64,000 bases of DNA. It comes from Chiloscyllium plagiosum. Lineage: Eukaryota. The notes beneath the pieces were generated by a model, which ran no database searches, was not told where the DNA came from, and saw only the letters and a list, made by a program, of their open reading frames with translations. A program made the position numbers and the translations under genes. Location: positions 12,847,872 to 12,911,871 of the forward strand of contig NC_057719.1 in NCBI RefSeq assembly GCF_004010195.1, written 5' to 3'. Within the stretch, counting starts at the first letter, position 1. Every line of letters begins with the position of its first letter. Below are positions 1-64,000 of the stretch, in pieces.

Positions 1-230
1 ACCTCTCCGCCCCCACCCCCTCTCCGGCCTATCACCCTCACCCTCACCTCCTTCCACCTATTGTATTCCCAGTGCCCCTCTCCCAAATTCCCTCCCCCCT
101 ACCTTTTATCTCAGCCCGCTTGGCACACCAGCCTCATTCCTGAAGAAGGGCTTATGCCCGAAACGTCGATTCTCCTGCTCCTCGGATGCTGCCTGGCCTG
201 CTGTGTTTTTCCAGCACCACATTTTTCAAC
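1..230 (+). mobile_element. PLE terminal repeat, family A, with hammerhead-like core (140-167)
   Basis: C-rich tract, then CTGAAGA-A-GGGC-TTAT-GCCC-GAA-ACGT-C and the shared tail gattctcctgctcctcggatgctgcctg...ttttccagca. Confidence 0.7.
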
Positions 231-647
231 TGTGCCATGATGTGTTGCAAGTAGCTGACCGATGCACTTGGCCAATGTGGTGCTGCTGCTGTGTCGACTC
301 TAAATCGTTCTCCTTGTCTGATGCTTCCCTGAGGGGCTAGCACAGGGGGCAGAGGTCTGAGAGGTTAAGGCTGTTGATATGTTCCTCAATAGACCACACT
401 CCCTCTCCAGATGCAATGATACCCCAACCCAACCATACCCTTGTAGTAGTTACATTTCATCATCTTTGGATACTTGGGCAGCCGAGCTGTGGGCTGTCAG
501 AAAGGGGCAGAAAGGCACATCCACCCTGAGAGGCCAATGTATCCATATTAGGCTGGTGTGACTGGACCCTGATTCTATTGGGTCACTGATGTTACCTGTT
601 ATAATAGTAAAACCAACCCTCGTACAGGCTTGTATCCATCCGCTGTG

Positions 648-862
648 TGGGTCAGTTTAGCTCAGTTGGCTGGATAGCTGATTTGTGATGCAGAGTTAAT
701 GCCAACAATGTGGGTTCAATTTCTGCACTGGCTGAGTCTCTCAGTCATAAAGAATCTCCTTCTCAACCTCCTCCTTTGCCTGAGGTCTGGTGACTCTCAG
801 GTTAAACCACCTCCTGCTATCTGCCTCTAATGAGCTAGCAGGACTATGGCAAGTTTACTTTG
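648..862 (+). mobile_element. tRNA-derived SINE, unassigned family (other copies 8569-8785 + and 55705-55915 -)
   Basis: A-box TAGCTCAGTTGG, B-box-like GGTTCAATT; body cctgaggt..ggtgac..tcaggttaaacc shared by three copies. Confidence 0.65.
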
Positions 863-2221
863 GTCTATATTCCTTGTCCCAACTTAACACCCTAATCCAA
901 GAGCAGCAATGAAAGACTTGCATTTATATAGTGCTTTTCACAACCTCTGGAGGTCTCAAAGGACCAATGACATTCTGTTCTGTAACACAACAGTCAATTG
1001 TCCCTTAGAATTATAACAAGTAATGTGATAATGCCCAGATAATTTGTTATTTTGTTTGCGATATTGAGAACTAGATGTTGACCAGGGCACCAGGGAGAAA
1101 TCCTCTAGTCTCTTTCAAAATGGTGACAGCTTGTAAATGCATGTGAGCAAACAGATAGTGGCTCTTTTGAAAGATGGCGTCCCTGGCATTGCTGTACTCC
1201 CTCAGCACTGCATGGAGTGTCGGCCTTGGGCTATCGCTGTGGAGAGGGACTTGAATCCCAAAAGTTGTTATCCAGAAGTAAGGCAACTTTTATCTGAGCC
1301 ACAAGCAGCTCTGATAATGAATATTGGTCATACTAGCCAGTGTCACCTCGCCAATGACACCTACACTCTGTGAATGAATATTTTTTTAAAAACACATTAT
1401 TTGGGCACATTTGAATTGTAGGTGAGATACTGCTTTCTTCGGGGTGATTACTATGTTTTAATCCTTAGATATTCCGTATGTGTGAGATTAGATTAGATTA
1501 GATTAGATTGCCCACAGTGTGGAAACAGGCCCTTTGGCCCAACCAGTTCACACCGACCCACCGAAGAGCAATGTTTATCAGAATTGCTTGTGTTCCATAG
1601 GGGGGAATGATCTGTTTGAATATGAGTGCAGAACCGTGTGCAAATGAGTTTCTGGCGTTTCTTCATTTGTAGCTGGGGTTGGTATGTGGAAAAATGCAAC
1701 CTTTATTATCAGGCTCGGCATGGGATAATCCTCATCGATTCTGTCCACACATCTGTATCTTCTTTGCACAGCCCTTTATTAAGTTTACACCCTACCTATA
1801 ACAGGCTGTAGAAATTGCTGCAATCACCAGCCAATTCTTCCTCCTCACATCGTAGGAGAAATCAATGACTCCTTCCTCTTGTGTCACATGGGTCCAGAGA
1901 TACTACACAAATCTGACAACTTGATTCCAAAGTAAGCCTAAAGACACCTTGTTTGACAAATAATTGACCACAATTAGCAGCTAAAGTAATGGCCAGACTT
2001 ATGAATCTTACCATTTTTAATGCACCAATGTTGCAGCAACTTCCCTGCCAGAGGTAAACGTTAAACTCAAGCATCCAGAAATGGCTCACTCTATGGTGAA
2101 CTTTTCCAAAAATGGCAATTCGCTGCCTGTCTCACCATTCAACACATTGTCTGGGGTGAAGCTGCTGTATTTACACAGTAGATACATTCAAATTCACAAA
2201 GTGAGTTCAGCATTCTCCATT

Positions 2222-2315
2222 TCTGGATGTAGGTTTGCTCGCTGAGCCGAAAGGTTCATTTCCAGGCATTTTGTTACCTTACTAGGTGACATCTTCAGTG
2301 GGCCTCACGCGAAGC
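2222..2315 (-). mobile_element. PLE terminal fragment, family D (Poseidon-like), decayed hammerhead-like core
   Basis: Homologous to 51085-51195; minus strand reads CA-CTGAAGA-T-GTCACC-TAGTAA-GGTAAC-AAAA. Confidence 0.6.
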
Positions 2316-4974
2316 CAATTTTCCATTTCTCTCTCATCCATTTTAATGAAGTGTTAAACATTGATTCCTACCAAGTAACACCTCTAGCACCGACAAATGA
2401 ACAATTACGATTGTGTAATCTCATTATTTCAGCCTTTAATTGTTGTTGGAGATTTTCCAAAAGTAACATTTTTTTTGAAAACAGCATAAAATGCATATCT
2501 TTTGGAACAAAAGAACTGAACCAGAATCAGTCGGTGATAACTTATCAACCCCATTCAGAAAGGGAGGGAAGTCCAGGCAGATCTTTAATAATCAATTTAT
2601 GGGAGAATGGGCTACACTCAAAGAAATGGACACATTCCACAGGTTGATTTAGTAAGAACTTGAAGATCCACAAGATGGAAACATAAAAAACAGGATTGTA
2701 ACCTGAAAGTTTATTCCCAATAGAACAGGTTATTAGATCACTGATCATTTCCATACACTACTCATCATTTGAGTTGCAGTGGCAACTGGACAATCTTTCT
2801 CTGAGAGCGAAATGACTTTCTAAGTCTGAAAACGAGAACTACTTTGCTGAAGAGAAACATGACCTTACAGATTTTAATTTAGGAGAATGAGAGTTGACCT
2901 CATCGAAGCAGGTAGGATTCCTAAGAGGCTTGACAGGGTAAATGCTGATGGGGATGCTAATCCACGTGGGAGAGTCTAGAACCAGAGGGTATGGTCTTAG
3001 GACAAAGGGGCACCAGTTTAAGACTGAAGTAAGGTGGAATTTCTTCTCTCAGAGGAGTGTGAGCCTTTGGAACTCATTTCCGCAGAGAGCTGTGGGGGCA
3101 GTGTCCTTGCGAGTATATTTAAGGTTCAGATAGATTCCTGATCAGTAACAGAATCAAGGGTTACAGGGAAAGGGCAGGAAAGTGAATGGCGGAGCAGGCT
3201 CAAGGTCCAATTGGCCTACTCCTGTTCCCATTTCTAATGGTCTATGCTCGTATGGTATACACTGAGTATAAATGTAGTACAATTCAGTAGGCCATTTAGC
3301 TTTTACCTAAAGACCCTGTGAATAGATTGGTTATTCAAGTATCTCAAATGGTGAACAACCATAGGTTGAGCCTAAGTTCATATCCATGTCAGAGACGGGA
3401 AATTTGAAAGAAGGCTCTTGTCTAGGAAGAATATGCCTCCACTGGGTGTGGATCCCGTGGAAGACAGATCAGCTAAAGGCACGCTCTTTGTTTTGGAGGC
3501 TTGAAATATTGTGAACGTGAGCCTGCTTGTGTCCCAGATCTAAACCTAATCCAGATAAACCATTTTTTTTGTCTGTGCTTCATAGTGCATTGTAAGGCAA
3601 AGGGACAGATAAAAACCCATAACCTGATGAAGACAGAATGGAGGTTTGGACAATTGCTGAAGAAACAATCAAAACTTAGGTTTGAGCAGGAAGGCTATTG
3701 GACAACAACACAATGGATGGTGGGTCTCTAGGGTGTCACCACTTCTCCCTCAGCTCATTGCAATTTCTAAAGTATGAAAATCTCATGCTCTCATTATCTC
3801 ATTGTTTGCTAAATGCATTCTCTGATGTCTGATATCAGTTGAATGGAGCTGGAAAGTCTTGGAATGTAAAACCTTTGTAAATCTTGTACATACTGTGGCC
3901 CACACTCTGCTGGGGTATCCTGAATATTGATATATATCAAATTGTAGTTATTAAAATTATGTGTTTCTTGTTTGAATTTCTGTATAAAAAAAGACAGAAG
4001 ATCGCGGTCACATCAGAAAAATAAATAAGTGGTGCAATGAGCATTTGCTGAAGATCTAAACTTGGATTTTCTTTTTGGAATTTATGGTCTGACAATCAAC
4101 GAAGGACCTCTAGGGCAGTAGATCCCTCCGAGCATCACCGGAGCACAATTAGTTACAAGAGGCAACTTGCCTCACATGGCTGAAAGTAGCAACACAGAGG
4201 AAGATCCCAATCCCTCTGTGAAACCTTAACTCCATTTAAGTATCACATTGTGTGTGTGTGTGTGTGTGCGCGCATGCACGCACGCATGTGAGAGTGTTCT
4301 GTAAACATCCCATCAGGAAAGACCATTTGGCCCATCAAGTCTAGTCCTTTCTCTCATTTAAACAATGCAAACCACTCCATTCCTCCATCCCAGCCATAAA
4401 ACCTTCAGGGGAAATATTCTGAACAGATTAAAGCACAAATTCAAAGATAAATCGAGCATAACATTTGGCTGCTTGCCCAGACCTAACCCCTACATTATAC
4501 ATTGAGACCCCATTGCATTTCTTGGCACGATATTCCATCAATTCAAGAGGTCTATTGATGGAGGGGGAAGCTTTCCTTTGGTCCAGTTACAAACCAATTG
4601 GTGAGAATTCGGTGGTCATTACAAAAATAGTGAGGAGCAAGACCAATGAGGGATTTGTACACAGCAATGAGTAGACACAAACATCGAGATCAAATCATAG
4701 GAGGACCCATTGATACACTTATGATGTAGGTAGAGATTGGGGAGTAGGGACTCAACAATAAATGTCAGAAAATCAGACCCCTTGCAGAGATTTCAGTCCA
4801 GAGTTAAGATCACCCCAACATCTGTCATTGAGCTGCAATACCTAAACGTGTGTATAGTAAGGTTCACTTTCAATAGAATCGTTGTGTCCAGTTCTGGGTA
4901 CTCCTCTTTAGGAAGTGAAGGCATTGGAGAGAGCACAGACCAGATGGACCTCAGCCCGGAGTTCTGAAGGAGAT

Positions 4975-6022
4975 ATCTGAAGAGATAGTGGAGATGTTAG
5001 TGGTGATCGTTCAGGAATTACTGGAGTCAGGGAGGGTCCCAGAGGACTGGAAGATCTCTAATGTAATCCCCCTTTCTAAGAAGGGAGTAAGGAAAAGATG
5101 GGAAATTACAGACTGATTAGTCTGACCTTGGTCATTGGTAAGTGTTTGGAGTCCATTGTGAAGGATGTGATTTCTGAATACTTGGAGGTGCATGGTAAAA
5201 CAGGGCAAAGTTAGCATGGTTTCATCAGGGGGAGGTCATGCCTGACAAATCTGTTAGAATTCTTTGAGGAAGTAATGAGCAGGTTAGACCAAGGAGAAAC
5301 AATGGATGTTATCTACCTGTAGTTCAAGAAGGCCTTTGACAAGGTGCTGCACAGGAGGCTGCAGAGTTAGATAAGGGCCCATGGTGTTAGAGACAAGGTG
5401 CTAGCATGGATAGAAGCTTGGCTGTCTGGCAGAAAGCAGAGCGTGGGATAAAAGGGCCTTTCTCAGGATGGCAGCCGGTGACAAGTGGTATTCCGCAAAG
5501 GTCAGTGTATTGGCCCTCGAGTGGGTCCAGAAGAGGTTCACAAGAATGGTCCCATGAATGAAAGGCTTAACATATAAGGAACGTTTGAGGACTCTGTGTC
5601 CATAGCCGATGGAGTTTAGAAGGATGAGGGGGTATCTGATTGAAACTTATAGAATACTGTACGGCCTGAATAGAGTGGACATTGGGAAGGTGCCAACAAT
5701 TACAGGATTGGTAGGAGAGACTAGGACCCAAGCACACAGCCTTGGAGAAGACTTTTAGAACAAAGATAAGGAGAAACTTCTTCAGCCAGAGAATGGCAAA
5801 TCTATGCAATTCATTGCCACAGAAGGGTGTGGAGGCCAGGTCATTGAATATATTTAAGACAGAGATAGATAGGTTCTTGATTGTCAAGGGGCTCAAAGGT
5901 TATGGGGAGAAGGCGGGAGAATGGGGATGAGAAATGTATCAGTCATGATTGGATGGAGGAGCAGACTCGATGGGCTGAATGGCCTAACATCTGTTCCTAT
6001 GTCTTATGACCTTATGGTCTTA
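4975..6022 (+). mobile_element. CR1 LINE fragment (RT region plus 3' tail)
   Basis: Decayed RT motifs (VPEDWKISNVIPL, HGFIRGRSCLTNLLEFFEEV, KAFDKV) and tail gtcttatgaccttatggtctta. Confidence 0.85.
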
Positions 6023-7123
6023 AGGTCTAACAACACTCAAGAAGCTTGACACCATCCGGGACAAAGCAACTCTGCTTGATTCGTTCCACATCCACAAGCA
6101 CTCCCTCTACCACTGATGCTCAGCAGCAGCAGTGTGTACTATCTACAAGATGCACTGCAGAAATTCACCAAAGATCCTGAGACAACACCTTCCAAATGCA
6201 TGACCACTTCCATCTAGAAGGAGAAAAGCAGCAGATACATGGGACAACCTCACTTGCTAGGTTATGGGGAAACTGCAGGAGAATGGGGTTGAGAAACCTT
6301 TCAGCCATGATTGAATGGCGGATTAGACCTGATGAGCTCAGCGGCCTAATTTCTGCTCTTCTGTCTTATGGTCTTATAAAAATCTGACGGGAATGTCCCA
6401 AAGATGGAAAACGCCTGTGAAGTAGATAAACTTTAGAAGCTGGAATTTGAAGAGCAAGTTAGCACAGAATTTGCTGAAAATATTTGTAACTATGAAAATC
6501 CTGGACAGCATAGGTAGGTAGGAAGGTATCCCGTTTGGTGGGAGGATTGTAAACAACAGTGTAGAGGTTTAAGGCATTTGGAAAATGAACATGAGGGACA
6601 TGAGGGACACTTTTTTTCATGCAACAAGTGGTTAGGTCTGGAATACATGGCCAGAGAGTTGGAGGCATGTCTACTTGAGGCTTCAAAAGAGAGCTGATTA
6701 TCTTAAACCAAAGAATATGCATGGCAATGGGAAGAAGATGCAGGAGTGACACTAGGTGCACTCCTGCAGAGAGCCAGTGCAATCACAATGGGCTCAATGA
6801 CCACCTTCTATGCCGTAACAATTCTGTGACAGGTACAAGTTTTAGTGAGTGATGCACTGATCACCCTCAAATCATTACTCTCTCCTGGCCCCTTGCTTCT
6901 TGGAATTAGGCAACTGGTTTCTCACAAAATACTAGTTGGCGACACAGGGAAGGTGGTCATAAATGTGTGAATGGAATGGAGCAAGCAGTGGAGGGAAAAA
7001 TACTATCAGTCAGACTTTATAGTGTTCAATATGGCTTTATTCTCACAGCTACTGGGTAACTTTTCACTAGACAACAGCAAAATCTGATTGCAATACTGGA
7101 GCTGGTCTGTTAGTGTATTGGAG

Positions 7124-7338
7124 TCGAGAGTGGGGTGCTGGAAAAGCACAGCAGGTCAGGCAGCCTCTGAGGAGTAGGAGAATCAACGATTCGGGTGAGA
7201 CCCCTTTCTGATGAAGCATCTTGCCCCTTGTCCGAAACGTCGATTTTCCTGCTCCTTGGATGCCGCCTGAACTGCTGTGCTTTTCCAGCACTACACCCGC
7301 AACTCTGATCTCCAGCATCTGCAGTCCGCACTTTCTCC
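7124..7338. mobile_element. Palindromic PLE derivative, family A, 17-bp TSD
   Basis: Inverted arms gtgctggaaaagcacagcagg.../...ctgctgtgcttttccagcac; flanking direct repeat CTGTTAGTGTATTGGAG (7107-7123) / CTGTTAATGTATTGGAG (7339-7355). Confidence 0.8.
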
Positions 7339-9611
7339 CTGTTAATGTATTGGAGCCCACCTTAAAGGTAAATTATTACTGCCCAAAAGGCCGGATGATG
7401 AAAGTGAATAATTGTAAAGAAAAGCTTGCACATATCAACAGCATTTTTTTACTCACCACAAGACAGCCCGAAGCAATGAAATGTGGTCGCTATTGTGTTG
7501 TAGAAATTGCAGCAGCTAGTTTGAGTACAGCAAGCTCCCATTAACAAAAGTGAACTAATAGTCAGCCGTTGCTTGGAATCGTTGGTTGAGGGATACATAT
7601 TGAGCAGGACACTGGACAGAACAACAGGCCTTCTCCAAAGAAGTGACAGGAGTTCTTTTCCTTCACTAGAAAGAAGCCACTCCGACAGTGCTGCACCCCC
7701 TCAGTGTTGTGAAAAGGGACTTGAACCTTCATACTTGGGTGTGAGGGAAAATCCCATAGAGACACAACCTGAATGGAACAGGCTTCCACCATGTTGAGAC
7801 TGACAATAAGCTGTTTCCTATGGAATCCAAACACGTCCTACGGTGTCTCAGTTGCAGCACACACATTGCTGCGGTTGGGATCTTGCTGTGCATGACATGG
7901 TTGTCCTGTTTCCAACAATGATAAGAGTGGATGTACTTGGACAGCAGATCATTGGGCTGTAGACATGTTTTGTCGTGCCTGGAGGTTATGCAAGTTCATT
8001 TGTTCCTTTATTCTGACACTAGATTCCAGATGGCAGTTTCTGAAAGATTCCACCAGGGGGCACCCATTTCTAGTCAAGTCACAATGACCACTTCAGGGAT
8101 GAGTTGTCAGGATGTATCACCAGTACAATGAGAGAAGATCTGAGGAAACTGAATGACATACATTGTTTTAAATTATAAAAGTCCGCTGAAGCAACAGGTA
8201 ATGAGAGGGTCACTGATTGTTGCCAGACAACACACTGAAGCAAGCACTCAGATTTAATTCACTCAAAATCCATTCACCGGCACAGGTGAAATCATGTTCT
8301 CAGTATTTAAAGATGAATATCCAGAAAAAGGTTGTCTTTTTAATAGTCATTTGCCGGATGTGGATGTCACTGGGTCAGCCAACATTTATTGCCCATCCCT
8401 CATTGCCCGGGAGAAGGAGATAGTGAGCAACATTCATAAACTGCTACAGTCCATGTGCTACAGGGACACCCAGAGTGCTGTTAGGAAGAGAGCTCCAAGA
8501 CTCAGAGCCAGCGACAGTGGAGGAAGTCAGGATGGTAAGTGATTTGGAGAGTGACATGCAGATGGCAGTGGGACTGGTTTAGCTCAGTTGGCTGGATGGC
8601 TGATTTGCATTCACTGTTGTGAGGCCAACAGTGTAGGTTCAATTTGTGCCCCAGCTGAGGTTACCATGGAGGACCTCTCCCTTGTCGACCTCTCCCCTCA
8701 CCTGAGGTGTGGTGACCTTCAGGTTAAACCAGCTGTGCGTCTCTAGTGACAGGACAATCCTTTGTTCCTGTAGGACTATAGTACCGTTAGATCACCTATG
8801 TATCTACTGCCCTTGTCCTTCTGGGTAGTAGAGATCATAGATTTGGAAGATGTTGTCAAAGGAGCCTTGGCTGGCAGATAGTGCCTACACTGCTGCCACT
8901 CTGCATTAGCAGTGGTGAGAATGAATGCTTAAAGTGGGGGATTGGGTCCAAATCAAATAAGCTGCTTTGTCCTGGATGGTGTCGAGCTCCTTCAGTGTTG
9001 TTGGAGCTGCACCCATCTAGGCAAGTGGGTCACCAATTGCACTCTTTGGTTTTGCTGCTTTGTATAAAACAATAACAAACAAAAGATATTGCAATTATGT
9101 CGTCCTTTTCCTGACCAGATGTCCTAAATGGCTGCATAGCTAACAAAGTACCTTTGAAAGGTTATAACTAATGTGATTCAGGAAACACAACTATACATTT
9201 CCACTCGTGAGAATCCAGAAGATGAGATGAGAAAAATAATCAAATAAATTTGCTTTATAGAAGACATCAAAGAGCAGGACTGGGTATGCTTCTGCTCTTA
9301 GTATTATATATGACAATCAGCACAGAATTAGGTCATTCAGACTACTGGCTATTTCAGTCTCTATACAAGTCTCCTCCCAACTCCTTTTGTCTACCTAATG
9401 AGTTGTTGTTTTAATCCTTTCTTATGCACACATCTTTCCCTTGAACAGATCAACTTTATCAACTATATCCAGTGGTATTGAAATCCACATTCTCACCACT
9501 ACCTGGATGAAAATGTTCTGCCTGAATTTCTTCTTGTATTTGTTATCCATTTCATCTAAGGCCCCTAGTTCTAGTTTTATCTTCCCCAACAAGAGGAAGG
9601 AAACATCTACT

Positions 9612-10155
9612 TCATTGGTTAGGCCACTTTTGGAATATTGCGTGCAATTCTGGTCTCCCTGCTATAGGAAGGAGGTTGTGAAACTTGAAAGATTTACAAG
9701 AATGCTGCCAGTGTTGGAGGGCTTGAGCTATAGGCAGGGGCTGAACAGGCTGGGGCTGTTTTCCCTGGAGCGCTGGAGGATGAGGTGTGACCTTTTAGAG
9801 GTTTATAAAATCATGAGAGACATGGATAGGATAAATAGACAAAGTCTTTTCCTCAGAATAGTAGAGTCCAAAACTAGAGGGCATAGGTTTAAGATGTGAG
9901 GGGAAAGATTTAAGGGCAATTTATTCATGTAGAGGGTGGTACGTGTATGGAATAACCTGCCAGTGGAAGTGGTGGAGGCTGGTACAATTTCAACATTTAA
10001 AAGGCATCTGGATGGGTACATGAATAGGAAGGGTTTAGAGGGATATGGACCCAAGTGCTGGGAAATGGGACTAGATTAAACTTTACCCTTCCACCTCGGC
10101 ATGGACGAGTTGGGCCGAAGGGTCTGTTTCTGTCTGTACATCTCTATCACTCTAT
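9612..10155 (+). mobile_element. CR1 LINE 3' fragment
   Basis: LVRPLLEYCVQFWSP...LGLFSLE...RTRGH motifs plus the family 3' UTR ggccgaagggtctgtttc. Confidence 0.88.
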
Positions 10156-11067
10156 AAATCTGTATCTACTCTATCAAACCCTTTTGTAATCTGAATGACC
10201 TCCATCACTCACACTTCATGTTTCCACTGGAAGGCTAGAAGTTACTTTGGTGAAAATTAAGGTAAGGTTTATGTGTGATGGTGAGCCTTAGAGTATTCTA
10301 TTACTTCAGTGCTGAAACAGCAATGAGTGGGAGGTGGTAGCTTCAAACATTGGGAGGAATGAGGAGGATTGAGGGGGAGAGAATGAAGAATAATTGAATA
10401 AGGTCATGGGAGAAGAGATGAGATTATGGTTTAAACAACAATTTCACTTCGAGAAAGATGACTGTAATTGTTTGGGAATATATTAAGAATGTGAGGAGCT
10501 GGAATACTCTCAATGTAGTGATCTCAGGAATGAGGAGCTTCAGTTAGTTCCAAGGGTGAAGACATTTAGGTATTTCTTCTTGGAGAGAAGGTTGACGGGG
10601 GGGGGGGGGGGGGGTGGTGGGAGGTTGATAATAAGGGTGGGATAAACAGGTCCTATATTGGTAGAAGGATCAAGAGTCAGGGGGCACAGATGTAAGCTAA
10701 TTGGTAAGATGCTGCCAAGGGCATTAACAAGGTGGGTGGGATAGCTCTCCTGGATCAGCCCGTTCCACACGGTCAGGGTGTGGTGAAGGTAGGGTAAATG
10801 GAGGCAAAAACAGAAGTTGCTGGAAACGCTCAGCAGGTCTGGCAGTATCTGAGAAGAGAAATCAGAGTCAACATTTTGGGGTTCGGTGACCCTCAGAGGG
10901 GTCTGGATCAGTATCTGAAAGGGAACAAAAATACAGGGTTCAAAGGAAAGGGCCGAGCACTGACACCAAGCGAATGGCTCCTTCAGCCTGGCCCAGCATG
11001 GACATAGAAGTCTGAATGGCCTCCTTTTTATAAACACAAGTCCCCGTGCGCCGCCTGAAACTTTCCA

Positions 11068-11280
11068 TGATTTGGAGATGCCGGTGTTGGACTGGGGTGT
11101 ACAAAGTTAAAAATCACACAACACCAGGTTATAGTCCAACAGGTTTAATTGGAAGCACACTAGCTTTCGGAGCGATGCTCCTTCACCCACAACCACCTGA
11201 TGAAGGAGCGGCGCTCCGAAAGCTAGTGCTTCCAATTAAACCTGTTGGACTATAACCTGGTGTTGTGTGATTTGTAACTT
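11068..11280. mobile_element. Palindromic PLE derivative, family B, 12-bp TSD, intact hammerhead-like core (11197-11225)
   Basis: Inverted arms about 11103-11185 / 11201-11282; perfect TSD TGAAACTTTCCA at 11056-11067 and 11281-11292. Confidence 0.85.
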
Positions 11281-11479
11281 TGAAACTTTCCAAATATAGA
11301 TCTGATACCCACCTGAGTTTACGCCCACGGCTCTACCAGACTCTGATAGAGACTAAATAAACCTCTAGATTATCTGATCACTACCTCCCCCCTCCCCATC
11401 ATGGGCATGGGAAACAAATTCTCCCAAACACCCTCTTCATAATGGCAACTCTCGCTTTGACTCTGTGACCCAGCGAGTG

Positions 11480-11872
11480 AACTCTCCACCGCAAGCTGGC
11501 TTCCAGTTCCAATGGGCAGTAATACTGAAACCCTCCTGTAGCTGCTGTGAGAATATATATACATATTGCTTACAACTTTGGGAGCCTGCGGCTGTTTCTG
11601 ATACTGAGTGCAGATGTTGCTGGGCTCTTCCAAGAGTTAGCTCTCAGGCAGACTTGAGTTAAAGCTCAGTCTCCCCGCCCACCCACACTGGGATCTGCAG
11701 CACATATTAACAGGTTTTGCCTCTGTGTGTCTACGCCTGTGTCTGTCTGTCTCTGTGTGTGTCTATGTGTCTGTCTCTGTGTGTCTGTCTGTCTCTGTGT
11801 GTGTCTATGTGTCTGTCTCTGTGTGTGCCTGCGGAATTGGCCGGATAGAGTTCCCTCCCTGCTCTCCCCACT
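11480..11872 (+). promoter_or_regulatory. Putative ACSS1 proximal promoter / 5' UTR
   Basis: Lies just upstream of the CpG-enriched exon 1; CCAAT at 11509-11513, GC-box/CACCC motif CCCCGCCCACCC at 11673-11684. The TSS cannot be determined from sequence. Confidence 0.45.
11720..11827. repeat. Compound (TG/TC) microsatellite just upstream of the ACSS1 ATG
   Basis: Repeated gtgtctgtctgtctctgtgtgtgtctatgtgtctgtctct units. Confidence 0.85.
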
Positions 11873-12182
11873 ATGAAGTTGCTCCGAGCTGCTTGCTCTC
11901 CCCTCCAGCTCCTGCTCCCTGCCCAAGCCGCTGCTCACACCCCCCGGCTCCGGGCTTGTTGCACTTTCAGTGTCACTGCCTACATGCCCGAAGCGGCAGC
12001 TTTCCCCGGGGTCCGGGATTACCCGGGGCTCCGCGATTACTCGGTGCAACAGCCCGACAGTTTCTGGGGAGCCCTAGCCCAGGGCAGACTCTACTGGATC
12101 AGCCCGTTCCACACGGTCAGCGACTGCGACCTGAGCCAGGGCACCATCCGCTGGTTCCAGGGGGGACGCCTCAATGTCTCAG
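11873..12182 (+). CDS. ACSS1: ACSS1 coding exon 1 (presequence plus N-terminal domain)
   Basis: ATG at 11873 with A at -3; MKLLRAACS...SVQQPDSFWG...IRWFQGGRLNVS; donor AG|GTAAGT at 12182/12183; 310 nt, phase 1. Confidence 0.9.
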
Positions 12183-12238
12183 GTAAGTGGCACCCACCTG
12201 CACTTCTCATCGCCTGCAAACTTTCCCCTTCCACCTCT

Positions 12239-12738
12239 NNNNNNNNNNNNNNNNNNNNNNNNNNNNNNNNNNNNNNNNNNNNNNNNNNNNNNNNNNNNNN
12301 NNNNNNNNNNNNNNNNNNNNNNNNNNNNNNNNNNNNNNNNNNNNNNNNNNNNNNNNNNNNNNNNNNNNNNNNNNNNNNNNNNNNNNNNNNNNNNNNNNNN
12401 NNNNNNNNNNNNNNNNNNNNNNNNNNNNNNNNNNNNNNNNNNNNNNNNNNNNNNNNNNNNNNNNNNNNNNNNNNNNNNNNNNNNNNNNNNNNNNNNNNNN
12501 NNNNNNNNNNNNNNNNNNNNNNNNNNNNNNNNNNNNNNNNNNNNNNNNNNNNNNNNNNNNNNNNNNNNNNNNNNNNNNNNNNNNNNNNNNNNNNNNNNNN
12601 NNNNNNNNNNNNNNNNNNNNNNNNNNNNNNNNNNNNNNNNNNNNNNNNNNNNNNNNNNNNNNNNNNNNNNNNNNNNNNNNNNNNNNNNNNNNNNNNNNNN
12701 NNNNNNNNNNNNNNNNNNNNNNNNNNNNNNNNNNNNNN
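12239..12738. other. Assembly gap (500 N)
   Basis: Run of N. Confidence 1.
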
Positions 12739-12784
12739 AGACATCATAACATTAGGTTGTTGAATTTATTAGTTTAAGGAACAC

Positions 12785-13555
12785 ATAGAGTCATAGAGAT
12801 GTACAGCATGGAAACAGACCCTTCGGTCCAACCCGTCCATGCCGACCAGATATCCCAACCCAATCTAGTCCCATCTGCCAGCGCTTGGCCCATATCCCTC
12901 CAAACCCTTCCTAATCATATACCCATCCAAATGCTTCTTAAATGTTGCTATTGTACCAGCCTCCACCACATCGTCTGGCAGCTCATTCCATACACATATC
13001 ACCCTCCGCGTGAAGGCAGCTCATTCCATACACATATCACCCTCCGCGTGAAAATGTTGCCCCTTAGGTCTCTTTTATATCGTTCCCCTCTCACCCTAAA
13101 ACTATGCCCTCTAGTTCTGGACTCCCCGACCCCAGGGAAAAGACTTTGCCTATTTATCCTATCCATGCCCCTCATAATTTTGTAAACCTCTATAAGGTCA
13201 CCCCTCAGCCTCCGACACTCCAGGAAAAACAGCCCTGGCCTGTTCAGCCTCTCCCTGTAGCTCAGATCCTCCAACCCTGGCAACATCCTTGTAAATCTTT
13301 TCTGAACCTGTTCAAGTTTCACAACATCTTTCCGATAGGAAGGAGACCAGAATTGCATGCAATATTCCAACAGTGGCCTAACCAATGTCCTGTACAGCCG
13401 CAACATGACCTCCCAACTCCTGTACTCAATACTCTGACCAATAAAGGAAAACATACCAAATGCCGCCTTCACTATCCTATTTACCTGCGACTCCACTTTC
13501 AAGGAGCTATGAACCTGCACTCCAAGGTCTCTTTGTTCAGCAACACTCCCTAGTG
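12785..13555 (-). mobile_element. CR1 LINE 3' fragment (relatively young)
   Basis: Minus ORF 12999-13583 QRDLGVQVHSSLKV...LYRTLVRPLLEYC...RRLRGDLIEVYKI; tail (ctctatga)n. Confidence 0.9.
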
Positions 13556-13559
13556 TTGT

Positions 13560-15443
13560 GAAATAAGTGAGCTGTGTTAGCAATTTGTTTAACAGTCTCA
13601 GGACGAAACATTACCTAAAGAAGATAGCATCAAGTGAATATATCAATGCCAATTGAACAAGGATCTTTAATGTGGAAAAGGAGTGACCTTCACTGAAAGT
13701 TGGATATCTGTTAGGCTGTTGTTGAGAGTAAAAGGGTTGAATTTTTATTGCTGATATTTGAAATATGACTATATTATTTAGATAATCAAGTAAAATAGTT
13801 TATAGTTGTGTTCTTTCTGAGTGTAATAAACCTTGGTGTTCTTCTTTTAAAAATAAACTGCCAGCCTCTTGTTCACTGGAATTTGCCTTGTCCAGTTTTA
13901 ACATCAGCTCTGATGGTAACAAAGTGAGGTCTCATCAGAGATAGAGATTATTTGAATTTAAGAATGATCTAAGAAACTATAAAAACGATGAAGGAGCAGC
14001 TCTCCGAAAGCTAGTGCTCCCAGTTAAACCTGTTGGACTATAACCTTGTGTTGTGTGATTTTTAACTTTATAAAAATGAGTACATGGAGATAGTGATCAT
14101 ACAACAAGAACGTTGTTATGAAGTATGTCACTGCATTTGGAGTTTCAAAATGGTTCTGATTGTTGCAGATACTTTTTTTGGGAGTGGAAAATGTGACAGA
14201 GAATTATTTGAAATCTTTCTCTATTATTAAACTGACAAAATGAGCAAATAAATGAAGATAAAGTAAAGGACAAGTGGAATGTGTTCCCTCAGGGTCTATT
14301 AGGAAGGGGGAGATGGCTCTGGATAATTAAGCAAGTTGTTCCTAGACTGTTGATGAAGAGGGTCAAACCACTAAAGGTTCTGAATATTTTATGTCAAAAG
14401 TAGGGTACTTCCTGATTCTTCTAATTGAGCAGACAACCCCCAAAAAATTGAGAGACACTGGAGTAAGTCAGTTATTAATGTTATGTGCTGATATAATTTG
14501 TCTACCGGAGGATAATGAAGTAGAAATATTAATTGGAAGTATACACTAAGGTTACAAACCAATGCCATTATACAGAGTTAGTTGAAGGAGTGATATAGTA
14601 AACAGAGAAGCTGTAGTTAGAGCAGTGCAACAAATCCCTATGGATGGAATTGATCTTATCTTGGGGAATGATCTTGCTGGTTCAAGATTATTGACCTCAC
14701 TGAAGGTGATGGAACAGCTAGTAGATATAAAAGTAACTATATGATCAGCATCCTGGATTGTTTACTGACTGTTGTGACTTGATCTCAGGCATATAGAATT
14801 AGACAGGAAGAGGAAGAGTGCACAAAAGGGAATGAAATTAAAATTTGGTTACTGACATTTTTCTTAATGATTAAGTAAAGCCGGGGATGTATATAAGACT
14901 GAGGCTGACATGGTTAGCTCATCTTCTTTGATAAGAATGTTACAGATAGATCCTGAGTTGAGGGATTTTTTATCAGTCAGCCTACTCAGAAATTGTATCA
15001 GCACCAATATCTGTGTGTTATCATTTGAAAGAAAAAGTGTTAATGAGCAAAGAGACACGACTTCAAATACCAGCTTGTAAAGATTGTGCAGTAAATCACA
15101 TTTGACTAAATATGGAGCCCTCACAAAACTGAGCCTTCATTGAGGTTTGAGTATCTGTAAGGTTGATGTTCAGGATAAAAGGGTTGAATTTTTATTTCGA
15201 ATATTTGAAAAAAGCCTATTTTATGAGGTTCTTGTATATTGTGAAATAGTTTGTGACTTTGTTCCTTTTGTGTGTAATGAACTTTGATATTTTGTTGAAA
15301 GTACACTGACAGTCTCTTGTGAATGTGTTCCCTGGTTAACCACGACAGTGAACAGCTGTCAAAAATAAAACTTGTGCTTTATGAAGCCAGGTCTCACTCT
15401 GAAATCTGGATTGTACAGTGATACATCAGCTGGAATAGTAACA
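13560..15443 (+). mobile_element. Decayed Gypsy-type LTR retrotransposon (protease remnant between two LTR-like segments)
   Basis: LRDTGVSQ at 14448-14471 and IPMDGIDLILGNDLAG near 14634-14681. Two diverged direct repeats both contain aaaagggttgaatttttatt and end in acatcagct...GTAACA (13921, 15443). Confidence 0.7.
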
Positions 15444-15812
15444 ATTTCCTTCCATCGCCCTATCCTTTCCCTCTCCTTGCCTTTATTTTACTTTCCCGGC
15501 ATCTAATTTCCTCCTCTCCCCACTCTTCTGCTCTCCACCTCTCCTGCCTCAGCCTGTCCCCTGTACTCCTTTCCCTCCTGCAAATAGATATGCAGGTACA
15601 CAGACAGGCGTAAACACAAGATAGCATGTGTGTATATTCTCACATACATGCCCATGAGGATTTAGTGCACAGAAATGGGAAGATTTCTAATTGATTTTCG
15701 TCTCAATCCCATGGATGTTAATATAACTATTAAATCAGCAACTCAGTTGAAATCAGCACAGTCAGATAATGGAAGGAGTGATTTAAGTATTATTTAATGT
15801 GGCTGGGTTGAT

Positions 15813-16140
15813 ATTTAGATTTAGATTTAGATTACATTACATTACAGTGTGGAAACAGGCCCTTCGGCCCAACAAGTCCACTCTGACCTGCCGAAGCATA
15901 ACCCACCCATACCCCTACATTTACCCCTTACCTAACACTATGGGCAATTTAGCATGGCCAATTCACCTGACCTGCACATCTTTTGGACTGTGGGTGGAAA
16001 CCGGAGCACCCGGAGGAAACCCACGCAGACACGGGGAGAATGTGCAAACTCCACACAGTCAGTCGCCTGAGTCGGGAATTGAACCCGGGTTTCTGGTGCT
16101 GTGAGGCAGCAGTGCTAACCACTGTGCCACCGTGCCGCCC
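15813..16140 (-). mobile_element. HE1-like V-SINE (tRNA-derived)
   Basis: Minus strand GGGCGGCACGGTGGCACAGTGGTTAGCACTGCTGCCTCACAGC..., B-box GGGTTCAATTCC, V-domain gtggagtttgcacattctcccc, (tctaaa)n tail. Confidence 0.85.
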
Positions 16141-16694
16141 ACTATTCACTATATTCACTAATTATTCTGTGGGAAATCTTCCATTATCCTACAGTCTTTG
16201 TCCCCACTGTGTCAATGGAAAGGCAACTGAGCTTTATACAATGCTTTTCATGACCTCATATTGGATGTAGCAATCAGGCAAATAAGGATATGCTTGACAC
16301 ACAGAATAATGAACTCTGAGAAACGTTAACTCTGATTTCTCTCCACAGATGCTGCCGGTCCTGCTGAGCTTTTCCAGCAATTTCTGTTTGTGTTTGTGAC
16401 ATTGAATAATGGGCTTGCCTCGGTATTTACCGGAGAAGGTCCACATGCTGTGCATACAAAGGAAACTAATTTTGAATCAGGGACAGGGCTTCACCAACAT
16501 TAACAGAAGCAAAATAACAGTAATGAAGAAGTTAATGGGATTAGAGACTAACAAAACTCCCTAGGTTCAGAAAGTGCCCATCCTCAGATTTTACAGGAGC
16601 ATTGAAGAGGCCATAGCTACCAAAATTCTCTTACTTTAAGAACCGTTCTTTTAGATTGGAAATTTGAGATGCCACTCTGCTGTTTAAGATAGTT

Positions 16695-18080
16695 ATAGAA
16701 TCATAAAGATGTACAGCATGGAAACAGACCCTTCGGTCCAACCCATCCATGCCGACCAGATATTCCAACCCAATCTAGTCCCACCTGCGAGAACCAGGCC
16801 CATATCCCTCCAAACCCTTCCTATTCATATACCCCTCCAAATGCCTCTTAAATGTTGCAATTGTACCAGCCTCCACCACTTCCTCTGGCAGCTCATTCCA
16901 TACACGTGCCACCCTTATTGTCCAATCAACCCAACATCTGTTCTGATGGCATTGCTGTAGTTTGTGATTGAGGATGGAGTGGGAAACATGTAAAAAATCT
17001 TCAGCTATTTGTAAAGGGTGGCTTAATCACAGTGAACATAAATTGATCTTGTATGGAGGTTATGGAAGTAGTAGACCGGAAAATATCTATGGATGTTGTT
17101 CCCACAAACGTCCAGAAGAAATTTGATAAAGTTTCTTAGAAGAGACTGACAGCAAGGTTGAAGTTGAAGGAATTGTGTCAGGTTATTGACTTGGTTACGA
17201 AACTGGCTGTTTAGAAGTAAACAGAGATGGGGACAGTGTGAAGGTACTGTAATGGACAAAAAAGTGAATAGCAGTGCCTGTAAGATCTGTGTTGGAGCTC
17301 AAATATTTATTGTATCCGTTACTGTTGTCGGTAATGGAATAGAAAATCACATCTCCATGACTGCTGATGACACAAGGATATTGTAAATTAAGCAATGTGA
17401 ATGGAAGCATAAACTCGCAAAGTGATATTAAAATGTTAATGAGTTGGCAAAACTGCATTTCAATGTAAGCAAACATGAGCTTATCCACTTTGGACCTAAA
17501 CAGGATAAAATAAAGTAAATGGTAGAAATTTTGAAACATTGCATGTCCCAAGAGCAATGAAAAGGCAGTGAATACAGGGTCTTTCAATGTCTTTAAGGCA
17601 GAAGAGAGGCTTGATTACCAAGGGGATGAAAGATTATTGAGGATATATAGGGATGTAGAGTTGACCGATTCAGATCGGTCACAATCTTATTGAATAGTGG
17701 AGCAGGCTTGAAGGGCTCAGTGGCCATAAGACCATAAGACATCGGAGCAGAAATTAGGCCATTCAGCCCATCGAGTCTGCTCTGCTATTCAGTCATGGCT
17801 GATAAGTTTCTCAACCCCATTCTCCTACTTTCTCCCCATAACCCTTGATCCCCTTTACAATCAAGAACCTATCTATCTCCATCTTGAATATACTAAATGA
17901 CCTGGCCTCCACAACCTTTAGTGGTAGTGAATTCCATAGATTGACCACTCTCTGGCTGAAGAAGTGTCTCCTTATTTCTGTCTCAAAGGTGTTCCCTTTA
18001 CTCTAAAGCTGTGCCCTCAGGTCCTAGTCTCTCCTACCAATGAACATCTTCCCAATATCCACTCTGTCCAGGCCATTCAG
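16695..18080. mobile_element. Cluster of CR1 fragments in both orientations
   Basis: Minus 3' ends at 16695-16915 and 17727-18080 around an older + strand RT remnant (ADDT-like at about 17360). Confidence 0.7.
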
Positions 18081-18711
18081 TATTGGCCTCCTCTTGTTCA
18101 TTGTTTGTGTGTTCATTTTAGATTTTCAGCTGCAGAAATTGTAAGAACAGAAAATAATCAGAAAAGGTGAGTGTATTGCTGGGTTTCATATCTAAATGAT
18201 TAGAATACAAAGAAGCAGAAGTCTGGTGTGCACTGTCTTAGGGTAGAAGAGATGGGAAACCTTTAAAAAATACTTGGATAATTCTATGACTCATGCTGAG
18301 GAGGTCTACTGACAAAATAGGGTTCAACATTTCTGTGTCAGAGCCAGAATCTCCATGTTCAAATCCCACTCCAGGACCTGATGACCACAGGAGGTGCTTT
18401 CCGAGACTGGCCAAACAGGCTGGGCATGAACCTGCACAGTTCTTCCCGAGTATGTCAGTGGCAGCAGTAGTGTGTTAAAAGTCAATGAAATGCAAAATAA
18501 CTTCGCAAAAGGGGGAATGAAGTTTGAAATATTCTTCCACAAATGGAAATTGGTTCTGAGCTCATTGTTAATTTTAAATCTCAGATTCTTGACTACCCAA
18601 AGATATTTGATAAAGGTGGGTGTTAGGACACATTAACCATGATCTCTTTCAGTGGTGAAACTAGGTCAATGGGTCAAATGATCCTAAATGGTCCAATTTC
18701 TATAATGCTCA

Positions 18712-18963
18712 GAGTCAGAAGTTGCATGACACCAGGTTATAGTCCAATATTTGAAATCACAAGCTTTCATAATGCTGCCCCTTCATCAGGAGAAGTGGAG
18801 GGAAGTGCAAAAGCACAGAATTTATTGGTGGAGAGATCATTGCAAGATAATTCCAGGTAATTAATAGTGTCAAAAAATAGTACAAATGAAGCTTCACCCG
18901 ACAAAGGAGCAGCACTCCGAAAGTTTGTGTGATTTCAAATAAACCTGTTGGACTATAACCTGG
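18712..18963. mobile_element. Diverged palindromic PLE derivative, family B
   Basis: ccaggttatagtccaa ... ttggactataacctgg inverted termini with hammerhead-like remnants. Confidence 0.7.
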
Positions 18964-19379
18964 TCTCCTGCGACTGCTGACTATGTGAGAAAGTTGCAAT
19001 ATAAATCTAGGTTGTTGTTAGTAATATGCTTGAGCTGTGAGTACGGTTCCAACAGGGGCAATTTGAACCAAACTCTCGTGGAAATCTGGTGAGGCGGGGT
19101 CGTCATTGAATTGTGAACTGATTCTCCTCTGAAGGGAGTGGTGAGCAGAGTTTTGGCCAGTGTGTAACACTGCTGGACCACCCCACCCGCCTGACAAAAG
19201 TCTGTCCCAGCTTCTAGACTGAAAGAAGCACGAGGCTGTACCGAACTGGAAAGCGAAAGAACTGACAATTGTACTTGGAAATCATGTGACACCACCCTTC
19301 TAACAAGTGATCCTTTTGTATGTTCCATGTGCTTGAATTGCGCCCATTAACTGCTTGCAATGACCTGGGCATTTACTGT

Positions 19380-19730
19380 CATAGAATCCCTGCCATGTGG
19401 AAACAGGCCCTTCAGCCCAACAAGTCCACACTGACCCTCCAAAGAGTAACCCACCCAGACCCATTCCCCTACCCTATTACTCAACATTTGCTTCTGACTA
19501 ATACACTTAACCTACACGTCCCTGAACACTATGGGCAATTTAGCATGGCCAATCCATCTAGATTGCACATCTTTGGACTGTGGGAAGAAGCCGGAACACC
19601 CGGAGGAAACCCACTCAAACCTGGGGAGAATGTGCAAACTCCACACAGACAGTCGCCCGAGGCTGGAATCGAACCTGGGTCCCTGGTGCTGTGAGGTTGC
19701 AATGCTAACCGCTGAGCCATTGTGCTCCCT
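19380..19730 (-). mobile_element. HE1-like V-SINE
   Basis: Same family as 15813-16140. Confidence 0.82.
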
Positions 19731-20841
19731 TTAGTTATTGGAATATTTTATTTTCAGTCACTGTTTAGTTTAGGGTTTGAATTGTAACAATGTTGGCTCC
19801 AGATCCTCGATGTCTTTGGCACTCCATTGCAAGAATACACCTACAGATGTTTTCATAGCTCTGGGGACTAATATAAAGCTTTCTAATAACAGGGAAATTA
19901 ATGACACCAATACTCAAACTCATGCTTCGACCTGTGTCTGATTTTGGGCATTGGTATACCCAGGATAGGCAGTCACCAGGAGACTGGTACACTTCCAGTA
20001 TAATCACGCTTCCAATTTACTAAGAAATGGTAAAATATCACCCTCCTCACTCCCACTACCTCCCCGCTCCCCCCACCTCACCTCCAGCAGAAGGGTAGTG
20101 TAGGAGGTTTCAGTTTACCCACTATCTGGAGTGACGTTTCACACATGCAATCAAGCAACTCCCGATGACTGTTGGGTCTGTTTGAACTGGCAGCTTGAGA
20201 TCTACATACTAAACATGTAGATTTAACCATTATCTGTTGCCTCTGTAGTCATTTATGCAAACAAACAACTTGGTTCGAAAGGTCAAATGACCCTTGTCTG
20301 TGCAGGCTGTAGATTGACAGATAAAGAGAGAGCCACGTGGTAAATTCTTATCAGCAGTTTCAGCACATTATTAAATAGTGCAAAACTTGTAACTTTTATG
20401 TTCAAAGGGACTTGCATGCACTGAAACAAGCAAGTCAGGAAGTTAGTTTATAGAGTCAGAGAGTCATACAGCACAGAGACAGGCCCTTCGGTCCAACTCA
20501 TCTGTGCTGACCTTGTTTTCTAAACTGAACTAGTCCCACGTCCTTGTGTTTGACCCATATCCCTCTAAACCTTTCCAATTTGTACCTGTCCAAATGTCTT
20601 TTAAATGTTGCAATTTTAATCAACCTCTACCACTTCCTCTGGCAGCTTGTACCAAATACACCCTGTTTGTGGGTACAGCAAGCAATTAGGAAGACACAGG
20701 ATCATTAGAGAAAACTATAATAGTCTCAGCCAGTTCCTCCATATATTGCTGATGGAAAGAGTCACAGACATTTTGTGATGCAGGAGGCCACTTGGCCCAT
20801 CATACCTCCACCAGCTCTTCAAGTGAGTATCGTTACCTAGT

Positions 20842-22010
20842 GCCATCACTTACCCTTCACTCCTCCCTAGAACATCTTGACACCAAGAACAGCTATGTAA
20901 GAATCCTACTCATTGACTACAGTTCACCCTGCAACACTATTATCCCCTTGAGACCTATTATTAAACTTAGTGATCTCGGACTAAGCCCCACTCTCTGTGA
21001 CCTCAGTTTCCTGACCCACAGGCCACAATCAGTGAACATTGAGACAATATTTCATCCTCACTAATACTCAACACTGGAGCCCCCCCTAAGGGTGTGTACT
21101 CAGCCCCCTACTGTACTCACTGTATACCCATGACTGTGTCGCCAAATACCAGACTAATGCCATTTACAAGTTCGCTGATGACACCACCATAGTCAGTTGA
21201 ATCTCAGATGGCGATGAAACAGACTACAGATGGGAGGTGGAAGACCTGGAAAAATGGTGCACTGAGAACAACCTAGCTCTCAATGCTGGCAAAACCAAGG
21301 AAGCCATTATTGACTTTTGGCGGGATGTTATTCATGGCTCCCTACACATTAACAGCACAGAGGTGGAACAAGTGGAGAGTGTCAAGCTCCTTGGAGTGGT
21401 CATCCATAACAAGCTTTCTTGGACCCTTCATGTGGACGCACTGGTTACAAAGGCCCAACAACGTCTCTTCTTCCTCAGGCAGCTGAGGAAATTTGACATG
21501 ACGGTGAATACCGTTGCCAACTTTTATAGGTGCACCATCGAGAGCATTCTGTCTGGATGTATCACTACCTGGTATGGCAACTGTACAATTCAATATCAGA
21601 GACGGTTACAGACAGTGGTGAACTCAGCCCAGACAATCACAAAGGCCAATCTCCCATCTATAGAATCCATCTACCAGGCCCGTGGTCAAGGAAATGGCGC
21701 CAGCATTCTCAAAGATCCAGCCCACCCTGGCGATGTTTTTCTACAACCTCTACCATCAGGGAGAAGGTACAGAAGCCTGAACACACGCTGGTTTCATAAC
21801 AGTTTCAACCTTACTGTTGTTAGAATACTGAATGGACTCACAAACTCTTAACATTCACCTGTACTTGTGTTTTTGATTCTGCTGTTGTTTACCTATTATT
21901 TACTATCTATGTTACTTAACTCTGTGATCTGTCCGTATTGCTCGCAAGACAAAGCTTTTCACTGTGTCTCGGTACACATGACAATAAATTCATTTCAATT
22001 CAATTCAATC
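20842..22010 (+). mobile_element. Rex1/Babar-like non-LTR retrotransposon, 5'-truncated RT pseudogene
   Basis: [30 protein letters not shown] (21168), LNAGKTKEAIIDF, KAQQRLFFLRQLRKF, FYRCTIESILSGCITTWYG; AATAAA plus (TTCAA)n tail. Confidence 0.8.
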
Positions 22011-22053
22011 CCCTGCTTTCACCCCATTCTCTGGCACACTGTTTTCATCTGAT

Positions 22054-22312
22054 CCAAGAACAGAAATTGCTGAAAAAGCTCAGTGTGTCAGGCAGCACCT
22101 GTGGAGAAAAATCACAGTTAGCGTTTTGGGTCGAGTGTCCCTTCCTCAGAACTGAAGAACAAAATCGGAGCTCTGAGAAAGGGTCACTCACGCTGAGACA
22201 TTATTAACTCTGATTCCTCTCCACAGATGCTTCCAGACCTGCTGAGCTTTTCCAGCAATTCCTGTTTTTTTTTGTTTCTGATTTCCAGTATCCGCAGTTT
22301 TTTTGGTTTGTC
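22054..22312. mobile_element. Palindromic PLE derivative, family C, about 12-bp TSD
   Basis: Inverted arms aattgctgaaaaagctcag...ctgtggaga / tctccacag...ctgagcttttccagcaatt; TSD TTTTCATCTGAT (22042) / TTTTTATCTGAT (22313). Confidence 0.7.
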
Positions 22313-22864
22313 TTTTTATCTGATTAACCAGTCCCCTCTTGAATGCCTCCGTGAAACTTGTCTCTATTACATTTCCAGATAGCACATTCCATACTTGAAC
22401 TATTCATTGAGTGAAAAAGTCTTTTCTTATATCGCACTTATCACTTTTGCAAATCTGTACCAAGATGTGACATTTTGGGGGATTTAAACAATGTTAAAGG
22501 TGTGTGTGTGTGATTCAAAACACACTCAGATCATGTGCGTTCTTATTAAATAGAGGGGGCATGCTCCAGGGACTGATTTACCTACTTCCTCATCTCCTCT
22601 CTATGTCCATATTACAATTTGAGTTGTCTAAAGATTTTGCAAAGAAATGTCCAACAATAATAGAGCAATCTGTATTTCTGCATATAAGTGCACATTTGTG
22701 ACTAGATATAGCTACCAGTATCATGGGATTTTGACAGTCTGTACTAACAGGTTGTCATCAATACAACAGTAAAATCTAGAGCATAGAATCAAAGGTAAAG
22801 TCGCCATCATCTGACCAGACCATAGGACAGACTTGTAGAGCCTTACAAACCAGAAACATGCAGC

Positions 22865-23080
22865 TTCTGGGTTTCTGCCAGGGTCTCCAGTTTCCTCCCA
22901 GGGTCCAAAGATGTGCAGGTTAGGTGGATTGGCCATGCTAAATTGCACACAGAGTCAGGGATGCGCAGTTGAGGTGGATTAGCCATGGTAACTATGGGGT
23001 TATGGGGATAGGGTAAGGTGCTCTTCAGAGGCTCTGTGCAGACATGATGGGCTGAATGATCTCTTTCCACACTAGAGATT
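22865..23080 (+). mobile_element. HE1-like SINE, 5'-truncated
   Basis: gggtttc...tccaaagatgtgcaggttaggtggattggccatgctaaattgc body. Confidence 0.7.
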
Positions 23081-23307
23081 CTATTATTATCTAGATTGCA
23101 ACTTTTCTGTACAAGCCCAATCCTGCCAATATTTCTATTTGTCAAACAGCAGTCTTAACTCCCTTGTTAGAGAGTTTAGAAACTTCATTGCAGCAATGGC
23201 TTTCCGCACAGAATTTCACCTCCGAACCACCCTCTGCATGAAGATTTTCTTCCAAATCCTTTAAATGTGTTAACGAATATTAGAAACCATCTCTCCCTAA
23301 TTCCCTG

Positions 23308-23691
23308 TGATGTGGAGGAGCTGGTGTTGGACTGGGGTGGACAAAGTTAAAAAATCACACAACACCAGGCTATAGTCCAACAGGTTTATTTGGAAGCACT
23401 AGCTTTTGGAGCGCTGTTCCTTCATCGGCTGGTTGTGGAGAATCAGACCATAACACACAGAATTTATAGCAAAAGATTACAGTGTCATGCAACTGAAATG
23501 ATATATTGAACAACAATCCAGGTTTCTACAGTGTATCATTTCAGTTGCATGACACTGCAATCTTTTGCTATAAATTCTGTGTCTTATGATCTTATTCTCC
23601 ACAACCACCCGATGAAGGAGCAGCGCTCCAAAAGCTAGTGCTTCCAAATAAACCTGTTGGACTATAACCTGGTGTTGTGTGATTTTTAACT
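23308..23691. mobile_element. Palindromic PLE derivative, family B (about 165-bp arms)
   Basis: Arms about 23345-23510 and 23530-23691 are reverse complements. Confidence 0.85.
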
Positions 23692-23757
23692 ACTCCCCCA
23701 TGAGATTCACTGGTGGTGGTGAGGAGGAAGCAAGTATTGGTATTTTCTGTCATTAGG

Positions 23758-23890
23758 TAGAAGTGGGTATTGCAGATGCTGGAGATTAGAGTCAAGATTA
23801 GAGTGGTGCTGGAAAAGCACAGCAGATCAGGCAGCATCCGAGGAGCAGGAAAAATTGAAATTTCAGGCAAAAGCCCTTCATCAGGAATGG
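23758..23890 (-). mobile_element. PLE terminal repeat, family A
   Basis: Minus strand ctgatgaagggcttttgcctgaaa followed by the family A tail. Confidence 0.7.
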
Positions 23891-24628
23891 CTATCATTGG
23901 CCCACTGAAACTGTCAGTTTCGAAAGTCTGTATTTATTGCCCATTGCTAATTGCCTTTGGTGAAGAGCTACCTTCCTGAATGGTGTGCTGTGAACTGGGA
24001 AACTTGGAGGTGGTGCTCCCAGATACCTGATATCCTTTGAACTGACATGTACTCTTCAATGATCTGTGTATTTGTAACTCAGAGATTCTCTATCCCACTT
24101 ATAATCTTACCTGGTAAAACGTTATTTCCCTATTCATACAGCTTTTTATTCCTTTATATTTATGGAAGTAGTCCTCTGAAAGAAAAGTGATGTCATTGAT
24201 TTGGAGAGTTTGATGAGCTAGGCATTGGGATTAAGCTGAATAAGTGCTCATGTGGTAGAAATTGTCTGTTTGTACAGTTTTATCTGTGAATTATAAATTA
24301 TTTAGTCTACTAACTACAGTCTTATAGGTTGAAACTCTGATCAGGTAAATGTTCCATTGAGGGAGCACTGCAGTATTGAGACACCCTACGGCAAGATGCT
24401 AAACCCAGGTCTTACTGCTTTTTGTTGTTGTTAACTACTACAAGGAGCTGCTCAAAGATGAGTGACTGCTAATCTCGATCACCTTTCTTCCCTCACCCAT
24501 CATCACTAACCCATACCAAAGGCAAAATACTGTAGATGATACTGAAGGCAGAAATTTCCAGAAACACTCTGCAGCTTTCACTTGGGGAAAATCATGTCTT
24601 GTGAATGTGCAGGAAATCTTTGAAAGGG

Positions 24629-25920
24629 CAGGACATGGAAGATATAGAATTTTGGGAAATAGTTGGTAACATCTTGAAAAATGTCCATATTAAGGATGAG
24701 GACGTGCTGGATGTCTTGAAGTGCATAAAGGTGGATAAATCCCCAGTGCCTGAACAGGTGTATCCTCGAACTCTGTGGGAAGCTAGAGAACTGATTGTTG
24801 GGCCCCTTGCTGTGATATTTCTATCATTGATTGTCACACATGAGGCGCCAAAGGCTGGAGGTTGTCTAACATGGTACCACTGTTTAAGAAAGGTGGTAAG
24901 GACAAGCCAGGGAACTATAGAATGTTGAGCCTGATGTCAGTGGTGGGCAAGTTGTTGGAGGCAATCCTGAGGGACAGGATGTACATATATTTGAAAAGGC
25001 AAGGACTGATTAGGCATAGTCAACATGGCTTTGTGTGTGGGAAATCATGTCTCACAAACTTGGTTGAGTTTTTTGAAGAAGTAACAAAGGGGATTGATGA
25101 GGGAAGAGCGGTTGATGTGATCTATATGGACTTCAATAAGGCATTCAACAAGGTCCCCCATGGGAGACTGGTTAGCAAGGTTAGATCTCATGGAATTGAG
25201 GGAGAACTAGCCAGGGACAATTAGTAAGGTCCTAGGGGAGTGTTGCTGAACAACGAGACCTTGGAGTGCAGGTCCATAGCTTCTTGAAAGTACAGTCGCA
25301 GGTAGATAAGATAGTGAAGAAGGTGTTTGGTATGCTTTCCTTTATTGGTCAGCGTATTGAGTACAGGAGTTGGGAGGTCATGTTGCTGCTGTACAGGACA
25401 TTGATTAGGCCACTTTTGGATTTTTGCATGCATTTCTGGTCTCCTTCCTATCGGAAGGTTGTGAAATTTGAAAGAGTTCAGAAAAGATTCACAAGGATAT
25501 TGCCAGGGTTGGAGGATTTGAGCTATAGGGAGAGGATGAACAGGCTGGGGCTGTTTTCCCTGGACAAAATTGTGAGGGGCATGGATAGGAAAAATAGACA
25601 AAGTCTTTTTCCTGAGGTAAGGGAGTCCAGAACTAGAGGGCATAGGTTTAGGGTGAGAGGGGAAATATATAAAAGAGACCTAAGGGGCAGTGTTTTCACA
25701 CAGAGGGTGGTACGTGTGTGGAATGAGCTGCTAGAGGAAGTGATGGAGGCTGGTACAATTGCAACATTTAAAAGGCATTTGGATGGGTATATGAATAGGA
25801 AGGATTTAGGAGGGATATGGGCCAAGTTCTGGCAAATGGGACTAGATTGGGTTGGGATATCTGGTTGGCATGGACAAGTTGGAACGAAGGGTCTGTTTCT
25901 GTTCTCTACATCTCTATGAT
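24629..25920 (+). mobile_element. CR1 LINE RT fragment with 3' end
   Basis: PLFKKGGKDKPGNYR, QHGFVCGKSCLTNLVEFFEEV, VDVIYMDFNKAFNKVPH, then C-terminal CR1 motifs and tail. Confidence 0.92.
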
Positions 25921-26178
25921 ATCACTTACAGCCTCATCCATCTGGTCTACTTCTCCTATTTTGCAACTGGGTGAGAAATTTTAAAGTGAAGATGTGAGTA
26001 ATATGTCAATGTGATTGAATGTCTGCAAGGGATATTGCTGAGAAAATGGTTGAATCCTACATGCTGTTTCTGATAAGATCTTCCAAAAGGGTAATAAAAA
26101 ATAGCTTTCTTTTATTCTTTTATGTAATAAACTCATATTCTTTTCTTAAAAGTACATTGGCTGCCTCATGTGAGTATA

Positions 26179-26447
26179 GTTAAAAATCACACAACACCAG
26201 GGTATAGTCCAACAGGTTTATTTGGAAGCTCTAGCTTTTGAAGTGCTGCTCTTTCATCAGCACATAAGACACAGAATTTATAGCAAATATTTACAGTGAG
26301 ATGTAACTGAAATTATATATTGAATAAGTCCCGGATTGTTGTGAAGTCTCCGAAAGCTAGTGCTTCCAAATTAACGTGTTGGACTATAACCTGGTGTTGT
26401 GTGATTTTTAACTTTGTACACCCCAGTCCAACACCGGCATCTCCAAA
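26179..26447. mobile_element. Palindromic PLE derivative, family B, 13-bp TSD
   Basis: Inverted termini; TSD TCATGTGAGTATA (26166-26178) / TCATGTGAATATA (26448-26460). Confidence 0.8.
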
Positions 26448-27359
26448 TCATGTGAATATATTCAGTGATTGGTAACCATTTTGCAAAAGTACAACTCACG
26501 GTGAAAAGAGAAACAGAATTTAAAAACATTTCAGTATGCGGTCCTTACTTTAGCTGCAATTGTGCGTCTCATTTCTGCATTTAGTGTTTGTGAGTACTAC
26601 AATGATCTCCATGGCATTCATTGCTACGCTCCAGTAGAACTTGTTTTATTTAATAGGGAGTGGGCATCACCGGGAAGGCCCAGCATTTGTTGCCCGTCCC
26701 TAATTGTCCTTGATCTGAGAGGTTTGTTGGGGGCCTCTTCGGAGCTTATTTAAGGGACAACATTACTGTGGATCTGTAGGCCAGACCAGATATGGAAAGC
26801 AGATTTTCCTCCCTAAAGGGCATTAGTGAACCAGATGGATTTATACAATTGTTGTCACTGAGACTCACTTTTAATTCCTGAGTTTATTTTTTGAATTTAA
26901 ATTCCACCTGATACTGTGGTGGGAGCTGATTCCTGACCTTTAGCCTCGTTCTCTGGAGTGCAGTGACTATATCACTCTACAACCCTCTCCCTCACAATTG
27001 ACTGTGTGCTTTGGAAGATCCCATAAGTTGAGTTCAAAAGAGCAGGCTCATTATAACAGAAGGAAAATTTTTCGTTTGTGGAAATCATAAAGTCATCAGA
27101 GTGGTTAAAAAAAATCTTAAGCCCCCTTTCAGCAGTCTCAAAATGATCAAGGTCAGAGAGAAAAAATAATGAGTTAGCCTGGGTCTCAGGGAGAAGCAGT
27201 AATTGAGGAAATCACTAAAATACAATTAAGAATTATGGATACTGGAACGCTGAAACAAAAACAGAAATTGCTGGAGAGATTCAGCTGGTCTGACCGCATC
27301 TGTGGAGAGAAAGCAGAGTTATTGTTTAAAGTCTAGTGATCCTTCTTCAGAATTTCAGA

Positions 27360-27763
27360 TGGGGGAAATCACGTCTGATGAATGTGCAGGAACTCCTTAA
27401 AAGGACATCACTTGCAGCCCTATCTATCGAGGATCCAAATGATCTACCTCTGCTCCTATTATGTAACTGATTAAGAAATTTTAAAGCAAAGATGTCAGTG
27501 ATATCTCAATGTGGTTGAGTGTCTGCAAAGGATGTTGCTGGGAAAATGGTTGAATTTGTTTTGCTGTTTATGGTAAGATTTTCCAAAATTGTCATAAAAA
27601 TTCTTTGGTTTTTATTCTTTAGTGTAATAAACTTATGTTCTTTTCTTACATCACGTGGCTACCAATAACTTGTAACTAAATTGCAAAAGTAAAACTAATG
27701 GGGTGACAAGCCAACTTTGATTGTGGAATTTGAATTTGACTTACCATCATTTGGGACCATGAC
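27360..27763 (+). mobile_element. LTR-like repeat; second copy at about 24583-26500, split by CR1 and PLE insertions
   Basis: Aligns by eye with 24583-24634 plus 25921-26178; contains tgtaataaact and ends ...ATGACA; resembles the LTR-like segments at 13.7 and 15.2 kb. Confidence 0.55.
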
Positions 27764-27876
27764 AGGCTCCTTTTTTTGAAATCCTCTTTACCTTCCTGTT
27801 AGGTGCCACCTGCAAAACAATCAGGTACTTGTTCTGACAAGGATTAACCCTTTCCTTTCTGATTTCTCACGAACAG

Positions 27877-27973
27877 TGAACTGCATTGACCGCCATGTCC
27901 ACACCTCTCCAGACAAAGTGGCTTTAATCTGGGAGAGAGATGAGCCTGGTGCTCAAGTGAAGATTACCTACAG
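27877..27973 (+). CDS. ACSS1: ACSS1 coding exon 2
   Basis: Pyrimidine tract plus acceptor gaacAG|TGAAC; encodes (V)NCIDRHVHTSPDKVALIWERDEPGAQVKITY(R); donor AG|GTCAGT; 97 nt. Too short for the ORF track. Confidence 0.93.
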
Positions 27974-28224
27974 GTCAGTTTAAAGTGCCGTATGTGCAAA
28001 TTATTAGGCTTGATAACAAACCCGGAGAATTGAAAAGCAGAGTATTTTTTTAAAAACGGCGGCTAGGTTGCAGAATGTTGATGTTCAGAGAGTTTGCTGT
28101 GCACAAGGTATGCAGAAAGTTAGTAGACAGGAGCATCAAGCAATTAGGAAGGCAAATGGAATATTGGCCTTTATTGCACAGAGATTGGAATAAATGAATA
28201 AAGAAGCCTTATTACATTTTTAAA

Positions 28225-28558
28225 AATCATTCGTGGTATCTGGATGTCACTAGCTCGGCTAACATTTATTATCCAGCCCGAACAACCTAGAAAGCAGTTA
28301 AGTGTCAACCACATTGCTGTGGGTCTACAGTCACCAGGTAAAGCTGACAGATTTCCTTCCCTAAAGGACATTAGTGAACAATATGGGTGTTTCCTGACGA
28401 TCGACTCATGGTCATCATTGGATTCTTAATTCCAAATATCTATTGAATTCAAATTCCACTGCCTTCCAAGGTGGGATTCGAGCCCAGGTTCCCAGAATGT
28501 TACGTGGATCTCTGGACGTGTGGTCCAACGATAATACCACTAATTCCCTGTCTCCCCA
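28225..28558 (-). mobile_element. SacSINE1/DeuSINE-like SINE (similar copies near 26650, 39480, 40230, 45790, 54015, 55930)
   Basis: tRNA-like head on the minus strand (cctgggctcgaatcccacc) and shared body ttccttccctaaaggacattagtgaac, aaccacattgctgtgggt. Family name from recall. Confidence 0.6.
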
Positions 28559-29619
28559 GGGCTTTTGTGAGGCCCCATTTGGAGCACTCTGTGCAGATTT
28601 CTTCTCTATCTTTGTAGAAGGGTCCACTCGCCTTGGAGAAGGTACAGCAAGGGTTCACTGGGTTAGCTGGTACAATGTGCCCAGGTTGAACGTTCCCCGG
28701 CTCAGAATGAAATTCCGGTTTGCTGCTTGTTCCTTTGGACCTCCACCTTGGATACTGAGGACCAATAGCTCAGGGCATGCTCCATGAGCACTGACTGCAC
28801 TCTCTCCACATCTGCCATGACCTCCAGGGTAGGGTGCCAATTTGAGGCAAATGACAGGGGCAGCAGCAGATGACCAGAACTTTCCACATGTACTTCAGAG
28901 TTGGCACCACCTCCAGGAGGTCCTGACAGTAGCAAATACTTCTGCCTGTAGTTCATGGGAAAATCCAGTGAATGGGGCATCACAGGGACACAGTGAAGGG
29001 GTGAGCTTGGGCAGAGAATGTGAGGAAACTTGCTTGGGCTCATGGAGAGGAAACTCTCTGTATACCCCAGCAAAAACAACACTAAGCTGACACCTGTTAA
29101 AACTCAGCCCGAGAGGGTTTCCCTGTGTTGAATGGCCAAATAAATTGGAGCTGATATTCTCCGGGAGTTTGGAAGGATATGAGGCAATCTCACTGAGGCA
29201 CACACCAGGGGCTTGATAGGGTAGGGCTGGTGCTTTAGGACTGAGACGTGAGGTGTTGCCCATGAGTGTATTGAATGGCAGAGCAGACTCAATGGGCCAA
29301 ATGGCCTATTCTTGCTATTATCTCTTATGATCTGAAAAAGGAAAAGACAAGAAAAGGTATTTTTGTTTCTTTAGCATCTTTCATAACTACTATAGCTCAT
29401 GCAGCACGTTGAAAGTGCAATCATTGTTGGAGGAAAGGAACCAAGCAATTTGTACACTGCAAGCTCCCACAAATAGTAGTGAGATAGTGGCCAGAGAAGT
29501 TGTGCTTCTCAGTGATGTTGGTTGACGGATGAAATACTGCGGCAGGATGTTAGGGAGGACTCTTTTGAGTATTGCAACACGTCCACCCTGACAAAGCAAA
29601 CTAGCTCTTTGTTCGTTCT

Positions 29620-30156
29620 CAAAACCAGAAAGTGGTGAAGAAGCTCAGCAGGTCTGGCAGCACCTGTAGAGAGAAAGCAGAGTTAACATTTTGGGTTGAG
29701 TGACCCATCCTCAGAACTGATGGTAGCTAGGAAGATGTCAGTTTATATGCAGAAGATAGGGTGGGAGGAGGGGGTGAGGAGTAAAAGATTGAGCCCAAAG
29801 AGAGAGAGGGACAGTTGGACAGACAAAGGAGTGGATAGTTATTTGGCTCGGAGGGGGAGTAGCTATTAATGGGCACTGTTAGTGGCTAACAATAGGTTGT
29901 GTGTAATAGCAGACTATGTGATAACAAGGCTTGATGTGTAGGGGTTGGGATAAGAACATAGGAGAGCTCAAGCCCTAAAGTTATTGAACTAGATATTGAG
30001 CCCGAAAGGCTCTAAGGTCCCCAAGTGGAACATGAGTTGTTGTTCTTCCAGTTTCTGCTGAGCTTTGCTGGAGCACTGCAGCAAGCCTGAGACAGAGATG
30101 CTGGCCAGGGAACAGGATGGGGTGTTAAAGTAGCAGGCAGCTGGAAGCTCAGAGTC
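29620..30156 (-). mobile_element. PLE 3' fragment (family C, Neptune-like): GIY-YIG C-terminal remnant plus terminal repeat
   Basis: Minus 30156-29968 translates DSELPAACYFNTPSCSLASISVSGLLQCSSKAQQKLEEQQLMFHLGTLEPFGLNI*FNNFRA*, followed by a C-rich tract and a decayed hammerhead-like core near 29680-29715. Confidence 0.75.
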
Positions 30157-30551
30157 TTTGGTCTATTCTCTTCTGGCTGATGATATCTCCAACAATGTAG
30201 CACTCACTCAGTACTGCACTGTAATACCAGCCTAGTCACTGGACTGCGGATTGAAATCAGCACTTTCTGAGAGTGCTCCCTGATGATTGTAGTGATTGTA
30301 GTTGTCCAAATGAAGTTGCTGAGCAGCCACAGACATGTCAACAATCTTGGCAACTTCAGTTTCGTCCTGGGAGTGAGAAAGACTAGCATCATTTCGGCCA
30401 TTGCAATTGTTGTACATGAACGACAGGCAGGAGATTGTCAGATCATCAGTCTTCAGCTGCAGAGAGACTTGCCGGCTGTCCTTACGAAGATGATGGGTGG
30501 CTCGCAGGTCATCTGAATGTGCTGCACTCACTTCTTATTCTGTATATCCAG

Positions 30552-30751
30552 GCAGCTCCTGGAGGTGACCTGTCGTCTGGCCAACACTCTGAAAAGGCAT
30601 GGTGTCCGCAAAGGAGATCGGGTGGTCATCTACCTACCAGCCTCACCAATCGCAGTGGCATCGATGCTGGCCTGTGCCCGTATTGGAGCCGTACACACTG
30701 TGGTGTTTGCGGGATTCAGTGCAGAAGCTTTGGCTGATAGGATTCGAGATG
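30552..30751 (+). CDS. ACSS1: ACSS1 coding exon 3
   Basis: Acceptor tcc[69 protein letters not shown]; donor G|GTGAGA; 200 nt. Confidence 0.95.
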
Positions 30752-31184
30752 GTGAGAGACCATCCCTTATATTTCTCTTTCTTTTCCTCACTTTCTTTAC
30801 AAGTTCAGTCGGTTTAAGTTTTTAAAACTCCACCCCTTTTATTTAAAGATAACTGTCCAGGACCTTTTGCTACATTTTGCCAGTGTCTCACATTGGAAAA
30901 TACGAAGCTGTAATTGGGAAGCAGCTACAGAATTCAGTGCAAATTGTTGTGGTATCTCCGGACAATTATATAGGGGTGGACACAAGAGAGTATTCTGACT
31001 TCTTCCAGCTGTTAAAAGGGGCAGGGTCAATCTCAGATGGTTAGTCTTGTCAACATTGAGTCGGAGGTGAATGAACATGCATAGGGCCTTATGTCCAATA
31101 GGAATAGACAAACTCAATGCAGCTTTTAGCGTCTGGAAAGACCATTGACCTAAAAAGGTTAACTCTATTTCTCTCCACAGATTT

Positions 31185-31735
31185 AAAAAAACACACAGCA
31201 CCAGGTTATAGTCCAACAGGTTTATTTAGAAGTACGAGCTTTTGGAATTCTGCTCCTTCAACAGGTGGTTGTGGAGTACAAGATCATAAGACACAGAATT
31301 TATAGCAAAACATTACAGCATCATGCAGCTGAACTGATAAACCTAGATTAAGTCTTTCATCGTTTACAATGGGTTTACTCATTTTATTCTTTAATATGTA
31401 AATCCCAGAACTGCTTTTAAGTGACATTCTCAAGATAACTTCAGGTTTTCTAACAGTAGGTGCCATCTCAGCTCAGACAGTGCATCAACGGTGTGAGGTT
31501 CAAGTCTATCTCCGTCCCAATCTTGAGTCAGACTGGTTCTATTTCTAAAATGGGATTTATAGAATATTACGTGGATTGACTGTAGGTTATGCCTTTTTTG
31601 AGCAAACTAGAATTTATTTGCAAATATAATTTTGCAGGTACAAAGTCATCCCATAAACCTATTTGTGTGCTCAAAAAATGCGCAACCTACAGTCAATTTC
31701 AGCGACATGATGATGTGATCTTTTGCTATAAACAC
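31185..31735 (-). mobile_element. PLE family B long terminal repeat with a short inverted arm
   Basis: Homologous to 51731-52210; 31697-31733 is roughly the reverse complement of 31299-31333. Confidence 0.7.
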
Positions 31736-34240
31736 TGTGAGTTCTTGCATTTTGGAACGTCAAGTCAAGGTAGGGGTTTCATGGTGAATGGTAGGGCCTT
31801 AAGGAGTGTAGTGGAACAGAGGGACTTTGGAATTCAGGTGCACGGTTCTCTGAATATGGAGTCACAGGTAAATAGGGCAGTGAAGAAGGCTTTTGGCACA
31901 CTGGCCTTCGTCAGTCAGGGCATTGAGAAGAGAAGGTGGCAAGTTATGTTGCAGTTGTACAGGATGTTGGTGAGGCCGCACTTGGAGTATTGTGTTCAGG
32001 TTTGGTCACCTTGCTATAGGAAGGATATTATTAAACTGGAAAGAGTGCAGAAGAAATTTACAAGAATATTGTCACGACTCAATGGTCTGAGTTCCAGGAA
32101 GAGGCTCAACAAGCTTAAGAGGTATAGTTAGTAAGTTTGCAGATGACGCCAAAATCGGAGGTGTAGTAGACAATGAAGAAAGTTACCTCAGAGTACAACA
32201 ACGGGATCTTGATCAGATGGGCCAATGGGCTGAGGAGTGGCAGATGGAGTTTAATTTAGATAAATGCGAAGTGGTGCATTTTGGGAAGCAAATCTTAGCA
32301 GGACTTATACATTTAATGATAAGGGCCTAGGGAGTATTACTGAACAAAGAGACCTTGGAGTGCAGGTTCATAGCTCCTTGAAAGTAGAGTCGCAGGTAGA
32401 AAGGATAGTGAAGAAGGTGTTTGGTATGCTTTCCTTATTGGTCAGAGTATTGAGTACAGGAGTTGGGAGGTCATGTTGCGGCTGTACAGGTCATTGGCTA
32501 GGCCATTGTTGGAATATTGTGTGCAATTCTGGGCACACAGAAGGTGGTAGGCATATGGAATGAGCTGCCAGCAGAAGTGGTTGTGAAACCTGAAAGGGTT
32601 CAGAAAAGATTTACAAGGACGTTGCCAGGTTTGGAGGATTTGAGCTATAGGGAGAGGTTGAATAGGCTGGGGCTGTTTTCCCTGGAGCGTTGGAGGCTGA
32701 GGGGTGATCTTATAGAGGTTTATAAAATCATGAGGGGCATTGGGTTGGGATATCTGGTCGGCATGGACAGGTTGGCCGTGCGATACATCTCTATGACTCT
32801 ATGACTCTAAGCTCGGACATCTTTCTTCAGAGAGTAGGAGACTGAGGGGGCATGTTATAGAATTGTGTAAGATCATGAGAGGCATGAAGCAGATGAATGC
32901 ACTCAGTCTTTTTCACAGGATTTGGGAATCGAAGACTAGAGGACATTAGTTTAAAATGAGAGGGGAAAGAATAAAAGGGAACCTTAAGGGCACACAGAAG
33001 GTGGTAGGCATATGGAATGAGCTGCCAGCAGAAGTGGTTGAGGCAGGTACATGAACAACATTTAAAAAGCATTTGGACAAATACATGGGTAGGAAAGGAT
33101 TAGAAAGATATGGGCCAAGTACAGGAAATGGGGTTAGAGCGGACAGACGTTTTAGTCAGCATGGGCCAGTTTGGGCCAAAGGGCCTCCATGCTGTAAGAA
33201 TGTTTTTAGAAAAAGGGGAATGTCATGTCTTGCTCACTTAATTGTTTTTTTGAGGAACTAACAAGGAAGATGGATGAGGATAGTTGTGGCTGATGCTGTC
33301 ACCATGGATTTTACTAAGTCTTTTGACAAATTTCCACACGGCAGACTCATCAGAAAAGTTAAAGCCAATGGAAGAATGGGAATGTGGCAAGTTGAATCCA
33401 AAATTAGCTCAGTGACAGGAAATAGTGGGTAATGGGCCATTGGCTGTGTTTGCAAATGGAGAATGGATTCCAGTGGAATTCCACTAGGATTGTCATGGGT
33501 CCCTTGTTCTGTTTGGTATATATTACTGATTTGGAACTGATTGGAAAATTTACAGATCACCCAAAACTTGGCCAAAGAGTTGATAGAGGATGGCTGTCAA
33601 CTGCAGGACGATATCAATGGTTTGGTTGAACGGGAGGAAAAGGGACAAATGGAGTTCTGTCCAGAGAAATGCAAGGTTATGTGGTCGGGAAGAGCAGACT
33701 AAACAAGAGAATACTGTAAACAGAAGAGTATTGAGAGGGATAGAGAAACTTTGGAGTGCATGTTCGCAGCTCCTGGAAGGTGGCAGGGCAAGTAGATAAG
33801 GTGGTAAGGAAGACCATATGGGACGCTTTCCTACATCGTGTGAGATGTTGAATATAAGAGTGGGTACATAATGCTGGAAAAGCACTAACACTGACTATAT
33901 AAGATACTGGCTAGGCCGCAGCTATCAGTTTAGTGAGCAATTCTGGTCTTTACTTTTCAGGAAGGACATCATTTCTCTGGAGAGAATGCAGAGGAGAGTT
34001 ATGAGAATGTTGCCAGGGCTTGAAGATTGCAGCTCTGAGGAAAGATTGGATAGATTAGGGTTGTTTTCCTGAGAATAGTGTGGGGTGACTTAATTGAGGT
34101 AGACAAAATAATGAGAGGCTTGGATAAGGTGGACAGGAAATATCTGTTTCCCCCAAATACTTAAGGTGATTGGCAGAAGGTTTAGAGGGAACATGCAGAG
34201 AAACGTTTTCGCCCAGAGTGCAGTGGGGTGTCTGGAATTT
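31736..34240 (+). mobile_element. Nested and tandem CR1 LINE fragments
   Basis: Several successive CR1 C-terminal blocks (HFG, QRDLGVQVH, RPHLEYCVQ, KFADD at about 32133); a younger copy at 32118-32808 is inserted in an older one. Confidence 0.85.
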
Positions 34241-34462
34241 AACAGCGAAAAAGGATCACCAGACTCAAAATGTTAATGCTGTTTCTCTGCTGATGCTGCC
34301 AGACCAGCTGCGTTTCTCCAGCACTTTCTGTCCTGGTTCCAAGCTTTCTTTGGGATTTGTCCTCATGCTGTCTGGCTCTGGCCAGTGGGAATAATATATA
34401 AACCGTAAACCGTTTTTACTGAATACTGTAATCCTCTAATGATTGTGTTCTCATTTTCAAAG

Positions 34463-34638
34463 CACAGTGTGAGACCGTGATCACTGCCAACCAGGCTCTG
34501 AGGGGTGGACGGGTCATCAATTTGAAGAAAACTGTGGATCAAGCAGTGAAACAGTGTCCTTCAGTCAAGCGAGTGCTTATCGCAACAAGAACAGAGAACA
34601 AGGTCCCAATGTCAGATATTGACATTCCCCTCGAGGAG
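34463..34638 (+). CDS. ACSS1: ACSS1 coding exon 4
   Basis: Acceptor ttttcaaAG|CA; (A)QCETVITANQALRGGRVINLKKTVDQAVKQCPSVKRVLIATRTENKVPMSDIDIPLEE; donor GAG|GTAGGT; 176 nt. Confidence 0.93.
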
Positions 34639-35124
34639 GTAGGTGGCTGGGATGCAAAAAAACAACTAGCTGGCACTTTTAATTTCCTTGTCACAGATCA
34701 TGAAATATTCACATGCATCCCTGCACAACCTCAAGCCAAAGACCCAATTATGCTCTCAGGCTGTGTAGTCGCCATCACAATGCAGCAGTTTGTGTACAGA
34801 GCGGCTTGTGATAATGATCAGGTTTTAGGTGTTGTTTACATCAGGTTTAACAGTAACAATCCTTCCTCTTTGCATGTTCTAATTTAGAAATAGAAAATCT
34901 TTCCTCCTGGAGATATGAGCATTACTGGCAGGGCCTATGTTTTTTAGGTTAGGTGGTGAGCTGCCATCTTGAAGATCTGCATGTGGTGCAGACACTGCCC
35001 CAGTGATTTGTTGTAACTGAGTGGGTTGCTAAGTCATTTCAGAAGGAAAGTGATGTGGAATCCATAAGACCCAGGGGCAGAAGTAGGCCACTCAGCTTAC
35101 TGTGGCGACCCAGCCTGAAGACTT

Positions 35125-35406
35125 AGAATCGTAGAATCCCTACATGGAAGCCATTCAGCTCATCGAGTCTACACTGACCCTCCATCAACATCTCACCCAG
35201 ACCCAAACACCCACCCTATCCCTGTAACTCTGTATTTACCATGGCCAATCCACTTAACATGCACATCTTTGGACTGTGGGAGGAAACCAGAGCAAAGCCA
35301 CATAGTCACGGGGAGAATGTGCAAACTCAACACATACAATCGCCCAAGGGTGGAATCGAACCCAGGTTCCTGGCACTGTGAGGCAGCAGTGCTAACCACT
35401 GAGTCA
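35125..35406 (-). mobile_element. HE1-like V-SINE
   Basis: Family match as above. Confidence 0.8.
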
Positions 35407-35892
35407 CTAGAAGGGCATTATGTTCCAGATCGATTTTTAAGCAGCAAACGTATAGTCTCACCGTCACCATAATCAACATTTTATTCCACATTTCATTACG
35501 TTGAGATTTCCCTAAGATTCCATGGTGGGATTTGAACTCTTACCTCCAAAGCATTGGTTTAGGTCTCTAGGTTACCGGTCTGGAAACATTACCGCTTGGC
35601 TACCATCGGCCTCTACATCTGTTTGAGAGGATGGGCAAGACCTCAGTATAATGATTCATCTAACAAGATGGCACCTCCAATGGAGCAGCACACTCTCACT
35701 GGAGCAAGTCTCTGGTATGTGCTACAATCCCTGGAGCAGACTGTTTTCATTAGAGCAATGTTTAAGTCAGGCCCTGGTGACAGGAAAGCATGGAGGCCTG
35801 CAGTAAGGCCCGTGAATATGTAAAGGGTTAAATGTCCACTTGAGCATCTTGGCATCTAGAAAATGGGTGTTGAGAGCATGATGGAGGAAATG

Positions 35893-36072
35893 CACAGCAG
35901 ATCAGGAAGCATCCGAGGAGAAGGAGAATCAACGTTTCGGGCAAGAGCCCTTCATCAGGAATGAGGCCTGAAACGTCGATTCTCCTGCTCCTCGGATGCT
36001 GCCTGACTTGCTGTGCTTTTCCAGCACCACACTCTCAACTCTGATCTCCAGCATCTGCAGTCCTCACTTTCA
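35893..36072. mobile_element. Palindromic PLE derivative, family A
   Basis: gcacagcagatcagg...aacgtttc / gaaacgtcg...gctgtgc arms; flanking AGGAAATG repeat; minus-strand core ctgatgaagggctcttgcccgaaacgtt. Confidence 0.78.
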
Positions 36073-36589
36073 TATAGGAAATGGGCTCAGTCTGCCCCGT
36101 CATTGATTCTGTACATGGGAAAGGAACTGAGCCAAAAGGTTCCGGTTCAGGCAGCAACCCTCAACAACAGGCTACACTGTGTTCTGTGAATTTACTCCCA
36201 CAATCTCAGACCACAGGATCTGACAGAGTGTTTGATTATCGCTGCCATTTTTCAGACTGGTGTAACTGTCAGCCCCTTACAGAGTCAGACAGTTTAATCA
36301 TTTTTTCAGTCGAGCTGCTGTGTCTGGCTTTCTTTCGTTTGCAAAACGCTTTGGCTGATCACACAGGGTTACCATCAACCCTTCTCCTCCCCCTCCTCTT
36401 CCCCTTCTGCTGATAGCGACAGCCATGTTTTGCTCACTGGGTGGGCGGGCCGAGACCCCTAATGGAGACGGTGCTAAAGCGATAGGTCACTTCTGTGAAA
36501 GGCAAAAGTTTCAGATAGTTTTATCCCGGTATCTTTATGGCTCCGTTGATTTTATATATTGCACGGCTAAAGAATGGCTTATTTTCCAG

Positions 36590-36742
36590 GAAATGATGAA
36601 AGAAGAAGCAGCCTGTGAACCCGTTGCCATGGAGAGTGAGGACATGTTGTTCCTGTTGTACACGTCAGGGAGCACAGGGAAACCGAAGGGTGTGGTACAC
36701 ACACAGGCAGGTTTCCTGCTGTACGCGGCTCTCACACATAGG
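36590..36742 (+). CDS. ACSS1: ACSS1 coding exon 5 (AMP-binding P-loop)
   Basis: Acceptor ttttcc[56 protein letters not shown]; donor AGG|GTGAGT; 153 nt. Confidence 0.95.
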
Positions 36743-36959
36743 GTGAGTAAAGGCTGAGAAGGCGGCTGCTAATGTGGGAAATCTGAAACCATGACACAAA
36801 ATGCCGGAAACATATGCTGAGGTCAGTTAGGACGTATGAGAAAACTTCGTGTTTAAAAGGTGGATCCTTGACATTGGAAAAAGAAGCATTCATGGCCATT
36901 CAGCCTAATTAGCATTTCAATTCCTCCTTTAAATATTTGGTCGAAAGGGAGCAGAGTAT

Positions 36960-37385
36960 AGGGTGAATATATGGTAATAGGGTGGAATGGGAGTGGGGTG
37001 TGGAGGGGAATGGGAATGGGGTTTGGGATGGAAATGGAATGGGAAGTGGTATGGAATGGGAATGGGGAGATGGAATGGAATGGGAATGAGGCGTAGGTTG
37101 GAATGGGAGTGAGTTGTGGAGAGGAATGGGATTGGGTTGTGGAGAGAAATGGGATTGGGGTCTGCGATGGAATGGTAGTGGGGTTTGAGATAGAATGGGA
37201 ATGGGAGGTGGGATAGAATGGGAGTGGGGTGTGCAGAGGAATGGGAATGGGTTGTGGAGAGGAATGGGAATGGGGTCTGCGATGGAATGGTAGTGGGGTT
37301 TGGGATAGAATGGTAGATGGGAGAGAATGGGAGTGGGGTGTGGAATGGAATGGGAATATGGTGTGAGATGAATGGGAGTAGGGTG
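36960..37385. repeat. G-rich (GGAAT/GGGAAT)n-like low-complexity tandem repeat
   Basis: Repeated ggaatgggaatggg units with larger internal duplications (gggtctgcgatggaatggtagtggggtttg x2). Confidence 0.85.
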
Positions 37386-37659
37386 CGCAGCGCAGGGTGG
37401 GTGTGAAGGTTTCTGTGATAATCTGTAAAACAAGAAAGTACAATTAATGAATTTACAACCATCTGGTCTCAATCATGTGAAATACAAGATGAGAGATTGG
37501 GGGTGGGGAGAGAGAGTTGCCTTCGGGAGTAGTTATCCAACAGCCAAAACATAAATCCTGGAAAATTTCCTGCATTCTTTCCTGGATTTATGGACCCACG
37601 GTCATTTCCATGATGAAGTAAGTTCTGTACAGCCTGAGATTCCTAAGAGTGGACTGCTG

Positions 37660-38080
37660 ATTCCCTGTCTCTCCCCTGTCTCGGTGTTCTGCTGTCTGCT
37701 CCTCGTGCTGCTCTTTGCACTTTCTCTCAACCTTCTCTACTCCACCTCTCTGATCTCTCAGTCCTTTTCTCTCTCCCTTTCTCTGCTGTTTGCTCTCACT
37801 CAGTTTCTCTCTCTGCCCTCTGTGCACTCTCTCTCTCTTTACCTATTTGCTCTTTTAACCCTCTCACACCCTTTCTCTGGTCTTTCTCTCTGTCACTGTG
37901 CTCTCTCTTCCTCTCTGCTCTCAGTCAGTCTCTTTCTCCTTCACACTTTCTGCTTCTCCCGCTCTGTCCTCTCTCTCTCTCTCTCTGTGTTCTCCCTGTC
38001 CTCTGTCTCTGTAACCTCTCTCTCTCTCTGTGTTCTCCCTGTCCTCTGTCTCTGTAACCTCTCTCTCTCTGTGTTCTCTC
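37660..38080. repeat. CT-rich low-complexity / microsatellite tract
   Basis: (CT)n tracts and a repeated ctctctgtgttctccctgtcctctgtctctgtaacct unit. Confidence 0.85.
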
Positions 38081-38244
38081 TGGTGATGCAAAGTCCAAGG
38101 GCTGGTGGCCTGGGATCTCTGCCAAGTATTGGCTTGGAGCGAGGGCTGGTTTTGGCAGAGGGTGAGAAAGATTCTCGAATTTAATATGTCAAGTAACTGC
38201 ATCAAATGCAGGACATCCCTGCGTTTAGAGTTGTGAATTTAAGG

Positions 38245-39212
38245 GAGAACAAAGAACAAAAAACCTTACAGCACAGGATCAGGTCCTTTGGCTCTCCAAG
38301 CCTGCACCGATCCATATCCTCTATCTAAACATGTCTAAGGATCTATATGCCTCTGCTCCCTGCCCATTCATATGCCTGTCTAGATGCATCCTAAATGACA
38401 CTATCGTTCCCACCCCTACCACCTCTGTTGGCAACACGTTCCAGGCACCCACCACCCTCTGTGTGAAGAGCTTTCCACGCATATCCCCCCTAAACATTTC
38501 CCCTCGCTCTTTGAACTCGTGACCCTAGTAATTCAGTCCTGGGAAAACATTTCTTGCTATCCACCCTGTCTACACCTCTCATGATCTTGTAGGCCTCAAT
38601 CGGGTCCCTCCTCAACCTCTGTCTTTCTAATGAAAATAATCCTAATCTACTCAACCTCTCCTCCTGGCTAGCACCCTCCGTACCAGGCAACATCTTGGCA
38701 AATCTCCTCTGCACTCTCTCCAAATCATCCACATCCTTTTGATAATGTGGTGACCAGAACTGTACGCAGTATTCCAAATGTGGTCCAACCAAAGTCTTAT
38801 ACAATTGTAACATGACCTGCCAATTCTCATACTCAATACCCTGTCTGATGAAGGAAAGCATACCATATGCCTTCTTGACCACTCTACTGAGTGGCGTTGT
38901 CACCTTCAGGGAACAATGGACCTGAACATCCAGATCTTTCTGTACATCAATTTTCCCCAGGGCCTTTCCATTTATTGTATAGTTCGCTCTAGAATTGGAT
39001 CTTCCAAAATGCATCACTCCGCATTTGCCCGGATTGAACTCCATCTGCCATTTCTCTGCCCAACTCTCCAATCTATCTGCTGCATTCTGCTGCATTCTCT
39101 GACAGACCCCTTCACTATCTGCTACTCCATCAATCTTAATGTCACCTGCAAACTTGCTAATCAGACCACCTACACCTTTCTCCAGATCATTTATGTATAT
39201 CACAAACAAAGG
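38245..39212 (-). mobile_element. CR1 LINE 3' fragment
   Basis: Minus ORF 38490-39209 FVIYINDLE..ISKFAGDIKI...WAEKWQMEFNPGKC...GPHLEYCVQFWSP. Confidence 0.92.
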
Positions 39213-41435
39213 AGACTAGCTGTTTGCCCTTTCAGTGCTTAGCTATTGATTTAGCTGTGTAATGGATTGCGTTGGTGGTGGGTGGAGGGAGGGAGTTTGT
39301 TTGGGGCGGGGGTTAGGGAGGTATGAGAGGGTGTTTGGGGGCATGGGGTTGGAGGGCAGTGTTTGGGCTGGGGTGGAGCTGGAATAAAGAATATCTCCAT
39401 CTTGACAATCTTCCGGTCTCATCAATTGCTGAGAACAGATGAGCAATCGCAGAGTTGGTGTGGAAGGTTTTTCAGTCACAGGATGTGAGCATCACTGGCT
39501 CGGCCAGCATTTATGACCTTTCCCAATAGCTCAACCAAAAGTCAACCAATTTGCCGTGGGTCTGGAGTCACATGGAGTTTGGCCTGGGTAAGGACGGCAC
39601 ATTTCCCATCCCTAAAGGACTTTTTTCTGAACAGCCATCAAGGTGGTTACATTTCCATTAGGCTAGCATTTTCCTCCACATTTTCATTGCATTCAAGTGT
39701 CACCATTTGCCATGGTGGGATTTGAACCCATGTCTCCAGAAATTTAGCAGGGGCTCTGGATTCCTAATCAAGTGCAGTGAACATTACAGCATCACGGCCT
39801 CCCCCATAGAGTGGTTGAGGAGCACAGGGTGGAATAAAGTCTATGAGGATGTCTTTTGTGACTTTGAGCATTGAGAATTATCTGCAGTGTAGACTGAAGT
39901 TGGATTTGGGGTTGAGACAGGGTCTACAGGAGAAATGAGCTAACACCTGGAAGGTGACAAATAAATTAAATTTATTTGGAAGCACTAGACTGGACGATAA
40001 CCTGGTGTTGTGTGATTTTTAACTTTGTCCATCCCAGTCCAACACCGACACCTCCACATTATTGATCATATTGAATGGCGGAGCAGACTCGAAGGGCTGA
40101 ATGGCCGACTCCTTTTTGTTAGTGTTTCATAGAGCTTTTGCAACACGGATAAAGGCCATTCAGCCCAGCATGTCTGCAATGGCCATCAAGCATCTACCTA
40201 TGCTATCCCCACTTTCCAGCCTTGTCTGCTATTTCAACTGGTGGAATTTAAATTCAATTTTTAAAAAAGTTACGTCTGTAATTGAAAACTAGTCTCAGTA
40301 ACTGTGACCATAAATTCATCCATCAATGATTATTGTGTGGTTCATGAATTTTCTTTAGGGAAGGGCATCCCCTCCTCCTCCCCCGCCCCTCATCACCACT
40401 ACCACCACCATGAGTCTCCGACCTATAGCAGAATGGAGTTGGCTCTTCATAATCGCTGTCATGACCCACCCAGTTCAAATGCAATTAGGGACGGGCAACA
40501 AATGGTGGCCTTGCCAGTGGTGCCCATAACCTGTGAAAATAAAATATCCAAGAGAAAAAAACAAATCCTTTGTCTGATGTCACATCCAAAAGGCTGCATC
40601 TCCAACAGTGCACTTTTTGCTCACAGCTACACAGAGAGTGTCAGCTTGCATTTCCTGCTCAATTCTCCCTGCACTGGGACTTGAGCTCACTATTTTCTGC
40701 CTTGTAACTGAGAATTCTACCACTGGGTCAAAAGCTGATGCACTTTCCAGAGTTAATAAGTAACTGAGCTGCACAAGATGATTGAGGTTTCAGCTTCTTT
40801 TACTGGAACAGCCACTATTGGAAGGTTGTTTAAAGGAAGGAGAAATTGCTTGAGCCAATAACCAGAATTTTGTCCATGTTTCATTGCTTTAAAGCCCACA
40901 TCTGTTTATTTTATGAAAACAAAGTATTGTAGATTCCGGAAATCAGAGATAAAATAGACATAGTCCTGGAGAAACTCAACAGCTCTGACAGCATCTGTTG
41001 CAAGAGAAAGAGATTGGTATTTCTATTATAATGCTGCAGAATGGTGTTCAGATTTCCAGCATGCTCTATAGTTTTCTTTTATGTAGGTGTCTCTCCTGGT
41101 GTAATGCCTCTGCGCCAATATGCCTGGTAGAGTCATTGTAGAAATACTTCATATTTTTTGGATAAGATGATGTTGAAATTTGAGTAAAGTTATGAAAGGC
41201 ATCCACTTCTCAAGTCACCTCACGTTAATAATTCACGAGGTGTTTGCACGTGTATGGTAATTCGATCAAAAAGAATGAATTCCCTGGAGTTTGACCCAAT
41301 TAATTCTTCATTGGTAAACAGGCTGGTGTAGCCAGTTTGCTGCAATAAAATGTGGATTGTCAGATGTTTAACATTTACTATGACCAAAGTACAATGGATG
41401 CCTAAAGGTTAAGAATTATGTGGATAAATCCAGAA

Positions 41436-42495
41436 AACATAGAGCATAGAACATAGAACATTACAGCGCAGTACAGACCCTTCGGCCCTCGATGTTGTGC
41501 CGCCCTGTCATACTAATCTGAAGCCCATCCCACCTACACTATTCCATGTATGTCCATATGCCTGTCCAATGACGACTTAAATGCACTTAAACTTAGCGAA
41601 TCTACTACCGTTGCAGGCAAAGCATTCCATACCCTTACTACTCTCTGAGTAAAGAAACTACCTCTGACATCTGTCTTATACCTATCTCCCCTCACTTTAA
41701 AGTTGCTTCCCCTCGTGTTTGCCGTCCCCATACTTGGAAAAAGGGTCTCCCTGTCCACCCTGTCTAACCCTCTGATTATCTTGTAGTGATCATGGGGAAT
41801 GATGAAAGTTAGAATCCCTACAGTGTGGAACAGGCTATTTGATCCATTGAGAGCACACCCACCCTCTGAGGAGCACTCCATGCAGACCCACCACCCTATC
41901 CCATCCTTGTGACCCTGCGTTTACTCTGTCTAACCCACCTAGCCTGCATGTTCCTGGACACAATGGGCAATCCACCTAACCTGCACATCTTTGGACTGTG
42001 GATAGAAATCCACACAGACACAGGGAGAACACAGAGAATCGCCCAAGGCTGGTATCTAACCTGGGTCCCTGGTGCCGTGAGGCAGCAGTACTAACCTCCG
42101 AGTCACTGTGCTAGCCCCAAGTTCTGTTTGAAGTTTGGAGGCAAAAAATGGCTTATAGAACACATTTATAGCAGTCACAGGGTGCTCCTTAATTAGATTA
42201 GATTCCTTACAGTGTGGAAACAGGCCCTTCGGCCCAACCAGTCCACACCGACCCTCTGAAGAGGAACCCACCCAGACCCATTTCCCTCTGACTAATGCAC
42301 CTAACACTATGGGCAATTCAGCACGGCCAATTCACCTGAGCTGCACATCTTTGGACTGTGGGAGGAAACTGGAGCAACCAGAGGAAACCCACGCAGACAC
42401 AGGGAGAATGTGCAAACTCCACACAGACTGTCTCCCAAGGCTGGCATCGAACCTGGGACCCTAGTGCTGTGAAGCAGCAGTGCTAACCACTGCTA
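41436..42495 (-). mobile_element. CR1 3' end (41436-41785) followed by two HE1-like SINEs (41810-42115, 42192-42495)
   Basis: Family sequence matches and simple-repeat tails. Confidence 0.8.
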
Positions 42496-43409
42496 ATCTA
42501 TTCATCCTGTACATCACTCTGCAATGTCTTTACACAAAGGTCAGGTAATTATTTCTCCTCTCTGGTGAACTGTTGAGTGCTAAAATGGATTGTGCTGACA
42601 AAGACTACCATGATGTGACGTTGATTGTATGGATTAGAAAACATGGGTCTTTCTCCATTTGAATGATACTGACATATAATATTCCTCAAAGGTCTTTCTG
42701 CCAAAATATGACCAGGGTCTATCGTTGAGATATCCTTGTAACCTTAATGGGAGTATAAATAGTACACTTTCAAGTTTTTTGTTGCATTTGGATTGAAGCT
42801 GTAATGAGTAATGTCATAATGCCACTGTATTTCCTGCAAAGTCTGTACAGAACAGTTTTGTACTTGTTGCGTTTACTTGTAGATAACTTATGACTAACGA
42901 ACAGTTTGGAAATAAAAGAAAACATTTACTGCTCATCAAATGGAAGTGCTGCATTTAGAGCAAAGAACAATACATCACAGGAACAGGCTGTTCAGCCCTC
43001 TAAGCCTGTGCTGACACATGATGTCTTTCTAAGGAGCTTTTGCCTGTACACAGTCCATATCCCACTATTCCCTGCCCATCCATGTATCTGTCAAGATGCC
43101 GATTAGATGTTGCTGTTGTATCTGCTCCTATTCTAAGCTTGAAAGGTTTTAGGAACATCTTTAAGAAAACAGCTGCAGGCCAGTATCCTTTATCTGTATA
43201 TGTAAAAATCAAAAAGACCTAAAAACTGAAGATGGACCCAAATGGACATGAAGACATACCGAGCCCAGCATCTTTGGAGAGATAAAACTGGACTCAATAT
43301 TCTAAATGGGGTCTAACCAAGATGAGGAAGCCTCCTGTACCAGGATGCAGGGAAGTCTAAGCTCTGCAGTTCAGGTTCCCATCCAAAATGGTCAATCTGG
43401 TGAAGCATC

Positions 43410-44070
43410 AGATTTCAACAAGAAAGGATTAAAGTATCATCCATTGCCAGTCGATAACATTATCATCACTGAATCCCATTATCAACATCCTGGGGGTTAG
43501 TATTGACCAAACTGAATTGGACCAGCCAAATATGTAATGGCTACCAAAGTTGATCAGAGGATAGGAATCCTGTAGTAACTCACACCCCAAAGGCCATGTT
43601 TATAAGGCACAAGTCAGGAGTGTGATAGATTACTTCTCACCTAACTGCAGCTCCAACAATACTCAAGACGCTTGAAACTGTCAGCTCAACATTCCATCCA
43701 CCGCCTTCACACCCTCCAACTGCCAGAGGCACACATCAGCAGCAGTGTCTACCACGTACACAATATACTGCAAAAATTCACCAGCCTTTTCCAACAGCAC
43801 CTTCCAACCTCACCCAAATCACTCTGGCAGGACATGGGCAGCTGATTCATGGGAGCACCACCACCTGAAAGTTCCCTTCCAAGCCCCTCACCATGCTGAC
43901 TTGGAAAAATATCACTGTTCTTTCACTGTCGCTGGGTCAAAATCCTGGAATTCCCTCCCCAATGGCATTGTGGGTCAACCTACACATGTGGTCTACAGCT
44001 CAGCACCACCTTCTTAAGGGCCTTAAATACTGGCCCAGCCAGTGACAACCTCATCCCTTGAAATAATTGT
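43410..44070 (+). mobile_element. Old CR1/L2-clade LINE 3' fragment (YKAQVRS type; related pieces at 6027-6250, 8790-9030 -, 46510-46810)
   Basis: tataaggcacaagtcaggagtgtg = YKAQVRSV; gcagctccaacaatactcaag = AAPTILK; shared ccatcctgacttggaaatatattgccgtt-type segment. Confidence 0.65.
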
Positions 44071-44732
44071 TTTTTATAAAAGTCATGAGGATAAGCAATG
44101 ATTAAAGGACACAGTTTATAATTAAGAGGTTTTAAGACTGAGATGAAGGGGATTTTTTTCTCTCCCAGAGGGTTATTGGTGCAGAATTTACTTTCCCAGA
44201 AGATAGTGGAAGCTGGATCATTGAATGTCTTCAAGGCTGGGTTAGTCGACGATGGGTTGAGGGTTATGGGGATGTGTGCAGACAGGAGAGTGGGGATTTG
44301 AAGCTACAAACATAACCAGCCATTATCTTATTGAATAGTTGCGCCAGCTCTACAGGGCCCTGTCCTGCTCCCAATTCCTTTGTTCCTGTGTGTTGTCTGA
44401 TATGCAGCTAATGAAAGACTGTCTGCCAGCAGTTGAGTATTTTGGCCATAATGAGCTGTAATTTACTTTGCCTCCGTACTGAGAGTTGACAAGTGCAATC
44501 CTATCATGTGTGATCATGTTCTTTGCAGAATCATTTGGTGGGACATAGTGAGTATGTACTGAGCGCTGGCTGAAAAATGCAGACCTTTTCCGAAATTCCA
44601 GATTTGAATTCCTAGTCCAATATCCACTCTTCTCACAGCCATGAAACCACTCTTGTCGATGTGAGAAATCACCTCCACTATCTCCAGTGACAAAAGCAAA
44701 ATTTCCTCTTTATCCTTCTTGACCTGTCAGTG

Positions 44733-45752
44733 CATTGGGCTCCATACACCATCCTCCACCAGCAATCTCCATTGTCTACCAGCACATTGGGCCCCATACA
44801 CCATCATCCACCAGCAATCTCCATTGTCTACCAGCACATTGGGCCCATACACCATCATCCACCAGCAATCTCCATTCTCTACCAGCACACTGGGCGCCAT
44901 ACACCATCCTCCACCAGCAATTTCCATTGTCTACCAGCACATTGGGCCCCATACACCAAACTCCACCAGCAATCTCCATTGTCCAACAGCACATTGGGCC
45001 CCATACACCAAACTCCACCAGCAATTTCCATTGTCCCATACACCAAACTCCACCAGCAATTTCCATTGTCCAACAGCACATTGGGCTCCATACACCATCC
45101 TCGACCAGCAATCTCCATTGTCCAACAGCACATTGGGCTCCATACACCATCCTCGACCAGCAATCTCCATTGTCTACAAGCACATTGGGTCCCATACACC
45201 ATCATCCACCAGCAATCTCCATTGTCCAACAGCACATTGGGTCCCATACACCATCCTCCATCAGCAATCTCCATTGTCCAACAGCACATTGGGCTCCATA
45301 CACCATCATCCATCAGCAATCTCCATTGTCCAACAGCACATTGGGTCCCATACACCATCATCCACCAGCAATCTCCATTGTCCAACAGTACATTGGGTCC
45401 CATACACCATCCTCGACCAGCAATCTCCCTTGTCTACGAGCACATTTGGTCCCATACACCATCCTCCACCAGCAATCTCCATTGTCCAACAGCACATTGG
45501 GTCTCATTCACCATCCTCCACCAGCAATGTCCATTGTCCAAAAAGACATTGGCCCCAAACACCATCCTCCACCAGCAATCTCCATTGTGTACCACCACAT
45601 TGGGTCCCATACACCATCCTCCACCAGCAATCTCCATTGTCTACCAGCACATTGGGCTCCATACACCATCCTCTACCAGCAATCTCCATTGTCTACCCGC
45701 ACATTGGGCCCCATACACCATCCTTCACCAGCAATCTCCATTGTGTACCAGC
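44733..45752. repeat. 52-bp minisatellite, about 19-20 units
   Basis: Unit cattgggctccatacaccatcctccaccagcaatctccattgtctaccagca; period 52 (44733 to 44785); one shortened unit near 45003-45040. Confidence 0.95.
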
Positions 45753-45933
45753 TGGATAGCACTCAGTTGCGTCATTTCAATCATTTATGTGAGGTGACGG
45801 CCTCGTGGTATTATCAGTGGCCTGTTAACCAGCAATCCAGGTAACATTCTGGGAACCTGGGTTTGAATTCCTCAACAGCAAATGGTAGAATCTGAGTTCA
45901 ATTTAAAAAAAAATAATTTGAATATAAGAGTTT

Positions 45934-46240
45934 GGGGCGGCACGGTGGCTCAGTGGTTAGCACTGCTGCCTCACAACACCAAGATCCCAGGTTTGATTCC
46001 AGCCTTGGGTGACTGTCTGTATGGAGTTTGTACATTCTCCCTGTGTCTGCGGGGGTTTCCTCCGGGTGCGCCGGTTTCCTCCCACAATCCAAAGATGTGC
46101 AGGTCAGGTGAATTGGCCATGCTAAATTGCCCATAGGTTCGGTGTGTTAGTCATAGGGAGATGGTTTACCCTTCGGAGGGTCGGTGTGGACTTGTTGGGC
46201 CGAAGGGCCTGTTTCCATACTGTAGGGAATCTAATCTAAT
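45934..46240 (+). mobile_element. Full-length HE1-like V-SINE nested in a SacSINE1-like SINE
   Basis: GGGGCGGCACGGTGGCTCAGTGG head, B-box-like GGTTTGATTCC, (ctaat)n tail; AGTTT repeated at both junctions; the host SINE continues on either side. Confidence 0.88.
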
Positions 46241-47829
46241 AGTTTAATGATGATCATGAATCCATTGTTGATTGTCTAGAAAAACCCATCTGCTTCATGA
46301 ATGTCCTTTGGGGAAGGGAAACTGCCATCCTTACCTGGTCTGGCCGATACATCTTGATACGGAGGTGCTGGTGTTAGACTGTGGTGCACAAGGTCAGAAG
46401 TCTCACTATACCAGGTTATAGTCCAACAGGTTTATTTGAAATTACAAGCTTTTGGAGCGAAGTCACCTGACGAAGGAGCAGTGCTCGAAAAGCTTGTGAT
46501 TCCGGCATCTTCCAAACTCACGAACACTTCCATCTAGAAGGACCAGAACAGCAGATATGTGGGAACACCACCTCCTTCAGGATCCCCTCCAAGTCATTCA
46601 CCATCCTGACTTGGAAATATATTGCCGTTCATTCACTGTTGCTACTGTTCAAAATCCTGGAAATCCCTCTCTGATCGGTCAACCCACAGCAGGTGGGCTG
46701 CAGTGGTTCAAGGAGGCAGCTCACCACCACCTTTTCATGGGGCAACAAAGAATGGGTAATAAATGCTGGGCCAGCCAGCGACGACCACATCCCACAAATG
46801 AATTTTTAGAAAATTAAAGATAAAATTTTTGTTAGGTTGCTGGTTAAAAGGAGTGAGTGAAGTTTCTTTTCCCCAGAGCAACAATGGCTATCATGAGGGG
46901 TCATAATTTTAAGGTGATTGCAGGAAGGTATAAGGGAGATGTCAGAGGTAGGTTATTTATGCAGAGAGTGATGGGTGCGTGGAATGCACTGCCAGCAGTG
47001 GTAGTAGAGTCAGAGACATTAGGGATGTTTAAGCAATTACTGGACAAGCACATGGACGGCAGTAAATTGAGGGGCGTGTAATTAAGGTTGATCTTAGATT
47101 AAGATAAATGCTCGGCACAACATCATGGGCCAAAGGGCCTGTACTGTGCTGAATTGTTCAATGTTCTAAATTTCTTCCATGCTTAAACAGGAGTTCTTAA
47201 ACAAGTTCATAAGCTGACTGGCTTTAGCTGGTTTATCTGTATTAGCAGATTGTTATCTGCTGGCGTATTGTTTCTCCATAAGCATAAATACGGGGGATTT
47301 TCAATGCTGCTTGAGTGTGGCATGCCGGGGGTTGGGTGAGTGACGGTTGTACTGAACTGTAAGTGAATTAATTACTTAATGTTACATTGTAAAAGGAGCC
47401 AACAAGGTGAAGCTTTTTTTCTTGCACTCATCAGAACTAGGACACGGATCTTTTTCATGTCTGTTTCTTCCATATTGGTCCATGATTGCAAAATGAGAAG
47501 CTTCACTTCTTATTGGTGTTTAAATCATTTGATGAAAACTAAATAAATCTGCCTGACACAATAAAGGTGGCAATGTGGGTGCTACGGCATGTGGGAAGTC
47601 CTGCTTACCCTGGCAACCCTGGCTGTGATAAATGTCTAAAGCTTGAGGACTTTCAGCTCAGAGTCATTGAGTTGTGACAGATCAGGGATGGGGAGCATTA
47701 CCTGGCCACTTTTGTTCCTGAAGTCCTGAAGAAGGATCAAACCCGAAATGTTGATTTCTCCACCTCCTGATGCTGTCTGGCCTGCTGTGTTCTTCCAGCC
47801 TGTCTACTATGTTCCAAAAGGCGGTCATA

Positions 47830-48530
47830 CCCCTTATGTTAGTATAACCTGATGTGGTCAGTGGTCAGGGACTTGGAGGGTGTGACTGCGCGTCAGGTAA
47901 GGGGAATGAGAACATGGGAGTGCAGGAACGGCAGACCTTGCAATTCCCAACGAATTTGAGATTCTTGCCGTTTGTGTGGACAAAACACAGACTGACCATA
48001 ATATCATGGTATAAGGAACAATGGGAGTGGAGGAGTTAAAAGAAATACAGTGGTAGTAGGGAACAGTATAGTAAGGGGGATGGACAACCTTCTCCCAGCC
48101 GTGTTGCCTTTCGGGTGCCAGGGTTCTAGATTCCTTCACATGGCTGGAAAAGAAACTGTCATGGGAGGGGGTGGATCCTGGAGTCATGATCTATGTAGGT
48201 TCCATTGACCAAGGTAAGACGAGGAAAGGGGTTCTGTTTGAATCGGGGGTATGACAGAACTAGGCACTAAATCACAAAGCAGAGCCTCAAATGTAATCAT
48301 CTTTGGGATTACTAACTGAGTCAAGTGCAAGTGGGCATTAGGTAAATCAGAAGCAGAGAGATGAATGGCTCTAAGGCTGGTGTAAGAGAATGGATTCATG
48401 TTTATGGGCATTGGTAGCAGGACTTGGGAAAGTGAATGTTGTACCATTGGGACATCTACACCAGAACCTTGCTGAGACTGGTTTCCTACTGAGTCCTATA
48501 ACAAGGGAAGAAGAGACGGCTTTAAATGAA
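47830..48530 (+). mobile_element. Decayed CR1 ORF1 (SGNH esterase-like) remnant
   Basis: Degenerate matches to CR1 ORF1 segments (gtggtagtaggg..cagtatagtaaggggg; gtgttgcctttcgggtgccagggtt; gtaatcatctttgggattacta). Confidence 0.5.
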
Positions 48531-49279
48531 ACAGAGGGAAGAAGAAATCACGTTTATGAAGTTTGAGTAAATTACAGGGCAATGACTAATTAAGATAACA
48601 AAATACAATAAAGATAACCAATGTCGGAACATAGGAGCAGGAACTTTCAGCTAATCAGGTCCACCCCACCATTGATTAGCATCTCATAACCCTCTACATC
48701 ACTAATAATCAAAAATCTATTGATCTACCTTAAGGGAATCTCTCTACCTTAAATATACTCAAAGACTGAGCTTCCACAGTCCCCTGGGATAAAGCATCAA
48801 TCCCATTTATCCAATTAAGTATTTTGTACATTCCAAAGAGATCATCTCATCACTCTTATGATCTCTAGCCCACTTTACCCAATCTCTCTTCATAGGACAA
48901 TCCCCTCTCGGGAACAAGACTGGTGAATACTCATCGCTGTCCCTCTATGGTCATGATATCTTTCCTGAGATAGCAAGGCCAAACCTTCACACAGTACTCC
49001 ACATACAACCTCACTGTACATCACAAAGGAGATGAAAGTAGTTTGGAGTATCTCCAAGTTACAATAGTGTGTGCAACTGACACCCATCAGTTTCTCAAAA
49101 CCGCAAATGTTTTAGGAAATTTCATGGATTAACTAACCTGTTCAGAACCAACCTAAAACAAAAATCTTGACTGGGAGATTGTTTTTAAATCTGGTCAATT
49201 TTCAGCACATCTGCGATGTAACTATCTGTGATTGTAATATGACTTTAGTTTGTTTCTCTCTCTCTCTCTCTCTCTCCAG

Positions 49280-49427
49280 TATGTGTTTGATTACCACGAT
49301 GGTGACGTGTTTGGCTGTGTTGCGGATGTTGGTTGGATCACTGGGCACAGCTACGTGGTGTATGGACCTCTGTGCAATGGAGGAACCACCGTGCTGTTTG
49401 AGAGTACTCCAGTCTACCCGAATCCAG
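49280..49427 (+). CDS. ACSS1: ACSS1 coding exon 6
   Basis: (TC)n tract plus c[54 protein letters not shown]; donor CAG|GTAACA; 148 nt. Confidence 0.95.
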
Positions 49428-49499
49428 GTAACACCAGTGAAGGCTCAACTATGGCGATCACACCCCTCACATGTCCACATCTCGCTGACAGGACAGACA

Positions 49500-51600
49500 G
49501 AGCTCTTGAAGAATATAGAGGAAACAGGAAAGAACTTAAAGAGTGAGGGGGTCTGAAACGGGCATAGAAATGACCTTGGCAAACAGGATTAAGTAAAATC
49601 CCAAGACTTTTTATGTGTATATAAGGAGCAAGAGGATAGCTAGGGAACAGGTAGGTATACTGAAGAACAATAGAGGGAATTTATGCTTGGAGCTAGAAGA
49701 AGTGAGTGAGGTCCTTGACAAATCCTTTTGAATGGATATTCACAAATGGTGAATGGTGGTCTGGAGAGGGGTATGTTGATAAACTAGGGCATGTCAATAT
49801 TTTTAAAAAAAGATGGTTCTGGGTGTTTTGAAAAACAGTAAGGTAGACAAGTCCACGGGAGTTGATGGGATCTGTCCCAGAATACTCAACAAGGTGAATG
49901 AGGAAATTGCTGGAGCCTTGTATGAAATCTTTGTATCCACTTCAGTCACAGGAGAGGTCCCAGAGGACTGGAGAAATGTTGTTCCCTTGTTTATGAAGGG
50001 CACCAGGGATAATCAAGAAATTACAGGCTCTTACATCAGTGGTAGGGAAATTAGTGGAGAAGATTTTTAGGGGCAGCATTTATCACATTTTTAAAAAATT
50101 GACTTATTAGCGACTAGCTAAATGGCTTTGTATAGGGGAGGTCGTGAATCACAAAGACGATTTGAGTTTTTTGAGGAAATGACAAAAAAATGACTGACGA
50201 ATGCAGGGCAGTAGATGTTGTCCAAGTGGGCTTTAGCACTTTCTATGTCAAGGAACCTAATGGCAGGCTGACGGAGAAGTTAAAGTCACATGGGAGCAGC
50301 AGTGAGCTGGCAAGATAGATGCTGAACTGGATTGGTCATAGAAGACAGAGAGTAGCAGTGGAAGGGTGTTTTTCTGACTGGAAGCCTGTGACCAGTGGTG
50401 TTCTGCAGGGATCAGCACTGGGCCCTGCCTCCCCCCCCCGGCAGGGTTTATAATATGTATGATTTGGAGGAGAAAGTAGATGGCCTGATAAGTAAGTTTC
50501 ACACAAAGATTGGGGGAGCTGTGGATAGTAAGGAGGATTGCCAGAGGATACAGCAGGAAACAGATAGATTGGAGTCTTGGATGGAGAAATAACCAATGGA
50601 GTTTGATCTGGACAACTGCAAGGTGATGCATTTTGCAAGGTCTAATGCAGGAGGCAAGTATAGAGCCAATGGCAGAAATCTGAGAAGCATCAACATACAG
50701 AGGGATCTCGGTGTACAGATCCACAGTTCCCAGGAAGTGGCAACATTAGGTGGTCAAAGAGGCATAAAACATTCTTACCTTCATCAGTTGAGGCATAGGT
50801 TATAAAAATTGGTAAGCCATGTTACAGCTTTATACAAGTTTAGTTAGGCCACACTTGGAATAATGTGTGCAGTTCTGGTCGTCACACTACCAGAAGGATG
50901 TGGAAGCTTTGGAGAGAGTACAGAAATGGTTTACCAGGATGTTGCCAGGCTTGGAGAGTATTAGCTACAAGGAGAGACTGGACCAACTTGGTTTGTTTTC
51001 ACTTGAGCATTGAAAGGTGAGAGGTGACCTGATACAAGTTTACGAAATTACAAGAGGCTTGCAATTTTTGAGAGGATTTGTAGCTCGGGTTGAGGTTCAG
51101 GTTGTTAAATTTGTTCGCTGAGCTCCAAGGTTTGTTTCTCAGATGTTTCGTCACCATACTAGGTAACATCATCAGTGAGCCTCCGGTGAAGCGCTGGTAT
51201 TCTGTCCCTTTTTCTATCTATGTGTCTTGGTCTCATAAGGTGGATGATATCATTTATGGTTCTTTTTCTCAGAGGTTGGTAAATCAGGTCCAATTCCATG
51301 TGTTTATTGATGCAGTTCTGGTTTGAATGTCAGGCCTCTGGGAATTCCCGTGCGTGTCTCTGTTTAGCCTGCCCCAGGATGGATGTGTTGTCCCAGTTGA
51401 GGAGTGTCCTTCTTCATCTGTACGTAAGGATACTAGTGATAGTAGATCATGTTTTTTGGTGGCTAGTTGGTGTGACTCACTATTATTAGTATCCTTAGGG
51501 TAGAAATGTCAATTACTAGGGGACTGAGGTTTAAGATAAAAGGGAGTAGGTCAAAAGGAGATGTGAGATGTAGGTTTTTCTACACGAGGGTGCTACGTGC
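49500..51600 (+). mobile_element. CR1 LINE ORF2 remnant interrupted by a PLE at about 51065-51480
   Basis: KVDKSTGVDGICPRIL, TGEVPEDWRNVVPLF, gactggaagcctgtgaccagtgg, aggccacacttggaa. Confidence 0.85.
51065..51480 (-). mobile_element. PLE 3' fragment (family D, Poseidon-like): GIY-YIG remnant plus hammerhead-like core (51140-51177)
   Basis: Minus strand HQLATKKHDLLSLVSLRTDEEGH/NWDNTSILGQAKQRHAREFPEA*HSNQNCINKHMELDLIYQPLRK; core CA-CTGATGA-T-GTTACC-TAGTAT-GGTGAC-GAA-ACAT-C-TG. Confidence 0.78.
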
Positions 51601-51730
51601 CTGGAATGTGCGACCTCCTTAAAGCATGTGGTCTGATCTGATCATGTGGCTGTCACATTTTGTTTTATGACTTACCTGTGAACCCCTTTTGGGATGTTTC
51701 ATTACTTCAAAGGTGCTATATAAATGTAGT

Positions 51731-52485
51731 CATGATTTGGAAATGCTGGTGTTGGACTGGGGTGTACAAAGTTAAAAATCACACACCAGGTTATAGTCCA
51801 ACAGGTTTAATTGGAAGCACTAGCTTTCAGAGCGCCGCTCCTTCATCAGATGGTTGCGGAGTATAACATTGTAAGACACAGAATTTATAGTAAAGTTTAC
51901 AGTGTGATGTAACTGAAATTATACATTGAAAAATACCTTGATTGTTTGTTGAGACTTTCATCTGTTCGAATACCATGATAGTTTCACTTCTTTCATGTGT
52001 AAATCACAAAACGTTTTTTAGAAAGTTGCATTCTCAGGTTAACTATAACAATTGGTGATAGCTAGACAATATGTTGAAGGTGTTAGCCCCCTGTGTTCTC
52101 TGTTTATGCCATGATGTTTAGATTGATTCTAATCTAAAAAATGAGATAACAGAGTTTACATGAATGCATGCAGTTTTTGAACAAAGTACAATGTAACTCT
52201 GCAAGTACAAATTCACCCCACATGTGTATATGTGTGTGTGTGGTGTCTGTCTGGGTTGGGGGGTTGTGAGTGTGAGAGAGAGTGTATATGTGTGTGAGTG
52301 TAGACTGGTCTAAGTGTGTGTGTGTGTGGTGTCTGTCTGGGTTGGAGGGTTGTGAGTGTGAGAGAGAGTGTATATGTGTGTGTGTGTATATAGTGCAATG
52401 GTGGTCACCTGTAGTGTGACATGAACCCAAGATCCCGGTTGAGGCGCATGGAACTTAGCTATCAGCCTCTGCTCGGCCACTTTTC
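51731..52485 (-). mobile_element. PLE family B long 3' fragment with ORF end
   Basis: Minus strand KVAEQRLIAKFH/LNRDLGFMSHYR* (52484-52405), then a CA-rich tract with an internal duplication, then the family B terminal repeat. Confidence 0.75.
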
Positions 52486-53552
52486 ACTGCTGCCTGTCCT
52501 TGAATGTAGCTTATTGTTGTTGCTTCAAGAAGCCTTCACACCGTCTATGGCTTTTAAAAACTTTTCAAACTTTGTGCTGAACCTTTTGGATGTGGGGCTA
52601 TGTGGGTTGCCCCTTCACATACTCTCCCCTCCCCACCCATCCCAGCGTTAAACATGAGCTGCTGGGGATGGTGCAAATTGGACATGGAACTGTACAGGGC
52701 GGTTTGGGCAAACTGACCAGCTCCTGAATTACAACATAACAAACAAGTGACATGTAAGCATTACAGCCAGATTGATGGCTGCTATCTCACGTCAGGGCAG
52801 ATTCTTTGCAACTGATAAAGGCAGAGATAAGCTGCTTGTGCTGGATATATAACTCAAATGGCTTTTGCCTGATAAGGCTCCTTTGGAATGTATAAAATAC
52901 ATTTTCATTCTGAGGGAGGGGAGAAGCTGCAATTGAAAGTGAAAGGGAACGTTCGTAAAATGATATGAACATATCAGATGCGTGTTGCTCCCCAGAAATT
53001 GAGTTAGAGGTAACTGGAGAGAGTGGGACATATGTGGTTTTCCTGTTTGGGGTGACAATTGTGCTTGGAAGTTGTGAAGTTTTCAGAATAATGGCCTGAA
53101 TCTTACTCTTTAATTTCCAAGTGTCAGTTTCTCTGGGTTTTTGGAGTGATTGTCTCCACGGGGCTTAGTGAGATTTCTCACTGTACCTTAGCAAACCCAT
53201 TAACTCCCACTCCCCCACCCCCAAAAGTTCCTTCTTGCTCCATTCCAGCCCCATCTAACCATGCGCCATTCCAGGATCAACTCATCCCTCACCAGCTACC
53301 TGCTGAAAGACCAGTGTCCCAGGTGCCTGTGCCTTTCGAACAGGCTGCCGTGAGCACGGGCGAGCACTGGCATTGTAAAGCTGCACTGCTCAGTGAGGGA
53401 TGTTTATTCAGAAGGCATCGGAGAAGGGGAAATGGTGCCAGCGCTTCTCTGACAGAAAATCCGGGAAGACCTCTTCCACCCCACCCAGACCCAGGGATAG
53501 GACAGTCTCCACAGGCCTCAGGAATGGCAAGCGGTGCCATAAGAAAGCTGTG

Positions 53553-53870
53553 ATGTGGAGGTGCCGGTGTTGGACTGGGATGGACAAAGTTAAAAATCAC
53601 ACAGCACGAGGTTATAGTCCAACAGGTTTATTTGGCAGTACAAGCTTTTGGAGTGATGCTCCTTCATCAGCGGCACTCTGAAAGCTAGCTCTTCCAACTC
53701 CAGAACTAGAGGGCATAGGTTTCAGGTGAAAGGGGAAAGATTTAAAAGGGACCTGAGGGACAACTTTTCCACACAGAGAGTGGTGTGTGTATGGAATGAG
53801 CTGCCAGAGGAGGTGGTGGAGATGGTTGCAACCTGTTGGTCTATAACCTGGTGTTGTGTGATTTTTAACA
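53553..53870. mobile_element. Palindromic PLE derivative, family B, with an internal CR1 piece
   Basis: Inverted termini; flanking AAAGCTG(G)TGA repeat; CR1 segment at about 53699-53826. Confidence 0.72.
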
Positions 53871-54634
53871 CACAAAAGCTGGTGACTCTTCTGTCTGCTA
53901 CCTCACTGTACATCTGCTACTGCACCTACCACCCACCATCTTCACCATTACCTTCCCTCACTTGTTCCCCCTCAACCTTCCACACCCCTTCACCCAATCC
54001 CTAACTTGTTAAAATTCATTAATGAGGGCATCGTTGGCTGGGCCAGTGTTTATTGTCCAGAGGGTAGTTAAGAGTCAACCACATTGCTATGGGTTTGGAG
54101 CATGTAGGCCAGACTGGATAGGGATGACAGATTCCTTCCTGAAAAGACTTTAGTGAACCAGATGAGTTTTTCCCCAGTAATCAATTCACGTTCATCATTA
54201 GACTCTTACTTCTAGATTTTAACTGAATTCAAATTACAGCATCTGCTGTGGCGGGGATTCAAACCTGGGTCCCCAGAATATTACCTGCGTCTCTGGATTA
54301 ACAGTCAAGTGATAATACCAGTAGGTCATTGCCTCCCCTATTGCTGCCTACTCACTCACTCAGAACATCTCCCCACCTTCCTTCTACCTGCACCAGTACC
54401 AATAGCTGGCCTAAGGGAGTCCAGAACTAGAGGGCATAGGTTTAAGGTGAGAGGGGAAAGATTTAAAAGGGACCTGAGGGACCTGAGTGGTGTGTGTATG
54501 GAATGAGCTGCCAGAGGAGGTGGTGGAGATGGGTACAATTACAGCATTTAAAAGGTATTTGGACAGATACATGGATAGGAAAGCTTTAGAGGGAAACAGA
54601 CCAAACGCAAGCAAATGGGACTAGCTCAGTTTAG

Positions 54635-54860
54635 ATGTGTTGCTGGAAAAGCGCAGCAGGTCAGGCAGCATCCAAGGAGCAGGAGAATCGACGTTTCAGG
54701 CATAAGCCCTTCTTCAGGAATGAGGCTTAATTCCTGAAGAAGGACTTATGCCCGAAACGTCGATTCTCCTGCTCCTTGGATGCTGCCTGACCTGCTGCGC
54801 CTTTCCAGCAACACATTTTTTAGCACTGATCTCCAGCAACAGCAGTCCTCACTTTCTCCA
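54635..54860. mobile_element. Palindromic PLE derivative, family A (87-bp arms, 8-nt loop)
   Basis: 54635-54721 is the reverse complement of 54730-54816 with few mismatches; hammerhead-like cores on both strands. Confidence 0.88.
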
Positions 54861-55367
54861 TGCCCCATCATATCAGCAATCCACATGCACAGGGAAGGAC
54901 AGGAGCCCTATACATGGAAGTGGCCAGGGTAGGGTTTAGGCTGCTAAAGCTATGAGGCTTGAGTGCCTAAGTGGCCTTTCTCATCCCAGCGTTTTCTTCT
55001 TTTCTCCCATCGTGACATTGACACCAGTTGATGTTCCATACTGAGACATGGCCAGGCTTTAAACTACATATATCTTTGTATTTACATATTCCTCTGGGAC
55101 TGGCAAATCACCGAAGCACTGAGCTGATAACTGCTTACAGGTTTGGAAATGATACATGACAGTCTTTAAGCTGCTGTTGAAGTCTCCATGAAGTACTTGC
55201 GTGATGAAAGGTCTAAAAGTGTTTCATGAGTAATCATTCCAACTGTGTATCAGGATAGCTCTCTGTACTGTTGCTGACTGGAAGGCAGATTTGCTGCTCC
55301 CATTCTCTGGTAGGGATCTAAACTTGGTTGCATGCAGTAGAGAAAAACTACTTGGCAGTCTAACTTT

Positions 55368-55684
55368 GGGGCAGTACAGTGGCTCAGTGATTAGCACTGC
55401 TGCCTCACAGCACCAGGGCCTCGGGTTCGATTCCAACCTCGGACGTCTGTCTGTGTGGAGTTTGCACATTCTCCTCGTGGCTGCGTGGGTTTCCTCTGGG
55501 TGCTCCAGTTTTCTCCCAGACTCCAAAGAGGTGCAGGTCAGGTGAATTGGTGATAATAAATTTCCCATAGTGTTAGGTGCATTAGTCAGAGGGAAATGGA
55601 TTTGGGTGGCTTACTCTTCCGAGGGTCAGTATGAACTTGTTGGGCTGAAGGGCCGGTTTCCATACTGTAGGAACCTAATCTAAC
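55368..55684 (+). mobile_element. HE1-like V-SINE
   Basis: A-box TGGCTCAGTGA, B-box GGGTTCGATTCC, V-domain, ctaatcta tail. Confidence 0.85.
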
Positions 55685-56619
55685 TGTATGTCTGGAGTTA
55701 CCTGTAGTCCAATGGTAAAGCTGCCATAGTCTTACCAGATCACAGAGCTGCCCTCTCATTAGCGAGAGAGGTAACTGGTGAAGGTTTAACCTGAGGGTCA
55801 CCATGCCTCAGGTGAGGGGAGAGATTGAGAAGGAGAATCCTTCATGGTAACTTCAGCCGGAGTGAGATTCGAACCCATGGCTGTTGCCATTACAAACCAG
55901 TCATCCGGCCAATTGAATCCTTCCATGCGGCCTAATGATAGGCATGAAACCATTGTTGACTGTTGTCAAAACCCTCCTGTCCTTTCAGGAAGGAAATCCT
56001 CACTGGATCTGGCCTACATGTGACTCCAAACCCACAGCAATATGGTTGACTCTAAACTGCCTTCTGAAAGTGGCCTAGCAAGTCTAAGTGCAAGGGCAGT
56101 TAATTCTGGCTTTGTCTGTGATGCCCTCATCATGAAAGGATAAATGTTAAATGAATGTAGACCTATCCAGTTGTGCGACAATGGTGAGGCAGGAGAGGGA
56201 AATGCTGTGGTTGACCATGTTCAAGGCTGCAGACAGAGGTCGAGAAGGGTGAGAAGGGAAAATATGCTTTTGGCACAGTGACGTTGGACACTTCAGTTTG
56301 TAAGAGGATGGAAACCTGATTGGACGCATTCAAAATGGACTTTGGGGCATTCAGGAGGTGACAACATCTTCAAGCACTTTGAAGAGGAGGCGGAACTTGA
56401 AGATGAGATGGGAATTTGCACTGAAGGTGCAGCTAAGGGTTAGGGATTTTTGGAAAAATGGGGGGAGACTCGAGGGAGACCCGCTATAACATACAGGCCG
56501 GGGGGGACGGGGGGAGCCTGCTGGTCAGAATTCTAGTGGGAATAGGGTACAGGAAGCATTAGATGCGTTTTATGGACAATATAAGCACAGGGGTTGGGGG
56601 GGGGGGGGGTGTTGGGCAT

Positions 56620-56908
56620 NNNNNNNNNNNNNNNNNNNNNNNNNNNNNNNNNNNNNNNNNNNNNNNNNNNNNNNNNNNNNNNNNNNNNNNNNNNNNNNNN
56701 NNNNNNNNNNNNNNNNNNNNNNNNNNNNNNNNNNNNNNNNNNNNNNNNNNNNNNNNNNNNNNNNNNNNNNNNNNNNNNNNNNNNNNNNNNNNNNNNNNNN
56801 NNNNNNNNNNNNNNNNNNNNNNNNNNNNNNNNNNNNNNNNNNNNNNNNNNNNNNNNNNNNNNNNNNNNNNNNNNNNNNNNNNNNNNNNNNNNNNNNNNNN
56901 NNNNNNNN
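56620..56908. other. Assembly gap (289 N)
   Basis: Run of N. Confidence 1.
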
Positions 56909-57210
56909 TGGCAACATCCTTGTAAATCTTTTCTGAACCCTTTCAAGTTTCACAACATCTTTCCGATAGGAAGGAGACCAGAATTGCACGCAATATTCCA
57001 ACAGTGGCCTAACCAATGTCCTGTACAGCTGCAACATGACCTCCCAATTCCTGTACTCAATACTCTGACCAATAAAGCAAAGCATACCAAACGCCTTCTT
57101 CACTATCCTATTTACCTGCAACTCCACTTTCAAAGAGCTATGAACCTGCACTCCCAGGTGTCTTTGTTCAGCAACACTCTCTCAGACCTTACCATTAAGT
57201 GTATAAGTTG
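56909..57210 (-). mobile_element. CR1 LINE fragment
   Basis: VQVHSSLKVELQV...LYRTLVRPLLEYCVQFWSP on the minus strand. Confidence 0.88.
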
Positions 57211-59219
57211 ATGGCCCAAAGTCAAGTTCTATGTGACTCAGTCACACTTTTCACCAGTCTCCATAAGCATTAATGGAAGAGAGTGGTTGATGGCAGTCTT
57301 ATCAGTTCAACCATCACAACGTAATGAACATAGAACCCGAACGGTTGAGAAACCAAGTTTGTACCAGGCATTCAGGAGCTCTACACTCACTGTTAGTAAT
57401 GGAGCTGCACAGACTAGTGAGTTTCTTTTGACACATTTGCTCTCCATCTTTAGGGAAGTATGTAATTGTGTTGGAAGTAGTTCCAGACTAATACCTGGAA
57501 AGGGAGGGGCCAGTTGCCTCATGAGGAAAGGTTGGGGAGCTAGGCTTACACCCTGTGGAGTTTAGAAGGGTTAGAAGCATGAACCTCCCGAGGGGGTCAT
57601 GACAGGATGGATATGGAGAGGAGGTCTTCCCCTTCTGGAAGAACCTAGAACTAGGCCGTCACAGTTTAAAAATAAAATGGCCATCCATTTAAGACAGTGA
57701 TGAGGAGAAATGTTTTTCTCAGAGGGTCAAGACTCTTTTGCCTCAAGAGGAAGTGAAAACAGAGTCTTTTGGTATTATTAAGGCAGACTCTCACAGACTT
57801 GCAAAGGACCTCTACTGTTCTTCATCCACAGAACTGACCTGCTGCGCTTTTCGAGCAACACATTTTCAGCTAAGGCAGACTATTGACAAGTAAAGGTCAA
57901 AGGTTATTGTCTGTAGGTGGGAATATGGAGTAATCAGATTAGCCATGATCTTATTGAATATAGAATATTCTTTATTGTCACATGTACACAAGTTTTACAA
58001 TGTCACCTCTTATGGCGCCATCTTAGGTACAGTACCTAGTTACAAACTTTAGATACAAAAGAGGAATAAAAAGGCAAGGTAGTTGCATTACTTTACAGTG
58101 TTCAAAGCATAAGTTAGAAATAAGACATAGTTAAAAAGATAGACATTACAGTTGGATAATCAATTACACATAAAGATTGCATTGCAGTAGCTGAGCGCAG
58201 GGTCTTCCACATGTGGTCTAACTGCCGTCACCAGATCCCAGTCCAACAATACTCCCCACTCTGCTCTAAGCCTCCAGCACTGGGTCTCAGCAGCTCCAAG
58301 ATACATTTTCTCCAGGACTTTCTTCACTGTGCCAGCCTCCTCTCCAGGTCTCGAATGGGGGGAGCGATCTTGAGGGATCAGGCAATCTACCCCAGTGTCT
58401 CTAATTGTTTGGCTCACTCTCTGGCATGTTGAAATAGTTCATTTTCCTTTATGTAGATGTTTCTTGCTGTAGCTTCTGACTTGAGTGAGGAAACACCTCA
58501 GTTCCAGGTGAACAATAAATCTACTTGTGCTGGGTGTAGAGGGTAGTCTGAATGGAGTCAGTGATTCTGAAGTCAGGGAGTGTGATCATAGCATGAGGGG
58601 TTATTCATAAATCAAGAGGAAGTTGCAGGGGAGTAATTTGTGTTCCAATCACTATCTTGTTTATTAGTGGAACAAAATTCAGGTCCTCTGAGCTCGACCA
58701 AGAACCACAATATTATGTACATTGTGGTAATTGATTAACATAATTATAAACGTGTTTATTGACTTTTGCGTCTGTACCTTTCTAGGGTCTAGGAATAACC
58801 TCTTGTGCTCTTAGTTATCATTCTGTCCACTCTTTCAACACAAGTTAACATTTCAGTTAAAATAACATCGAAAAATGTTACATTTCTCCACGGCATCAAA
58901 TATTGGGCTGTCCCTCGATACCCAATCCCACGAACAAGTATTTTTTAAAATGAATCATTTCGGGAGTAAGCTAAATAGCTAGATATGGTTCACAAGATCG
59001 ATTACTGAAAATGGCAGACTTTCAAGACAATAGTGTTTTGTTAGAAACTATAGCAGAGGTTTCCATTCTCTTTCACCTAGGAACTGCTAGGATCTTCCTG
59101 TTGTTGGGACCTGTGTTTTCAGACCTAGTCTTTATAAGGGCATGGGCCCAATATCACTTTCTAGTTCACCTTTAATTCCTTGTTTGTCAAAGTGTAATTC
59201 ATCAGGTTAACAACTAGTT

Positions 59220-59680
59220 CATAGAGTCATAGAGATGTACAGCACGGAAACAGACCCTTTTGTCCAATTCGTCCAAGCTGACCAGATATCCCAACCTAAT
59301 TTAGTCCCATTTGCTAGCACTTGGCCCATATCCCTCTAAACTCTTCCTATTCATATACCCATCCAGATGTGTTTTAAATGCTGCAATTGTACCAGCCTCC
59401 ACTACTTCCTCTGGCAGCTCACTCCATACACGCACAACCCTCGGTGTGAAAATGTTGCCCCAGAGATCTCTTTTATATCTCTCCCCTCTCACCCTAAACC
59501 TACGCCCTCTAGTTCTGGACTCTCCCACCCCAGGGAAAAGACTTTCTCCATTGACTCTATCCACGCCCCTCATGATTTTATAAACCTCTATAAGAACACC
59601 CCTCTGCCCCCGATGCTCTGGGGAAAACAGCCCCAGCCTAGTCAGCCTCTCCCTACAGCTCAAATCCTCCAACCTTGGCA
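59220..59680 (-). mobile_element. CR1 LINE 3' end
   Basis: LGLFSPE..IEVYKIMRG..SRTRG..VWSELPEEVVEAG plus tail. Confidence 0.88.
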
Positions 59681-60499
59681 ACCATGAATTACTGTTTCTC
59701 CTCTTGTGCTGAACATTAGAACCAAGGGACCTCCTGATCCTGAAGAGATGCTTTGGTACTCTGGAGAATCTGTGGGAAGTCAATGCTAATTCACATTGGA
59801 TACAGCAGAGTTGTTTTCCCTTGTAGGACGGTCTAGCACCAGAGGGTGCCATCTCAGAAGAAGGGATTGCCCATTTAATGATGTGGAGGTGCCAGTGTTG
59901 GACTGGGGTGGACAAAGTTAAAAATCACACAACACCAGGTTATAGTCCAGCAGGTTTATTTGGAAACACTAGCGTTTGGAGAGCTGCCTGACCTGCTGAG
60001 CTTTTCCAGCAATTTTGTTTCTGATTTACAGCATCTGCAGTTCTTTCGGTTTTTATTTGACGAGTTACAGATGTCGTCTATGATTAATTCAGAACACATG
60101 CATAGCTTAGCATTGCTTAGAAGGGAATGGCTATGGCTCCTAAATCTCCCCATCTGGTTCGAATTGATAGAGATGAATTGCTACAATAATTCAATAATTT
60201 TATGTAAACAGCAGGATACTGAGAGGTGAACTAGGTGGATTTTAGCCTTTTATTATTTAGTGATCCCTACACTCTGTTGCTGGTTGGGCCCCAGTTATTA
60301 TCGTACGGGTCATTGCTTGAGGGAATCAGTCTTCTGCTGATTGGCATTTGGGACATTTGCTCCAAATGCTGCCAGTGGTTTCTAGCTGTCTTCTCTTACC
60401 CTCATCTCGCTATCCGTGCACTAAATAACTTCAAACCGGCCCTGCACTGCGTCTGTCAGATGTGTAACTGACCCCCAACACAACATTCAGATCGCTACA

Positions 60500-61048
60500 A
60501 GTTTAAAATCACACAACACTAGGTTATAGTCCAACAGGTTTAAGCACTAGCTTTCGGAGCGCCACTCCTTCATCAGGTGGTTGTGGAAGACACATTTGTA
60601 AGACACAGAATTTATAGCAAAAGTTTACAGTGTGATGTAGCTGAAATTATACATTAAAAAATACCTAGATTGTTTGTTAAGTCTCTCATCTGTAAGAATG
60701 ACCATGTTAGTTTCACTTCTTTTATTCTCAGGTTAACCTGAGAATGTAACTTTTTTAAAAAAAAGTTTTGTGATTTACATATGAAAGAGGTGAAGCTATC
60801 ATGGTCATTCTAACAGATGAGAGGCTCAACAAACAATCAAGGTATTTTTTAATGTATAATTTCAGCTACATCACACTGTAAACTTTTGCTATAAATTCTG
60901 TGTCTTACAAATGTGTCCTCCACAACCACCTGATGAAGGAGCGGTGCTCCAAAAGCTAGTGCTTCCAATTAAGCCCATTGGACTATAACCTGGCGTCGTG
61001 TGATTTTTAACTTTGTAAGCCCAGTCCAACACCGGCATCTCCGAATCA
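60500..61048. mobile_element. Large fold-back PLE derivative, family B
   Basis: Arms of about 220 bp are reverse complements; perfect 22-bp palindrome ATTCTCAGGTTAACCTGAGAAT at 60724-60745. Confidence 0.85.
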
Positions 61049-61404
61049 AATAGCACCTTTTACATAACGTCCAGGAGCAAAAGTAAAACAAAAGAATACA
61101 TCCACCAGAATGTTTTAGACACACTTCCTGTGTCGTGTGGAGTTAGTTGTATTGTCATGGGGCAACTGTAGAGAGGTCTTGACATTCTCTTGTCTCAGTG
61201 CATAATCCAGAACAGTAACCAATGACAACTTATATTCCTGTAGTTTCTTCGATGTTGAAAAATATTTCCAAAGTCCTTCACAAAGTAGTAAAGGTTTCCA
61301 TCCAGTAGGTGATCCTCCCATAATTGAATAGCCTGAAAAGCAGTCACTGTCAAGACATACAAATGAAGCTTGGTTCTTTTGCTCTGCACCTGTCCCCTGC
61401 GTAG

Positions 61405-61542
61405 GTCGTTACTGGGAGATGGTTGAAAGGTTAAAGGTCAACCAGTTCTATGGAGCGCCCACTGCAATTCGACTCCTGCTGAAGTATGGAGATACCTGGG
61501 TGAAGTCACATGACCGGTCTTCTCTGAAAATGCTGGGCACAG
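61405..61542 (+). CDS. ACSS1: ACSS1 coding exon 7
   Basis: Acceptor ccctgcgtAG|GT; (G)RYWEMVERLKVNQFYGAPTAIRLLLKYGDTWVKSHDRSSLKMLGT; donor AG|GTCAGT; 138 nt. Confidence 0.94.
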
Positions 61543-62389
61543 GTCAGTACACAACATGTGCTGTGTGAGAGAAGGCTGTGCCTGGTCATTGGAGCCCTGG
61601 TGAATACTACCCTGCTCTGAAAAGAGGCCAAGATGCCAACACATGCCTTTCCCCATTCAGCTGGTCTCATGCATAGCTCATCGGCAGAGGAGCTGTCTGC
61701 TGGTGGATTACTTTGTCAGTCCTGTCCCTCTGGATACGTGCAGATGGACAGAAGATCATTTGACATGGCAGGAGATAACTGCTCTCTCCCGTACCCTGAC
61801 TAGAATTATTGGCAAAATGTCAGTCACTTCCTCACTCAGTATGGTAGTGAGCTCAGGCATTGACATTATGACTGAGGGCTATAGCACCTTCTAGGAAGCT
61901 GATCCCCAGTTGGACAATGAGCCAGAGAATAACATAACATAGAAGGAGGCAATTTGGCCCATTTCCCTGTGCTAGGTCTTTGAAAGCATTCCAGATCAGT
62001 CCTCCTCCCCTGCTAATTCCCCATGATCTTACAGATTTTTCTTCCATTTCAATCTTCCATTCCAATACTCTTTTAAAAGTTGCCATTGATTCCAGTAGTC
62101 TTTTAGTCAGTAACACATCACAACAACTCACTGTATCAACCATCAACACTCTTCATTGTGAGGCTGCTTATCTTCAGAATTCTCGAACCTAGAACGGTGT
62201 GGAAACTCAGTCATGAGTATGTTTAAAATGGAGATTGATAAATCTCTATTTCTTAATGACATCAAAGGGATACATTGACAATGTGGGACAAAGGTGTTGA
62301 GGTGGATGAACAGCCATTGGCAGATCTGAATGGCCAATCTCTGCTCCTGCGTTCTTATATTCTATCCTCTCTTGGCTACTTTGACAATT

Positions 62390-64000
62390 AGAGCCATAGA
62401 GATGTAGAGCATGGAAACAGACCCTTCGGTCCAACCTGTCCATGCCAACCAGATATCCCAACCCAATCTAGTCCCATCTGCCAGCACCCCGCCCATATTC
62501 CTCCAAACCCTTCCTATTGATATACCCATCCAAATGCCTTTTAAATGTTGCAATTGTACCAGCCTCCACCACTTCATCTGGCAGCTCATCCCATACCCAT
62601 ACCACCCTCTGTGTGAAAATGTTGCCCCATAGGTTTCTTTTATATCTTTCCCCTCTCACCCTAAACCTATGCCCTCTAGTTCTGGACTCCCCGACCCCAT
62701 GGAAAAGGCTTTGCCTATTTGCCCTATCCATGCCCCTCATAATTTTGTAAACCTCTATAAGGTAACCCCTCAGCCTCTGACGCTCCAGGGAAAACAGCCC
62801 CAGCCTGTTCAACCTCTCCCTGTAGCTCAAATCCTCCAACCCTATTGCTTTAAATCTTTGTATCCTCTGGTTACTGGAACTGACAATGGCAAGAGTTTCT
62901 CATTTCTTACTTAATCAAAACCTCCCTCGTAGAGTCATAGAGTTGTACAGCATGGAAATAGACCCTTTGTCCATGCCAGCCAGATAATTTAAACTGATCT
63001 AGTCTCATTTAGCGGCATTTAGCCCATATCCCTCCAAACCCTTCCTATGCAGCTACCCATCCAGATGCCTTTTAAATGTTTCAATTGTACCAGTCTCCAC
63101 CACTTCCTCCAACAGCTCATTCCACCCTCTGCAAGAAAAAGTTGCCCCTCATGTCCCTTTTAAAACTTTCTCCTCTCACCTTAAACCCATGCCCTCCCCC
63201 ACCCCAGGGAAAAGACCATGGCTATTCGCCCCATCCATGACTCTTAGGATTTTATAAACCTCTGTAAGGTCACCCCTCAGCCTCCGATGCTCTAGAGAAA
63301 ACAACCCCAGCTTATTCACCCACTCCCTGCAGCTCAAACTCTCCAACCCCAGCAATATCCTTGTAAATCTTTTCTGAACCCTTTCAAGTTTAATAACATC
63401 TTTCCTATAGCATGGAGACCAGAATTGAACACAGTATTCTAAATGTGGCCTCACCAATGTCCTGTACAATCGCAATATGGCATCCCAACTCCTATACCCA
63501 ATGTACTGATGAACAAAGGCAAGCATGCCAAATGCCTTCTTCACCACCCTGTCTGCCTGTGACTCCACGTTCACAGAACTAAGCACTTGTACCCATGGGT
63601 CCTGTTCAGCAACACTGCCCACTGCCCTACCATTAACTGTGTAAGTCCTGCCCTGGTTTGCCTTACCAAAATGCAGCACCTCACATTTATCTAAATTAAT
63701 CTCTATCTGTCACTCCTCAGCCCGTTGGCCTATCTGATTAAGGTCCCATTTAACTCTGAGGTAACCTTCTTTGTTGTTCAATTTTAGTGTCATCTGCAAA
63801 TTCACTAATGATACCTCTGAAATTCGTATCCAAAGCAGTGGGCCCAGCACTGATCTTTGCGGCACACCGCTGGTCACAGGCCTCCAGTCTGAAAAACAAC
63901 CCTGTACCACCACACCCTGTCTTCTACATTCAAGCCAATTTTGTATCCCAATGGCTAGTTTCCCTGGATCCCATGTGATCTAACCTTGCCATCCAGTCTA
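62390..64000 (-). mobile_element. Two CR1 LINE 3' fragments (62390-62840; 62930-64000)
   Basis: Minus ORFs with SDWRPVTSGVPQ.SVLGPLL, HFGKAN, RPHLEYCVQFWSP, and tails. Confidence 0.9.

Follow-up and report, generated by a model that had tools for sequence, protein, structure and literature searches.

Minimal hammerhead ribozymes (min-HHR) in the pseudo-LTRs (pLTRs) of metazoan Penelope-like elements (PLEs) were reported by Cervera and de la Pena in 2014 (PMC4209133). The motifs described here, found in a 64,000-nucleotide stretch of the bamboo shark genome (Chiloscyllium plagiosum, hereafter the window), belong to this published class, to which the shark set adds a further example. With the motif set out in that paper they share CUGANGA, an extra base after A9, the G10.1-C11.1 pair, GAAA, the 15.2-16.2 palindrome, the UH site, the absence of helix III, a short open helix I and the location in the pLTR. 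In both, a genome holds several consensus families, most copies are single and dispersed, and pairs on opposite strands occur. Stem I in the shark lies at the short end (2 bp in family A and 3 bp in B, C and D), compared with 4-5 bp in Schistosoma and 2 bp in D. virilis (PMC4209133). Terms for sharks or cartilaginous fish do not occur in two supplement files of that paper or in its alignment rows that we examined, and a narrow literature search outside subscription journals and Repbase found no shark report of Penelope hammerheads.

Frangieh et al. (2024, PMC11167929) described the Poseidon element PAc of Anolis carolinensis, which likewise has a hammerhead in its pLTR and two 3′ ends separated by a tail. 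Its start codon lies at the start of stem II, similar to an ATG at A9-x-G10.1 in family D, and RNA-seq ends at the cut site are found neither in PAc nor here. PAc was tested in vitro, whereas the shark families are known here from their sequence. In that paper, hammerhead mutants left insertion in vitro unchanged, and a C3/G8 rescue showed that a Poseidon element has true hammerhead chemistry (PMC11167929). Family A differs from PAc in its Neptune/Nematis CX4CxxC linker and in the A at the extra position. In the EN+ clades Neptune/Nematis and Penelope/Poseidon discussed by Craig et al. (2021, PMC8557442), a reverse transcriptase (RT) is followed by a C-terminal GIY-YIG endonuclease, as in shark family A, and inverted 5′-truncated copies and an optional tail of 30-40 bp are common to both; the Cys linker is the single feature that links family A to Neptune/Nematis. 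Animal non-LTR retrozymes (bioRxiv 10.64898/2026.07.22.740005) resemble the shark copies as non-autonomous, hammerhead-bearing offshoots of PLE pLTRs, but they form head-to-tail tandem arrays. According to that preprint, they occur in one chondrichthyan genome, and one of nine Xenopus dimers cut in vitro. Head-to-tail arrays of hammerhead units were not found among the window pieces, where copies are single or form tail-out inverted pairs, and in this respect the window copies do not fit the retrozyme class.

Copies of the motif in the ACSS1 region

The window carries ACSS1, the gene of mitochondrial acetyl-CoA synthetase, and 40 pieces of the hammerhead-bearing repeat families (Table 1); a further row at 6186 was dropped from the 41 obtained, because its match was confined to the unique flank of one reference. 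The original prediction had named motifs of families A, B, C and D, all of which are present where it placed them, and had spoken of about 20 or more pieces, many inside the ACSS1 pre-mRNA. The dispersed repeats are real and more numerous than that, but the catalytic boxes are kept in only 12 of the 40, and the boxes together with the palindrome in nine. Of the pieces, 33 lie within ACSS1 introns, but the copies at 140, 2298, 7.2 kb, 10.9 kb and 11.2 kb precede the start codon and fall outside the introns. The pLTR of the first of these continues past the window start, and a GIY-YIG C-terminus is located just upstream of the window (locus L001).

The core pattern was matched 19 times in the window, compared with 5.84 ± 2.28 times in 100 shuffles, none of which reached 19. 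Fifteen of these rows, corresponding to 14 copies, belong to the repeat families and the other four look like chance; repeat copies are non-independent, and the excess indicates non-random sequence, not function. The family C consensus had been pieced together from window pieces, which were located, but none is intact in the window: G12 is replaced by A in the copies ending at 22149 and 29714, and the one at 16321 lacks its 5′ half. Intact copies of family C occur elsewhere in the genome. Stem II of the family A copy at 54734 contains an A-C mismatch. Two further variants were observed, one B-like with a UCAC/GUGA stem I and a CUU triplet (46467 and 18790), and the other A-like with an 11-nt stem-loop II (47726).

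Table 1. Coding exons, motif copies and endonuclease remnants in the window.
Feature	Position	Strand	Remarks
ACSS1	11873..61541	+	start codon at 11,873; seven coding exons; gene extends beyond window
ACSS1 coding exons 1-4	11873-12181, 27873-27995, 30550-30756, 34453-34638	+
ACSS1 coding exons 5-7	36587-36742, 49277-49432, 61374-61541	+
Family A min-HHR, intact	140..167	+	core, 4-bp stem II, ACGU palindrome, GUC site; upstream of ACSS1
Family D copy, broken	2265..2298	-	no palindrome left; G12 changed to A
Family A tail-out inverted pair	7119..7345	.	+ arm core at 7208, stem II lengthened, imperfect
Family B tail-out inverted pair	11101..11285	.	~0.6 kb upstream of ACSS1 start codon
Family B + arm, intact	11197-11225	+	AGCU palindrome, CUA site
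Family C piece without 5′ half	16321	+
B-like variant	18762..18790	-	core and palindrome kept but weakened stem II; broken partner arm at 18894-18989 (+)
Family C tail-out inverted pair	22055..22269	.	both arms broken; minus arm 22120-22149 (-), G12 to A
Family B inverted pair	23326..23691	.	neither arm intact (U4 to C, G12 to A)
Family A copy	23857..23884	-	core intact, palindrome lost
Family C motif	29685..29714	-	G12 to A; 3′ end of longer copy
GIY-YIG endonuclease C-terminal remnant	29992..30162	-	upstream of family C motif
Family A motif, intact	35931..35958	-	GUU site; on the ACSS1 antisense strand, with a short inverted arm at 35966-36041 (+)
B-like variant	46467..46495	+	stem I UCAC/GUGA with CUU site; break in the core at 11.1/12
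A-like variant	47726..47752	+	sense intronic; core intact, stem II mismatched, palindrome decayed (AUGU)
Family D motif	51142..51175	-	intact core with 6-bp stem II; decayed palindrome (ACAU)
Family D endonuclease C-terminal remnant	51162..51413	-	broken, two frames' worth
Family B motif	51821..51849	-	lies at the end of a long copy on the ACSS1 antisense strand; core and palindrome intact
Family B endonuclease C-terminal remnant	52313..52483	-	followed by (CA)-rich stretch
Family A tail-out inverted pair	54635..54820	.	folds as single long hairpin
Family A motifs in this pair	54690-54717 (-); 54734-54761 (+)	.	minus motif intact; plus motif with stem II mismatch
Family B long inverted pair	60499..61030	.	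60548-60576 (-) intact; 60930-60958 (+) G12 to A

Stem pairing and core conservation

All families have the same layout, in which CUGANGA, one extra base, stem II, GAAA and NUH are combined with a 4-nt palindrome and a stem I of 2-3 bp. The majority letters were taken from 168 rows gathered by the core boxes and the downstream flank, with no pairing filter, and they contain CUGANGA, GAAA, U16.1 and H17 in each of A, B, C and D. The single unpaired base between A9 and 10.1 is A in families A, B and C and U in D, and the 10.1-11.1 pair is G-C, or G-U through CpG decay. Helix III is absent. The original prediction had a self-complementary 4-nt word in its place, which is correct for A and C (ACGU) and for B (AGCU in 49 of 55 copies), but the ACAU of family D is not a palindrome. 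The 32 copies of D have ACGT in nine, ACAT in 13, ATGT in four, ATAT in two and other words in four, and this spread is, to judge from the letters, the pattern of CpG decay from ACGT.

The claim that the stems differ between families yet keep pairing stood up well: in the majority stems 24 of 24 positions pair, 22 of them as Watson-Crick pairs, compared with only 32 of 72 when stems are swapped between families. The identity of the pair changes between families at 10.2, 10.3, 10.4, 2.1, 2.2 and 15.2-16.2. A formal covariation count gave only a weak signal. It was limited to 19 A-like and C sequences, because MAFFT put B and D out of register, and in this alignment both partners are altered at two pairs, a count that does not exceed that of shuffles (484 of 500); these two changes reflect one lineage split. 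A covariance model from the same alignment found nine A-like or C copies at E < 0.001 but missed every typical copy of B and D, even at a limit of E 10, and it is too sequence-specific as a test of shared structure.

Conservation of the core above the flank, also raised earlier, was seen in part in family B. Among 20 copies picked by the upstream flank alone, ten are intact, and non-CpG core positions are conserved at 194 of 199 compared with 310 of 339 in the upstream flank (Fisher p 0.005), a comparison that counts related copies as independent and includes subfamily variants in the flanks. CpG positions are conserved at 98 of 120.

The Rfam hammerhead models, which had likewise been named as a check, matched nothing: a scan gave eight matches up to E 10, none to a hammerhead family. 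The matches to mir-4662 and mir-680 are the inverted pair at 54.7 kb and lie far below the gathering scores. A canonical type I hammerhead was rejected, as helix I is 2-3 bp and not 6 bp with loop contacts and no Rfam model matched. The opposite strand of the family A tail (23779 +, 7315 -, 36051 - and 54836 -) also looks hammerhead-like, but it has G at position 6 and no palindrome and was rejected. As monomers, A, B and C do not fold better than shuffles; D does, but its best fold buries the core. In folding models of all four families, the catalytic dimer lies 8-16 kcal/mol above the cofold minimum.

Element context and the 5′ boundary of short copies

Each family is located downstream of a distinct GIY-YIG endonuclease remnant, and these remnants are 30-42% identical to that of family A (30-37% for B and C). 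In family A, the order RT, GIY-YIG and motif was observed at three loci (L007, L009 and L010), with Pfam matches to RVT_1 (E 2.6e-6) and GIY-YIG (E 3.5e-4); all Pfam matches are below the curated cut-offs, and the RT evidence comes from family A only. A comparison of this RT with solved structures gave no match, and the endonuclease pieces of B and C have no Pfam match. The remnant at 29992..30162 is 35% identical over 57 aa to the family A endonuclease (E 1e-10), with no Pfam GIY-YIG match by itself, and that at 52313..52483 is 76% identical over 17 aa to locus L097. Loci homologous to the family D remnant match Pfam GIY-YIG at E 3.6e-4, and the frame upstream of the D motif at 51142..51175 passes through the core and stops in loop II. 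Family A carries the CX4CxxC linker, which the 194-aa frame of D lacks. A first look at the genome gave 69,050 candidates for the family A RT, which is not a copy number, and some copies are young (97% identical).

Among 105 pieces there are 20 tail-out inverted pairs and no tail-in pair; this count, like that of the 96 single pieces below, rests partly on bystander copies that flank the fetched loci (207 kb including the window) and adjoin other repeats. The 3′ ends in A, B and D form two groups 30-45 nt apart, corresponding to an optional tail. Taken together, the distinct endonuclease remnants, the inverted 5′-truncated copies, the optional tail and the match to the published consensus bear out the prediction of at least four ribozyme-bearing PLE lineages. 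We conclude, with a probability of roughly 0.92, that the motifs are minimal type I hammerheads in the pLTRs of at least four Penelope-like lineages, present as dispersed and mostly decayed copies. By analogy with the published class, two motifs of a tandem element would pair through their 4-nt palindromes to form a shared helix III, and cleavage of such a dimer, after GUC, GUU or CUA, would be weak and would probably need the help of the element's own protein. Selection on master elements would keep the structure, and dispersed copies would be dead on arrival and would decay mainly at CpG, that is, at C11.1-G12 and in the ACGT word.

The arms of the short tail-out pairs have a sharp boundary 2-10 bases upstream of C3 in three families: 22 of 40 begin at the ribozyme 5′ edge (-15 to +5), none at -35 to -16 and two at the cut site. 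Similarly, 40 of the 96 single pieces begin at the 5′ edge and five at the cut site, and sequencing read depth steps 10- to 60-fold at this edge. The boundary has TCATTC in family A and TCAGTT in family C, words that we take to resemble an initiator. Tentatively, and at odds well short of even, these observations may be explained if transcription of the element begins just upstream of the hammerhead and its RNA, left uncut, undergoes internal priming in the first pLTR and copying onto each of the two nicked strands, producing palindromes of 170-190 bp that would silence their own ribozymes as hairpins. This boundary was not described in the literature found by a narrow search outside subscription journals and Repbase.

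Competing readings and the host gene

It might be argued that one short hairpin between two common words had been amplified by repeats, and that the resemblance to a hammerhead is due to chance. The lack of an Rfam match, the unremarkable monomer folding energies and the presence of only four to six independent lineages agree with this, but full pairing in four lineages with 30-42% identical proteins, whose motifs also agree in spacing, in the extra base, in the palindrome and in their place within the element and fit the published consensus, makes chance extremely improbable. A more serious alternative, which we still regard as unlikely, is that something other than cutting preserves the motif, which would serve as a protein-binding or folding signal, a translation start and stop region, or part of the element's internal promoter. 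Copies seldom begin at the cut site, and the unchanged in vitro insertion of hammerhead mutants (PMC11167929) points in the same direction; in family D, coding constraints overlap the motif, as the upstream frame ends at a TAG in loop II in 19 of 23 copies and an ATG is located at A9-x-G10.1 in 23 of 23. However, the ATG constraint is inapplicable to A, B and C, because their extra position is A and not U, and in four lineages whose frames and flanks differ, the positions that never vary coincide exactly with the catalytic ones. The C3/G8 rescue (PMC11167929) also argues against a purely non-cutting role.

The hint of an action in the ACSS1 pre-mRNA is weak. According to this idea, some intronic copies would cut the host transcript, either as distant dimers in cis or together with element RNA in trans, tuning or harming expression, and the host would purge the sense copies that cut. 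Besides the intronic location of most pieces, a strand bias would fit, since intact cores are rarer among sense pieces (2 of 17) than antisense pieces (7 of 16), but this difference is post hoc, non-significant (Fisher p 0.057) and from a single gene. The two sense copies with an intact core, at 54734 and 47726, are 7 kb apart, neither is fully paired, and their words differ (ACGU and AUGU); the former is also locked in a hairpin of -170.9 kcal/mol with its own inverted arm. Published min-HHR monomers are inert and dimers cut weakly (PMC4209133), and the Anolis PLE hammerhead is reported to cut only with its protein (PMC11167929). In an RNA run of 2105 reads, from a poly(A) single-cell library that is ill-suited to cut ends and of unconfirmed species, there was no site where many molecules begin or end. 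Loose read ends before 1610 (run X21) contain the motif itself and are due to a variant reference base, not cleavage. Cutting of ACSS1 is quite improbable, and its intronic copies are relics that most likely leave the host transcript uncut.

The purpose of PLE hammerheads is described as an open question by Craig et al. (PMC8557442). Sharks offer a rich natural sample, with several PLE lineages and very many copies, some of them young, in which two features bear on this purpose: the 5′ boundary at which short copies begin, and the strand on which intact intron copies lie. If the reading of an uncut element RNA is true, it would give genomic support to the in vitro finding that unprocessed RNA is the substrate, and the job of the hammerhead would lie away from producing the template's 5′ end.

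Hammerhead motifs in the window and their carriers

The layout of the motif in families A to D agreed with the published consensus of the minimal type I hammerhead (min-HHR), and the ACGU and AGCU words both appear in rows of its alignment (available parts of PMC4209133). The identification of hammerheads in Penelope-like elements (PLEs) was right, and the four families are a new example of an already described min-HHR class. Sharks were absent from the supplements of PMC4209133 examined, and a narrow literature search gave no report of these hammerheads in a shark; a 2026 preprint, in its available part, describes hammerhead-bearing PLE derivatives in one chondrichthyan (bioRxiv 10.64898/2026.07.22.740005).

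All motifs listed in the original prediction were found at their coordinates, and the core pattern occurred 19 times in the window against 5.84 ± 2.28 in shuffles. Six window copies served as references for a BLAST census, which yielded 41 pieces; the piece at 6186 was removed because only unique flank matched. Of the remaining 40, 33 lie in introns and 7 upstream of the ACSS1 start codon. The catalytic boxes were kept in 12 of the 40 and boxes plus palindrome in 9, and intact family C copies numbered zero in the window. The palindrome said to replace stem III was present as ACGU or AGCU, but the family D word in the window was the non-palindromic ACAU. The Rfam scan proposed as a check returned no hammerhead match in the window up to E 10.

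The window occupies C10:12,847,872-12,911,871 in the 3.56 Gb source assembly. The host gene was marked by a 102-aa frame at 11,873 with 100% identity to a C. plagiosum protein, "acetyl-coenzyme A synthetase 2-like, mitochondrial", which we take to be the ACSS1 product. ACSS1 lies on the plus strand, with seven coding exons from 11,873 to 61,541 that include Pfam ACAS_N and AMP-binding matches, and extends beyond the window.

At three loci of the assembly (L007, L009 and L010), the family A motif lies directly 3' of reverse transcriptase (RT; RVT_1, E 2.6e-6) and GIY-YIG endonuclease (E 3.5e-4) frames. A CX4CxxC linker, a hallmark of Neptune/Nematis elements (available parts of PMC8557442), precedes this endonuclease. 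The family D motif lies 3' of a separate GIY-YIG (E 3.6e-4), whose frame was seen without the linker, crosses the catalytic core and ends in loop II (TAG in 19 of 23 matches). All 23 matches have an ATG at A9-x-G10.1, which would explain the extra U of this family; the start codon of the Anolis Poseidon element occupies the same place (available parts of PMC11167929). Families B and C follow endonuclease remnants with 30–37% identity to the family A endonuclease (E down to 1e-10). Every Pfam match to these elements was below the cut-off, and RT was seen for A only. Among 105 bystander pieces, 40 formed 20 tail-out inverted pairs and none formed tail-in pairs, and copy 3' ends fell into two groups 30–45 nt apart. 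Inverted truncated copies and two 3' end groups are both described PLE traits (available parts of PMC8557442).

Joined or nested families were also observed, which suggests insertion into older copies. In family A, the ATG found past the family C cut site recurs, mostly without a preceding AG. PLEs are known to retain 5' UTR introns.

Features of the four families and of the ACSS1 region (window positions unless a locus is named)
Feature	Location	Observation
Family B endonuclease remnant	L094, L097, 52313-52483	motif 3' of remnant; no Pfam match
Family C endonuclease remnant	29992-30162	motif 3' of remnant; no Pfam match
Family D frame from ATG	51142-51175 (-); L042-L070	open for at least 36 codons in 9/23 matches
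Family C directly past cut site	29660-29685 (-), 16330-16352 (+)	pyrimidine tract, CAG, then ATG; splice-acceptor-like
Joined or nested families	59,880-60,045; L100; L006:620-820	B beside A/C; A within B; A-like variant beside A
Intact family B copy, sense strand	within inverted pair 11,101-11,285	~0.6 kb upstream of ACSS1 start codon
Tail-out palindromes, 170-190 bp	54635-54820, 11101-11285, 22055-22269, 35886-36041, many loci	arms start at ribozyme 5' edge
Tandem arrays in ACSS1 introns	44,681-45,794 and 36,959-37,388	periods 52 and 23 bases

Pairing and conservation of the motif

Genome searches with the A, B, C and D stretches each gave 40 scored loci, from 2390, 533, 4902 and 5412 first-look candidates, respectively, which are not copy numbers. 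From the recovered loci, 168 motif rows were chosen on the basis of the downstream flank and of core boxes with no more than one mismatch; no pairing filter was applied. When four outer stem II and two inner stem I positions were scored per family, the majority letters paired at 24 of 24 positions (22 Watson-Crick), while exchange of the 5' and 3' strands between families left 32 of 72 paired. Pair identity differed between families at 10.2, 10.3, 10.4, 2.1 and 2.2 and in the palindrome (ACGU versus AGCU). A formal count, made on 19 sequences from the A-like and C groups, weighs against such covariation: paired cells reached 85.8% (shuffles 82.2 ± 0.9, slid controls 14–50%), but just 2 both-side changes were found, not above shuffles. 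A model from these 19 sequences failed to recover typical B or D copies. The pieced-together family C consensus was correct except in its variable loop. One A-like copy (L042:58, plus strand) has stem II GAGC/GCUC in place of GGGC/GCCC, a compensatory change inside the A group.

The family D word (n=32, with a query that carried ACAT) was ACGT in 9, ACAT in 13, ATGT in 4, ATAT in 2 and other in 4, a spread that reflects CpG decay.

Among 20 family B copies selected through an upstream stretch without the motif, 10 had intact motifs. Conserved positions were 194/199 in the non-CpG core, 247/260 in stems, 310/339 in the upstream flank, 689/739 in the downstream flank and 98/120 at CpG positions. 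The non-CpG core was more conserved than the upstream flank (p 0.005, generous because the copies are related). Flank and loop variants were partly common to several copies, as expected if selection acts on master elements and not on each insertion.

Cleavage and the ACSS1 transcript

It was reported that min-HHR monomers do not cut and dimers cut weakly (available parts of PMC4209133), and that cutting by the Anolis motif requires the element's protein, while the motif is dispensable for insertion in vitro (available parts of PMC11167929). In a tandem transcript, two motifs of one family would pair via their palindromes and may then cut after GUC, GUU or CUA. In nearest-neighbour folding, monomer stability was not above shuffles except in family D, whose best fold buries the catalytic core, and the catalytic dimer lay 8–16 kcal/mol above the cofold minimum in a model that ignores core contacts. 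The folding agrees with marginal dimer cutting, as modelled.

Cutting of ACSS1 pre-mRNA would be open to sense copies alone. Among the intronic pieces (12,182-64,000), the core was kept in 2 of 17 sense pieces (47726 and 54734) versus 7 of 16 antisense pieces (p 0.057, post hoc). The 54734 copy is mismatched in stem II and folds back on its own inverted arm as a hairpin of -170.9 kcal/mol; in 47726, the stem contains a mismatch and the palindrome has decayed. A poly(A) single-cell run gave 2105 reads on a family A element, from both strands, and 95% continued into unrelated sequence, so that they are read-through of host transcripts. These reads showed no site where many molecules begin or end, and thus no sign of cleavage, in a library that is ill-suited to this and may not be from C. 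plagiosum.

The 5' boundary of short copies

The boundary was surveyed in 207 kb, comprising the window and flanks of recovered loci with centres masked. Relative to C3, 96 free 5' ends were distributed as 23 beyond -15 upstream, 40 at -15 to +5, 17 within the motif, 5 no more than 3 bases from the cut site and 11 further downstream. Upstream subfamily divergence could mimic such a boundary, and therefore abutting inverted arms were counted separately: 22 of 40 began at -15 to +5, none at -35 to -16, 6 at +6 to +25, 2 at the cut and 5 beyond, and 5 were long. BLAST ends are imprecise by a few bases and very short arms are missed in these counts. At six junctions inspected by eye, the arms extended 2–10 bases upstream, with filler. 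Depth in mapped runs rose in the same bin, in X21 from 21 and 57 to 390 and 502. Our tentative preference is for the reading that transcription starts just upstream of the hammerhead and that uncut RNA serves as template; alternatively, the 5' boundary may arise where the RT stalls or switches templates on reaching the motif.

In Rfam, the short tail-out palindromes register as spurious microRNA precursors. In host pre-mRNA, they would yield long double-stranded RNA.
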